From assembly GCA_035221665.1 (NCBI GenBank), contig CM069155.1, positions 29,760,001-29,824,000 on the forward strand: a stretch of 64,000 bases of DNA, in the 5' to 3' direction. Of this stretch, positions 1 through 64,000 are shown piece by piece. A program made the position numbers and the translations under genes. A model generated the notes under the pieces. That model made no database searches, was not told the DNA's origin, and saw nothing but the letters and a program-made list of their open reading frames with translations. How positions within the stretch are numbered: the first letter of the stretch is position 1; every line of letters begins with the position of its first letter. The DNA is from Okamejei kenojei. Taxonomy: Eukaryota.

Positions 1-399
1 GTAACAAAAGTCCTAAAGGTAGCATCATGTCTCGCCTGCCCTTATCCCGAATGCCCTGCCTAATGAAGGAAAACATAAAATATGCCTTCTCACCACTATA
101 TAGTAATGTTGCCACTGAGGGAGATATAGACTTGGTTCCCAAAATTCCTCTGTACATCAATACTGTTGTTATTAATCGAAAGTAGACACAAAATGCTGGA
201 GTAACTCAGCGGGTCAGGCAGCATCCCGTATATTTCCCCTTACAATCGACCCCACCCCCAGCACTTCAAGGCTCTATCATTTCATCTCTCATTTTTATAC
301 TTAGTCTCTATCCTGCTGTATACTTTGACAGTCTTCCTCACTGTCCGCAACCCAAACAATCCAGCTGCCATCTGTAAACTTATTAACTGCTAGAGAGGG

Positions 400-790
400 T
401 GCAGAGATCTTGGTCATGGCTACTGCAAACTCGTCTTTTGCGTGTCTCAATAATATGTCCATTCATGTACACTGCCCCTCAAGACACCCAACACCCACTT
501 CTTAATCACACAGTGCCCTTGCATATGAATATTCGCCACATTGATCTCACTCTCCTCTTTGTCCTTCTCCTTGGTGAAAAGGCATACAACGAACTCATTT
601 AATACCTCGCCTATATCCCTTGACTCAAAGCACAAATTCCTCCCTTTATCCTCGAGTTACCATCTTTCTGGTTACCCTCTTGCATTTAAATTAGGTATAA
701 AAAGCCTTGCGATCTTCTTTAATCTAGCTCGACAAACCCGTTTCATGCCCCCATTTTGGCTCTTCTAATCGACCGCTTAAGTGATTTCTA
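400..790 (-). mobile_element. Old degraded CR1 ORF2 fragment, duplicated with the unit (also ~18380-18780 and ~33300-33520)
   Basis: GEVLNEF...LFTKEKD matches the CR1 ORF2 linker motif. Confidence 0.6.
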
Positions 791-806
791 ACATGATTTT
801 ATATTT

Positions 807-3459
807 TTTATAATAATATTTTTTATTAGAAGCATATACATATCGTAATCAGAACCAAAACACACTTTGTTTATCAATTACATGTTGTTAGTGGCTGGGG
901 TCCCAGCGGTTAAAATAGCTCAGGTCCTCATTTATCAATTACATATTAACACTGCTTATAATTGTTTATTTTAATTTATAGATAAAAAAGATAAGAAAGA
1001 AAAAAAATGAATGAAAAATGTAGAATAAATTACCAATAATACAGCTTAGGAGATACGTCCGTAGGTTATAAAACGTAACTATTCCTCTAATCCTGGATTC
1101 CATTTTCAGCCAGGCCCCCGTGCTGGACCAATTTACCCTTTCAAATAATCTATGAATGGAGACTAATTCTAACTAATTCTGGTTTGTCAATTAAGACAAG
1201 TCTAATTGTTTTCAAATGTAAGGTTTCCGACATCTCCATAATCCACATTTTAAAAGTGGGGGTTATTGGGTTTTTCCAAAATTTTTATATTAATTTTTTC
1301 CCGATTACATAGAAACATAGAAATTAGGTGCAGGAATAGGCCATTCAGCCCTTCGAGCCTGCACCGCCATTCAATATGATCATGGCTGATCATCCAACTC
1401 AGTATCCCGTACCTGCCTTCTCTCCATACCCCCTGATCCCCTTAGCCACAAGGGCCACATCCAACTCACTCTTAAATATAGCCAATGAACTGGCCTCAAC
1501 TACCCTCTGTGGCAGAGAGTTCCAGAGACTCACCACTCTCTGTGTGAAAAAAAGTCTTTCTCATCTCGGTCTTAAAGGATTTCCCCCTTATCCTTAAGCT
1601 GTGACCCCTTGTCCTGGACTTCCCCAACATCGGGAACAATCTTCCTGCATCTAGCCTGTCCAACCCCCTAAGAATTTTGTAAGTTTCTATAAGATCCCCT
1701 CTCAATCTCCTAAATTCCAGAGAGTATAAACCGAGTCTATCCAGTCTTTCTTCATAAGACAGTCCTGACATCCCAGGAATCAGTCTGGTGAACCTTCTCT
1801 GCACTCCCTCTATGGCAATAATGTCCTTCCTCAGATTTGGAGACCAAAACTGCACGCAATACTCCAGGTGTGGTCTCACCAAGACCCTGTACAACTGAAG
1901 TAGAACCTCCCTGCTCCTGTACTCAAATCCTTTTGCTATGAAAGCTAACATACCATTCGCTTTTTTCACTGCCTGCTGCACCTGCATGCCTACTTTCAAT
2001 GACTGGTGTACCATGACACCCAGGTCTCGCTGCATCTCCCCTTTTCCTAATCGGCCACCATTTAAATAATAGTCTGCTTTCCTGTTTTTGCCACCAAAGT
2101 GGATAACCTCACATTTATCCACATTATACTGCATCTGCCAAACATTTGCCCACTCACCCAGCCTATCCAAGTCACCTTGCAGTCTCCTAGCATCCTCCTC
2201 ACAGCGAACACTGCCCCCCAGCTTAGTGTCATCCGCAAAATTGGAGATATTGCCTTCAATTCCCTCATCCAGATCATTAATATATATTGGAAATAGCTGG
2301 GGTCCCAGCACTGAGCCCTGCGGTACCCCACTAGTTACTGCCTGCCATTGTGAAAAGGACCCGTTTACTCCTACTCTTTGCTTCCTGTTTGCCAGCCAGT
2401 TCTCTATCCACATCAATACTGAACCCCTAATACCGTATGCTTTAAGTTTGTATACTAATCTCTTATGTGGGACCTTGTCGAAAGCCTTCTGGAAGTCCAG
2501 ATATACCACATCCACTGGTTCTCCCTTATCCACGCTACTAGTTACATCCTCGAAAAATTCCACAACATTCGTCAGACATGATTTACCTTTTGTAAATCCA
2601 TTATTATACTATATTATTATACTATAATCAAGGAAATTTATTTGGCTTGTTGTGAGTTTTAGGCTTTGTTCTGATATTCCTAATATTATTAGTTTGGGGT
2701 CAGGGTCCAATTGGATATTAACAACTTCAAAAATAATTTTTAAAATATCCGTCCAGAAATGTTTAATTGTTATACAATTTACAAAAGTATGAGTTAAATT
2801 AGCCGCTGAATATTGACATTTGTCACAGATAGGGGAGTTATTTAGAAACATTCGATTTAATTTTGTTTTAGTGTAATGCAGTCGATGTAGCACTTTAAAT
2901 TGTATTAAAGAGTGTTTGGCATTTAACGTGCATTGATGTATATGTTGTCAACTTTCATCCCAAATACATTTCATTATAGGTTGAACTAATTCATTTTCCC
3001 ATGCTTGTCTATGTAATTCCGTCGACGGTACCTCACTATCTAAAAGAGTATTATAAATGTGAGATATTAATTTATCTGTATTAGGATGTTTATTCAAACA
3101 TTCATCAAGAGTCTCTGGCTCTCTAGTTTTGTATTCTTGTGTATGTGATTTAACATCATCTCTAAGTTGTAAGTATCTAAAAAAATATTTGAATGTAGTC
3201 CATAATTCTGTTGTAACTCCTGAAATGAAAGAAAAATATATTTTCTATAAAGATGTCTCACCTTTTTAATTCCATAATTTTTCCATTGTACAAAACCTTT
3301 ATCCAACACAGAAGGTTTAAATGAATGATTATTTACAATGGGGAGAAAGAGTGACAAATTATCCAATTTAAAAGTCTTTTTTAATTGTTTCCAAATTCGT
3401 ATACCACTATATATTATAGGATTTTCACTATAGGTTTTTTTATTCAGTTTTGTGAGATC
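807..3459 (-). mobile_element. 5'-truncated L1 (ORF2 C-terminus and 3' UTR), interrupted by a CR1
   Basis: Minus ORFs with an L1 C-terminal Cys motif (CDKC...LTHTFVNC); 12-bp TSD GATTTTATATTT at 795-806 and 3460-3471; empty site near 18786. Confidence 0.85.
1308..2599 (-). mobile_element. 5'-truncated young CR1 LINE nested in the L1
   Basis: 355-aa RT ORF ([31 protein letters not shown]); (TTTCTATG)n 3' tail at 1308-1323. Confidence 0.93.
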
Positions 3460-4869
3460 GATTTTATATTTCTGCCTGATTTCATCTTCAGATAATGGGT
3501 TGGGTAATCAGGACTGAAAAGAAAAGTATTCTTGGCTGGATGCGATTATAATGTTTTGGATACTTTACTCCATATGCTTGCAGATACCCAAACAGATTGA
3601 TATCGAAAGAACTTTAAGCGATTCATGGGAGTTGGGAAAAGGGTGTGACACTGGAGTTTCAAGGGCGTTCAACCCAGGACTCCCGGTGAAGCCTTGAACA
3701 ACTTACTTATTCCTTCTTGTTATGTTCCCGGTTTGAATTTGGCAAAAAGGGAGACACGTGACAATAATAACAAACCACAAACAAACAACCTCAGCAATCA
3801 ATTTTGTGACCATGACCGTGACTCCGAACTATTGGATCTCAATGGAGTTTGCCTCTCGACAAGGCTCCTCCTAAAATGTTCAACTGCATGGAAGGCCTTC
3901 GCTTAATTCCTTTTGGACATCTCCGATAATATCAATAATATCACAGCAATTAACTCCCTTTCTAATAGCTCATTATTTTGTGAGCTCTGAAAGTAACACT
4001 GAGCCCTTCTATTCCGTAGTTAGGTGCTGCCCTTGACACCAAACCGCCAAGACGCAAATTCCTGTCCACATGTGCATAAATGATATTGACTTGGCTGTGC
4101 ATTGTTTCACACCTATCTAATTAATGAATTATGAACCAAATCTGGTTTTCTCTTTAGCAGGCGAAGATCAGTTGGTGCGCCTCTGTATCTCTATACCGCA
4201 AACTGTTTTCGCCTCATCTTGTCTTCAAATTGAAGTGACAGCCTGCAATTTCAAGTCCTTCTGAACAGCAGCAAGTGCTCCAGTTATCTACATTGCTATC
4301 ACTGCCATTTATGCACGAACAATGCTCTCGTTCAGTCTCTATAAATGCTCATTCGTGTTTTTAGTGCTTAAAGGCACCAGTCATAAATGTCCTCGCTAAC
4401 AATGTCCTTCACCACCAGAAACTTCGGCTACATTAATAGCTCATTACGAATTGCCTGTAATTGCGTTCAACAATCCTCATTTCTCTCATTCTTCTGAGTC
4501 TTCCTGTTAAGTCAGCGCTTCGGCTACTCAAGGTAGATGAGGAGTACCAATTTTAGAGAAATCTTATATGACAAAGTGCCATGGATTTGTCCGACCACAT
4601 ATAGTGGGCTGGCCATTTAATCTTCACTGTTTATTGAACCATAAAGCTGTTCCCGATGAGTCCAGCCTGCCGTGTAAGCTATTTTTGAACGGTGATGGGG
4701 AACACTTTTTCACTTAGTCTGTGGCATTCTCTTTGTTCTCTGGAAACTTTCATTGCTAGATTTGAAGATAGCGGAGTCAAGGGATGTGGGGAGAACAGGA
4801 ACGGGGTTGATTGTGGATGATCAGCCGGTCGCCGTATGGCTACTTCTGCACCTATTGTCTCTCGGCTAT

Positions 4870-6270
4870 TGTTTCTTTCAACACTCTTTCAACAATTCCG
4901 CTACATCCGTTATCCTTGATCAGACCTACCGTATCGCTTGGCGCCCATCATGTTTTTAACATATGTATAAAAAGCGGCAAGATTTTCCTTATCCTAACTC
5001 ATCAATTACATGTCATGACCAGTTTGGCCCTACTAATCACCCGCTTGAGCTTTTTGCTACTTGCCATTCCTCACAGTCCCCGTATGATGCCACTTTGATA
5101 AATCTGACATACGCTTCCGTTTTCTCAAACGGTTTATAAACTCCGTGATCGTTCACGGTACCCATACCCAATCTTACCTTATTGGAACATGCTGATCCTG
5201 TACTTATGTGAAATAACTCCCATACGTTAGCTGTGGACATATTCAATAACAACTGCTCACAAGCTCCTGCCTAATGACATTTTAATCTGTTTTGCTACTG
5301 TGAACATCCAGACCAATCCTTACCCAAACCAATATTAAATCTTGTAAAGTTGAGGTCACTATCCTCAAGTGCTCTTCCAGCATACCACTAGGCCAAGCTA
5401 ATTTCCCAACACAAGGTCCAGTATCGTCCCTCCTGGATTCAGACCATACATACACCGTTTAAGGCAAATTTCTTGGATATACTTCATAAATTCTGCCTCA
5501 TGTAACCCCATTTGACTGAACTCATTACAGTCAATATTGGGCAAGTTAATGATACCCACTACAACAACACTGTAGTTCATGCGTCTGTTTGCATATCCGA
5601 TCCATCTACCGCTGATTATTGGGTGTCCCATAATATAATCCCATTGGAGAGACTGTTCCTTTGTTCTTTTTAAGCACAACCGATATGCCTCATTATATGT
5701 ACGCTCCAGTATGTCCCCTCTGAGTACCGTAATCTCAAATATCGAAGCCCCGATACATTGAACTGCCAGTCATATCTCTCCCACAACCAAGTTTCCATAA
5801 AGGCCACAACGTTATTACTCCAAGCACTGATCTCGACTATCTACGATCATTTAGCTTTATATACAATACTCCTTGCATTGAACCATTCCCTGTCCATCTT
5901 TCCTTTGAGACTTGTTATAATATCCACTTTCTCATCAGCCTTTCCATTTGCAAACGTGCTCCTTTCATTCCCATTCTCTGTCCATTTTAGGTTAAATTCT
6001 CACAAGCAAACTTCACTGCAAGGATGTTGGTGTCCCTTCAGTTCAAGTGCAACCAGTCCCTCTTGTGCAAGTCGCCCTTGCAGCAATAGAAATCTCAATG
6101 GTCTACAATCTGAATCCTTTCCCCTGCACCACTCCTCAGCCATGCATTCACCTGTCCTAGCCTCTTAATACTACCCTCACTAACGTGGCAACTGTAGTAA
6201 TCTAGAGATTACCACCCAGCAGGTGGTAATTTTAACCGTTTACCTATCTCCCCATATACACTCCGTAGGA
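4870..6270 (-). mobile_element. Old degraded CR1 remnant (ORF1 end and endonuclease region), part of the duplicated unit
   Basis: VVVVG..NLPNIDC, ILDLVLGN and VVISRLL motifs; paralogous copies at ~20700-22540 and ~35330-36057/43530-44021. Confidence 0.65.
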
Positions 6271-6394
6271 CCTCATTGCTCTTCGTTATATTTTGCTGAA
6301 CTCCCTATATTCTCTCCACAGGACCCCATCCCCTTTCCTAACTTTTTTCCCAACTCTTTTTACTCCTCTATAGGACCTCATCCAGTTTTCCACA

Positions 6395-8259
6395 TATGCG
6401 TTTGAGTAAAAGAAGCTCACTAATACAAGATACAAGTACACTGTTCGCTTCATCTGTAAACATGAGCAAGCTATGAGGGCTGATCCCATGGCTAAGAATC
6501 TGCTAAGTATCAATGATACTGATTTTTGGAAGGACGTGAGAGCTCTTAACAGTTGCAAAACATCTGTACCATGCACCGTAGATGGAATCTCCGGATCAGC
6601 TAATTTCGCAGAATTATGGCAACAATACAGAACGTTATGACCACATTACAGTACTTTATTCAACGGTGTCCAAGATGATTTGCATAGGGTGGACAATATT
6701 GAGAGTAATGACCAAGTGGTGATTATGTCACGTGAGGTTATTATGTCACGAACAAGCTGTCCAACAACAAAGCAAGTGGCTTGGATCATATTTCTGCTGA
6801 ACATCTTAAGTATGCTAGTATAAGGATAGCTCCTCTACTTGCTATTTTCTTTACTGGCTTTATGATTCATTGTTACCAGCCTCAATGTTGTCTGTTCTGC
6901 TAGTGCTGGTCATTAAGGAAAAAGCTGGTAAAGTAGGTAGCCTAAATAATTACAGGTCCATAGCTTTAGCCAGCATATTGTCAAAAGTCTTAGATATAAT
7001 TCTGCTGGATAGAGTAAATGAGTTTGTTAACTACACAGATAACCAGTTTTGCTTTAAAGCTAAACATGGCACTGACTTGTTCATATATGACCTAAAGGAG
7101 ATTGTAAACAAATATAGAGGCAAAAACTCTTCAATTATTATGCGCTTTATTGATGCTGTTTGTTAACTGCATAGAAAGCTGTTTGTTAAAACGAGTCAAA
7201 GAGGGGTGCCTAAATAGATTGTGAGAATTCTGGTATACTGTTATGTGCACCAGATTATGCAAATAAAATGGGGCAATAGGGTCTCACACCCTTTTGGGGT
7301 TGCCAATGGTGTTAGACAAGGGGGGATTTTGTCCCCAGTCCTTTTAATCTTTATATTGATGATCTCTCCAAGCAAGTGAAAGCCTTTAATACTCGGTGCA
7401 TGATTGGGAATATTTTAATGAACCATATTATATATGCAGATGACGTTGTGGTCTTTAGTTCATCTAGCGTTGGTCTCCAGCAGCTCCTTACCATATGATC
7501 TGTGTACGGTGTGGAACATGATATTAAATATAATGCTTGTAAGAGTGCTGTTATGATCTATAGAACCAGAGTATAAATGTCTAAGATTTCTTGATGTCTG
7601 TAATAAGGTAAAATATCTTGGGCATTTTATTACAGAACAAATGACAGATGATGAGAATATATATAGACAACGACTATGCTGTAGGTAAAGGCGAATATTC
7701 TCATGCGTATGTTTGGTGCGTGTGCAGATGTGGTGAAGATGTCCCTACTTAGAGCATATTGCACACCACTCTATACTGCACACCTGCGGTCGAACTACGG
7801 AAAGAGAAGTTTGCAGAGACTAAAGGTGGCCCATGATAATGCCATGAGAACACTGCTAAGGAAACCTAGATGGTGTAGTGCTAGTAACATTTTTGAGGCT
7901 GCAGGAGTCAGTACTTTAGAAGCTATCCCAAGAAATCATATGGATAAATTCATTGGCAGGATAGATTACTCTACTAATGTAATTATCCTGGCTTTGTCAA
8001 ACATAAGGTTTCGCACTACACGCTACGGATCAAAGTTGTGCAGACACTGGTATCGCTGTCTCGTTGTAGGACATTGATATTTTTATTCTGGATTTAAAAT
8101 CATGTATTATGTTTTTTAATACGTAATTTGTGATGCATTTATAAGTGATATACTAAGATTTTACATGTATTTTATGGTGTTTTTATATGCAATGTTTTTT
8201 TTAATGTAATGTTATCCCTTGTCTGGACCTTGAGTCCGAAATAAAGTTTATTATTATCA
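6395..8259 (+). mobile_element. Degraded 5'-truncated non-LTR retrotransposon (RTE-X-like, clade uncertain), copy 1
   Basis: NYRSIALASILSK, GVRQGGILSP and YADD motifs with frameshifts; AATAAA plus (TAT)n tail. Confidence 0.8.
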
Positions 8260-10042
8260 TATCATTTGTGCTGACATGCAAAACGACTTCTGTCTGTCCA
8301 CCCACCACTTTGAAAATGTTCTGCAGCCTTTCCAGAACATCCTAGATCATTGCACCAGACCCGCAACAGTCCATCCATGAGGCCTATTTGATCCTGTCTG
8401 TCCCCATCACTAATGTGATTTATCACAATCACTCTGTCTGACTTCATACCGCTGCACATCAGAGACAGGACCAGTGCCACATACCTGACATTTGCTGCTG
8501 TCCCCTCAACAGTTGCAAAAGAACATAGCAGATTTGCAGGAGAATGCCTACGGGGGATTCCTGAGCCCTCTGCCTATTCCCTTTGCTGGTGCTCACCCAG
8601 CTATTCTTTGTCCTCACCACAGGTGTGAGCACCTCACTATGACTCCTAACTATGACTTGCTCACTCTCTGGACGAACACGAGGTCATCCAATTGCAACTG
8701 CAGTTCATTAATCTTTCAGGATCTGCACCTGGACACACCTCATGCAGATGTAATGTTCAGAGACACTACGTCTACTTCAGTTCCAAAATCCCACAGGCTG
8801 AGCAGACTAGCCTCCAAGCTGTGACACTTGCCCGCAAATAACGATAGAGGTATTTCAGATAACCATCTCAGAAAAGAAATTTATTCTGGACTATAGTGAC
8901 TTAATGTGGAACACAACTGAAGGGATGATCGAATTCTCTGTGGCAAAAAAAAACCGAGAACAATCAATGGTATGGATAACGTAATGTGACTGTGTATGCC
9001 ACCTCAGAGATCAGATCATATGAAAGTAAAATATATTGTAAAGAAACCGAAACTGAGGTTAAGGGCACACACCCTTGCTTGCAACAAGACAGTGGTGGTC
9101 TTTAGAAATCAGATCCAGACCCAATTCTGCCTACTCTCTGTTTCATGATAGCTAGCCTTCGATTCACGATAGCATTTGACCTCTTTTTCCTTCATTTTCA
9201 TCATTTTCATCATGCATCATTTTCCTTCTTTGGACAATACACGTTAAAGAAATACTACTTCGCCAAAATACCTCTAATATCATTTGTGATCACAGGCCTG
9301 TGAAAGGAATAGACGTGATAGATAAAATAATATCTAGGAGTGCTTTCTGTGCCAGTGCTAGACCCACTGACAATAAATGAAGCCGGGTAAGATGATGAAG
9401 CATCAGTGGGCTGATATTTTGAGGGTCCGAAACCATTGCATTGTATCCTTAAAGTATGCATAGGAAGGGGTAACAAAAGTCCCGAAATTAGGTTTTTGAA
9501 ATGAAAGAAGGTTGATTTCAATAGCATTGTAAGTAAATTCTGGAATGGTATTCCTTGTGGGTTGCAGCTGTATCTTCGCCAAAAGGACTGCACCAATTCC
9601 AGAGTAGGTTGGCCTTAACTATTACAGAGTCCACATCACATCCCTATATTAACCGTATAAAGGATCATAGACTTCTGGCCTTTCATCTTTACCTGAAATT
9701 GCACTGCCACATAATCTCCGGGTTAACCTACGGAAACGGATTGCTTCTCGACCAGGCTGCCCTGGTAATGATACCCCTCGCTGAGCCATCACAATGTATG
9801 CAGTTTTGCTGCAACCGAGCAATTTGGAAGCGCAGTTCGCTTACAGGAAACATTCCACACAGAAGTGAATGTTTGTTAGTCATTAACCCCGTTATTCTTC
9901 AGCTGTGGCTTCTATGCAATGTACATCTTCCCTCCGTAAAACGATAATAATACCTAATCTTATTTATTTTAGAGAATATCTAGATAGCTTTAATATTTCA
10001 TTTCCATTAATTTGTTAATGTGATAAACGTCTACTTCATTGT

Positions 10043-10213
10043 CAAAGTGCTAGTGTAATTCAGCAGATCGAGCAGCAACTTTGGAGGACATGGATATGTT
10101 CTGTTATTGCTGGGGACTCTTTTCCAGAGTCTAAAGAGGGTTCGCGATCCGAAATGTCCTTAGGAGAATGTCCTACTCCAGCATTGTGTGTTTTACTCAA
10201 GATTCCAGCATCT
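10043..10213. repeat. Degenerate palindromic elasmobranch repeat, probably Penelope-derived
   Basis: An arm resembling CAAAGTGCTGGAGTAACTCAGC...CTTCAGA followed by an inverted arm GTCT.AAGA.GG...CCGAAA.GTC...TACTCCAGCA. Confidence 0.5.
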
Positions 10214-10304
10214 CACAGTCGCATCTCATTGAACGTCACCACACCGTTCTGTTCAACATTTCATTACAAATGTTAATCTTTTGAGACTGTCAACCTGCCT
10301 ACCC

Positions 10305-10393
10305 TCTCCTCTCTCTCTCCCTCTCCCTTTCCTTCCTTATCTCTCTCTCTCTCTCTCTCTCTATCCCTCTCTCTCGCTCTCGCTCTCTCTCTC
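10305..10393. repeat. (CT)n-rich microsatellite; paralog at 55207-55268
   Basis: Seen directly. Confidence 0.9.
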
Positions 10394-12090
10394 GTTGTTC
10401 TTACCATAATGTTCGCGCGTAGAGTTCCACTATGGATCATGCAGAAATAATATTCTGCAAAACTCCAACAAGACGAGTAGAATAGCTCTACTACCCTATC
10501 ATCTGCTTTTGGTTCCAAAACCAAAGTTCCATCGATACGCCAAATGTAATCAAATTTGATAGCAAGTTGAGTATTGGTATGCACTGGTAAACTTCTTAAA
10601 TCACTGAAATATTCTGGCGATAGGACCCAAATCCTGCTATTAGAAAGGGATTTCCAAGAATTGGGCCCAACAATCGCAAAGCAATGCAATGTATTTCGTA
10701 CTCAACATCGGCTGCGATTTGTCTAGCAAGAGAGGTGCTCCTATGCACACCCTTTGCTCTTATCCTGATTAGGCACGGTGGTGTTGTCCGTGTGTCCTAG
10801 GCATAATTGTAATGCATTTTGCGTATTGCCAAGAGAGTCGTCGCAATATATTGTTACTTGGCAGGGGATGAATATTTAGAGTGGGAAAAGTATCAAAGAG
10901 CGGATTGCTTTCTTCTGGATGTAGTTGATGTACTTGCTATTTGTTTTACCTGCATGGGGAATTGTCCAATGTATCCACTTTATGTAAAGTATAATATAAC
11001 CATAGTTCATGTGAAGAGATCATAGGATAACTTAGCAAAAACAACGCACATTGGTAATAGGCTAGGTACGGGTGTCATGGTTGCGCACTGAAACATATTC
11101 TTATGTCATCATTTCAACTAAAATATTGTTAATGCCAGTTAAATGATGCATAATCATGCCACGGCATCACAGGAATGATTCCCCTGTTCCAACAGAGATA
11201 GCATTTCCGAAGTACCGAGGAGTAGAACAATTTCGGAAACAATGTTTGAGACATTGATGCCTTTGCTTGACCTGTTTACATGTCATCGATCTCAGGACTT
11301 TTATGAGATGCGAGTATTAACTGTCCAGGCACATCGGCAGAACAGCCCGGTCTCCTTTGATTAATTACCAGCGAAATCGGTAGTCCAAATGGCAACATTT
11401 TGAAAATTTAGACTTTTTTTGTTGGTGTATTTTCTTTTTGATAGCCGTAGCACTGATTCACCTGGTTTGACAACCCGACAGGGATAATCCACAAAGCGAA
11501 AGGAGCGCTGCCGCGACAACTAGCGCGATAGGGTTGCGAAATAAATCTGCGTACATTACCTCAAGTATAGGGCAACGCTGGTTGCTTGTAAATATAATTT
11601 TATATATCAGATGAAGTTGGACAGAATTAATATCATAGCAATGCAAGCACCTGCAGACATTGACATCTTTCATATATAAAACTCGCCAGCAAATCGCTAC
11701 TCGATTAAACATGTTTCTCAATTGTTTTTCTCAATTAAGTCAATTGCCCGTGCTAAGCCAGTGAACATGTGTGCTGCTAGCAAACATGCTTTCCAGAATT
11801 ACAGCGGTTTTGACAATGCATTGACACCCAAATTTGCAAATGGGCAAATAATTTTGCAGACAATTGCTTCTTCACATTGCTCTTTAAAAGAGTTCCTACA
11901 CGCCATCTCCACCAGAATATTTACCAGTTTCAATTAAAATGTAGGAGCGCAACTAAAAGGGTGAACGTACACGACGCGCACAGTAGTGCGAGACTGCACA
12001 GCAAAAGATTCAGAATAAATGAAAAGGAATAATTCAACACCTCCTTTCAAACGAAAAGAAGTATCTTATGTGTTTGAGTCTATATTAAAT

Positions 12091-12340
12091 TGTACCGAGA
12101 TAGAAATGTACCGAGATAAATTGTACCGAGATACTCGACACCAAATCCTTATTTACCTTGGAAATAATTTGACACAGGAAGAATCTGGCAACTTCTGATT
12201 GGCGCAACACGCATTCTGATTTGACTGTTGAGGGATAGATAAGGAACTCGTGGTGACGACTTGTCATACGGTTCATAAGCGACCCGGAGAGAAACACTGA
12301 GAAGCCACTTCACCTGGCGTTCTCCGCTCAATTAATTACA
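12091..12340 (+). promoter_or_regulatory. Putative IgL cluster 1 proximal promoter
   Basis: 3x TGTACCGAGATA, inverted CCAAT (GATTGG), GATAGATAA and E-box CACCTG (12311-12316); block conserved upstream of all three leaders. Confidence 0.5.
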
Positions 12341-12389
12341 ATGTCTTGCTGGATCTCTCTAGTCTACGCGTTAGCGTTTTCCGCAGTTT
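12341..12389 (+). CDS. IGL: IgL cluster 1 leader exon
   Basis: ATG plus hydrophobic MSCWISLVYALAFSAV, then GTGAGT donor at 12390. Confidence 0.92.
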
Positions 12390-14576
12390 GTGAGTATTTA
12401 CTTCAACCGACATGATATTTAATCTCGAGTACGAGTAAACCTTTCTATCCGTGATATTTCTGCTGTTTCTCTGATATTAGTTAATATTCTACTCTTTTCT
12501 GTTTTGTTTTTCAGATATAAATGCGCAATTTGCAGTAAATCAGCCGTCTTCAAAATCCACATCTCTGGGACAAAACGTGGAAATAGCCTGTACCCTGTCT
12601 GGCGGCAGTTTAGGTAGTAGTTATGTTTCCTGGTACCAGCAGATTTCAGGAACGGTTCCGCGGTATTTGTTCTGGTATTACTCGGGCAGCAGCATTTACA
12701 GAGGCTCTGGAGTTTCCGAACGTTTCTCCGGATCAGTGTCAGGCAACACTGCAACATTGAAAATATCGAACGTGCAGTCGGGGGACGCAGCGGATTACTA
12801 CTGTGCTGTGTGGAAAGATGCTTTAATTTTCGGCAAAGGAACGAGGCTGGGTATTGGCAGTAAGTAAAATACCTTCTATCTTTGTGTAGACACAAAAAGC
12901 TGGAGTAACGCAGCGAGACAGGCAGCATCTCTAAAGAGATGGAAAGGGTTGGAGGAAGGAACTGCAGATGTTGTTTAAAACGAAGAGAGACACAACAAGC
13001 AGGATAGGCAGCATCTCTGGAGGGAATGAATGGGTCTGCAGTTCCTTTCTGCATATTCTATCTTTGGGTTCATGATATTGCAGTGAAAAGTAATTGGTTT
13101 TCTGTCGCTAATCGATGGTTTTTAAAAAAGCGTTTAACGCTAATATGTTCAGCGTTCGACCAAAGTCGATTTTTCTTTGGCAAATCATTAGACGTAGCTC
13201 TATCAAAGGGCTGATGCCAGGCTGGCTGTTTGTATTTTTTACACTAAATAGCTAAAATAAAAGGTATTTAAAGCAGATATTTTTTAAATTTCCGGCCACG
13301 ATCGCGTCTTTTTGGGCGAATTAGTCGACAACAGCATTGAAAGGAGTAAACGGCTGTCCAGCTGTTTTATTATTCTTAATTACTTTGCGGACGGCGAGCT
13401 AACAATTATCAAACCTGGATAAGAATTAGACGGAACGTAAAGGAACGGGAAATAACTTTAGAGGGACAAGGAATTGCAGATGCTGGTGTACAAAAAAAGA
13501 CACAAAGCTCTGGAGTGACTCAGCGGGTAGGGCAGCATCTCTGGTGAACATGGATAGGTAAGTTTCGGTTCGGGTCCCTTTTTCAAATCAGTTTTGTTTC
13601 GTGTGACATCTTATAACGCATTTTGTTTTTATGCCATTAAGCGAAAGGAATAAGATTCGCTATTCAACTTTAGAAATCTGAGCTGAATTATTACTTCAAA
13701 GAGAAGAGATGGGTCGAGAACAACAAACATATACGTTTCAGCATTAATGTAAATCATATCAACGATTATTTATAATGCGTGAAAACGATAAATTTAGCGT
13801 TGCTGCTAATCTAGTCTGTTCATCGATGGCTAAAACGGCAAAATATTCTTGTCGCTAAAATCCAACCATTAGTAACATTTCGATATCAGGTCTTAACAAA
13901 TGAACAGATTAATTAAGGAAAGGCATTCAAACAAAACTAAAGTTTTAAACGAGTTTAGTGGAACTTTGGCTGCAATGAAACCCCGCAACTGGATGGCGGG
14001 TAAAACAATCGTTTTCTTTTTAATTGTAGCTGGAGCCAATGGAAAAAATACACTGCAGATCAAATAAAAACACTGCCGAAATAATAGCTTTTACCCCACT
14101 GCCACATATTCTACTCCATTACCATAAATAGCAGTTATTTTTTGGTGTTCTCACTTGGAACGAATGCTATACCAATTGTATTTTTAACAAAGATAATATT
14201 TTAACCGAAGCAGTTCTGCTAGCCCTACTAATCTGTGACTTTATTTGAAATAGAACCTCAGCCGCCCGCGGTGTCCGTCCTTGGGCCTTCAGCGCAAGAA
14301 ATGACGGGAAAGGGAACCGCCACCCTTGTGTGTTTGGTGAACGGGTTTAATCCGGGTGCTGTGGAAATTGACTGGACTGTGGACGGCAGTGCGAGAAGTG
14401 ATGGCGTCGAAACCAGCCCAATCCAACAGGAGGCGGACAACACGTTCAGTGCGAGCAGTTACCTGACTCTGCCAGCCACAGTCTGGAACTCACACGACCT
14501 TTACTCCTGTGTGGTTAAACACGAGTCGCAGGCAAGCCCGGTGCAGGAAAACATCGCCAGGTCCGGCTGTCTGTAA
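12341..14576 (+). CDS. IGL: Ig light chain minicluster 1, germline-joined L-VJ-C (exons 12341-12389, 12515-12859, 14254-14576), lambda/type II-like C
   Basis: Spliced ORF reads MSCWISLVYALAFSAVYINA-QFAVNQPSS...C...WYQQ...DAADYYCAVWKDALIFGKGTRLGIG-KPQPPAVSVLGPS...ATLVCLV...YSCVVKHE...SGCL*. Introns are phase-1 GTGAGT/CAG and GTAAGT/TAG. Confidence 0.95.
12515..12859 (+). CDS. IGLV: IgL cluster 1 fused V-J exon
   Basis: Pyrimidine tract + CAG acceptor; V-set Cys, WYQQ and DxADYYC run directly into FGKGT; GTAAGT donor at 12860. Confidence 0.95.
14254..14576 (+). CDS. IGLC: IgL cluster 1 constant exon
   Basis: C1-set domain ATLVCLVNGFNPG...W.VDG...SSYLTL...WNSH.LYSC.VKHE with penultimate Cys for the H-L disulfide; CTAAT branch-like motif and TAG acceptor. 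Confidence 0.95.
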
Positions 14577-14790
14577 AACTTCTAGATTCCAACTAATCAA
14601 GCTGAAAAATATTTTTGCTCCGTCTTTCTTTTGTCAAAAATTGATATAAAAATATTCCCTGTTATCGACTAGCATTTGTGTTAAAATTGTCCTTTATCTC
14701 GCTGTTTGCAAACGTCATTCCATCGAAGCAACTCGTTCTGAATTGAAACTCCAATGTTATTCAATCTGTTAAATGCATTCCCAAATATTC

Positions 14791-14796
14791 ATTAAA
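14791..14796 (+). terminator. Probable polyadenylation signal of IgL cluster 1 (ATTAAA)
   Basis: About 215 nt after the stop, followed by the GT-rich GGTTTGTTTTG; present at the same position after C exons 2 and 3. Confidence 0.6.
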
Positions 14797-14870
14797 AGAC
14801 AGTGGTCTAAAGATTACATTCAGGTTTGTTTTGCTTACCCACGTTACTAACATTTTCAAATACAACTCTC

Positions 14871-16933
14871 TTTCTTTCTTTTAAAATCTTTTTATTGGGG
14901 TTTTTTTTCCAAAGGTAACAGAAATAAAACTTTTTTTTAAATCTGAGGGGAAAAAAAGTAATAAACATAACAATGATATTGATACATAGCGATCAGGATT
15001 ACATTAGTAACAGGTATAACCTGATATGAGACCAATGTCAAAATACACATTGAGTATTGACCTCCCGGCCCCTATGTAAATATAGATAAATCTTTAAAAG
15101 AAAACGTATGAATGTTGACAAAAACATAAAAAGAAAAAGACAAAAAGAAAAAGAAAAAAGCAAAAAGCAAAACCCCACTAAACTAAAAAAAATATATCCA
15201 CCATATAGAAGTAAAATAGATTTAATAACGGTTAGCAATTTATATTGTATGAAAGTGTTCAATAAATTTTCTCCGAGTCTTATCAAAAGTAACCAAGGGC
15301 TCAACAATGTCACTCATAATTGTTTCTAAATTTAAACACGATGTTGTTTCAGAATACTACTGGAGTGTGGTCGGAGGATTGGAGTATTTCCATTAAAATA
15401 AAATAGATCTTCTGGCGATTAGTGTGGTAAAAGCAATCAACCGATGGGCGGATCGGGACAGATGAATAGAATCTAACGTTGGTAGCCCACAATTGCAATA
15501 ATAGGATGTGGTTGTAAATCAATACCCAAGACTACAGAAATAGTATCAAAAATGTCTTTCCAATATTTTTCCAAAAGTGGGCAGGACCAAAACATGTGGG
15601 TCAGAGATGCCAGTTCAGAGTTACATCTGTCACAGGTAGGATTCATTTGACCACAAAAGCGAGCTAACTTATCTTTTGACATATGAACTCTGTGAACCAC
15701 TTGAATTGTATCAAAGCGTGTCTTGCACATATTTATTAACTAATCGAAGAATCCTCGCCCATTTCTCTATAGATAAAAAAAGTTTTGGAGTTCTCTTTCC
15801 CAGTCATTCTTAATTTTAGCAAATGTATCTATTTGTAATTTCAAAATCATCTCATAAATAGTCGTTATTAATCCTTTCTGATGCAGGTTCAGCTGTAAAA
15901 ATAATTCCAACATTTCGGTTTGATGTGGTAGCGAAGAAAGGGGTAGAGTTGCATTCAAAAAGTGTCTAATTTGTAAATATCTAAAAAAGTGTGAATTAGG
16001 TAAGTTATATTTATTGGAGAGTTGTCCGAAAGACATAATACAACCCTGCAAAAACAAATCACGAAAAGCAACTAAACCCTTCCTCTTCCATAACAAAAAG
16101 ACTTGATCATTACTAGATGGTTGGAAAAGAAAATTGGATAAAATAGGACTCGATAAGATAAAATCATTTAGTCCAAAAAACTTACGAAATTGTAACCATA
16201 TTTGGAGCGTATGTCTTATTATTGGGTTTGTCGTATATTTATTCGATCTCGTAATTGTGAAAGGTAACGAAGCCCCTAGAATAGAGGCCAATGATAGCCC
16301 TTGTAAGGAATCACGTTCGAGGTTTATCCGTCCTGGACATTGGGTATCTTCTAAATCTTTTGTCCAAAATGTTAAATAACGAACATTGACTGCCCACTAG
16401 TAAAATCTAACGTTCGGCAATGCCAAACCGCCACTTATGTTTTATTTCTGTAAATGTTTTTTACTTAGTCTGGGATTTTTGTTCTGCCTCCTACATGAAG
16501 ACATTTTGGAGTCTATAATGTCAAAGAAATATTTGGCAATAAAAATTGGTATCGTCTGAAATAAATACAGATATTTAGCTAAAATGAACATTTTCATAGC
16601 ATTGATTCAGCCAATTAGGGATAAGGACATTGGTGACCGTTTAGTAAACTGATGTTTAATATGGTCAATTAAAGGCATAAAATTGGCTTTAAATAAATCC
16701 TTGTGTTTCTTGGTGATCTTAATGCCTAAATAAGGAAAACTTTCGGTAGTCGATCTAAATGGAAACTGACCATAATTCAAAACAAGATTATTTAATGGAA
16801 AAAGCTCACTCTTACTAAGATATAGTTTATAACCAGAAAAACTACTGAATTGATTAAGTAATGCTACTATTGCCGGAATAAATTTCTCAGGCTTAGAAAT
16901 AAATAATAACAGATCATCTACGTAAAGAGATAG
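14871..16933 (-). mobile_element. 5'-truncated L1 inserted just 3' of the cluster 1 polyA site
   Basis: SLYVDDLLLFIS, FSGYKL and CDRC...LTHMFWSC motifs; T-rich tail; 14-bp TSD CAAATACAACTCTC at 14857-14870 and 16934-16947; absent after C2 and C3. Confidence 0.92.
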
Positions 16934-17469
16934 CAAATACAACTCTCGACTAAAATCAATAATTCAATCTGAAGAGCAATACATTTGTTGGATTTGTATT
17001 TCTAATCAGAGAAAATCAAATGTATTTAATCAACCTTCATTATTTTACCTTATGGAAGAACCAGTGATAAATGGTGCCGAACGTTATGTTATAAACTGGT
17101 GTGATTATAAATTGGTTCACATAGTCGCACGCGCGCACACGCACACACACGAACAAAATGGCGCGCTCATGTAGAAACGCGTTCGAGGACAGATATTAAT
17201 CGTTATATGTGACCTTGCTAATACTATTCACTTAGCAATTCCATGCTATTTCATCTGTGAGTGAAACGGGTGGGGCTGGTGGTGAGTGAGAGTAATATGG
17301 TCTTTCTGCATTTATATAGGGCGCTAGCACACATGGAGTATCACATATAGTTTTATTTTCCTCGCCTAATAGAGGTACTGAAGTTCTTGGTTGGTTCCTG
17401 CTGAGCTGAGTAGCGGGATAAGTGCACGCTGCGAGGAACGACTGAGAAGCGTAGCCTACCTCTCATCCA

Positions 17470-17666
17470 CTCCCAACACAGTGGGGGGCAATTTTACAGA
17501 GGCCAATTAACCTATGAACCCACAATCTTTCGGATGTGGGAGGCAACCCACGGCATCACGTGGAGAATGCGTAAACTCCTCACAGACAGCATCCGAGCTC
17601 AGGATCGAACCCTGGCCTCTGGCGCTGTCGAGGCAGCTGCTCGACCAGCTGCGCCACTGTGCCGCC
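17470..17666 (-). mobile_element. tRNA-derived SINE (V-SINE/HE1-like); paralogs ~32060-32259 and a headless copy ~59740-59862
   Basis: Minus strand has A-box TGGCGCAGCTGG and B-box GGTTCGATCC, then a GGAGTTT..ATTCTCC..GTGGGTT core. Confidence 0.75.
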
Positions 17667-19728
17667 CCACAATATACAATATATCAGCCACTGTAATATA
17701 TAAAACAGTGGTCTTGGCAGGAAAGGTGGAGTCGTTATTTCTCCTGGTTGATCAGTGGAAACTAAAGTTTGCAGTATCCACAACGCGCAGAACATTTACA
17801 GCATAGCACACGAACAAGCCTTTCGGCACTCCATGTCTTTGCCGACGTGATGCCAAAACCAAATCGTATCTGCGTGCACAGGATCCGTATCCAGAAGTCT
17901 TACAAATGCCACTGTTGCCTGTGCCGCCACCACGCCTTCCGGGAGCTCACCAACCTCTTTATATAAAATGTCCATGCGTTTCTCACCTAAAGTCCTAAAA
18001 GTAGCATCATGAGTCGCCTGCCCTTATTCTGAATGCCCTACCCAATGAAGGAAAACATACATATGCCTTCTCACCACTCTATATAGTAGTGTTGCCACTG
18101 AGGGAGCCATAGTTTCCCCAAAATCCTCTGTACATCAATACTGTTGCTATTAATCGAAAGTAGACACAAAATGCTGGAGTAAGAGCGGGTCAGGCAGCAT
18201 CTCGTATATTTCCCATTACAATCGACACCACCCCCAGCACTTCAATGCTCTGGTTAATCTGCATCTATCATTTCATCTCTCATTTTTATACCTAGTCTCT
18301 ATCCTGCTGTATACTTTGACAGCCTTCCTCACTGTCCGCAACCCAAACAGTGTAGCTGTCATTTGTAAACGTATTAATTGCTAGAGAAGGTGCAGAGATC
18401 TTTCTCATGGCTACTGCAAACTCGTCTTTTGTGTCTCTCAATAATCTGTCCATTCATGTACACTGCTTCTCAAGACACCCAACACCCACTTTTTAATCAC
18501 ACGGTGCCCTTGCATATGAATATTCGCCACATTGATCTCACTCTCCTCCTTGTCCTTCTCCTTGGTGAAAAGGCATACAACGAACTCATTTAATACCTCA
18601 CCTTTATCCCATGACTCAAAGCACAAATTACTCCCTTTATTCTCGAGTTACCATCTTTCTGGTTACCCTCTTGCATTTAAATTAGGTATAAAAAGCATTG
18701 CGATCTTCTTTAATCTAGCTCGACAAACCCGTTTCATGCCCCCATTTTGGCTCTTCTAATCGACCGTTTAAGCGATTTCTAACTCGATTTTATATTTCTG
18801 CCCGATTTCCTCTTCAGATAATGGGTGGGTAATCAGGACTGAAAAGAAAAGTATTTTTGGCTGGACGCGATTATAAAGTTTTGGATACTTTACTCCATAT
18901 GCTTGCCGATACTCAAACAGATTGATATCGAAAGACCTTTAAGCGATTCAAGGGAGTTGGGAAGAGGGCGTGACACTGGAGTTTGTTTAAACGTTCAACC
19001 CGTGACTCCCAGTAAGGCCTTGAACAACTTACTTATTCCTTCTTCTTATATTCCAGGTTTGAATTTGCAAAACGGAGACACGTGACAATAGCAATAAACC
19101 ACAAACAAACAAACTCAAAAATGCATTTTGTGACCATGACCGTGACTCGGAACTAATAGATCTCAATGGAGTTTGCCTCTCGTCAAGGCCCCTCCTATAA
19201 TGTTCAACTGCATGGAAGGCCTTCGCTTGATTCCTTTTGGAAATCTCCAATATTATCAATAATATCACAGCAATTAACTCCCTTTCTAATATCTCATTAT
19301 TTTGTGAGCTCTGAAAGTAACACTGAGCCCTTCTATTCCGTAGTTAGGTGCTGCCCTTGACACCAAACCCCCAATACACAAATTCCTGCCCACATGTGCA
19401 TAAATTATATTGACTTGGCTCTGCATTGTTTCACACCTATCTAATTAATGAATTATGAACAAAATATGTTTTTCTCTTTAGCAGGCGAAGACCAGTTGGT
19501 GCACCTCTGTATCTCTATACCGCAAACTGCTTTCGCCTCATCTTGTCATCAAATAGAAAATACAGCCTGCAATGTCAAGTCCTTCTGAACAGCAGCAAGT
19601 GCTCCAGTTATCTACATTGCTATCACTGCGACTTATGCACAAACAATGCTCTCCTTCCGCCTCCATCATACGTCCGATAAAGACTCGTTCGTTTTTTTAG
19701 TGTACCGGTCATAAATGTCCTCGCTATC

Positions 19729-19874
19729 TGCCGGGGTGGAAGATTGCAACCTTCACGTGGTCCGCCCTGTTTCGACTAATGCAATCAACTCGACGTGCAC
19801 AAATGGAAGATCAAATAGAACAAGTTGTTCAACAACTTTAGGCTGTGCATGCCACACGAAAGAAAAAGAAGAAG
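19729..19874 (+). mobile_element. Short 3' end of a probable RTE-type LINE with a (GAA)n tail, unit-specific
   Basis: Absent from the paralogous sites (~4397, ~34378); ends GAAAAAGAAGAAG. Confidence 0.45.
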
Positions 19875-20374
19875 CTAACTGCCTATAATTGCATACAAAC
19901 AATCCTCATTTCTCTCATTCTCCCGAGTCTTACTGTTAAGTCAGCGCTTCGGCAACTCAAGGTAGATAAGGTGTACAAATTGAAGAACAAGATAACCACA
20001 TCTGCTGGAATCACGAGCTGCTGGAGTACTCGGCGGGTCAGGTAGCAATTGTGAAATAAATGGATTGGTGGCGTTTAGGTCAGATGCTGCGTGACCCGTC
20101 GATCACTTTGTGTTTTACTTAAGCATAAATAATTGCCCAACTCAATACACTAAATTGTACTAACTACAGTAAATATTTGCCCATTCCACTTTCTTCGTAT
20201 TGTAAAGAAAACATTCACACAGTTTTTCAAGACCATTCGCCAAATTGCAACATTTTCTTCAGTGACTTCGAAATCTTATTTGACCTGCAAAGACCCATGG
20301 ATTTGTCGGACCAAACCTTTTCATCCAAAGTGGTCGGGATCTCCCCGTATAACAGGTCAATGCCAATTTAAGCT

Positions 20375-20700
20375 TGCTACAGGCAGGAAACATGTTCCCG
20401 ATGTTGGGGGAGTCCAGAACCAGGGGCCGCAGTTTAAGAACAAGGGGTAAGCTACTTAGAACGGAGATGAGGAAACACTTTTCCACACAGAGAGTTGTTA
20501 GTCTGTTGAATTCTCTGCCTCAGAGGTCGGTGGAGGTCGGTTATCTGGAAACGTTCAAGAGATTGCTAGACAGGGCTCTTGGAGAGAGCGGAGTCAGGGG
20601 ATATGGGGAGAACGCAGAACGGAGTACTGATTGTGGATGATCAGCCATCATCCACAATCGTTGGCCTACTGCACCTATTGTCTATTGTCTAGTGTCTATT
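20375..20700 (+). mobile_element. CR1 3' fragment, part of the unit (paralogs ~4670-4870 and ~34950-35325)
   Basis: MFPMLGESRTRG.SLR..G...RTEMRKHF motif and (CTATTGT)n tail. Confidence 0.8.
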
Positions 20701-22671
20701 ATACACCCATGCATATCGTTAACTAGCTCATTCTCTTTCAAATGGGAGTAAATTTCAATGAATTATCTCCAATGGTTTTCTACCACTGACGTGAGTCTCA
20801 CCGGCCTCTATTTCCCTGGAATCTTTCTACGTTTCAATCAACAAAAGAACAACTGGCCTTTTTCCAGTCCTGTTGGTGCTAACATGTGGATAGAGAAGAA
20901 ACAAAGATTCTTGTCAAGACCCAAGGAATCACCGCTCGCCTTCCTCAATAAACTGGGATAGACACCAACCGGTGCAGGGGACCTATCCAACTCAATGACC
21001 CTCAAGAGCCTCACTGCCGCTCTTTTCGATCTCAAGCCCCAGCATTTGTGGCCTAGCATATTTGTATTCTCAACACTGATCACACCGTCATTCACGTCTT
21101 TCTCCTTGGTGAATACAGATGCAGAACACACTCTTTCAACAATTCCGCTACATCCGTTATCCTTGATCAGACCTACCGTATCTCAAGGCACCCTTCTTGT
21201 TTTTAACATATGTATAAAAAGCGGCAGGATTTTCCTTTTCCCAACTCATCAATTACATTTCATGACCAGTTTTGCCCTACTAATCACCCGGTTGAGCTTT
21301 TTGCTACTTGCCATTCCTCACAATCCCCGAATGATGACACTTTGTTAAATCTGACATACGCTTCCGTGTTCTGAAAAGGTTTATAACCATGTGGTCATTC
21401 GCGCTACCCTTACCGTGCAATCGTTACCCATCCTCTTTATTGGAAAATGCTGATCCTGTACTTTGGTTATATAACTCCCATATGTTAGCTGTGGACATAC
21501 TCAATAACAACTGCTCATAAGCTCCTGCCTAATGACATTTTAATCTGTTTTGCTACTGTGAACATCCAGACTAATCCTTATCCAAACCAATAATAAACCT
21601 TGTAAAGTTGTGGTCACTATCCCCAAGTGCTCTCCAGCATACCACCAGTCACCTGGCAAGTTCGTTTCCCAACACAAGGTCCAGAATCGTCCCTCCTGGA
21701 TTCAAACCATCCATACACCGTTTAAGGCAAATTTCTTGGATATACTTCATAAATCTGCCTCATGTAACCCCCTATCACTGAACATAATACAGTCAATATT
21801 GGGCAAGTTAATGATACCCACTACAACAACACTGTAGTTCATGCGTCTGTTTGCATATCCGATCCATATTCCACTGATTATTGTGTGTCCCATAATATAA
21901 TTGGAGAGACCTTTATTATTTTTAAGCACAACCCATATATGTACGCTCCAGTATGTCCCATCTGAGTACCGTAATCTCAAATATCGAAGCCGTGATACAT
22001 TGAACGGCCAGTCATATCTCTCCCACAACCAAGTAGCCATAATGGCCACAACATTTTTATTCCAAGCACTGATCTCGACTATCTACGATCAGTTAGCTTT
22101 ATCCACAATACTCCTTGCATTGAAGTAAACATGTCATCCCTTAATTACCCCATAATCATGAACCACTCCCTGCCCATCTTTCCTTTGAGACTTACTTGTT
22201 ATAACCTCCACTTTCTCATCAGCCTTTCCATTTGCAAACTTGCTCCTTTCATTCCCATTCTCTGTCCATTTTAGCTTAAGTTCTCGCGAGCAAACTTCAC
22301 TGCAAGGATGTTGGTGTTTCTTCAGTTCTAGTGCAACCTGTCCCTCTTGTGCAAGTCGCCTTTGCAGCAATAGGTCTACAATCTGAATCCTTTCCCCTGC
22401 ACTACCTCCTCAGCAATGCATTAATCTGCCCTATACTCCTATTGCTACCCTCACTAACGTGGCAACTGTAGTGATCTAGAGATTACCACCCAGCAGGTGG
22501 TCATTTTAACCGTTTACCTATCTCCTCGTAGACACTCCGCAGGACCTCTTTGCTCTTCGTTATATTTTGCTGAACTCCCTATATTCTCTCCACCCGACCC
22601 CATCCATTTTCCTACCATTATTCCCAACTCTTTTTACTCCTCTGTAGGACCTCATCCAGTTTTCCACATAT

Positions 22672-24560
22672 GTGTTTGAGTAAAAGAAGCTCACTAATAC
22701 AAGATATAAGCATGCTGTTCGCTTCATCTGTAAACATAAGCAAACTATGAGGGCTGATTCCATGGCTAAGACGCTGCTAAGTAACAATGATACTGATTTT
22801 TGGAAAGACGTGAGAGCTCTTAACAGTTGTAAAACATCTCTACCATGCACCGTAGATGGAATCTCCAGATCAGCTCATGTCGCACAGTTATGGCAACATT
22901 AAATAACGTTATGACAACATTATAGCACTTTATTCAACTGTGTCCAAGGTGATTTGTATAGGGCGGACAATATTGAGAGTAATGACTCAGTGGTGATTAT
23001 GTCACATGAGGTGTATCATGTCATGCACAAGTTGTCCAACAACAAAGCAAGTGGCTTGGATCATATTTCTGCTGAACAGCTTAAGTATGCGAGTATAAGG
23101 ATAGCTCCTCTACTTGCTATTTTCTTTACTGTCTTTATGATTCATTGTTACCAGCCTCAATGTTGTCTGTTCTGCTACTGCTGGTCATTAAGGACAAAGC
23201 TGGTAAAGTAGGTAGCCTAAATAATTACAGGTCCATAGCTTTAGCCAGCATATTGTCAAAAGGCTTAGATATTATTCTGCTGGATAGAGTAAATGAGTTT
23301 GTTAACTCCACAGATAACCCGTTTTGGTTTAAAGCTAAACATGGCACTGACTTGTGCATATATGACCTAAAGGAGATTGTAAACAAATATAGAGCAAAAA
23401 CTCTTCAATTATTACGTGCTTTATTGATGCTGTTTGTTAACTGCATAGAAAGCTGTTTGCTAAAACGAGTCAAAGAGGGGTGCCTAAATAGATTGTGAGA
23501 ATTCTGGTTTACTGTTATGCGCACCAGATTATGCAAATAAAATGGGGCAATAGGGTCTCACACCCTTTTGGGGTTGCCAATGGTGTTAGACAAGGGGGGA
23601 TTTTGTCCCCAGTCCTTTTTAATCTTTATATTGATGATCTGTCCAAGCAAGTGAAAGCCTGTAATACTGGGTGCATGATTGGGAATATTTTAATGAACCA
23701 TACTATATATGCAGATGATCTTGTGGTCTTTAGTCCACCTATCGCTGGTCTCCAGCAGCTCCTTACCATATGATCTGTGTATCGTGTGGAATATGATATT
23801 AAATATACTGCTTGTAAGAGTGCTGTTCTATAGAACCAAAGAGTATAAATGTCTAAGATTTCTTGATTATAAATTGTCTGACAATAATCTTAATGTCTGT
23901 AATAAGGTAAAATGTCTTGGGCATGTTATTACAGAACAAACGACAGATGATGAGGATATGTATAGGCAACGACTATGCTGAAGCTACAGGCGAATATTCC
24001 CCTGCGTAAGTTTGGTGTGTGTGCAGATGTGGTGAAGATGTCCCTACTTAGAGCATATTGCACACCACTCTATACTGCACACCTGTGGTCGAACTACGGA
24101 AAGAGAAGTTTGCAGAGATTAAAGGTGGCCCATGATAATGCCACGAGAACACTGCTAAGGAAACCAAGATGGTGTAGTGCTAGTAACATTTTTGTGGCTG
24201 CAGGAGTCAGTACTTTAGAAGCTATCCTAAGAAATCATATGTATAAATTCATTGGCAGGATAGATGACTCTACTAATGTAATTACCCTGGCTTTGGCAAA
24301 CATAAGGTTTCGCACTACACGCTACGGATCCAAGTTGTGGAAACACTGGTATCGCAGTCTCGTTGTAGGACATTGATCTATTTATTCTGGATTTAAAATC
24401 ATGTATTGTGGTTTTTTTTAATATATAATTTGTGATGCATTTATGTGATATACTAAGATGTTACATGTATTTTATGGTGGTTTTTATATGCAATGTATTT
24501 TTATGTAATGTTGTCCCTTGTTTGGACCTTGAGTCCGAAATAAAGTTTATTATTATTATC
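22672..24560 (+). mobile_element. Same RTE-X-like retrotransposon, copy 2 (duplicated with the unit)
   Basis: ORFs 23145-24376 with GVRQGGILSP and YADD; same flanks as copy 1. Confidence 0.8.
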
Positions 24561-26334
24561 ATATCATTTGTGCTGACATTTGTGCAGCCGTTCCAGGACA
24601 TCCTAGATCATTGCATCAAACCGGCAACAGTCCATCCATGAGGCCTATTTGCTCCTGTCTGTCCCCGTCACTAACGTGATTTATCACAATCACTCTGTCT
24701 GGCTTCATACCGCTGCACATCAGAGACAGGACCAGTGCCACAGACCTGACTATTGCTGCTGTCCCCTCAACAGTTGCAAAAGAACATAGCAGATTTGCAG
24801 GGGAATGCCTACGGGGGATTCCTGAACCCTCTGCCTATTCCCTTTGCTGGTGATCACCCATCTATTCTTTGTCCTCGCCACAGGTGTGAGCACCTTACTA
24901 TGACTGCAAACTATGACTTGCTCACTCTCTGGACGAACACGAGGTCACCCAATTGCAACTGCAGTTCACTAATCTTTCAGGAGCTGCACCTGGACGCACC
25001 TCCTGCAGATGTATGTTCAGAGACACTACGTCTACTTCAGTTCCAAAATCCCACAGGCTGAGCAGACTTGCCTCCAAGCTGTGACACTTGCCCGCAAATA
25101 ACGATAGAGGTATTTCAGATAACCATAACTCAGAACAGCAATATATTCTGGACTACAGTAACTTAATGTGGAAAACAACTGAAGGCATGATCGAATTCTC
25201 TGTGGCAAAAAAAAAACAGAACAATCAATGGTATGGATAAGGTAATGTGACTGTGTATGCCACCTCAAGATCAGATCATATGAAATTAAAATATATTGTA
25301 AAGACACCGAAGCTGAGGTTGAGGATACACACCCTTGTTTGCAACACGACAGTGGTGGTCCTTAGAAATCAGAACCAGACCCAATTCTGCCTACTCTCTG
25401 TTTCATGATAGCTAGCATTCGATTCACGATAGCATATGACCTCTAGTACATGCATAATTTTCCTTCTTTGGACAATACACATTAAAGAAATACTACTTCG
25501 CCAAAATACATCTAATATCATTTATGATCACAGGCCTGTGAAAGGAATAGGCGTGATAGATAAAATAATATCCAGGAGTGCTTTCTGTGCCAGTGCTAGA
25601 CCCACTGACAATAAATGAAGCCGGGTAAGAGGATGAAGCTTCAGTGGCCTGACATTTTGAGGGTCCGAAACCATTGCATTGTATCCTTAAAGTGTGCATA
25701 AGAAGGGGTAAGAAAAGTCCCGAAATTAGGTTTCTGAATTGCAAGAAGGTTGATTTCAATAGCATTGTAAGTAAATTCTGGAATGGTATTCCTAGTGGGT
25801 TGGAGCTGTATCTTAGCCAAAAGGACTGCACAAATTCCAGAGTAGGTTGGCCTTAACTATTACAGAGTCCACATCACATCCCTATATTAAACGTATTAGG
25901 GATCATAGTCTTCTGGCCTTTCATCTTTACCTGAAATTGCACTGCCACAAAATCTCCGGGTTAACCTACGGAAACGGATTGCTTCTCGACCAGGCTGCCC
26001 TGGTAATGCTACCCCTCGCTGAGCCATCACAATGTATGCAGTTTTGCTGCAACCGAGCAATTTGGAAGAGCAGTTCGCTTACAGGAAACATTCCACACAG
26101 AAGTGAATGTTTGTTAGTCATTAACCCCGTTATTCTTCAGCTGTGGCTTCTATGCAATGTACATCTTCCCTCCGTAAAACGATAAAACTATATTTAAATA
26201 CCTAATCTTAGTTATTTTAGAGAATATCTAGATAGCTTTAATATTTCATCTCCATTAATGTGTTAATGTGATAAACGTCTACTTCATAGTCAAAGTGCTA
26301 GTGTAATTCAGCAGATCGGGCAGCAACTTTGGAG

Positions 26335-26493
26335 NNNNNNNNNNNNNNNNNNNNNNNNNNNNNNNNNNNNNNNNNNNNNNNNNNNNNNNNNNNNNNNNNN
26401 NNNNNNNNNNNNNNNNNNNNNNNNNNNNNNNNNNNNNNNNNNNNNNNNNNNNNNNNNNNNNNNNNNNNNNNNNNNNNNNNNNNNNNNNNNNNN
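26335..26493. other. Assembly gap (159 N)
   Basis: Run of N; the paralogous interval in unit 1 (~10087-10412) contains the CT microsatellite. Confidence 1.
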
Positions 26494-28562
26494 TTCGCGC
26501 GTAGAGTTCCACTATGGATCATGCAGAAATAATATTCTGCAAAACGCCAACAAGACGAGTAGAACAGCTCTACTACCCTATCATCTGCTTTTGTTTCCAA
26601 AACCAAAAGCTCCATCGATACGCCAAATTTTATTAAACATTGATAGCAAGGTGAGCATTAGTATGCGCTGGTAAACGTCTTGAATCACTGAAGTATTCTG
26701 GCGATAGGACCCAAATCCTGCTATTAGAAAGTGATTTCCAAGAATTGGGCCCAACAATCGCAAAGCAATGCAATGTATTTCAAACTCAACATCGGCTGTG
26801 ACTTGTCTAGCAAGAGAGGTGCTCCTATGCACACCCTTTGCTCTTACCCTGATTAGGCAAAGGAGATGTTGTCCGTGTGTCCTAGGCATAATTGTAATGC
26901 ATTTTGCGTATTGCCAAGAGAGTCGTCCCAATATATTGTTACTTGGCAGGGGATGAATATTTAGAGTGAGAAAAGTATCAAAGAGCGGATTACTTTCTTC
27001 TGGATGTAGTTGAACTACTTGCTATTTGTTTTACCAGCATGGGGAATTGTCCAATGCATCCACTTTATGTAAAGCGTTCATGTGGGGAGATCATAGGACA
27101 ACTTAGCAAAGGCAACGCACATTGGTAATAGGCTAGGTACGGGTGTCATGGTTGCGCACTGAAACATATTCTTATGTAATCAAAAATATTGTTAATGCCA
27201 GTTAAATGATGCATAATCGTACCACGGTATCATAGGAATGATTCCCCTGTTCCAACAGAGATAGCATTTCCGAAGTACCGAGGAGTAGAACAATTACGGA
27301 AACAATGTTTGAGACATTGATGCCTTTGCTTGACCTGTTTGCATGTCATCGATCTGAGGACTTTGATGAGGTGCGAGTATTAACTGACCAGGCACATCAG
27401 CAGAACAGCCCGGTCTCCTTTGGTCAATTACCAGCAAAATCGTTAGTCCAAATGGCAAAAATTTGAAAATGGAGACGTTTTTCTTTACTACATAGTAAAT
27501 AGTTCATAGTCTACATAGCTACATAGTTCATAGTCGTTAGCACCTTTTCACCAGGTATTACTACCCTGCAGGGTTAATCCATAAAGCGAAAGGAGCGCTG
27601 TCGCGACAACTAGCGCAATTGGGTTGCGATGTAAAATCTGCGTACATCAGATCAAGTATAAAGCAACGCTGGTTGCAGGTAAATATAATTTCATATGTCA
27701 GATGAAGTTGGACAGAATTAATATTACAGCAATGCAAGCACGTGCAGATGTCGACGTATTTAATATAACAAACTCGCCAGCAACTCCCGGGTCGATTAAA
27801 CATGTTTCTTTATTTTCTCAATTGCCAATTGCTCGTGCTAAGCCAGTGAACATGTGTAATTATGGAAAGCTGCTAGCAAGCATGCTTTCCAGAATTACAG
27901 TGCTTTGGACGGTGCATTGACACGCAAATTTGCAAATTCGTAAATAATTGTGCAGATAATTGCTTCTTCACATTGCGCTTTAAAAGATATCCTACACACC
28001 ATCTTCACCAGAATATTTACCAGTTTCAAATAAAATGTGGGTGTGCAACTTAAACGGTGAAGGTACATGTCGCGTACAGTAGTGCGAGACCATGAGATCG
28101 GATTCTTCAGCCCCTGTTGGACTGCATCCCTTCATTTTTCAAGAGTGAATGAACAGTCGCCAGAAATTATGATAAGGTTATTCGATTAATTTATTTGAAG
28201 GCGCATGCCGTACAATTGCGCAGCGAAACATTCAGAATAAATGAAAAGGAATAATTCAACACCTCCTTTCAAACGAAACAAAGTCTCTTATGTGCTTGAG
28301 TCTATATTAAATTGTACCGAGGTACAAATGTACCGAGATAAATTGTACCGAGATATTCGACACCAAATCCTTATTTACCTTGGATAAAATTTGACACAGG
28401 ACGAATCTGGCAGATTCTGATTGGCGCAACTCACATTCTAATTTGACTGTTGAGGGATAGATAAAGAACTCGCGGTGACGCCTTGTCATACGGTTCATAA
28501 GCGACCCGGAGAGAAACACTGAGAAGCCACTTCACCTGTCGTTCTCCGCTCAATTAATTACA

Positions 28563-28611
28563 ATGTCTTGCTGGATCTCTCTAGTCTACGCGTTAGCGTT
28601 TTCCGCAGTTT
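28563..28611 (+). CDS. IGL: IgL cluster 2 leader exon
   Basis: Identical to the cluster 1 leader; GTGAGT at 28612. Confidence 0.92.
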
Positions 28612-31253
28612 GTGAGTATTTACTTCAACCGACATAATATTCAATCTCGAGTACGATTAAACCTTTCTATCCATGACGATTTTGCTGCTTCTCTGATATT
28701 AGTTAATATTCTACTTTTTTCGGTTTGTTTTCCAGATATAAATGCGCAATTTGCAGTAAATCAGCCATCTTCAAAATCCACATCTCTGGGACAGGACGTG
28801 GAAATAGCCTGTACTCTGTCTGGCGGCAGTTTAGGTAGCAGCACCGTTTCCTGGTACCAGCAGATTCCACGAACGGTTCCGCGGTATTTGTTCTGCTATT
28901 GGTCGGGCAGCAGCATTTACAGAGGCTCGGGAGTTTCCGAACGTTTCTCCGGATCAGTGTCAGGCAACACTGCAACATTGAGAATATCGAACGTGCAGTC
29001 GGGGGACGCAGCGGATTACTACTGCGCTGTGTGGAAAGATGCTTTAATATTCGGCAAAGGAACGAGGCTGGGTATTGGCAGTAAGTAAAATACCTTCTAT
29101 CTTTGGGTCGACACAAAAAGCTGGTGTGCCGCAGCGAGACAGGCAGCATCTCTGCAGAGAAGGAAAGGGTTGGAGGAAGGAACTGCAGATGTTGGTTTAA
29201 ACCGAAGACAGGCACAACAAGCTGCATAGGCAGCATCTCTGGAGGAAATGAATGGGTCTGCAGATCCTTTCTGCATATTCTATCTTTGGGTTAATGATAT
29301 AGCAGTGAAAAGTAATTGGTTTTCTGTCGCTAATCGATGCTTCAATGAAAAAGCGTTTAACGCTAGTATGTTCAGCGTTCGACCAAAGTCGAGTTTCCTT
29401 TGGCAAATTATTAGACGTAGCTCTATCAAAGGGCCCAGTGTTAGGCCGGCTGTTTGTAATTTTTTACACTAAATAGCTAAAGTAAAGGGTATTTAAAGCT
29501 GATTTTTTTAAATTCCCTGCCACGATCGTGTCTTTTTTCGTAAATCAGTTGACAACAGCAAAGATAGGAAGAAACGGCTGTCCAACTGTTTTATTATTCT
29601 TAATTACTTTGCGGACGGCGAGCTAACAATTATCAAACCTGGATAAGAATTAGACAGAACGTAAGTGAACGGGAAATAATTTTGGAGGGACATGAAACTG
29701 CAGATGCTGGTTTTAAAAAAAGCCACAAAAAGCCATGTTCACCAGTGTTCACTCAGCGGGTCACTGGTGAACATGGATAGGTAAGTTTCGGTTCGGGAAA
29801 CTTCTTCAAATCAGTTTTGTTCCGTGTGACATCTCAAAACGCATTTTGCTGTTGTGCCATTAAGCGAAAGGAATAAGATTCGCTATTCCACTTCCGAAAT
29901 CTGAGCTGAATTATTACTTCAATGAGAAGAGACGGGTCGAGAAATGACAAACATATACGTTTCAGCATTAATGTAAATCATACCAACGACTATTTAACAT
30001 GCGAGAAAACGGTAAATTTAACGTTGCTGCAAATCTAGTCTGTTCATCGATGGCAAAAACGGCAAAAATATTCTTGTCGCTAAAATCCAACCATTAGTAA
30101 CATTTCGGTATCTGGTCTTAATAAATGAACAGATGAATTAAGGGAAGATATTTAAAGAAAAGTAAAGTTTTAAGCGAGTTTAGTGAAACTTTCGCTGCAA
30201 TGAAAACCTGCAACTGGCTGTCGGGTAAAACACTGTTTTTTTTTATTGTAGCTGAAGCCAATGGAAATAATACTCTGGAGATCAATTAAAAACACTACCG
30301 AAATAATATATGCGTATATTCTGTCCCATTGTCATAAATAGCAGTTACTTTTGGGGGATCTCACTTGGAACGAATGAATCCATGCAGGGCCGAATTAAGA
30401 CCCATATACGCCCGAAGCACTTAAAAGATGTTGGTGTCCCCATACATATGTAATTCAAAATATAAACAATAATAAACCATTAAAAAAATTATTATTTTTC
30501 TAAATGAAACAAAACTAACAGTAAGAAGGAAAATAATGTTTATTTTGTATACTTCCACTTTATTTATATTTGAAAATTTTTCTCATACTTTTTTTAATTG
30601 CAAAGTCTTTGATCAGATCCTCAAAATTAATCTTACGTAACACATCTGTTTCTATACTTAGTCGGGATAAGGGATCCAGCCTGCCTTGTTGCATAGTTGA
30701 AATTATATTTCAGATCGTATAAACCACTTCGAATATTATATTAGCAAGTTTAAAGTGATTTATTTTGTGCCGTAAACCATTTACCATTTCCCTTGATGCA
30801 CGAGCTTATTTTGCTTATTGGTTGATTTAGCCCTGAATCCATGCTATACCAACTGTATTTTTAACAAAGTTAATGTTTCAACCGAAGCAGTTCTGCTAGC
30901 CCGACTAATCTGTGACTTTATTTTAAATAGAACCTCAGCCCCCTGCGGTGTCCGTCCTTGGGCCTTCAGCGCAAGAAATGACGGGAAAGGGAACCGCCAC
31001 CCTTGTGTGCTTGGTAAACGGGTTTAATCCGGGTGCTGTGGAAATTGACTGGACTGTGGACGGCATTGCGAGAAGTGATGGCGTTGAGACCAGCCGGATC
31101 CAACAGGAGGCGGACAACACGTTCAGTGCGAGCAGTTACCTGACTCTGCCAGCCACAGTCTGGAACTCACACGACCTTTACTCCTGTGTGGTTAAACACG
31201 AGTCGCGGGCAAGCCCGGTGCAGGGAAACATCGCCAGGTCCGGCTGTCTGTAA
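28563..31253 (+). CDS. IGL: Ig light chain minicluster 2, germline-joined L-VJ-C (exons 28563-28611, 28736-29080, 30931-31253)
   Basis: Same exon sizes (49/345/323 nt) and splice sites as cluster 1; reading frame open. Confidence 0.95.
28736..29080 (+). CDS. IGLV: IgL cluster 2 fused V-J exon
   Basis: QFAVNQP...CTLSGGSLGSSTVSWYQQ...YYCAVWKDALIFGKGTRLGIG; GTAAGT at 29081. Confidence 0.95.
30385..30835 (-). mobile_element. Non-autonomous hAT DNA transposon in the cluster 2 J-C intron
   Basis: Imperfect TIRs CAGGGCCGAATTAA / TTGATTTAGCCCTG; 8-bp TSD AATCCATG (30377-30384, 30836-30843); minus-strand STMQQGRLDPLSRLSIETDVLRKINFEDLIKDFAIKK resembles a hAT dimerization-domain C-terminus. Confidence 0.88.
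30931..31253 (+). CDS. IGLC: IgL cluster 2 constant exon
   Basis: TAG acceptor ends at 30930; C1-set ORF to TAA at 31253. Confidence 0.95.
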
Positions 31254-33921
31254 AACTTATAGATTCCAACTAATCAAGCTGAAAAAATATATTTGCTCTG
31301 TCTTTCATTTGTCAAAAATTGATATTAAAATATTCTCTGTTATCCACTAGCATTTGCCTTAAAATTGTCCTTTGTCTCGCTGTTTGCAAACGTCATTCCA
31401 TCGAAGCAGCTGGTTGTGAATTGAAACTCCAATGTTATTTAATCTGTTAAATGCATTCCCAAATATTAATTAAAAGACAGTGGTCTAAAGATTATATTCA
31501 GGTTTATTTTGCTTACCCACATTACTAACATTTTCAAATACAACTCTCGACGAAAATCAATAATTCAATCTTAAGAGCAATACATTTGTTGGATTTTTAT
31601 TTCTGATCAGAGAAAATCAAATGTATTTAATCAACCTTCATTATTTTACCTCATGGAAGAACTAGTGATAAATGGTACCGAACGTTATGTTATAAACTGG
31701 TGTGATTATAAATTGGTTCACATAGTCGCGCGCGCGCACACGCACAGACACGTACACAATGGCGCGCTCATGTAGAAACGCATTCGAGGACAGACAGTAA
31801 TCGTTATATTTGACCTTGCTAATACTATTCACTTAGCAATTCCAAGCTATTTCATCGGTGAATAGTGGGGCTGGTGGGGAGTGAGAGTAATATGGTATTT
31901 CTGCCTTGCTATAGGGCGCTAGCACACATGGAGTGTCACCTATAGTTTTACTTTCTTCGCCTAATAGAGGTACTGAAGTTTTTGGTTGGTTCCTGCTGCG
32001 CTGATTAGCGGGATAAGTGCACGCTGCGAGGAACGACTGAGAAGTCTACCTTCTCATCCACTCCCTACACAGGTGGGGGTGGGGGGGTTACAGAGGCCAA
32101 TTAAACCATGAACCCGCAATATTTGGGATGTGGGAGGCAACCCGCGACACATGCGGAGAATGTGTAAACTCCTCACAGAAAGCACCCGAGCGCAGGATCG
32201 AACCCTGGTCTCTGGCGCTGTCGAGGCAGCTGCTCTACCAGGTGCGCCACTGTGCCGCCCCACAATATATAATATATCAGCCACTGTAATGTATAAAACC
32301 CTTAGTGGTCTTGGCAGGAACGGTGCAGACGTTATTTCTCCTGATTGATGAGTGCAAACTAAAGTTTGCAGTATCCGCAACGCGCAGAACTTATACAGCA
32401 CAGCACACGAACAAGCCTTTCGGCACTCCATGTCTTTGCCGACATGATGCCAAAACCAAATCGTATTTGCATGCACGTGATCCGTATCCAGAAGTCTTAC
32501 AAATGCCACTGTTGCTTGTGCCGCCACCACCACCCTCGCCAACGCCTTCCGGGTCCTCACCAACCTCTGTATATAAAATGTCCATGCGTCTCTCGCCTTA
32601 AAGCTATGTCCTCTAGTCCACGATATTTCCATTCCGGGTGGAAATGGTAATGATTCTCTGCCCTATCTATGACTCTCATAATTTTACATATTTATAGCAG
32701 GTCTCCCCTTATCGTCAACGGTTACAGAGAAAACAACCCAATTCTGTCCAACCTCTGCTCGTAGTTAATACCCCTAATTCAAGTATCATGCTGGTAAACA
32801 CCCTCTGCGCCTTCTCGAAGGCCTCCACTTCCATCTAGTATTGGGGCGACAGGAAATGATGGCTGTACACAAAATGCAGCCTAACACAAGTCTTAATAGT
32901 AGCTTCATAATGCGCCTGTCCTTATCCTGAATGCCCTGCCCAATGAAGGAAAACATAAAATATGCGTTCTCACCACTCAGTATAGTAGTGTTGCCACTGA
33001 GGGAGACATAGAATTGGCTCCCAAAATTCCTCTGTACATCAATACTGTTTTTATTAATCGAAAGCAGACACAAAATGCTGGAGTAACTCAGCGTGTCAGG
33101 GAGCATCTCGTATATTTCCCCTTACAATCGACCCCTCCCCCAGCACTTCAAGGCTCTGGTTAATCTGCAACTATCATTTAATCTCTCATTTTTATACTTA
33201 GTCTCTATCCTGCTGTATACTTTGACAGCCTTCCTCTCTGTCCGCAACCCAAACAATCTAGCTGCCACCTGTAAACTTATTAACTGCTGGAGAAGGCGCA
33301 GAGATCTTTGTCATGGCTACTGCAAACTTGTCTTTTGTGTCTCTCAATAATCTGTCCATTCAAGCACACTGCCCCTCAAGACACCCAACATCTACTTCTT
33401 AATCACACGGTGCCCTTGCATATGAATATTCGCCACATTGATCTCACTCTCCTCCTTGTCCTTCTCCTTGGTGAAAAGACATACAACGTACTCATGTAAT
33501 ACCTCGCCTATATCCCTTGACACAAAGCACACGTTCAACCCATGACTCCCAGTGAAGTCTTGAACAACTTACCTATTCCTTCTTCTTATATTCCTGGTTT
33601 GAATTTGGCAAAACGGAGACACGTGACAATAATAATAAACCGCAAACAAACTCAGAAATGAATTTTGTGACCATGACCGTGACACGAAACCACTAGATCT
33701 CAATGGAGTTTGCCTCTCGACAAGGCCCCTCCTATAATGTTCAACTGCATGGAAGGCCTTCGCTTGATTCCTTTTTGACATATCCGATAATATCAATAAT
33801 ATCGCAGCAATTAACTCCCTCTCTAAAATCTCATTATTTTGTGAGCCCTGAAGGTAACACTGAGTCCTTATATTCCATAGTTATGTGCTGGCCTTGACAC
33901 CAAACCCCAAGACGCAAATGC

Positions 33922-34371
33922 ATAGACACATAGAAACATAGAGGAAAGCTTCAAAAGACTATTTACTGGAGTTTAGAAGGATGAGGAGGTATCTTATAGA
34001 AGCATATAAAATTATAAAAGGACTGGACAAGCTAGATGCAGGAAAAATGTTCCCAATGTTGGGCGAGCCCAGAACCAGGGGCCCAGTCTTAGAATAAAGG
34101 AGAGGGCATTTAAGACTGAGGTGGGAAAAAACATTTTCACCCAGATAGTTGTGAATTTATGGAATTCCCTGCCACAGAGGGCAGTGGAGGCCAAGTCACT
34201 GGATGGATTTAAAAGAGAGTTAGATAGAGCTCAGTGGGGCTAGCGGAGTCAAGGGATATGGGGAGAAGGCAGGGACGGGTTATTGATAGGGACACCAGCC
34301 ATGATCACAATTAATGGCGGTGCTGGCTCGAAGGGCCGATTCACCTCCTCCTGCACCTATTTTCTATGTTT
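33922..34371 (+). mobile_element. CR1 3' fragment, unit-specific
   Basis: LEFRRM...YKIIKGLDKLDAGKMFPMLG region and TTTCTATG tail; preceded by an inverted tail remnant CATAGAAACATAG. Confidence 0.75.
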
Positions 34372-36060
34372 CCTCGTTAACTCCACGTCCTTCACCACCA
34401 GAAAGCTCGGCAAGATTAATAGCTCATTGTGAATTGCCTATAATTGTGTACAACAATCCTAATTTATCTCATTCTTCTGAGTCTCACTGTTAAGTCAGCG
34501 CTTCGGCAACTCAAGGTAGATAAGGAGCACAAATTGAAGACAACGAGAACCACATCTGCTGGAATCACAAGCTGCTGGAGTACTCGGCGGGTCAGGTAGC
34601 AATTGTAACATAAATGGATAGGCGACGTTTAAGTCAGATGATGCGTGACCCGTTGAGATACTAGATCACTTTGTGTTTTACTTAAGCATAAATAATTACC
34701 CAACTCAATATACTAAATTTCACTAACTACAGAAAATATATGCCCATTCCCCATTCCTCATATTGTAAAGATAACATTCCCACAGTTTTTCATGACTATT
34801 CGCCAAATTGCAACATTTTCTTCAGCAACTCCGAAATCTTATTTGACCTGCAAAGTCCCATGGATTCGTCAGACCAAACCTTTTCATCCAAAGTGGTCGG
34901 GATCTCCCTGTATAACAGGTCAACGTCAATTTAATCTTCACCGTTTATTGAAACATTTAAGATTATTAAGGGTTTCGACACGCTAGAGGCAGTAAACATG
35001 TTCCCGATGTTGGGGGAGTCCAGAACCAGGGGCCGCAGTTTAAGAACTAGGGGTAAGCTACTTAGAACGGAGATGAGGAAACACTTTTCCAGGCAGAGAG
35101 TTGTGTCTGTGGCATTATCTGCCTCAGAGGACGGTGGAGGCCGGTTCTCTGGAAACTTTCAAGAGATTGCTAGATAGGGCTCTTGAACACAGCGGAGTCA
35201 GGGTAGAAGGCAGGAACGGGGTACTGATTGTGGATGATCAGCCATGCTCACATTGAATGGCGGTCCTGGCTTGAAGGGCTGTGTGGTCTACTCCGGCACC
35301 TATTGTCCATTGTCTATTGTCTATTACACAGCCATGCCGATCGCTAACTAGCTCATTCTCCTTCAAATCTCAATTAATTATCTCCAATAGCTTCCTACCA
35401 CTGACGTGAGTCTCACCAGCCTCTATTTCCCTGGATTCGTTCTACGTCTCAATCAACAAAGGAACAACTGGTCATTTTCCAGTGCTCTCCTGTGGATAGA
35501 GAAGAAACAACGATTCTTGTCAAGACCCCTGGAATCACCTCTCGCCTTCGTCAATGAATTGGGATAGATACCAACGGGTGCAGAGCACGTATCCAATTCA
35601 ATGTTCTTCAAGACCCTCACTGACATTCTTTTCGATCTCAAGCCCCAGCATATGCGCCCTAGCATATTTGTATTCTCCACACTGATCTCACCGTCATCCA
35701 CTTCTTTCTCCATGGTGAATATAGATGCAAAACACACTCATTTAACAATTCATCTACATCCTTTATCCTTGATCAGACCTATCGTATACCTTGACAACAT
35801 TCTTGTTTTTAACATATGTATAAAAAGCCGCAGGATTTTCTTAAACCGAACTCATCAATTTCATAACCAGTTTTGGCCCAACTAATCAACCGGTTGAGCT
35901 CTTTGCTACTTGTCATTCCTCATAGTACCCGTATGATGCCACCTTGTTAAATCTGACATACGCTTCCATTTTGTTTCTGAAAATTTTTATAACCTACATT
36001 GTCATTCACGGATCCCTTACCATGCAATCGTTATCCATCCTCCTTACTGGAACATGCATG

Positions 36061-36348
36061 AGAGGCCCACAGGAGCCGTTGGAGGAAGAGAAGGAGGGGG
36101 AGGAGCGACACCCGACCGGTAAGGATAAAAATCGAGCGCGGGGCTTGTTTTTCCAGAGGCCCACAGGAGCCGTTGGAGGAAGAGAAGGAGGGGGAGGAGC
36201 GACACCCGACCGGTAAGGATAAAAATCGAGCGCGGGGCTTGTTTTTCCAGAGGCCCACAGGAGCCGTTGGAGGAAGAGAAGGAGGGGGAGGAGCGACACC
36301 CGACCGGTAAGGATAAAAATCAAGCGCGGGGCTTGTTTTTCCAGAGGC
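36061..36348 (+). repeat. 3 x 94-bp tandem repeat in the CR1 5' UTR
   Basis: Near-identical monomers start at 36061, 36155 and 36249. Confidence 0.95.
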
Positions 36349-39300
36349 TTACCCAAATCCATAACATTCCATTTGGAGAAGTGGGTTTTTTTTTTGAGGA
36401 AGCCGCTGATTGGTGGAAGAGGACCCGAGGAAGCAGCTGATTGGGTGCAACCCCGGGTTTACAATTTTACATTTCTGCCTTCTGGGAGTGAGGGATTCTG
36501 GGAGTTAAGGATTCAGTATTTAGTAGTAAAGTTTAAAGGATAAGTTTTTGTGTTTTTTGTAATATTTAATACAGTGTAATTTGGGAGTAAGGTATGGCAG
36601 TAGAGATTGGCCCCGTGGTTTGTTCAGCCTGCAACATGTGGGAGATCAGGGAGATGGTCAGTGTCCCTGGTGACTACGTTTGCAGGAAGTGTGTCCAGCT
36701 GCAGCTCCTGTCACCTACGGGAGGACCGGAAGGCAGGCAGAGGGACGTGGAAGTTAAACACGAAACTGTTGACCCCAGAGAATGTCGAGGAGCTAAAGAG
36801 GGACTACGCATGTTGGAGAATGGTGAAGCCCCTCTTTGACTCCCCCACACTCTGGTGGGAAGCAACCAAGGAGAACATTAAGAGGTTCTTCATAATTAAA
36901 GGGGTTCAGAGAGCAAGACAGAGTCAGAGGGAATTGTGCCAACTCCAGACAGATTTGCAGCAACTGCTCCTTCTGCAGTCGAGCGGGGTGGATGTGAGGG
37001 AGGAACTTAGAGAGTTGAGGGGACCGGCAAGCTCAGCTCTTCACCTCTGAATCCTCCAAGATCATCTTCCGATCTAGGGTCCGCCATGTGGAGCAGGATG
37101 AGACGTGCTCACGTTTTTTCTCTTCCATAAGGTTCACAGGGGGAGTTCTGTGATGAACAGCCTTAGGGAGGAGGACGGCACGGTAGCATCCTCACAGACA
37201 GACGTGCTGAGGATCTGCAAATCCTTTTACACAGATTTGTATGACCAAAAGACCACAGACAGTACCTCCTCCCAGAACTTCCTGTCCTCAATCACGGAGG
37301 TCTTGGAGGACAGCAAGCGGGAGAGTCTGGACCAACCACTGACCCTAGAGGAGCTGACTGGCTCCATCCGTTCCTTTGACTCGAATAAAACTCCCGGAAG
37401 CGATGGCTTACCGGCTGAGTTGTATTTGGCTCTGTGGGACTGGATGGGCCCGGACCTGCTAGAAGTGTACAACAACATGCTTCTGGCTGGTAGCATGTCA
37501 GACTCCATGAGGAAGGGCAACATCACCCTAATCTACAAGCAGAAGGGGGAGATGAAGGACATAAAGAATTGGAGACCCATAACACTCTTGAATGTGGACT
37601 ACAAGATCCTGTCCAAGGCCATCGCCAACCGGGTCAAGTCTGCTCTGGGACAGGTGATCCACCCGGACCAAACCTGTGCTGTACCTGGCAGGAAAATCTC
37701 AGACAGCCTAGCGCTGCTGAGAGATACCATCGCCTACGTGCAGGACAGATGGGTGGATGCCTGCCTAGTCAGCTTGGACCAGGAGAAGGCCTTCGACAGG
37801 ATTTCGCACACGTACATGAGGGACGTGCTCTCCAAAATGGGTTTTGGGGAGGGAATCAGAAATTGGATCAAACTGCTCTACACCAACATCCGTAGTGCAG
37901 TCCAAATCAATGGGTGGGAATCAGACAGTTTCCCTGTAAGGTCTGGAGTCAGGCAGGGTTGCCCTCTCTCTCCTGTCTTGTTTGTCTGCTGTATTGAACC
38001 TTTTGCTGAATCCATCAGGAAGGATGCTGGCATAAGAGGAGTGACATTGCCAGGCAGTGGGGGCATTCAAGTAAAGACCTCCCTGTACATGGACGATGTC
38101 GCTGTCTTCCGCTGGGATCCAGGGTCGGTTCGCAGACTGATTAGTATCTGCGACCAGTTTGAGTCGGCCACGGGAGCCAGGGTGAACCGCAGGAAGAGCG
38201 AGGCCATGCTCTTTGGCAACTGGCCCGACAGATCTTCCGTCCCCTTCACCATCAAGCCTGACTTCTTGAAGGTGCTGGGATCTGGTTTGGGGGTGCTGAG
38301 GCATGTAACAAAAATTGGCTGGAGCGGATAGCCAGGGTGGGGAGGAAGCTGGAGCTGTGGAGGCAACGCTCCCTCTCCATAACGGGAAAGAATTTGGTCA
38401 TCAGGTGTGAGGTGCTCTCGGGGCTGCTGTACTTGGCACAAGTGTGGCCTGTCCCTCCCTCATACGCCACAGGGATCACCCGGCCATCTTCCACTTCATC
38501 TGGAGGTCGAGGATGGACCGGGTGCGATGGGCTACAATGTATAAGTCGGCAGACAACGGGGGTAAAAGCGTGCCCAACGTCGCCCTCATTCTGATGGCCA
38601 CCTTCGTGTGTGGCTGCATCAGGCGGAGTGTAGAGCCAAGGCACGTGGCACCAAGTGTCACTACCTGCTGAGGTTCTACCTGTCCCCGGTGTTGAGAAGG
38701 ATGGGCCTGGCGCAGGTGCCACGCAATGTGCCAGTCAGCTGGACATTGCCGCCCCATCTGTCGTCGGTGGAAGGGTTCTTCCGGACCAACACCTTTGACC
38801 ACATGTCCATCGGGCAGTGGTCAGCACAGAATGTCCTGCAGGCACTGCAGGGAAAGGACTCTATGGACCCGGTGGCGTGGTTCCCTGAGCAGACTGCCCA
38901 GCTTGTCTGGCAAAATGCCTCATCGCCAGAACTCACCAACAAGCACCAAGACCTGGCTTGGCTGGCGGTGAGGGGAGCCCTCCCAGTCAGATCCTTCCTG
39001 CACCGTCGGAACCTCACTACCACGCACGCTGCCCTCGGGACGGCTGCTATGGCGAGGAGACGGTTGCCCACCTCTTCACAGAGTGTGGGTTTGCTAAAAG
39101 AGTCTGGAGAAAAATGCAAGGTCCCTGGTACGCTTTAATCCCGAACAGCTCCGTCACAGAGGACTCTGTGATTTACGGACTGTTCCCAGGGACACATTCA
39201 GAGACTGACATCGAGTGCTGCTGGAGGGTCATCAACTCGGTAAAAGACGCCCTTTGGTCTGCCCGAGCATTGTTCACCACCCAGCAGAGCGAGATGTCCG

Positions 39301-42300
39301 TCAGGGAATGTTGCCGACTGGCCCGCTGCAGACTGCAGGAGTACGTGCTGAGGGACGCACTGAAGCTCGGTGCAGCCAACGCCAAGGCTCGGTGGGGGAG
39401 GGCCACAGTCTAAGGCCCTTCCGCTGCTGGACATGGGGGGTACAGTATTGTGGAGACGCCCCTCAATATAAGGGAAGGTATCCCACGCCATTGTGGCATG
39501 AGTGGGGGACTGATTTGTGGAAACTTGGGAAAAAGAAAATGTCTAAACTGTATTGATCTATTGTACAGCCTCCGAAAATGTCGGATGGATTTTCCGCAAG
39601 GTTAATGTATTGTATATATTTATCATTCGAATAAAGTATATTTTGAAATATAAAAAAAAAAAAAGCATTGAACGATTGGAACTGCGGCTGGATTCATACT
39701 GGAGCATCCACGATGCGGAGAAAGTCGTGGATAGCACGTACAGTGAGTTGGTCACACCGCAGGCAAACGGTAAGAGGACAAGAAGGGAACGGGTGGCCAA
39801 TAGCCAGCAAAGCAGTAGGCAGGTAGTGCAGGAGTCCCCTGCGGTCATCTCCCTCCTAAACAGGTATACCATTTTGGATACTGTTGAGGGAGATGGCTCA
39901 TCAGGGGAATGCAGCAGCAGCCAGGTTCATGGCACCATGGGTGGCTCTGCAGCACATGAGGGGGGAAAAAAGAGGGGAAGGGCAATAGTAATAGGGGATT
40001 CAATTGTCAGGGGAATAGATAGGCGTTTCTGCGGCCGCAAACGAGACTCCAGGATGGTATGTTGCCTCCCTGGTGCAAAGGTCAGGGATGTCACTGAACG
40101 GCTGCAGAACATTCTGGAGGGGGAGGGTGAACAGCCAGTTGTCGTGGTGCATGTTGGCACCAACGATATAGGTAAAAAAAAGGGATGAGGTCCTACAAGG
40201 TGAATTTAGGGAGCTAGGAGATAAACTTAAAAGTAGGACCTCAAAGGTAGTAATCTCCGGATTACTACCAGTACCACGGGCCAGTCAGAGTAGAAATAGG
40301 AGGATAATGCAAATGAATACGTGCTTGAAAAGTGGTGCAAGGGGGAGGGATTCAAATTTTTAGGGCACTGGGACCAGTTCTGGGGGAGGTGGGACCAGTA
40401 CAAACAGGACGGTTTTGCACCTGGATTGGAATGGAACCAATGTTCTTGGGGGTGTTTTGCTAGTGCTGTCGGGGAGGATTTAAACTAATGTGGCAGGGGA
40501 TGGGTACAAGAGCAGAGAGGCAGGAGGGTGTAAAATGAGGGTAGAAGCATTAGGTAGCAAGGTGAAAAGTAAAAGTGGCAGGCAGACAAAACCAAGGCAA
40601 AAATCAAAAAGGGCCACTTTTCAGCAAAATTGTATTAGGGGTAAGTGCGTTGTAAAGACAAGCCTGAAGGCTTTGTGTCTCAATGCAAGGAGTATTCGTA
40701 ATAAGGTGGACGAGTTGAACGTGCAGATAGATATTAATGATTATGATATAGTTGGGATCACGGAGACATGGCTCCAGGTGACGTCGGCTGGGAGCTGAAC
40801 ATCCAGGGATATTCAATATTCAGGAGGGATAGAGAGAAAGGAAAAGGAGGTGGGGTAGCGTTGCTGGTTAGAGAGGAGATTAACGCAATGGAAAGGAAGG
40901 ACATTAGCTTGGAGGATGTGGAATCGGTATGGGTAGAGCTACAAAACACTAAGGGGCAGAAAACGCTGTGGGTGTTGTGTACAGGCCACCTAACAGTAGC
41001 AGAGAAGTTGGGGATGGTATCAAACAGGAAATTAGAAATGCGTGCGACAAAGGCAAAACAGTTATAATGGGTGACTTCAATCTACATATAGATTGGGTTA
41101 ATCAAATTGGCAGGGTGCTGAGGAAGAGGATTTTTTGGAATGTATGCGGGATAGTTATCTAAATCAACGTGTAGAGGCACCAACGAGAGAGCAGGCTATT
41201 TTAGACTGGTTTTGAGTAATGAGGAAGGGGTAATTAGCCGTCTTGTTGTACGTGCCCCCTTGGGCAAGAGTGACCATAATATGGTTTGAGTTCTTCATTA
41301 GGATGGAGAGTGACATTGTTAATTCAGAAACAATGGTTCTGAACTTAAAGAAAGGTAACTTTGAGGGTATGAGACGTGAATTGGCCAAGATTGACTGGCA
41401 ATTAATTCTAAAAGGGTTGACGGTGGATATACAATGGAAGACATTTAAAGACTGCATGGATGAACTACAAAAATTGTTCATCCCAGTTTGGCAAATGAAT
41501 AAATCGGGGAAGGTAGTGCATCCGTGGATAACAAGGGAAATCAGGGATAGTATCAAAGCAAAGGATGATGCGTACAAAGTAGCCAGAAAAAGCAGCATAC
41601 CAGAGGACTGGGAGAAATTCAGAGACCAGCAGAGGAGACAAAGGGCTTAATTAGGAAAGGAAAAATAGATTATGAAAGAAAACTGGCAGGGAACATAAAA
41701 ACTGACTGCAAAAGTTTTTATAGATATGTGAAGAGAAAGAGGTTAGTTAAAACAAATGTAGGTCCCTTGCAGTCAGAAACAGGTGAGTTGATCATGGGGA
41801 ACAAGGATATGGCGGGCCAATTGAATAACTACTTTGGTTCCGTCTTCACTAAGGAAGACATAAATAATCTGCCTGAAATAGCAGGGGACTGTGGGTCAAA
41901 GGAGGAATTGAGTGAAATCCAGGTCAGTCGGGAAGTGGTGTTGGGTAAATTGAATAGATTAAAGGCCGATAAATCCCCAGGCCAGATAGGCTGCATCCCA
42001 GAGTACTTAAGGAAGTAGCTCAGGAAATAGTGGATGCATTAGTGATAATCTTTCAAAACTCTTTAGATTCTGGAGTAGTTCCTGAGGATTGGCGGGTAGC
42101 AAATGTAACCCCTCTTTTTAAGAAGGGAGGGAGAGAGAAAACGGGGAATTACAGACCAGTTAGTCTAACATCGTAGTGGGAAAACTGCTAGAGTCAGTTA
42201 TTAAAGATGGGATAGCAGCACATTTGGAAAGTGGTGAAATCATTGGACAAAGTCAGCACGGATTTACAAAAGGTAAATCATGTCTGACGAATCTTGTGGA

Positions 42301-43529
42301 ATTTTTCGAGGATGTAACTAGTAGCGTGGATAAGGAGAACCAGTGGATGTGGTATATCTGGACTTCCAGAAGGCTTTCGACAAGGTCCCACATAAGAGAT
42401 TAGTATACAAACTTAAAGCATACGGTATTAGGGGTTCAGTATTGATGTGGATAGAGAACTGGCTGGCAAACAGGAAGCAAAGAGTAGGAGTAAACAGGTC
42501 ATTTTCACAATGGCAGGCAGTAACTAGTGGGTACCGCAGGGCTCAGTGCTGGGACCCCAGCTATTTACAATATATATTAATGATCTGGATGAGGGAATTG
42601 AAGGCAATATCTCCAAGTTTGCGGATGACACTAAGCTGGGGGCAGTGTTCGCTGTGAGGAGGATGCTAGGAGACTGCAAGGTGACTTGGATAGGCTGGGT
42701 GAGTGGGCAAATGTTTGGCAGATGCAGTATAATGAATGGGATAAATGTGAGGTTATCCACTTTGGTGCAAAAACAGAAAGCAGACTATTATTTAAATGGT
42801 GGCCGATTAGGAAAAGGGGAGATGCAGCGAGACCTGGGTGTCCATGGTACACCAGTCATTGAAAGTAGGCATGCAGGTGCAGCAGGCAGTGAAAAAAGCA
42901 AATGGTATGTTAGCTTTCATAGCAAAAGGATTTGAGTACAGGAGCAGGGAGGTTCTACTTCAGTTGTACAGGGTCTTGGTGAGACCACACCTGGAGTATT
43001 GCGTACAGTTTTTGGTCTCCAAATCTGAGGAAGGACATTATTGCCATAGAGGGAGTGCAGAGAAGGTTCACCAGACTGATTCCTGGGATGTCAGGACTGT
43101 CTTATGAAGAAAGACTGGATAGACTCGGTTTATTGAGAGGGGATCTTATAGAAACTTACAAAATTCTTAAGGGGTTGGACAGGCTAGATGCAGGAAGATT
43201 GTTCCCGATGTTGGGGAAGTCCAGGACAAGGGGTCACAGCTTAAGGATAAGGGGGAAATCCTTTAAGACCGAGATGAGAAAGACTTTTTTCACACAGAGA
43301 GTGGTGAGTCTCTGGAACTCTCTGCCACAGAGGGTAGTTGAGGCCAGTTCATTGGCTATATTTAAGTGTGAGTTGGATGTGGCCCTTGTGGCTAAGGGGA
43401 TCAGAGGGTATGGAGAGAAGGCAGGTACGGGATACTGAGTTGGATGATCAGCCATGATCATATTGAATGGCGGTGCAGGCTCGAAGGGCTGAATGGCCTA
43501 CTCCTGCACCTAATTTCTATGTTTCTATG
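36062..43529 (+). mobile_element. Full-length CR1 LINE (repeat 5' UTR, zinc finger + SGNH esterase ORF1, APE-RT ORF2) with nested Tx1
   Basis: ORF1 CSACNMW...CRKC at 36594 resumes at 39665 (ERLELRLD...GDSIVRG...HVGTND); ORF2 has LNARSIRNK, GDFN, KAFDKV and FADD; (TTTCTATG)2 tail; ATGA shared at both junctions; empty site near 21450. Confidence 0.93.
36711..39664 (+). mobile_element. 5'-truncated Tx1-clade LINE inserted in CR1 ORF1
   Basis: GRGTWKLN, KTPGSDGLPAE, NWRPITLLNVDYKIL, LDQEKAFDRI, GVRQGCPLSP, YMDD and a C-terminal CPRDGC...ETVAHLFTEC motif; AATAAA 39630-39635; poly(A) 39652-39664. Confidence 0.9.
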
Positions 43530-44021
43530 ATCCTGTACTTGGTTAAATAACTCCCATATGCTAGCTGTGGATATGCTCAATAACAACTGCTCACAAGCTC
43601 CTGCCTAATGACATTTTAATCTGTTTTGCTTCTGTAAACATCCAGACCAATCCTTATCCAAGCCAATATTAAACCTTGTAAAGTTGTGGTCACTATCCCC
43701 AAGTGCTCTTCCAGCATACCATCAGTCACCTGGCCAAGCTCATTTCCCAACACAAGGTGCAGTATCGTCCCTCCCGGATTCAGACTATCCATACACCGTT
43801 TAAGGCAAATTTCTTGGATATACTTCATAAATTCTGCCTCATTTAACCCCCTTGCACTGAACATAAAACAGTCAATATTGGGGAAGTTAACCATACGCAC
43901 TACAACAACACTGTAGTCCATGCATCTGTTTGCGTATCCGATCCATCTTCCGCTGATTATTTGGTGTCCCATAATATAATCCCATTGGAGAGACTGTTCC
44001 TTTGTTATTTTTAAGCACAAC

Positions 44022-47000
44022 TTCCTGTTTGGAAGAAACAGCAGCAAAGAGAAGCAGGAAAAAGCACTGATTGGCTCTAGCCCGAGTGGGAGGAGCGTTA
44101 GAAGTTAGTCAGCGGGGGAAAACAGTTGAAAAGGAGAGGCAAAGCACAGGCAGACTTAACTCACAGCTCCCGTGGGTTTTGATGAAACTGCAGCAAAGAG
44201 AAGAAGGGAAAAGCACTGATTGACTCTAGCCCGAGTGGGAGGCGAGTTAGAAGTGAGTCAGAGGGGTGAAACAGTTGAAAAGGAGATACAAAGCACAGGC
44301 AGACTTAATTCAGAGCTCCCGTGGATGTTGCAGAAACAGCAGCAAAGAGAAGCAGGAAAAAAGCACTGATTGGCTCTAGCCTGAGTGGGAGGAGAGTTAA
44401 GTCATTCAGAGGGGAAACGGTTGAAAATGAGAGGCAAAGCACAGGCAGACTTAACTCAGAGCTCCCGTGGATGTTTCAGAAACAGCAGCAAAGAGAAGCA
44501 GGAAAAAGCACTGATTGGCTCTAGCCCATGTGGGATGAGAGTTAGAAGTGAGTCAGAGGGGGAAAACAGTTTAAAACTGAGGAATTTGGTTTGTAAATTG
44601 GTAAATTAGGCAATTTATCAGTCAATATAAGCATGACGACTCTTAGGGAGCGGTAGTGAGGGAGCGGCCTTGTGGGTAAAGTGTGAGACTTTGGCTCGAG
44701 AGGCTTCGGAGAGGAGGCTACCAATCAAGGTTGAGAGGATGGAACACGGTGAACACATGTCATGGAAGATGAGACAGTGTGACGCTTGCAGAATGTGGGA
44801 GCCCAGGGACACAGATGGAGCCTCTGGCTGCTACTACTGTGGCAAGTGCGTTCAGCTTCAGCTCCTAAAGGACCGTGTTGAGGCACTGGAGAAGCAGCTG
44901 GATAACCTCAGGGCCATCCGGGAACATGAGAGTTTCCTGGACAGGACCTATAGTGAGATAGTCACGCCGAGGATACGGGAAGAACCAAGGTGTGTGATGG
45001 AGAGAAAGTGTGGAAATCGTGGAGTGCAGAAGGCCCAGGTGGCTGTGCCTAATGAAAACAGGCACGCCCTCTTGGGAAATGTCCGGGGAGATTATGTTTC
45101 CAGTCCGAGCGGCGGACACGTCAGTGGCTCCAATCCTGGAGATGGCTCGACCGGCGAGACCCACGTCGGGCGGAGCCCTAGTGGTGGGTGACGCCTTTGT
45201 CCGAGGAGTGGACAGGAGATTCTGTGGCAGCAGACAAGATGCGAGGATGGTCTGTTGCCTCCCTGTGCCAGGGTTCAGGATGTCGTGAGCCGAATTCTGA
45301 ACATCCTCGAGAGAGAAGGTGAACAGCCGGCAGTGGTTGTGCACACAGGCACAGACGACATCGGGTAGAAGAGGAAGGAGATTCTCCAACATGACTTCAG
45401 AGAGTTGGGAAGAAGACTGAAATGTCGGACTTCTAGTGTGGTTATCTCTGGATTGCCTCCAGTACCACGTGCTAGTGAGGACAGGAACAGCGAGATAGGG
45501 GATCTGAATGTGTGGCTGAGGGACTGGTGCAGAGAGCAAGGATTTAGATTTATAGACCACTGGCATCTCTTCTGGGGTAGGGGTGACCTGTACAAAAGGG
45601 ATGGGTTACACCTTAACTGGAGGGGGACCGACAATCTGGCAGGCAGGTTTGCTAGGCCTACATGTGTGGGTTTAACCTAAATAGTGGGGGGGAGGGATTG
45701 ACAAATTGGGAGTATAAAGATGGAGTTGAAGAGGAAGTGGCTACAGGAAAAATTACAAAAGATGCTCGAATTAATGGGAAGGAAAGCTTGAGAATGGAAA
45801 ACATAGTAAGGTCATGGCCAATTGCATGCGGTGCGAGGGGGGAAGTGAATACGGAGGTCAAAGTACTGCATATGAATGCACGAAGTATAAGGAATAAAGT
45901 GGACGAGCTTGAGGCTCAGTTAGAAACTGGCAAGTATGATGTTGTGGGAATTACTGAGACATGGCTGCAAGAGGGCCAGGGCTGGGAACTGAATATTCAA
46001 GGTTATACCTCTTATCGAAAAGACAGACAGTTGGGCAGAGGGGGTGGGGTTGCCCTGCTGGTGAGGAATGAAATTCAGTCCCTTGAAAAGGGTGACATTG
46101 AAACAGGAGATGTGGAGTCAGTATGGATAGAACTATGGAATTGTAAGGGTAAAACAACCCTAATGTGCCTAATCTACAGGCCCCCAAACAGTAGCCTGGA
46201 CATAGGGCGCAAGTTGAATCAGGAGTTAAAATTGGTATGTAGTAAAGGTAATGCTGTGGTTGTTATGGGAGATTTCAACATGCAGGTAGACTGGGAAAAT
46301 CATGTTGGTACTGGACGCCAAGAAAAGGACTTTGTAGAGTGCCTTCGTGATGGATTCTTTGAACAGCATGTATTGCAGCCTACCAGGGAGAAGGCAATTC
46401 TGGATTTAGTGTTATGTAATGAACCGGATTTGATAAAGGACCTCGAAGTTAATGAGCCCTTAGGAGGCAGTGACCATAACATGGTCAGGTTTAATCTACA
46501 ACTCGAGAGGGAGAAGAGTAGATCGGAGGTGTCAGTGTTGCAGTTGAATAAAAGGGACTATGGGGCGATGAGGGAGGAGCTGGCCAAAGGAGACTGGAAA
46601 GATACACTAACAGGGATGACAGTGGAACAAAAATGGCAGGTGTTTCTAGGAATAATACAGAAGGTGCAGGATCAGTTCATTCCTAGGAGGAAGAAAGATG
46701 CCAAAGGGATAAAGGGACGACCATGGCAGACAAGGGATGTCAGGGACAGTATAAAAATTAAACCGAAGAAGTACAACGTAGCAAAGATGAGCGGGAAGCA
46801 AGAGTATTGGGTAATGTTTAAAGAACAACAGAAGATAACCAAAAAGACAATACTGGGAGAATAGATGAGGTACGAAGGTAAGCAAGCCAAGAATATAAAA
46901 CAGGATAGTAAAAGCCTCTTTAGGTATGTGAAGAGAAAAAAATTAGTTAAGACCAAAGTTGGACACTTGAAGACTGAAAAAGCTGAATTTATTATGGGGA

Positions 47001-48508
47001 ACAAGGAAATGGCAGATGAGTTGAACAGGTACTTTGGATCTGTCTTCACTAAGGAGGACACAAACAATCTTCCTGATATAGAAGTGGCCAGAGGATTTGG
47101 GGTGACTGAGGAACTGAAGGAAATATACATTAGACAGGAAATTGTGTTGGATACACTGACGGGCTGAAGGCTTATATATCCCCAGGGCCTGCTGGTCTGC
47201 ATCTCCGGGTACTTAAGAAAGTGGTTCTAGAAATCGTGGATGCATTGGTGATAATTTTCTAATGTTCTATAGACTCAGGATCAGTTCCTGTGGATTGGAG
47301 GGTAGCTAATGTTATCCCACTTTTTAAGAAAGGTGGGAGAGAGAAAACGGGGAATTATAGACCAGTTAGCCTGACATCGGTGGTGGGGAAGATGCTGGAG
47401 TCAATTATAAAAGATGGGATAGCCGAACATTTGGATAGCAGTAACAGGATCGGTCCGAGTCGGCATGGATTTACGAAGGGGAAATCATGCTTGACTAATC
47501 TTCTGGAATTTTGTGAAGATGTAATAGTAAAATAGACACGGGAGAGCCTGTGGATGTAGTGTGCTTGTAACATTAGCAAATTTGCAGATGACTCAAAGCT
47601 GGGTGGCAGTGTGAACTGTGACGAGGATGCTATGTGAATACAGGGTGACTGGGACAGATTGGGGGAGTGGGCAGATGCATGTCAGATGAAGTTTAATGCA
47701 GATAAAAGTGAGGTTATCCACTTCGGTAACAAAAACAGGAAGGCAGATTACTATCTAAATGGCGTCAGGTTGGGAAAAGGGGAAGTACAACGGGATCTGG
47801 TGGTCCTTGTACATCAGTCTATGAATGTAAGCATGCAGGTACAGCAGGCAGTTAAGAAAGCGAATGGCATGTTTAACTTTATGACAAGAGGAATCGAATA
47901 TAGGAGCAAAGTCCTTCTGCAGTTGTACGGAGCCCTAGTGAGACCACACCTGGAGTATTGTGTGCAGTTTTAGTCCCCTAATTTGAGGAAGGACAGTCTT
48001 GCTATTGAAGGAGTGCAGCGTAGGTTTACAAGGTTAATTACCGGGATGGCGGGACTGTCATATCCTGAGAGAATAGAGCAGCTAGGGTTGTACACTATGG
48101 AGTTTAGAAGGATGAGTGGGTGTCTCATTGAAACATATAAGATTGCGTAAGGGCTTGGACACGCTAGAGGCAGGAATCATGTTCCCAATGTTGGGGGAGT
48201 CCAGAACCAGGTGCCACAGTTTAAGTATAAGGGGTAAGGCATTTAGAACGCAGACAAGGAAACACTTTTTCTCACAGAGAGTGGTGACTCTGTGGATTTC
48301 GCGGCCTCAGAGGGTGGTGGAGACAGGTTCTCTGGATGCTTTCAAGAGAGAGCTAAATAGGGCTCTTACAAATTGCGGAGTCAGGGGATATGGGGAGAGG
48401 GCAGGTACGGGGCACTGATTGGGGATGATCAGCCATGATCACATTGAATGGCGGTGCTTGCTCGAAGGGCCGAGTGGCCTACTCCTGCACCTATTGTCTA
48501 TTGTCTAT
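44022..48508 (+). mobile_element. Near full-length CR1 LINE of a second family, degenerate, with an internal RT deletion
   Basis: ORF1 CDACRMW...CGKC plus esterase; APE ORF 45662-46864; RT jumps from DVV to NISKFADD at ~47566; (CTATTGT)n tail. Confidence 0.92.
44035..44577 (+). repeat. About 3.7 x ~149-bp tandem repeat in the CR1 5' UTR
   Basis: Monomers start at 44035, 44184, 44333 and 44479; each carries CTGATTGG or a variant. Confidence 0.9.
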
Positions 48509-49474
48509 AAAGCTGTTTGTTAAATTGTGTCAAAGAGGGGTGCCTATATACATTTGTGTGAATTCTGGTTTACTGGTATGCCCACCAGACTATGCAAATA
48601 AAATGGGGCAATAGGGTCTCCCACCTTTTGGGGTTAGCAATGGTGTTAGACAAGGGGGAGTTTTGTTCCCAGTCCTTTTTAATGTTTATATTGATGATCT
48701 GTCCAAGCAACTGAAAGCCTGTAATACTGGGTGCATCATTGGTAATATTTTAGTGAACCATATTATGTACGCAGATGATCATGTGGTCTTTAGTCCATCT
48801 AGCGCTGGTCTCCTGCAGCTCCTTGCTATATGTTCTGTGTATGGTGTGGAACATGATATTAAATATAATGCTTGTAAGAATTATGTTATGTTCTGAAGAA
48901 CCAAAGAAGTTAAATGTCTAAAATGTCCTGATTTTAAATTGTCTGACAATAATCTTAGTGTCTGTAATAAGGTAAAATATCTTGGGCATTTGATGGCAGA
49001 ACAAATGACAGATTATGAGGATATTTATAGGCAATGGCACATGCTGTATGTACAGGCGAATATTCGCTTGCGTAAGTTTGGAGCCTGTACAGACGTGGTG
49101 AAGATGTTGCTGTTTGGAGCATGTTGCACACCACTCTACACTGCGCATCTGTGGTCGAACTACGGAAAGACAAGTTTACAGAGACTAAAGGTGCCCAATA
49201 ATAATGCCATGAGAACACTGCTAAGGAAACGTGGATGGTGTACTACTAATAACATGTTTGCGGCGTCAGGAGTCAGTACTTTAAAAGCTATCCTAAGAAA
49301 TCATATGTATAAATTCATTTGCAGGATAAATGACTCGAAAAATGTAATTATCGTGGCCTTGTCAAATATAAGGTATAGCACTGCACGCTACGAATCCCAG
49401 TTGTGGAGACATTGGTATGGCTGTCTCGTTGTAGGACATCGATCTTTTATATTCTGGATTTTAAATCATGTATT
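48509..49474 (+). mobile_element. Same RTE-X-like retrotransposon, copy 3, truncated at both ends by the CR1 and DIRS events
   Basis: ORFs 48663-48896 and 48939-49502 are homologous to copies 1 and 2. Confidence 0.8.
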
Positions 49475-52281
49475 GGCCAGTAGTATCTGTGGATTCAGAT
49501 GACGGTGGTGATTCTCCCCCAGGAGCTAAAAAGATGTGGGGTAGAATGCAACAAATGGAACACATGCTCCAGGTTTTAATACAGCAAGGGGCTAAGGCCA
49601 ATGATATTCCTCAGGCAGTTGAGCAGCAAGGACCCTATGAAGAGGATTACCTGGAATACCGCCGTGGGGAATTCCTTCCAGTGCCTATTATAGGACTGGG
49701 GGATGCCTCCCTAGACTATCAAATGGGAGATGTGGGACAGGATGCAGCTGACTCTATGTCTGGTGTCCCTGCTTATGTGCAAACACCAGAGCACAAGAGC
49801 CTTGCTCCGGGTGTACCGGACATAGCAATGTCTTTTGCTATTCCGGAGGGAACTGGTAAGCCGATGGAAGAATACCTCGCAACTAATATAAATGACTTGG
49901 TTTCTCTCCAGCTACAACTATCTGTCATGCAGGAGACAAGCAGTAAATATAAAACACCAGTTAACTGTGCCTCATTAAAAGTGCCAATGGTGAACCCAGC
50001 CGAATGGGCACCCATGAGTCCTTCCATGAGGGGGCAGGAGGTTCGTTATCAGCACGTCCTTAAATTGGTGGCGGCCACGATCACTGCATTTGGCACCATG
50101 GTCCGAGGGACCGTGTTATCTCAGTTACAGAAGGACATGTTAGGTATGATCTGTAACGTCTTTTTCGAAAGTAACTGCATTTGGAAAATTGCCATCAGGC
50201 CTACTTTAAACCAAAAGTTTGCTGCGCTCTGTAAGGCGACCAACGTCCAGTCGCCTGAACTCCTCTTTGGTTCCGATCTCGTCAAGCAAATTCGAGATAT
50301 TGACGAGGAGGCGAAAACCATGGGGCTAATGAAGCCGGCCACAGCTCGTCCGTCTATTCGGAAGCCGGGGGTCGTTTACCGCAGGTCCGATCCGGGTGCG
50401 GGGCCCAGCAGAGGGAGGCCAGGGTGGCAATGAGGGTATCCACCACGTCAGGTTGCCTATAACCCCAACACGGCCAGACAACAGTTTTCCAAACCACCGC
50501 CAGAGGTACCGGGACTTTGTATTCAGGTTACAAATTCGGGTGTGCAACCTCCTATTGGAGGTCGGTTACATTTATTTTATAATGAATGGTGTTGTATAAC
50601 GTCTGATATCTTTATACTAAATACTGTGTCGGAGTCCACCATTGAGTTTATCTCAGGGATAGATCCACCTGTCCAGCATAAGCCTTGTAAAGTGTTGGTG
50701 TTTTCTGTTCCGGAGACTGAGCAAATCAATGTGGAGATTCAGAATTTGTTCCGTAAAGGTGTGATTGAAAAAGCATTTCATCATCCTCAACAATTTGTGT
50801 CTAATATTTTTCCCAGACCCAAAAAAGATGGTGGTTGTCGAGTAATTCTGGATCTCACTCAATTGAATACTTCAGTTCTCTATAAGCATTTTAAAATGGA
50901 CACATTCGTTACTGCAAAGCTGCTGATGTCCCAGGTTGTTATATGGCCACCATTGATTTACAAGATGCTTATTATTCGGTGCCAATTCATGTTGATTATC
51001 GCAGATACTTGAAATTTAATTGGATGGGACAGCTGTGGCAATATAGAACATTGCCTAATGGATTAAGTTCTGCACCTAGGTTATTTACTCAATTGGTGAA
51101 ACCTGTGCTGGGGCAATTGAGGGCCCACAATCACATTGTTATGGCCTATTTAGATGATATCTTAATTGTCGGCAACACTACAGAGTCAGCTGCAGACTCT
51201 GTTACAGCAACCAAGAATCTCTTCGAATCATTGCGATTTTTGGTCCATCCACTTAAGTCCAAGTTACAGCCAACCCAACAGATTGAGTATTTGGGGTTTC
51301 TTCTGGATTCAGTTCATATGACAGTTACATTACCAGCAGCCAAGGTAGTAGATATTGTTAATGTCTCTATTGGTCTTACTTAACCCCTTTATCCTTCCAT
51401 CCGAGACGTTGCGAAGGTCATTGGGAAATTGGTAGCAGCCTTCCCTGCAGTACAGTTCGGACCTTTGCATTATCAACATTTGCAAAGAGCAAGGGAACAA
51501 GCATTGAAACACAATGGAGGTCAATTTGATCGGCTTATGCAGTTACCCACTACGGCTCTGGCAGAATTGCAGTGGTGGATTGTTAATGTTAGCCAAGCCA
51601 CCAATTACATTTTGGTGGACGAACCTTCAGTGATTTTACAGACTGATGTTAGCGCTCTCGGATGGGGGGCTACAGACACAGAGTCTAGCTGTGGGGGTAG
51701 ATGGACTGAGCAAGAGGACTTGCTTCTTCACACACATGGTATTAATTGCCTGGAATTATTGGGTGCTTTTTATGGGTTAAAAGCATATTTCTCCACAATG
51801 TCAGATTTCCACGTTCAACTCCAGATTTATAACACCACAGCTGTGGCATATATTAATCATATTGTTGCTAGATTTGGGTTGCCAGATATCGATCTCTTTG
51901 CATCAAGACTGAATCACTGGTTGCCTAAATATGACTCCTGGGAGCCAGATGCAGGTGCAGTAGATGTGGATGCGTTCTCGTTACACTGGGGACACTCATC
52001 TTTTATGTGTTTCCTCCATTATGCCTGATTCCAAAATGTCTTACTAAAATAGAGCGTGACTCCACCAAAGGAGTTTTGGTGGTCCCAGATTGGCCAACAC
52101 AATCATGGTTCCCATTGGTACTGAGAATGATGGCACAGCCATTCATGCACATTCCCAGCGGCAGTCATTTGTTGGTGCATCCGGTTACAGGAGAAAGTCA
52201 CCCATTATATGACCATATCAATTTGTTGGTCTGCAGGTTCTGACCAGACCATTTCAAGGCCTTGGATTATCGAACAGGACC

Positions 52282-53210
52282 ATGGAGGTTATGACTGCAG
52301 GGTGGAGAACTAGCACTAAAAAACAATACCTCATGCACATTAAGAAATGGGAATGCTTCTGTGTACAGTCTAATATATCGTATGATACTGCTAGTATATG
52401 TGATGTGTTGGAGTTCCTTGCTACTTTGCATTTTGATGAGCACCTTAGTTATAGTGCTATTAACACTGCTCGCAGTGCTTTGTCCTCTTATTTAGGGCAG
52501 TCTTCAGCACGACAACCTATCGGGTCTCATCCATTGGTATCCAGGTTCATGAGAGGAATTTTTAACAAAAACCCTCCTCAGCCCGATACACAGCAATCTG
52601 GGATATCAGTATAGTTCTCACACTGCTTTGGCAATGGGCTCCAATTGCGTCCTTATCTTTGCAAAAATTGACTCTTAAAGTGGTTATGTTAATGGCGTTG
52701 GTTTCAGCACAACATGTCCAAACATTGTACTTGTTAAGAATAGATTATATGCATTTTTCTCAAGATGATGTTACATTTTATGTCTGTGATTTACTCAAAC
52801 CAAGTAGACCAGGAAGGTCAGGAATCAAGGTGACGTTTAAAGCATATCCTGTTGACCAACTGTTATGTGTAGTTAAACATTTAACCCAATATATTGCGTT
52901 AACAAGGAGTCTGAGAGGTTCTGAGACAGGACTGCTCATTAGTCACAAAAAGCCATATAAGCAAGTGTCAGTAAAAACTATTTCTAGATGGTTGAAACAG
53001 GTTCTCAGTTCTGCGGGTATCGACACTGATGTGTTTAAATCTCACTCCACCAGGGCGACGTCTACATCCGCGGCGAAGGCTCAGGACGTGCCGCTAGATC
53101 AAATCCTCGCGGCCGCAGGGTGGTCCAGAGAGTCAACTTTTTCTCGTTTCTATGATAAACCTGTTCAGGCAGAGCCACGTTTTAGGCCTGCTGTTTTGGG
53201 TACCATTTAA
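52282..53210 (+). pseudogene. DIRS tyrosine recombinase (frameshifted near 52580)
   Basis: SAM-like LSYSAINTARSALS; catalytic HSTR, AAGW and TFSRFY; the first catalytic Arg reads His (SAQHVQ). Confidence 0.85.
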
Positions 53211-53443
53211 TTTTATTGCTTTGTTTATATCACTTATTGTTTGTAATTTCCCCCTGGGACAGAGGGGTCATTACTCTGTTTGTTATTAATAAAATCGTTA
53301 TTGAATTATTCATGCAATGCTCAATATCTTCTTTATTGTACTACTGTGTCAACCGAAGCAGCTTGTCCTATGGAGTGCATCTGGGGCATGCAAACACAGA
53401 GCTTTGAAATCTTCACATAGTCACTCACGTGACTCCGAAGTAA

Positions 53444-53741
53444 AATAGTAAGATTAAACGAGAACTTACCAGTTCGAAGTTAGATCCTTATTTTATGAGG
53501 AGTGACGTTGAGGGATTACGTGCCCTCCGCTCCCACCCTCATAATCTAAGAAATCATCTGGTAGTTCTAGTCTTCTACGAGCCTTACTATGTTACTTTTG
53601 TTTTCTGTGTTTTCACCCCGCTGCATTGAAGTATGACGCGCATGCGCCTGGCAGGCCTTCTTCATGTAATCACTCAACGTCACTCCTCATAAAATAAGGA
53701 TCAAACTTCGAACTGGTAAGTTCTCGTTTAATCTTACTATT
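53444..53741. repeat. 79-bp inverted repeat (53444-53522 vs 53663-53741): DIRS internal complementary region and right terminus
   Basis: 76/79 reverse-complement identity by manual alignment. Confidence 0.9.
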
Positions 53742-55215
53742 CTCTGTGGCAAAAAAAAACAATCAGCAGAACAATCAATGGTATAAATAAAGTAATATGA
53801 CTGTGTCTGCTACATCAGAGATCAGATCATATGAAATTTAAATATATTGTAAGGCAATCAGAACCAGAACCAATTCTGCCTACTCTCTCTTTTCAGTTAG
53901 CTAGCCTTCCATTCACGATAGCATGTGACCTCTAGTATATGCATCATTTTCCTTCTTTGGACAATGCACGATAATTCTTCACGGTATTCCAATACATTAG
54001 CCAAACGTTGCCTGCCGAGTTGCTGGACCACTTCTGCACAAACGCAAGTGATAGTTTTAATATTCAATAATATTAACATTTCCAAATATCCTACTATGAC
54101 GCTTATTCGCGTCAAATTTGATCCAAAGCAGCCAATGAAATTTGATCCAAAGCAGCTACTTCGGCAAAATACCTCTAATATCATTTGTGATCACAGGCCT
54201 GTGAAAGGAATGGACGTGGTGGATAAAAGAATATCTAGGAGTGCTTTCTGTGCCAGTGCTATATCCACTGAAAATAAGTGATGCCAGGTAAGACGATGAA
54301 GCATCAGTGTGCTGATATTTTGAGGGTACGAAGCCATTGCATTGTACCCTTAAAGTATGCATAGGGAGGTGTAAGAAAAATCCCGAAATCAGGTTTCCGA
54401 ATTGCAGGAAGGCCGATTTCAGTAACATTGTAAGAAGTAAGTTCTGGAATGGTATTCCTAGTGGATTGGAGCTGTATCTTCGCCAAAAGGACTGCATTAA
54501 TTCCAGGGAAGGTGTTCCTTAACGAATAAAGAGTCCACATCACATCCCTATATTTAATGTATTAGGGATCATAGTCTTCTGGCCTTTCATCTTTACCTGA
54601 AATTGCACTGCTACATAATCTCCGGGTTAACCTACGGGAACAGATTGCTTCTCGACCTGGCTGCCCTGGTAATGCTACCCCTCGCTGAGCCATCACAATG
54701 TATGCAATTTTGCTCCAACCGAGCAATTTGGAAGCGCGCTTCGCTTGCAGGAAACATTCCACACTGTTTGTTAGTCATTAACCCCGTTATTCTTCAGCTG
54801 TGGCTTCTATGCAATGTACATCTTCCCTGCGTAAAACGATAAAACAATATTTAAATGCCTAATCTTATTTATTTAAGAGAATATCTATATTGCTTTAATA
54901 TTTCACTTCCATTAATTTGTTAATGTGATAAACGTCTACTTCATTCCCAAAGTGCTAGAGTAATTCAGCAGATCGGGCAGCATCTTTGGAGGACATGGAT
55001 ATGTTATGCTTTGGGTGGGGACCCTTTTCCAGAGTCGAAAGAAGGTTCGCGATCCGAAATGTCCTTACGAGACCATCTAATTGTGCGTTTTAATGAAGAT
55101 TCCAGCATCTCACAGTCGCATCTCCTTGAACGTCACAACCCCGTTCTGTTGAACATTTCATTACAAATGTTAATCTTTTGAGACTGTCAATCTGCATGTC
55201 CACTCCTCCCCCCCC

Positions 55216-55271
<56 letters not shown>

Positions 55272-56723
55272 GTTACTTGTAGGGGATGAATATTCAGAGT
55301 GAGAAAGGTATCAAAGTGGATTATTTTCTTCTGGATGTAGTTCAACTTGATTGCTGTTTGAGCTGCATGGGGAATTCTTATGTCATCATTTCAACTAAAA
55401 TGTTGTTAATGCCAGTTAAATGGTGCATAATCATGCCAATGGATCAATGGAATGATTCCCCTGTTCCAACAGAGATAGCATTTCAGAAGTACCGAGGAGT
55501 AGAACAATTTCGGAAAGTTTGAGACATGAATGCCTTTGCTGGACTTGGTTTCATGGTCATCGAACTGAGGACTTTTATGAGATGCGAGTATTAACTGTTC
55601 AGGCCCATCAGCAGAACAGCCCGGACTCCTTTGATTAACTACCAGAGAAATCGTTAGTCTAAATGGCAGCGATTTGAAAATTAAGACTTTTTTTAACTGT
55701 ATTTTCTTGTTCATAACCGTTAGCACTGATTCACCTGCTGTTACTACCCTGCAGGGACAATCCATAAAGTGAAAGGAGCGCTGTCGCGACAACTAGCGCA
55801 ATTGGGTTGCGATATAAAATCTGTGTACATCAGATCAAGTATAAGGCAACGCTGGTGTCATGTAAATATAATTTCATATGTCAGATGAAGTTGGACATAA
55901 TTACTATCATAGCAATGCAAGCACATGCAGATATCGACGTCTTTAATACATAAATCTCGCCAGCAACTCCTTGGTCGATTAAACATGTTTGTCAATTGTT
56001 TCTCAATTGTCAATTGTCCGTGCTACACGTGTGCTGCTAGCAAGCATGCTTTCCAGAATTACAGCGGTTTTGACGGTGCATTGACACCCAAATTTGCAAA
56101 TTCGTAAATAACTTTGCAGGCTATTGCTTCTTCACATTGCGCTTTGTAAGATTTCCTACACACCATCTTCACCAGAATATTTACCAGTTTCAAATAAAAT
56201 GTGGGTATGCAAATAAAAGGTTGAAGGTACTTGACGCGCACAGTAGTGCGAGACCATGAGATCAGATTCTTCAGCCCCTGTTGTAATGTATCCCTTCATT
56301 TTTCAAGATTGAATGAACAGTCGCCAGAACTTATGATGCGGTTATTCGATTAATTTCTTTGAAGGCGGATGCCGTGCAACTGCACAACAAAGATTCGGAA
56401 TAATGAAAAGGAATAATTCAACACCTCCTTTCAAACGAAACAAAGTCTCTTATGTGATTGAGTCTATATTAAATTGTACCGAGATACAAATGTACCGAGA
56501 TAAATTGTACCGAGATATTCGACACCAAATCCTATTTACCTTGGAAATAATTTGACACGGGAAGATTCTGGCAACTTCTGATTGGCGCAACACACATTCT
56601 GATTTGACTGTTGACTGATAGATAAGGAACTCGCGGCGACGCCTTGCCATACGGTTCATAAGCGACCCGGAGAGAAACACTGAGAAGCCACTTCACCTGG
56701 CATTCTCCGCTCAATTAATTACA

Positions 56724-56772
56724 ATGTCTTGTTGGATCTTTCTAGTCTATGCGTTAGCGTTTTCCGCAGATA
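56724..56772 (+). CDS. IGL: IgL cluster 3 leader exon
   Basis: MSCWIFLVYALAFSAD; GTGAGT at 56773. Confidence 0.9.
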
Positions 56773-58944
56773 GTGAGTATTGACTTCTACCGACATGACA
56801 TTTAATCTCGAGTACGATTAAATCTTTCTATCCGTGATATTTCTGCTGTTTCTCTAATATTAGTTAATATTCTACTTTTTTCTGGTTTGTTTTCCAGATC
56901 TAAATGCGCAATTTGCAGTAAATCAGCCGTCTTCAAAATCCACATCTCTGGGACAGAGCGTGGAAATACCCTGTACTCTGTCTGGCGGCAGTTTAGATAA
57001 CAGAGCGATTTCCTGGTACCAGCAGATTCCAGGAACGGTTCCGCGGTATTTGATCTACTATTACTCGGGCAGCAGCATTTCCAGAGGCTCGGGAGTTTCT
57101 GAACGTTTCTCCGGATTAGTGTCAGGCAACACTGCAACATTGACAATATCGAACGTGCAGTCGGAGGACGCAGCGGATTACTACTGTGCTGTGTGGAATG
57201 ATGCTTTCGTCTACGGCAAAGGAACGAGCCTGGGTATTGGCAGTAAGTAAAATACCTTCTATCTTTGGGTTAGACACAAAAAGCTGGTGTGACGCAGCGA
57301 GACAGGCAGCATCTCTGGAGAATTACAGAGTTATGAGGAAGTTACTGCAGGTTGGTTTAAACCGAAGATAGACACGACAAGCTGGATAGGCAGCATCTCT
57401 GGAGGGCATGAATGGGTCTGCAGTTCCTTCCTGCATATTCTATCTTTGGGTTAATGATATTGCAGTGAAAAGTAATTGGTTTTCTGTCGCTAATCGATGG
57501 TTCAAAGAAAAAGTTTTAACGCTAATATGTTCAGCGTTCGACCAAAGCCTAGTTTCCTTTGGCAAATTATTCAAAGGGGCTGATTCTCGGCCGACTGTTT
57601 GTATTTTTGACACTAAATAGCTGAAATAAAAGATATTTAAAGCTGGTATTTTTTAAATTCCCGGCCATGATCGAGTATTTTTGGCAAATTAGTTGACAAC
57701 AGCAATGAAAGCACTACACGGCTGTCCAGCTGTTTTATTATTCTTAATTACTTTGTGGACGGCGAGATAACAAATATCAAACCTGGATAAGAATTAGACC
57801 GAACGTAAGGAAACGGGAAATAACTTTGCAGGGACAAGGAACTGCAGATGCTGATTTATAAAAAAAGACACAAAGCTCTGGAGTGACTCAGCGTGTAGGG
57901 CAGCATCCCTGGAGAACATGGATAGGTGACTTTCGGTTCGGGTCCCTTCTTCAAATCAGTTTAGTTCCGTGTGACATCTTATAACGCATGTTGCTGTTGT
58001 GCCATTAAGCGAAAGGAATAAGATTCGCTATTCAAACTTCAGAAATCTGAGCTGAATTATTACTTCAAAGAGAAGAGACGGGTCAAGGAAAAACAAACAC
58101 ATACGTTTCAGGATTAATGTAAATCATATCAACGACTATTTAAAATGCGAGAAAACGGTAAATTTAACGTTGCTGCAAATTTAGTCTGTTCATCGATGGC
58201 CAAAACGACAAAATATTCTTGACACTAAAATACAACCATTAGTAACATTTCGGTATGTGGTCTTAATAAATGAACAGATGAATTAAGGGAAGGTATTTAA
58301 ACAAAACTAACGTTTTAAGCGAGTTTAGTGGAACTTTGGCTGCAATGAAAACCCACAACTGGCTGTCGGGTAAAACACTCTTTTTTTTTGTATCTGAAGC
58401 CAATGTAAATAATACTCTGGAGATCAAATAAAAACACTGCCGAAATAATATATTTTACGCTACTGCGTATATTCTGTCCCATTGCCATAACTAGCAGTTA
58501 TTTTTTGGAGATCGCACTTGGAACGAATGAATCCATGCTTTACCAACTGTATTTTTAACAAAGATGTTTTAACCGAAGCAGTTCTGCTAGCCCTACTAAT
58601 CTGTGACTTTATTTTGAATAGTACCTCAGCCCCCCGCGGTGTCCGTCCTTGGTCCTTCGGCGCAAGAATTGACGGGAAAGGGAACCGCCACCCTTGTGTG
58701 TTTGGTGAGTGGGTTTAATCCGGGTGCTGTGGAAATTGAGTGGACTGTGGACGGCAGTGCGAGAAGTGATGGCGTCGAAACCAGCCCAATCCAACAGGAG
58801 GCGGACAACACTTTCAGTGCGAGCAGTTACCTGACTCTGCCAGCCACAGTCTGGAACTCACACGAGCTTTACTCCTGTGTGGTTAAACACGAGTCGCGGG
58901 CATGCCCGGTGCAGGGAAACATCGCCAGGTCCAGCTGTCTGTAA
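56724..58944 (+). CDS. IGL: Ig light chain minicluster 3, germline-joined L-VJ-C (exons 56724-56772, 56898-57242, 58622-58944)
   Basis: Same exon sizes and splice sites; open frame; J motif reads YGKGT. Confidence 0.92.
56898..57242 (+). CDS. IGLV: IgL cluster 3 fused V-J exon
   Basis: ...PCTLSGGSLDNRAISWYQQ...YYCAVWNDAFVYGKGTSLGIG; GTAAGT at 57243. Confidence 0.93.
58622..58944 (+). CDS. IGLC: IgL cluster 3 constant exon
   Basis: TAG acceptor 58619-58621; C1-set ORF ending SSCL*. Confidence 0.94.
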
Positions 58945-60819
58945 AACATCTAAATTCCAACTAATCAAGCTGAAAAATATTTTTGCTCCGTCCTTCATTT
59001 GTTAAAAATTGATCTAAAAATATTATCTGTTATCGACTAGCATTTGCGATAAAATTGTCCTTTGTCTCTCTGTTTGCAACTCGTTGGAATTGAAACTCCA
59101 ATGTTATTCAATCTGTTAAATGCATTCCCAAATATTCATTAAAAGACAGTGGTCTAAAGATTACATTCAGGTTTTTTGTTGCTTATCCACAGTTCTAACA
59201 TTTTCAAATAGAACTCTCGACTAAAATCAATAATTCAATCTTAAGAGCAATATATTTGTTTGACTTTTATTTTGACTTTTATTTCTGATCAGAGAAAATC
59301 AAATCAATTAATCAACCTTCATTATTTTACTTTATGGAAGAACCGGTGATAAATGGTGCGGAATGTTATATTATCAAACTGGTGTGTTTATAAGTTCGTT
59401 CATATAGTCGCGCGCGCACACACGCACACACACGAACAAAATTGCGCGCTCATGTCGAAACACATTCGAGGACAGACAGTAAACGTTATATTTGACCTTG
59501 CTGATACTATTAACTTAGCAATTCCAAGCTATTTCATCTGTGAATGAAATGGGTGGGGCTGGTGGGGAGTGAGAGTAATATGAGAGTAATTCTAGCACAC
59601 ATGGAGTATCACATATGGTTTTACTTTCCTCGCCTAATAGAGGTATTGAAGTTCTTGGTTGGTGCCTGCTGAGCTGACTAGTGGGATAAGTGCACGCTGC
59701 GAGGAACGACTGAGAAGTGTAGCCTACTTTATCATCCACTCCCTACACGGTGGGGGGTAAGTTTACAGAGGCCAATTGATCTATGAACCCGCAATCTTTG
59801 GGATGTGGGAGGCAACCCACGACATCACGTGGAGAATGTGTAAATTCCTCACAGACAGCTCCCGAGAAAACTTTTAGTGGTCTTGGCAGGAAAGATGCAG
59901 ACGTTATTTCTCCTGATTGATGAGTCCAAACTAAAGTTTGCAGTATCCACAAAGTGCAGAACATAGTACAGCACAGCACACGAACAAGTCTTTTGGCGCT
60001 CCATGTCTCTGCCGAAATGAGGCCAAAACCAAATCTTATCTGCGTGCACGTGATCCGTATCCCGAAGTCTTACAAATGCCACTGGTGCTTGTGCACCCAC
60101 CATCACCCTCGCCAACGCCTTCCGGGCCCTCGCCAAACTCTGTATATAAAATTCCATGCGTCTCTCACCTTGAAGCTATGTCATCTAGTCCTTAATATTT
60201 CCATTCTGAGGGGAAATGGTAATGACTCTCTGCCCTATCTATGAATCTCGTAATTTTATATATTTCTAGCAGGTCTCCCCTCATCGTCAACGGTTACAGA
60301 GAAAACAATCCAATTCTGTCCAACCTCTGCTCGTAGTTAATATCCTAATTCAGGTATCATGCTGGTAAACATCCTCTGCGCCCTTTCCAAGTCCTAGACT
60401 TCCATGTAGTGTTGGGGCGACCAGAAATTATGGCAGTACCCGCGATGCAGCCTAACAGAAGTCGTAAAAGTAACATCATGACTCGCCTGTCCTTATCCTG
60501 AATGCCCTGCCCAATGAAGGAAAACATACAATATGCCTTCTTACCATTCAGTATAGTTGCCACTGAGGGAGATATAGTGCTTCCTTATAGTATAGGCCTC
60601 GGAAAGGGCGCAGAGGATGTTTACCAGCATGATACCCGAATTAGGGGTAATAACTACGAGAGTCGCTAGAAATATATAAAATTATGAGATTCATAGATAG
60701 GGCAGAGAGTCATTACTATTTCCCCTCAGAATGGAAATATTATAGGGAGATATAGACTTGGTTACCGAAATTCCTCTGTACATCAATACATTAATCGAAA
60801 GTAGACACAAAATGCTGGA

Positions 60820-63800
60820 CTTAACCAAACGTGTGGTCGAGGTTGAGGAGTATTTAAACAAAAAAATTAAGCGGGTTGAAAAGGATTGTAATAAAAAGCT
60901 GGATGCAATGCTAAAATCTACTGAGGCGGCTATGGAAGGAATGGACAAAATGATAACTGAGATGGCTAAGGAGATAAAGAGACTATAGAAGGAACAAGAA
61001 AGCACTGGGAGGGAGCTTGCTAAAATGAAGCATAAATGTACGGACTTGGAAGCAAGATCAAGGAGGCAAAATTTAAGGATACTTGGAGTTAAAGAGGGAA
61101 AGGAGAGTGGACAAAACTTTCAGGGGTTTGCTGCCAACTTACTCAAACAAGTACTTAAACTGCCTGAAGCCCCGAGAATAGATATGGCTCATCGGGTCCG
61201 ACGTAAGGCTCAAGCAAGCTTAACTGCCCCCCCCCCCCCCCCCCCCAAGACAGATTATTCTGAAATTCTATGACATTTCAACCCTGGAAGGAATTATGAA
61301 AAATATTCCATATGGTGTGAATTTGATGTTTGGAGAAGACAAACTAAGATTCTTCCGTGATTTTCCAGCTGAAGTAATGGAAAAGAGGGACAAGTTTACA
61401 AACACGAGAAGGCTACTGAAAGAGGTCTCGGGAGTAAGATATAGGATAGTATATTCCGCGAAATTGAGAATTACTTATAACCATGTTGAACGTGCATTCA
61501 CGGATCCAGAAGAGGCATTTAAATATGCACAAAGTATCACAAAGGAGGACTACTGATCATTAGGAGTTGGTCTCCTACAATAACATCGAGGAGAAACGAC
61601 AAAGAAAGGATTGTGTCTCTTTTTTTTTAACATACAAAAAAGACTGCTCTTGTTAAAATGGCGAACCTTCCTCGAGGCGTTGTCCAGACATTTAGCTTTG
61701 GAATGTTAATTCAAGGTCGGATTTTATGTTTCATCTCAACAAAGGATTGACAAAGTAGAGAAACTGTGGCGGGGAAAATAAATTGAGAATATAGTGTAAT
61801 ATAGAATATTATCAGTGGACTTGTATATAGAAATTTATGATTTAAGAAACATATAATTACATACTAACATAAAATATAATTAATAACATTGTGTAATATT
61901 AAGGCATAGCTTAACTATAGCTGATGTTTATTTCATGATGTTAATTATTTGCTAATAAGAATAACGAGTTAAATACGATTGATAAGTATTAATAACATAC
62001 TAACACATTTTATGGATATAGTAGACCTAGTCTAGATTGTGCGTAAAGGGGGGGGGGGGAGGAGACTCAGATACTTGGAAGTTATCCAAGGGTCTGAATC
62101 TGGTTAACCTCTTGGAACCTGCTGTTGTCTGATACAAAAGTTTGAGACTTAATTGTAATAAATCTAGGCATATTGATAGATATGGATATATAATTAACAT
62201 AATTACTGTTATATCTACGTATATACTTAATGTTGGAAACTACTTTTTATTTTGTTTTTCCTCTTTGAAGATACATTTCTAATCTAGCTATTGGAGTATG
62301 TTTTATTTTATGTATATAATTTTGAACTTTGTATCGCTCTCTCTTCCAATTAATAATAATTGGTCAAGGGGGCAGAGCGAAACATATAAAAACATCTGTG
62401 GAAAACATCAATAAGAATTTTTCTACCACCTGTTGGTGGTTTGTTTTTAATTATGATATCTTTATTTTTGGATATTATAATATCACCTTTTGTTCGTTAA
62501 TTATCTTTTCACGACTCTACACTTTCTGGTCTTTTTCAAGGTTTATTCTGAAGGGGAGATGCCAACAAAACTTAACAGCTGGGGATGACCATCCTTTATC
62601 TGGAGTTATAAGGTTCTTGGTTGCACCATATGAAGTAAAGGTATTAACATGATTCATAATGCAAGACGATAAACAAAAGAAAACTGGAGGAATCACATTT
62701 TGTAGTTGGAATATAAGGGGCGCTAATGAACCAATTAAAAGGGGTGCGATCTTTGCCTAATTAAAAAGCCTTAAACAGTGACATTATTTTCTTACAAGTG
62801 ACGCATCTGAAATATCAAACACAGATAAGATTGAAGGCAAATTGAATTGGGCAAACATACTACTCTTCGTTTACTTCTAAATCTAGAGGCACGGCTATTA
62901 TCATTCGTAAAGGTATACCATTTAAATTAAAGAATACCATAGCAGATGAAGAGGGGAGATATGTCATAGTCATGGCAGAAATTTATTCTACTCCACTTAC
63001 TTTGATAAATATTTATGCTCCTAATTTTGACAACCCCCAATTCTTTAGTAAAATTTTGGATATAATTTCAGAACTTAATCATCAAAATCTGATAATAGGG
63101 GGAGATTTGAATTGTGTTTTAGATCCATATTTGGATAAATCAGCAAAACAAAAAAAGGACAAATATAAAATCTAAAACGAGTGAACTCCTAAATACATAC
63201 ATGAAAAATACTAATATAACAGATTCGCTAACCCAGTAGGTAGGGAATGTTAATTTTATTCAACAGTACATAAAACATATTCACGTATTGATTATTTCTT
63301 AGTGGACACAAAACTAATTCCATATACATATAATTCTAAATATCATAATAGTATTATTTCTGATCATTCCCCGTTAACTTTTTCTTTAAAATTAGCAGGA
63401 ATGCCTGATAAAAATTCGTTTTGGAGGTTTAACCCCCAAATTTTAAATAACTCACAAGGTTGCACATATTTAAAAGAGCAGATGAGATTCTTCTTTGTGA
63501 CAAATGATACACCAGATATTTCAACCTCCTTATTATGGGAAACTTTTAAGACATTTATTAGAGGAACTATAATCTCATATCAAGCTTTCCAAAATAAAAA
63601 GAATAATACTGAACAATTGCAGTTAGAACAAGAAATTAGACAATTAGATTTAGAAAATGTCAAAGAACCAACTATAGATAAACATAATAAGATAATAATA
63701 CTAAAATATAAATTAAATAAAATTTTATCGGCCAGAATAATAAGATTATTTCAAATTACAAAACAAGAAAATTTCGAATTTGGTGATAAACCTCATAAAC

Positions 63801-64000
63801 TCCTAGCACGCCAACTGAAAAAACGGGAAACAGAAAATACAATTACTAAAATTAAATCAGGCAAAGGGAATTACTAACACTACCTAAAAATATTAATAAA
63901 AGATTTGCTCAAATTTATCAAAACTTATATACATCGAAAACCTCTGCAAATAATACTCAAATTACAAATTTCTTAGATAAGCGTAATCTTCCAAAATTAA
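60820..64000 (+). mobile_element. L1 LINE 5' portion (ORF1 and ORF2 endonuclease), degenerate, runs off the window
   Basis: Coiled coil then DLEARSRRQNLRILGVKEG and LRFFRDF (ORF1); SWNIRG, NIYAPN, GGDLN, SDHSP, WRFN and WETFK (ORF2). Confidence 0.9.

What the first reader, a model, noticed from the sequence alone, without database searches (positions are those of the whole stretch)
12341..58944. Tandem array of three intact, germline-joined VJ immunoglobulin light-chain clusters from one joining event
Seen: in all three genes the YYC of V runs straight into the J FGxG motif with no RSS or spacer, yet the leader intron and the 1.4-1.9 kb J-C intron are present, so these are not retrocopies. 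All VJ exons are exactly 345 nt with an 8-residue CDR3 (AVWKDALI, AVWKDALI, AVWNDAFV). Established: cartilaginous fish have cluster-type Ig loci, and germline-joined L genes are attributed to RAG activity in germ cells. Inference: one ancestral germline V-J join was amplified by ~14-kb tandem duplication, giving an inherited, RAG-independent L-chain repertoire.
Basis: partly seen in the sequence, partly recalled or inferred. Interest (0 to 1): 0.8.

Follow-up and report, generated by a model that had tools for sequence, protein, structure and literature searches.

The report
Pre-joined skate lambda light-chain genes
Three neighbouring antibody light-chain genes in a skate-like genome have their V and J pieces already fused in inherited DNA; this is real, but it is the textbook state of lambda (type II) light-chain genes in sharks and skates.

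Summary
The + strand carries three complete leader / VJ / C light-chain clusters. Each has a 49-nt leader exon, a 124-125-nt leader intron and a 345-nt exon in which V runs in frame into J. A J-C intron of 1394, 1850 or 1379 nt and a 323-nt C exon follow. All splice sites are GT..AG and all frames are open. No RSS-like site occurs anywhere in the window, and there are no orphan V, J or C pieces.

Three corrections apply:
- The third J motif is YGKG, not FGKG.
- The spacing is 16.2 kb and 28.2 kb (the latter swollen by LINE-like inserts), not about 14 kb.
- The copies are old, with 83-95% noncoding identity.

The N gap (26335-26493) lies in intergenic DNA 2.07 kb upstream of cluster 2 and touches no exon.

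V and C are lambda-like. One public run covers only the exons, and one of its contigs starts exactly at the predicted C-exon acceptor, so the genes appear to be spliced and expressed.

Reviews state that all lambda (type II) genes are germline-joined in every cartilaginous fish studied, so the kind is already known. A single old join followed by duplication of the unit is the most economical reading. The scan noted the same arrays in at least five other windows of this genome.

The parts
12341..12389 (+). cluster 1 leader exon (49 nt, split leader, donor GTGAGT)
12515..12859 (+). cluster 1 fused VJ exon, 345 nt; CDR3 AVWKDALI followed by FGKGTRLGIG; donor GTAAGT
   Evidence: Pfam V-set E 3.8e-16; best solved relatives are human lambda V-J
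12860..14253 (+). cluster 1 J-C intron, 1394 nt, holding two copies of a very high-copy interspersed repeat (about 12887-13100 and 13466-13560)
   Evidence: depth table and loose ends
14254..14576 (+). cluster 1 C exon, 323 nt, phase 1, stop TAA at 14574-14576; ATTAAA at 14791
   Evidence: Pfam C1-set E 1.5e-25; aligns to human C-lambda; a contig of the exon-only run X18 starts exactly at 14254 with 0 mismatches (table 8, record 4)
26335..26493 (.). assembly gap (159 N, length estimated) in intergenic DNA between clusters 1 and 2; not filled or looked up
28563..28611 (+). cluster 2 leader exon, identical to that of cluster 1
28736..29080 (+). cluster 2 fused VJ exon, 345 nt; CDR3 AVWKDALI followed by FGKG
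30375..30841 (+). 467-nt insertion in the cluster 2 J-C intron, which accounts for its length of 1850 nt against about 1390 nt in the others
30931..31253 (+). cluster 2 C exon, 323 nt
33920..54155 (.). spacer between clusters 2 and 3, enlarged by retroelement insertions (about 36062-43527, 44022-48505 and 49476-54155) between backbone blocks shared with the other units; reverse-transcriptase ORF at 37105-38331, endonuclease ORF at 45662-46864
56724..56772 (+). cluster 3 leader exon (5 of 49 nt differ from clusters 1 and 2)
56898..57242 (+). cluster 3 fused VJ exon, 345 nt; CDR3 AVWNDAFV followed by YGKG (Tyr in place of the conserved J Phe)
58622..58944 (+). cluster 3 C exon, 323 nt, with an extra Cys (RACPVQ)

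Best explanation
These are three neighbouring units of a large tandem array of lambda-type (type II / NS3-like) immunoglobulin light-chain miniclusters in a skate or close relative. In each unit V and J have been one exon in inherited DNA since before the units duplicated.

Each cluster is an ordinary three-exon gene: split leader, VJ exon, C exon. It is transcribed from its own upstream region and spliced leader-to-VJ and J-to-C, so it yields a complete light chain with no RAG cut.

Diversity cannot come from junctions. It comes from the inherited differences between the many clusters, which lie mostly in CDR1, CDR2 and the junction, and, according to the literature, from somatic hypermutation.

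Shown here: the anatomy, the absence of RSS, the homology of the units and of their junctions, lambda-like V and C, and RNA-like exon-only coverage with the predicted C-exon acceptor.

Inferred: the join was made once by RAG in a germ cell of a distant ancestor, and the proteins pair with heavy chains and are hypermutated.
For: - Anatomy and open frames.
- Domain families: V-set and C1-set.
- Closest solved relatives: human lambda V-J and C-lambda. The C-terminal Cys is penultimate and the J-C seam reads G-K-P-Q-P, as in lambda chains.
- No RSS-like site in 64 kb.
- Exactly three leaders, three VJ exons and three C exons, with no orphan segments.
- Junction alignment without indels: c1 and c2 differ by one silent base, and c3 differs at 4 of 24 CDR3 bases plus the Phe-to-Tyr codon.
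- The whole units are homologous, including both introns and more than 10 kb of spacer.
- Exons are better conserved than introns, and C exons have pN/pS of 0.18-0.50.
- Public runs from another sample of the same organism, and runs labelled as two other organisms, cover exons and introns. They show no listed joint or loose end at 12790-12845.
- Run X18 covers the leader, VJ exon, C exon and 3' UTR but not the unique intron sequence. It holds a contig that begins at 14254 after 30 letters that do not match the intron.
[quoted passage not shown] Germline joins derive from split genes through RAG-like processing (PMC2193156).
Against: - No split lambda gene from a relative was available, so the V and J shares of the joint and any P or N nucleotides could not be reconstructed.
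- The isotype was assigned by similarity to human lambda, not by a tree that includes shark type I-IV sequences.
- The reads tool returned only short contigs. None of the listed pieces visibly bridges the V-J joint, and the kind of run X18 is not on record.
- c3 shows pN/pS of about 1-1.5 and Tyr at the J Phe, so it may be drifting rather than working.
- No canonical octamer lies within 400 nt upstream of any leader.
- The organism's identity as a skate comes from earlier scan notes, not from my own test.
Confidence: 0.9

Rival explanations
1. Independent joins: each cluster (or the c1/c2 lineage and the c3 lineage) was joined separately by RAG in germ cells after the clusters had duplicated. 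The junctions look alike only because near-identical V and J ends were joined without N addition.
For: c3's junction is its most divergent stretch: 5 differences in the 27 nt from CDR3 to the Phe/Tyr codon, against about 7.5% elsewhere. Lee et al. found at least several independent joins in nurse shark NS4 (PMC2193156). A scan note on a neighbouring window mentions a 6-nt junction difference between paralogues (unverified).
Against: The exon length (345 nt) and CDR3 length are identical, there is no indel, and 20 of 24 CDR3 nt are shared even in the most distant pair. No split copy, RSS or V-J spacer remnant exists anywhere in the window. The whole isotype is joined in every species studied (PMC5192425), whereas recurrent joining, as in NS4, leaves a mix of split and joined genes.
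Confidence: 0.07
2. Never split: the VJ exon is primordial, descended from a V-type exon that the RAG transposon never invaded, rather than from a re-joined gene.
For: Non-rearranging single-exon VJ genes do exist in cartilaginous fish (UrIg and UrIg2, PMC12227049). No split lambda gene is known in the group (PMC5192425).
Against: V, J and C here align along their whole length with the rearranging lambda chains of mammals, including the J motif and the J-C seam. The gene has the single-C light-chain architecture, not the multi-C UrIg one. Where split and joined genes coexist, the joined ones nest within the split ones (PMC2193156). This is established knowledge and was not tested here.
Confidence: 0.02
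3. Artefact: somatically rearranged alleles from lymphocyte-rich tissue were assembled, or cDNA-derived retrocopies were mistaken for genes.
For: None beyond the general possibility. The tissue used for the assembly is unknown to me.
Against: Leader and J-C introns are present, so these are not retrocopies. Three separate loci carry near-identical joints. Somatic joins differ from cell to cell and would not form an assembly consensus. Runs from another sample and from other organisms hold the same exons and introns.
Confidence: 0.01

Closest known systems
Germline-joined lambda / type II (NS3) light-chain clusters of elasmobranchs (sandbar shark lambda genomic clone, Hohman et al. 1993; skate type II, Rast et al. 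1994; nurse shark NS3), as cited in PMC2193156, PMC5192425 and PMC4279169
   Same: L-VJ-C minicluster; V and J fused in frame in germline DNA; no RSS; lambda-like V and C; multiple copies; expressed.
   Different: Nothing in kind. What this window adds is long-range context: head-to-tail units about 16 kb apart, old and roughly equidistant copies, and spacers swollen by LINE-like insertions. I did not compare sequences with the published clones, because none was available through the tools.
Skate (Raja/Leucoraja erinacea) type I / sigma-2 light-chain clusters, at least 89 of them and all germline-joined (Anderson et al. 1995, PMC2192082)
   Same: [quoted passage not shown]
   Different: A different isotype. 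The genes here are lambda-like by V, J and C.
Nurse shark NS4 (kappa / type III) germline-joined genes (Lee et al. 2000, PMC2193156)
   Same: Joined VJ exon inside an otherwise normal cluster, attributed to RAG activity in germ cells.
   Different: In NS4 only about 10% of genes are joined, through several independent events with different joints, and split relatives allow the joints to be reconstructed. Here every copy seen is joined and the joints are homologous.
UrIg / UrIg2 non-rearranging VJ genes (PMC12227049)
   Same: Single-exon VJ domain with a split leader, and no rearrangement.
   Different: UrIg proteins have three C domains, form homodimers and are made in liver. The genes here have one C1-set exon and a light-chain C-terminal Cys.

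Membership tests
Cartilaginous-fish Ig light-chain minicluster | [quoted passage not shown] | tested here: met
   Three units of 2.2-2.7 kb from start to stop codon, each with a 49-nt leader exon, a 124-125-nt leader intron, a VJ exon and a C exon
Germline-joined (VJ) light-chain gene | V and J contiguous and in frame in non-rearranged DNA, with no RSS or spacer | tested here: met
   The 345-nt exon runs from FR1 through YYC and an 8-codon CDR3 to F/YGKGT..GIG and a GT donor. There are 0 RSS-like sites in 64 kb. The evidence that this is germline DNA is the assembly consensus at three loci plus public runs from another sample. Non-lymphoid DNA as such was not tested.
Germline-joined (VJ) light-chain gene | Not a processed retrocopy: introns retained | tested here: met
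   Leader intron and J-C intron present with GT..AG ends in all three
Lambda (type II / NS3) isotype | V, J and C group with lambda rather than with kappa, sigma or sigma-2 | tested here: inconclusive
   The best solved-structure matches of the VJ exon are human lambda V-J domains (E to 1e-28 per domain), and the C exon aligns end to end with human C-lambda (74 bits). No tree with shark type I-IV sequences could be built, because the word search returned no relatives in its length range.
Lambda (type II / NS3) isotype | All members of the isotype are joined in the species | tested here: inconclusive
   All three copies in this window are joined and no split piece is present. Other windows are known only from unverified scan notes.
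Functional Ig light-chain gene | Transcribed and correctly spliced | tested here: inconclusive
   Run X18 covers exons and the 3' UTR but not unique intron sequence. One of its contigs starts at the predicted acceptor 14254 with 0 of 149 mismatches to c1, and another ends at the VJ exon start. The run's kind is not on record, and the splice joints themselves were not among the rows shown.
Functional Ig light-chain gene | Conserved structural residues: the two Cys and the Trp of V, the FGXG of J, the two Cys of C and the C-terminal Cys | tested here: met
   All are present in c1 and c2. c3 has YGKG in place of FGKG and an additional Cys in C.

The most novel reading that the evidence does not exclude
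The inherited differences between clusters may be a selected, germline-encoded combining-site repertoire rather than neutral drift. These differences are two junction types (KDALI-F and NDAFV-Y), the CDR1/CDR2 differences, and pN/pS at or above 1 for c3 against c1 and c2. On this reading the repertoire is kept diverse across a light-chain array of more than 1 Mb by diversifying selection or by exchange between clusters. The full array could then be read as a fossil record of how a vertebrate replaces junctional diversity with copy diversity.
Probability: 0.12. Interest if true: 0.45.

Novelty: already known. Interest (0 to 1): 0.2.

Why it matters
Germline-joined light chains are the classic exception to the rule that antibody V regions are assembled somatically, and they bear on how RAG acted in germ cells. 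This window does not change that picture. It gives a clean, base-level example with long-range context: a unit of about 16 kb, old equidistant copies, and spacers grown by retroelements. Such context is still scarce; a 2025 paper notes that the genomic distribution of these miniclusters 'is not well known' (PMC12227049). Its value is as annotation and as raw material for a census of the whole array, not as a discovery.

Tried and rejected
- The word-based protein search with the c1 VJ exon found nothing. Its length filter (63-200 aa) excludes full-length light chains, and the collection seems poor in vertebrate Ig. This says nothing about relatives.
- I did not run the large representative search.
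- The full spliced protein was never joined or searched.
- Three papers could not be read in full. Anderson 1995 is held as abstract only. Hohman 1993 and Criscitiello & Flajnik 2007 are not held.
- The three-way site-pattern analysis for gene conversion gave a near-trichotomy. The one long run (c1 = c3 at 13442-13560) lies in a high-copy intronic repeat where c2 carries a divergent copy, so it is not good evidence of conversion. The long c2 = c3 run 3' of about 14870 is where c1's downstream sequence ceases to be homologous.
- The octamer search upstream of the leaders found no match with at most 1 mismatch within 400 nt, apart from one reverse-orientation near-match at -240 in c3.
- The reads tool was dominated by the intronic repeats, so its joint and loose-end tables were filled with repeat junctions rather than splice joints.
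Full report
**What is there**

A six-frame motif scan finds three V-type reading frames on the + strand that run from FR1 through WYQQ and YYC into a J-like motif. It also finds three C-type frames ending in ...C-V-V-K-H...C-L-stop. Reading the DNA and modelling the exons gives three genes with the same plan.

| Cluster | Leader exon | VJ exon | C exon |
|---|---|---|---|
| c1 | 12341-12389 | 12515-12859 | 14254-14576 |
| c2 | 28563-28611 | 28736-29080 | 30931-31253 |
| c3 | 56724-56772 | 56898-57242 | 58622-58944 |

- Leader exons are 49 nt, VJ exons exactly 345 nt and C exons 323 nt.
- Leader introns are 125, 124 and 125 nt. J-C introns are 1394, 1850 and 1379 nt.
- Donors are GTGAGT or GTAAGT, and acceptors are pyrimidine-rich and end in AG.
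- The phases fit: one base of the leader plus two of the VJ exon, and one base of J plus two of C. All three frames are open to a TAA stop.
- The extra length of c2's J-C intron is a 467-nt insertion at 30375-30841.

**Is it more than chance, and is anything else there?**

Pfam scores the three VJ exons as V-set (E 4e-15 to 5e-19) and the three C exons as C1-set (E about 1e-25). A tblastn of the exon translations against the whole window finds exactly three leaders, three VJ exons and three C exons. Nothing else scores below E 0.2, so there are no orphan V, J or C pieces.

I scanned both strands for a CAC-anchored heptamer (at most 1 mismatch), a spacer of 12 or 23 (plus or minus 1), and a nonamer (at most 2 mismatches). 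The scan finds no site in 64 kb, against 0.75 expected from shuffles. In any case only eight codons lie between the YYC Cys and the J motif, which leaves no room for a spacer.

**The gap**

The only N run is 26335-26493. It lies 11.8 kb downstream of the c1 stop codon and 2,069 nt upstream of the c2 start codon. It sits in spacer DNA whose flanks are collinear, in the same order and orientation, with the corresponding spacer of the neighbouring units. No exon, intron or frame depends on it. It only makes the c1-to-c2 distance an estimate. I did not fill it or look its letters up.

**Corrections to the observation**

- The J motif of c3 is YGKG (TAC GGC AAA GGA), not FGxG.
- The VJ-to-VJ spacing is 16,221 nt and 28,162 nt, not about 14 kb.
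- The self-comparison shows that window 1-12,000 is homologous to 17,989-28,090. The unit is therefore about 16.2 kb, and another cluster should lie just before the window.
- The c2-to-c3 spacer holds the same backbone blocks in the same order. Three insertions (about 36.1-43.5, 44.0-48.5 and 49.5-54.2 kb) push them apart. These insertions carry reverse-transcriptase and endonuclease ORFs and have a different base composition.

**Which light chain?**

The VJ exon's best solved relatives are human lambda V-J domains, aligned from FR1 to the end of J. The C exon aligns end to end with human C-lambda, including the penultimate C-terminal Cys.

This is a resemblance to lambda, not a tree with shark type I-IV sequences. 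I could not obtain those sequences: the word search returned nothing within its length range. The joined three-exon protein was never assembled or searched. Exons were searched separately by reference.

**One join or several?**

The three VJ exons align without any gap.
- In the 24-nt CDR3, c1 and c2 differ by one silent base (ATT/ATA).
- c3 differs from c1 at four bases (AAA/AAT, TTA/TTC, ATT/GTC) and in the next codon (TTC/TAC).

The joints sit inside units whose leader intron, J-C intron, upstream 1.2 kb and downstream flank are all homologous at 83-95%. Separate joins would require the same V-J spacer to be removed at the same nucleotides three times and to leave no split copy behind. One join before the duplications is much simpler.

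The three copies are close to a trichotomy: the three possible site patterns are about equally frequent in most segments. They are not young. The scan's notes, which are unverified, report the same kind of array in at least five other windows, from 443 kb before to 689 kb beyond this one. The triplet is therefore a sample of a much larger array, and the join is not a local event.

Two reviews state that all lambda (type II) genes are germline-joined in every cartilaginous fish studied (PMC5192425; PMC4279169). That points to a join older than the species. I could not test this directly.

**Constraint**

Exons are better conserved than introns: VJ 92-95% and C 94-97%, against 86-90% for the J-C intron.

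| Comparison | Exon | pN/pS |
|---|---|---|
| c1 v c2 | VJ | 0.32 |
| c3 v c1 or c2 | VJ | 1.05-1.48 (similar in CDRs and frameworks) |
| all pairs | C | 0.18-0.50 |

c3 also carries Pro in FR1, Leu in FR3, Tyr at the J Phe and an extra Cys in C. The numbers are small. c3 may be diversifying or may be drifting, and its frame is intact.

**Expression and germline status**

Public runs were found that hold the c1 stretch. When four were laid on 12200-14900, three covered exons and introns alike. These were X5 (another sample and study of the same organism) and X6 and X9 (other organisms).

X18, a small run of the same organism, covered the leader, VJ exon, C exon and 3' UTR. Its depth was zero in the unique intron bins (13110-13382, 13656-13837 and 14020-14201), which is the pattern of RNA.
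- One X18 contig matches c1 from exactly 14254, the predicted acceptor, to 14402 with no mismatch. It is preceded by 30 letters that do not match the intron.
- Another X18 contig ends at 12517, at the VJ exon start, and runs on for 113 unmatched letters.
- X18 coverage of the 3' UTR ends near 14759, just before the ATTAAA at 14791.

This supports splicing as modelled, but there are limits:
- The run's kind is not on record.
- The splice joints themselves were not among the rows shown.
- The contigs are short.
- No listed piece visibly bridges the V-J joint. I see only continuous depth there, with no listed joint or loose end.

A somatic origin is excluded on other grounds. Three loci share the joint, and somatic joins would not form an assembly consensus.

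**How it works**

Each cluster is a ready-made light-chain gene that is transcribed, spliced twice and translated, with no RAG step. This much follows from the anatomy shown here.

Two further points come from the literature and were not tested here. The join was made by RAG in germ cells (Lee et al. 2000, PMC2193156). Diversity comes from the many inherited copies and from hypermutation (Anderson et al. 1995, PMC2192082; reviews above).

No canonical octamer lies within 400 nt upstream. A conserved ATTGG sits at -143 in all three clusters. The promoter is otherwise uncharacterised.

**Comparison with what is known, and verdict**

This is the known state of lambda/type II light-chain genes in elasmobranchs, described from genomic clones in the 1990s. 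The window adds long-range context that a 2025 paper still calls poorly known (PMC12227049), but no new mechanism.

It is wrong on the size of the unit, and it understates the age and scale of the event. Interest is low.

Noticed in passing
window 12887-13100 and 13466-13560 (and the matching places in the c2 and c3 J-C introns): Two stretches of the J-C intron belong to an extremely abundant interspersed repeat. Summed contig depth there is 10^5-10^6 in every run laid, against about 10^2 beside them, with hundreds of loose ends at fixed boundaries. c2's copy at 29666-29780 is only about 65% identical to those of c1 and c3.
   Followed up: partly
window 36062-43527, 44022-48505, 49476-54155: Three insertions enlarge the c2-c3 spacer. 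They are GC-rich (up to 55%) and strongly GC-skewed, and they carry a reverse-transcriptase ORF (37105-38331) and an endonuclease ORF (45662-46864). A near-identical (96.7%) inverted copy of 42260-43529 lies at 1308-2599.
   Followed up: partly
window 56898-57242 and 58622-58944: Cluster 3 departs from the other two by replacement changes in frameworks as well as CDRs (pN/pS 1.05-1.48), Tyr at the conserved J Phe and an extra Cys near the C terminus. Whether it is expressed is unknown.
   Followed up: partly
window 12100-12340, 28320-28562, 56480-56723: The 300 nt upstream of each leader is 91-99% conserved between clusters, better than the surrounding spacer. It has no canonical Ig octamer. 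An ATTGG (reverse CCAAT) lies at -143 in all three.
   Followed up: partly
window 12419-13054, minus strand: A 211-codon antisense ORF overlaps the c1 VJ exon and the start of the intron. It is probably a by-product of codon composition and was not examined.
   Followed up: no
window 14870-16934: About 2 kb downstream of c1 has no counterpart downstream of c2 or c3, whose flanks continue to match each other at 87-93%. This is an insertion in unit 1 or a deletion in the others.
   Followed up: no

What the first reader, a model, noticed from the sequence alone, without database searches (positions are those of the whole stretch)
12515..12859. Atypical V domain (7-residue CDR2, short FR3) on a lambda/type II-like C: possibly a distinct L-chain V family
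Seen: WYQQISGTVPRYLFW-YYSGSSI-YRGSGVSERFSGSVSGNTATL, i.e. CDR2 of 7 residues by IMGT-style counting. From recalled sequences (not verified here), classical shark type II lambda V has a short 3-residue CDR2 and a longer FR3, while long CDR2s typify sigma/sigma-cart, VpreB and IGLV4/5-like V. The C exon (ATLVCLVNGFNPG, VETS.IQQEADNTFS, WNSH.LYSC) looks type II lambda. Inference: this may be a poorly described lambda-related lineage (lambda-2-like, or a V/C-shuffled isotype) that exists only in pre-joined form.
Basis: partly seen in the sequence, partly recalled or inferred. Interest (0 to 1): 0.7.

Follow-up and report, generated by a model that had tools for sequence, protein, structure and literature searches.

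The report
Second skate lambda V-gene family
This is a ready-joined antibody lambda light-chain gene, likely from a skate, whose variable part belongs to a second family with a longer binding loop and a different promoter; that family occurs across sharks and rays and may have been overlooked.

Summary
Observation confirmed, interpretation partly. The window holds three intact germline-joined leader-VJ-C light-chain clusters. CDR2-IMGT is 7 residues. FR3 is the standard 36, short only against classical shark type II (38). The C exon is plain chondrichthyan lambda (type II), so this is not a new isotype, and it fails the lambda-2 hallmark (CDR2 of 2-3). The V, however, does not nest in described type II: it forms its own supported clade (98/92) seen in 17 shark, skate and ray species, while 14 of 14 non-genome GenBank lambda entries examined are short-CDR2. 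In this genome at least 19 long-CDR2 VJ exons form an array about 0.5 Mb from about 11 classical ones. C exons group by host lineage, not by V family. The promoters differ: perfect octamer in 10 of 10 classical loci but 1 of 19 long ones; an inverted CCAAT box in 19 of 19 against 0 of 10. Spliced contigs of close relatives exist. Whether the family is sister to classical type II or to the tetrapod long-CDR2 (IGLV5-like) group is unresolved. It is in RefSeq only as automatic models; I found no description, but could not read the key papers.

The parts
12195..12279 (+). Predicted promoter: inverted CCAAT box (12195-12202), apparently split octamer (12219-12226), GATA-like site (12237), TGACG half-site (12254), TATA-like element (12274)
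   Evidence: function inferred
12341..12389 (+). Leader exon, cluster 1
   Evidence: ATG..GT; joint 12389>12515 GT..AG in a contig of run X3
12515..12859 (+). Germline-joined VJ exon, long-CDR2 lambda family (CDR2 12676-12696; CDR3 12805-12828)
14254..14576 (+). Lambda (type II) C exon, ends with the Cys typical of light chains and a stop
   Evidence: joint 12859>14254 GT..AG in X3 and a bridging contig in X1
28563..28611 (+). Leader exon, cluster 2
28736..29080 (+). Joined VJ exon, cluster 2 (CDR2 7)
30931..31253 (+). C exon, cluster 2
56724..56772 (+). Leader exon, cluster 3
56898..57242 (+). Joined VJ exon, cluster 3 (CDR2 7)
58622..58944 (+). C exon, cluster 3

Best explanation
An intact, germline-joined immunoglobulin lambda (type II) light-chain cluster, likely of a skate, whose V belongs to a second, old elasmobranch lambda V family with a 6-8-residue CDR2; it is likely transcribed without V-J rearrangement, spliced leader-VJ-C into a 238-residue precursor, and predicted to pair with heavy chains like any light chain. 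Shown: exon structure, open frame, no RSS, CDR lengths, a separate V clade, lambda-type C, a tandem array beside the classical array, different promoter motifs. Inferred: expression of this very copy (shown only for relatives about 90% identical in other organisms); heavy-chain pairing; that diversity comes from gene copies plus somatic mutation rather than junctions; that C exons are homogenised between the two V families by conversion or unequal crossover; that an insertion of about 11 bp split the octamer in most long-family clusters, leaving a CCAAT/GATA/CRE-type promoter and so possibly a different level or timing of expression.
For: Three clusters with canonical splice sites, each giving 238 aa; no 12/23 RSS match in the window. 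Own genome: 19 intact long-CDR2 VJ at C25:29.35-29.87 Mb and 10 fetched classical VJ (plus one in L075) at 30.40-30.64 Mb. V framework tree: long family 12 rows 98/92*, classical type II 10 rows 100/97* holding all four non-genome GenBank rows included; skate long + skate short as one clade rejected, p-AU 0.003. Long family in 17 of the 22 chondrichthyan species tallied. C tree: long and short mixed, grouped by host lineage, 12 changes of the label; window C 67-80% identical to classical lambda C against 38% to sigma-cart C. Framework identity 53-57% to short-CDR2 lambda-like V of lungfish and tetrapods, 33-39% to sigma-cart, 30-34% to sigma. AlphaFold model pLDDT 95, ordinary V-set fold, top Foldseek hits antibody light chains, TMq up to 0.93. 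Spliced contigs of relatives. Octamer 1 of 19 v 10 of 10; CTGATTGG 19 of 19 v 0 of 10. All cartilaginous-fish lambda genes are germline-joined (PMC5192425, PMC4279169, passages).
Against: The V tree has only 79 columns and its deep structure is poor (sigma and sigma-cart fall inside kappa). Sisterhood with classical type II is weak (82/84; 97 SH-aLRT in the quick tree), and the AU test did not reject grouping the family with the tetrapod long-CDR2 group (0.37), sigma (0.30), sigma-cart (0.16) or kappa (0.15); under the mixture model the tetrapod grouping scored 11.5 lnL above the quick free tree. No lambda-2 and no shark kappa sequence was in the trees. The runs with spliced contigs are not on record as RNA and come from other organisms. 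Promoter counts are of related copies, not independent events. No clear positive selection: pN/pS 0.56 in frameworks and 0.78 in CDR1+2 for the window's subfamily.
Confidence: 0.85

Rival explanations
1. The V family is the elasmobranch counterpart of the long-CDR2 lambda group of lungfish and tetrapods (IGLV5-like; IGLV4/9 and VpreB by recall), so two lambda V clans already existed in the jawed-vertebrate ancestor. This is a variant of the best explanation about ancestry, not about isotype.
For: Same 7-residue CDR2 and similar FR2/CDR2 motif in crocodile P0106 and unnamed P0137, which also lack the FR3 insertion; not rejected, p-AU 0.745 and higher likelihood than the quick free tree, 0.37; sterlet true lambda also has a long CDR2 (PMC5985310 supplement 7, read by eye).
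Against: Both free trees put the family next to classical chondrichthyan type II; LG+G4 prefers that by 9.2 lnL; framework identity to the long group (51-56%) is no higher than to short-CDR2 lambda (53-57%); a different shark chain, P0161, takes the place in the tetrapod long group (90/86).
Confidence: 0.22
2. A separate light-chain isotype: lambda-2-like, or a sigma-cart V placed on a lambda C.
For: CDR1/CDR2 lengths 8/7 equal the sigma-2 signature (PMC5985310), and the start of FR3 resembles that of own-genome sigma-cart V; long + sigma-cart not rejected by AU (0.16); promoter differs from classical lambda.
Against: C is lambda and shared with the classical family; V framework only 33-39% identical to sigma-cart, which also has a 2-residue FR3 insertion absent here; lambda-2 has short CDR1 and CDR2 and a very different V and C (example read by eye); promoter and leader align with the classical lambda ones, and one long-family cluster keeps the octamer.
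Confidence: 0.06
3. Already described as part of shark/skate type II diversity in papers I could not read.
For: Dozens of RefSeq models exist; the published lambda CDR2 range is 3-7; Rast 1994 was not tried and Criscitiello 2007, Iacoangeli 2017, Hsu 2016, Matz 2021 and Flajnik 2024 were not held.
Against: All 80 listed members of 10 long-family clusters are genome models; 14 of 14 non-genome entries are short-CDR2; ten literature searches gave no description.
Confidence: 0.3

Closest known systems
Cartilaginous-fish IgL lambda (type II / NS3), e.g. little skate AAA59379.1, spiny dogfish AES93017.1, sandbar shark lambda
   Same: Cluster organisation, germline-joined VJ, split leader, lambda C (67-80% identical), CDR1 of 8, same chromosome region in this genome
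   Different: CDR2 6-8 instead of 2-4, no FR3 insertion, different FR2, V framework about 50% identical and V DNA 58-69% (below the 75% family criterion), CDR3 8 in 19 of 19 copies, octamer mostly lost and CCAAT box present
RefSeq 'immunoglobulin lambda-1 light chain-like' models of Amblyraja, Leucoraja, Rhinoraja, rays and sharks (e.g. XP_032898932.1)
   Same: Same V family; 89% over the V query, 92% over C
   Different: Automatic names only; not told apart from classical type II
Tetrapod/lungfish long-CDR2 lambda V (IGLV5-45 of titi monkey KAL0625701.1; crocodile XP_019394942.1)
   Same: 7-residue CDR2 on a lambda framework
   Different: Somatically rearranging (established knowledge), most carry the FR3 insertion; orthology unresolved
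IgL sigma-2 (sigma-cart, type I)
   Same: CDR1/CDR2 8/7, germline-joined in skates
   Different: V 33-39%, C 38% identical; other chromosomes here (C26, C581)
IgL lambda-2 of ray-finned fish
   Same: Lambda-related name only
   Different: Short CDR1 (5-7) and CDR2 (2-3); not reported in cartilaginous fish (PMC5985310)

Membership tests
IgL lambda (type II) of cartilaginous fish | C exon groups with chondrichthyan lambda C | tested here: met
   inside the 38-row chondrichthyan lambda C group (91/88); 67-80% identity
IgL lambda (type II) of cartilaginous fish | V-J joined in the germline, one V-J-C per cluster | tested here: met
IgL lambda (type II) of cartilaginous fish | V groups with lambda V | tested here: inconclusive
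   free trees and identities favour lambda, but AU does not reject sigma, sigma-cart or kappa affinity on 79 columns
IgL lambda (type II) of cartilaginous fish | Expressed and paired with IgH | tested here: inconclusive
   spliced contigs of relatives only; pairing not testable
Classical type II V family | Short CDR2 (2-4) with FR3 insertion | tested here: not met
Classical type II V family | V nests among described type II V; at least 75% DNA identity | tested here: not met
   separate clade; 58-69% DNA identity to the 10 classical loci
Classical type II V family | Octamer promoter (as in this genome's classical loci) | tested here: not met
IgL lambda-2 | Short CDR1 (5-7) and CDR2 (2-3) | tested here: not met
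   8 and 7 here
IgL lambda-2 | V and C group with ray-finned lambda-2 | not tested
   no lambda-2 sequence was returned as a stored protein; one example compared by eye only
IgL sigma-2 (sigma-cart) | CDR1/CDR2 of 8/7 | tested here: met
IgL sigma-2 (sigma-cart) | C groups with sigma-2 C | tested here: not met
   38% identity, separate in the tree
IgL sigma | CDR2 of 9-10 and sigma C | tested here: not met
Tetrapod long-CDR2 lambda group (IGLV5-like) | One clade with IGLV5-like V | tested here: inconclusive

The most novel reading that the evidence does not exclude
Sharks and rays carry an undescribed second lambda V lineage that is the counterpart of the IGLV5/VpreB-type long-CDR2 group of tetrapods, fixed as pre-joined genes and driven by an octamer-independent promoter; in skates it has outgrown the classical family and serves as a separately regulated, innate-like or early light-chain repertoire.
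Probability: 0.15. Interest if true: 0.72.

Novelty: new variant of a known kind. Interest (0 to 1): 0.42.

Why it matters
Shark lambda is treated as one germline-joined isotype, and CDR1/CDR2 length is thought to be what sets light-chain isotypes apart functionally (PMC5985310, PMC5192425). A second lambda V family with a sigma-2-length CDR2, kept in both sharks and batoids and more numerous than the classical one in this genome, would mean that non-rearranging lambda genes gain breadth through two loop architectures on one homogenised C, and that earlier V-probe or primer counts of type II genes could have missed many of them. The promoter split gives a natural test of octamer dependence of light-chain expression. 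It is a refinement for comparative immunology, not a new mechanism.

Tried and rejected
One search (near-length protein search with the V alone) found nothing; the longer-length search did. ESM Atlas gave no answer. No RNA holder was listed for the stretch; X9 covered only repeats. The second read-laying, on other organisms' runs, did not complete, so the joined state and promoter in other species were not checked at DNA level. The 88-row careful tree did not finish; its quick tree is reported, and 54 hand-picked rows were used for the careful tree, dropping TCR/NITR-like and redundant rows; the VH outgroup was dropped for the AU tests (53 rows). A loose 23-RSS match in L020-L025 lies upstream of V, near the leader, on the opposite strand and was taken as chance. 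pN/pS gave no clear signal. The Fisher p on octamers is not used, since copies are related. No orthologue of shark chain P0161 in this genome (best 52%). The search of earlier findings returned nothing. Ten paper searches found no description of the family. Rejected: lambda-2, new isotype, somatic rearrangement in the sampled tissue (three near-identical joined copies here, orthologues joined in many assemblies), pseudogene (frames and splice sites intact).

Full report
What is there. The window contains three same-strand light-chain clusters, each leader - joined VJ - C, with canonical splice sites and an open 238-residue product. Clusters 1 and 2 sit in a tandem unit of about 16.2 kb, 88-95% identical; cluster 3 lies 28 kb further on. 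No 12- or 23-spacer RSS was found on either strand of the window. The best database matches are skate gene models (89% over V, Amblyraja radiata; 92% over C), so the host is probably a skate (inference).

Observation. By IMGT-style anchors the V has CDR1 8, CDR2 7, CDR3 8 and a 36-residue FR3. That FR3 is the common length; it is short only against classical type II, which has a 2-residue insertion. The model folds as an ordinary V domain (pLDDT 95), and its best structural matches are antibody light chains, which does not separate isotypes.

Own genome. The V search gave 19 intact long-CDR2 VJ exons (CDR2 6-8; CDR3 8 in 19 of 19) at C25:29.35-29.87 Mb, plus broken ones, and a second array of classical short-CDR2 VJ on the other strand at 30.40-30.66 Mb, of which 10 were fetched as loci and one more seen in L075. 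Counts are lower bounds (150 of 256 candidates scored). Sigma-like genes are on C28 and sigma-2-like genes on C26 and C581; these labels rest on CDR lengths from PMC5985310 Table S5 and on comparison by eye with its supplement. Window V DNA is 80-97% identical to eight long copies, 67-73% to ten others and 58-69% to the ten classical ones, so by the 75% rule used in PMC5985310 the long group is a different V family and itself has subfamilies.

Spread. Among 117 classified full-length chondrichthyan chains are long-CDR2 genome models (one of them the divergent P0161), 57 are short genome models and 14 are short non-genome GenBank entries; one row (P0309) was not parsed. The long family occurs in 17 of 22 species: skates, stingrays, manta, sawfish, sawshark, sevengill, horn, carpet, ground and mackerel sharks. 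It was not seen in the four elephant shark entries. One search listed only 120 of 1449 hits, so absences are weak. The 14 entries (dogfish 6, elephant shark 4, sandbar 3, little skate 1) are taken to be cDNAs because they have no contig; that AAA59379.1 is the skate type II of the 1994 literature is my inference. All 80 listed members of ten long-family clusters are genome models.

Trees. On 79 framework columns, CDRs removed, the long family is one clade (98/92) and classical type II, with all four GenBank rows included, is another (100/97); they are sisters at only 82/84 (54 selected rows). AU tests reject only the grouping of skate long with skate short (p 0.003); affinity to the tetrapod long-CDR2 group, sigma, sigma-cart or kappa is not rejected, and under the mixture model the tetrapod grouping beat the quick free tree. 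So distinctness is shown and ancestry is open. Since the classical clade includes chimaera, the split likely predates the chimaera-elasmobranch divergence, but excluding chimaera was not rejected either (p 0.11). Tree labels such as IGLV1/3/4/6-like were my recall; only P0131 was confirmed (IGLV5-45), and P0169 proved to be gecko. No lambda-2 or shark kappa row was available. The C tree is clearer: window C lies inside chondrichthyan lambda C, long and short C are interleaved and pair by host (horn shark 92%, great white 92%, catsharks 92%; bootstrap not fully settled). One C isotype serves both V families, probably homogenised by conversion or unequal crossover (inference).

Promoter. All 10 classical loci have a perfect octamer 280-310 bases before the mature V; only 1 of 19 long loci does, while 19 of 19 long and 0 of 10 classical loci have CTGATTGG, an inverted CCAAT box. 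The alignment suggests an insertion of about 11 bases inside the octamer in the long loci other than L018 (14 loci aligned). These are related copies, so this is about one or two events. That the octamer is the main light-chain promoter element is established knowledge; PMC2193156 notes it in nurse shark kappa genes (passages).

Expression. In run X3 contigs join 12389>12515 and 12859>14254, both GT..AG; in X1 one contig covers 12635-12859 (23 differences, no gaps) and continues at 14256. These are other organisms and not on record as RNA, but the joints match the predicted introns, so close relatives are spliced. This copy's expression is not shown.

Mechanism. Most likely a functional lambda light chain made without RAG recombination, contributing a longer C'-C'' loop to the antigen site; breadth comes from many germline copies and, by analogy with shark light chains in general (PMC5192425, passages), somatic mutation. 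Selection tests were uninformative.

Literature. Seen: PMC5985310 (abstract, passages, sections 29 and 30, supplements: Table S5, Figure S9, part 3 and passages of Figure S7; file 14 not searched); passages of PMC5192425, PMC4279169, PMC2193156, PMC12227049, PMC10751288, PMC9614664, PMC6901605 (one reference); abstract of PMC2192082. They state four isotypes in cartilaginous fish, all lambda genes joined, lambda CDR2 3-7, lambda-2 CDR2 2-3 and lambda-2 not found in cartilaginous fish. None of the passages seen mentions two lambda V families. Ten searches found no description, but Criscitiello 2007, Iacoangeli 2017, Hsu 2016, Matz 2021 and Flajnik 2024 were not held and Rast 1994 was not seen, so prior description remains about 30% likely.

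Verdict. A real, probably under-recognised second V family of elasmobranch lambda with its own promoter type; a variant of a known system, not a new isotype. Interest 0.42.

Noticed in passing
P0161 (basking shark XP_078408980.1), P0194 (great white XP_041058998.1): A third, divergent pre-joined-looking light chain: CDR2 6 with FR3 insertion, V grouping with the tetrapod long-CDR2 group (90/86), C only 49-55% identical to lambda C and 42% to sigma-cart C. Its accession is adjacent to a long-family lambda gene. No orthologue in this genome. A better candidate for an unrecognised isotype than the finding itself.
   Followed up: partly
window 12195-12279; L001-L030 upstream regions: Octamer split and CCAAT box in the long family against intact octamer in the classical family; L018 keeps both.
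   Followed up: partly
G000:C25 29.31-29.72 Mb and 30.45-30.66 Mb (L067-L077): Several broken lambda clusters (frameshifts or stops in V or C) among intact ones, consistent with birth-and-death turnover.
   Followed up: no
G000:C26, C581, C28 (L061-L066): Only three sigma-cart-like and two or three sigma-like clusters surfaced, against at least 89 type I clusters reported for little skate (PMC2192082 abstract); the search was not aimed at them, so this is a lower bound. Sigma V and J appear joined in L063 and L064.
   Followed up: no
window 28736-29080 and 56898-58944: Extra cysteines: at IMGT 55 in cluster 2 V (also L012) and near the end of cluster 3 C.
   Followed up: no
P0024-type versus P0294/P0303-type shark V: Two sub-lineages of the long family in sharks (CDR3 mostly 9 versus 8); catsharks have both, batoids seen only with the second.
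   Followed up: partly
window 12887-13035, 13466-13561; 15767-16963; 41721-49475: High-copy short repeats in the J-C intron and LINE-like fragments between clusters (ORFs, recognised by recall; repeats).
   Followed up: no
P0053, P0076, P0078, P0085, P0099, P0119, P0138: Unnamed multi-V-domain proteins whose domains group with sigma-cart V (88), some with a transmembrane-like tail.
   Followed up: no
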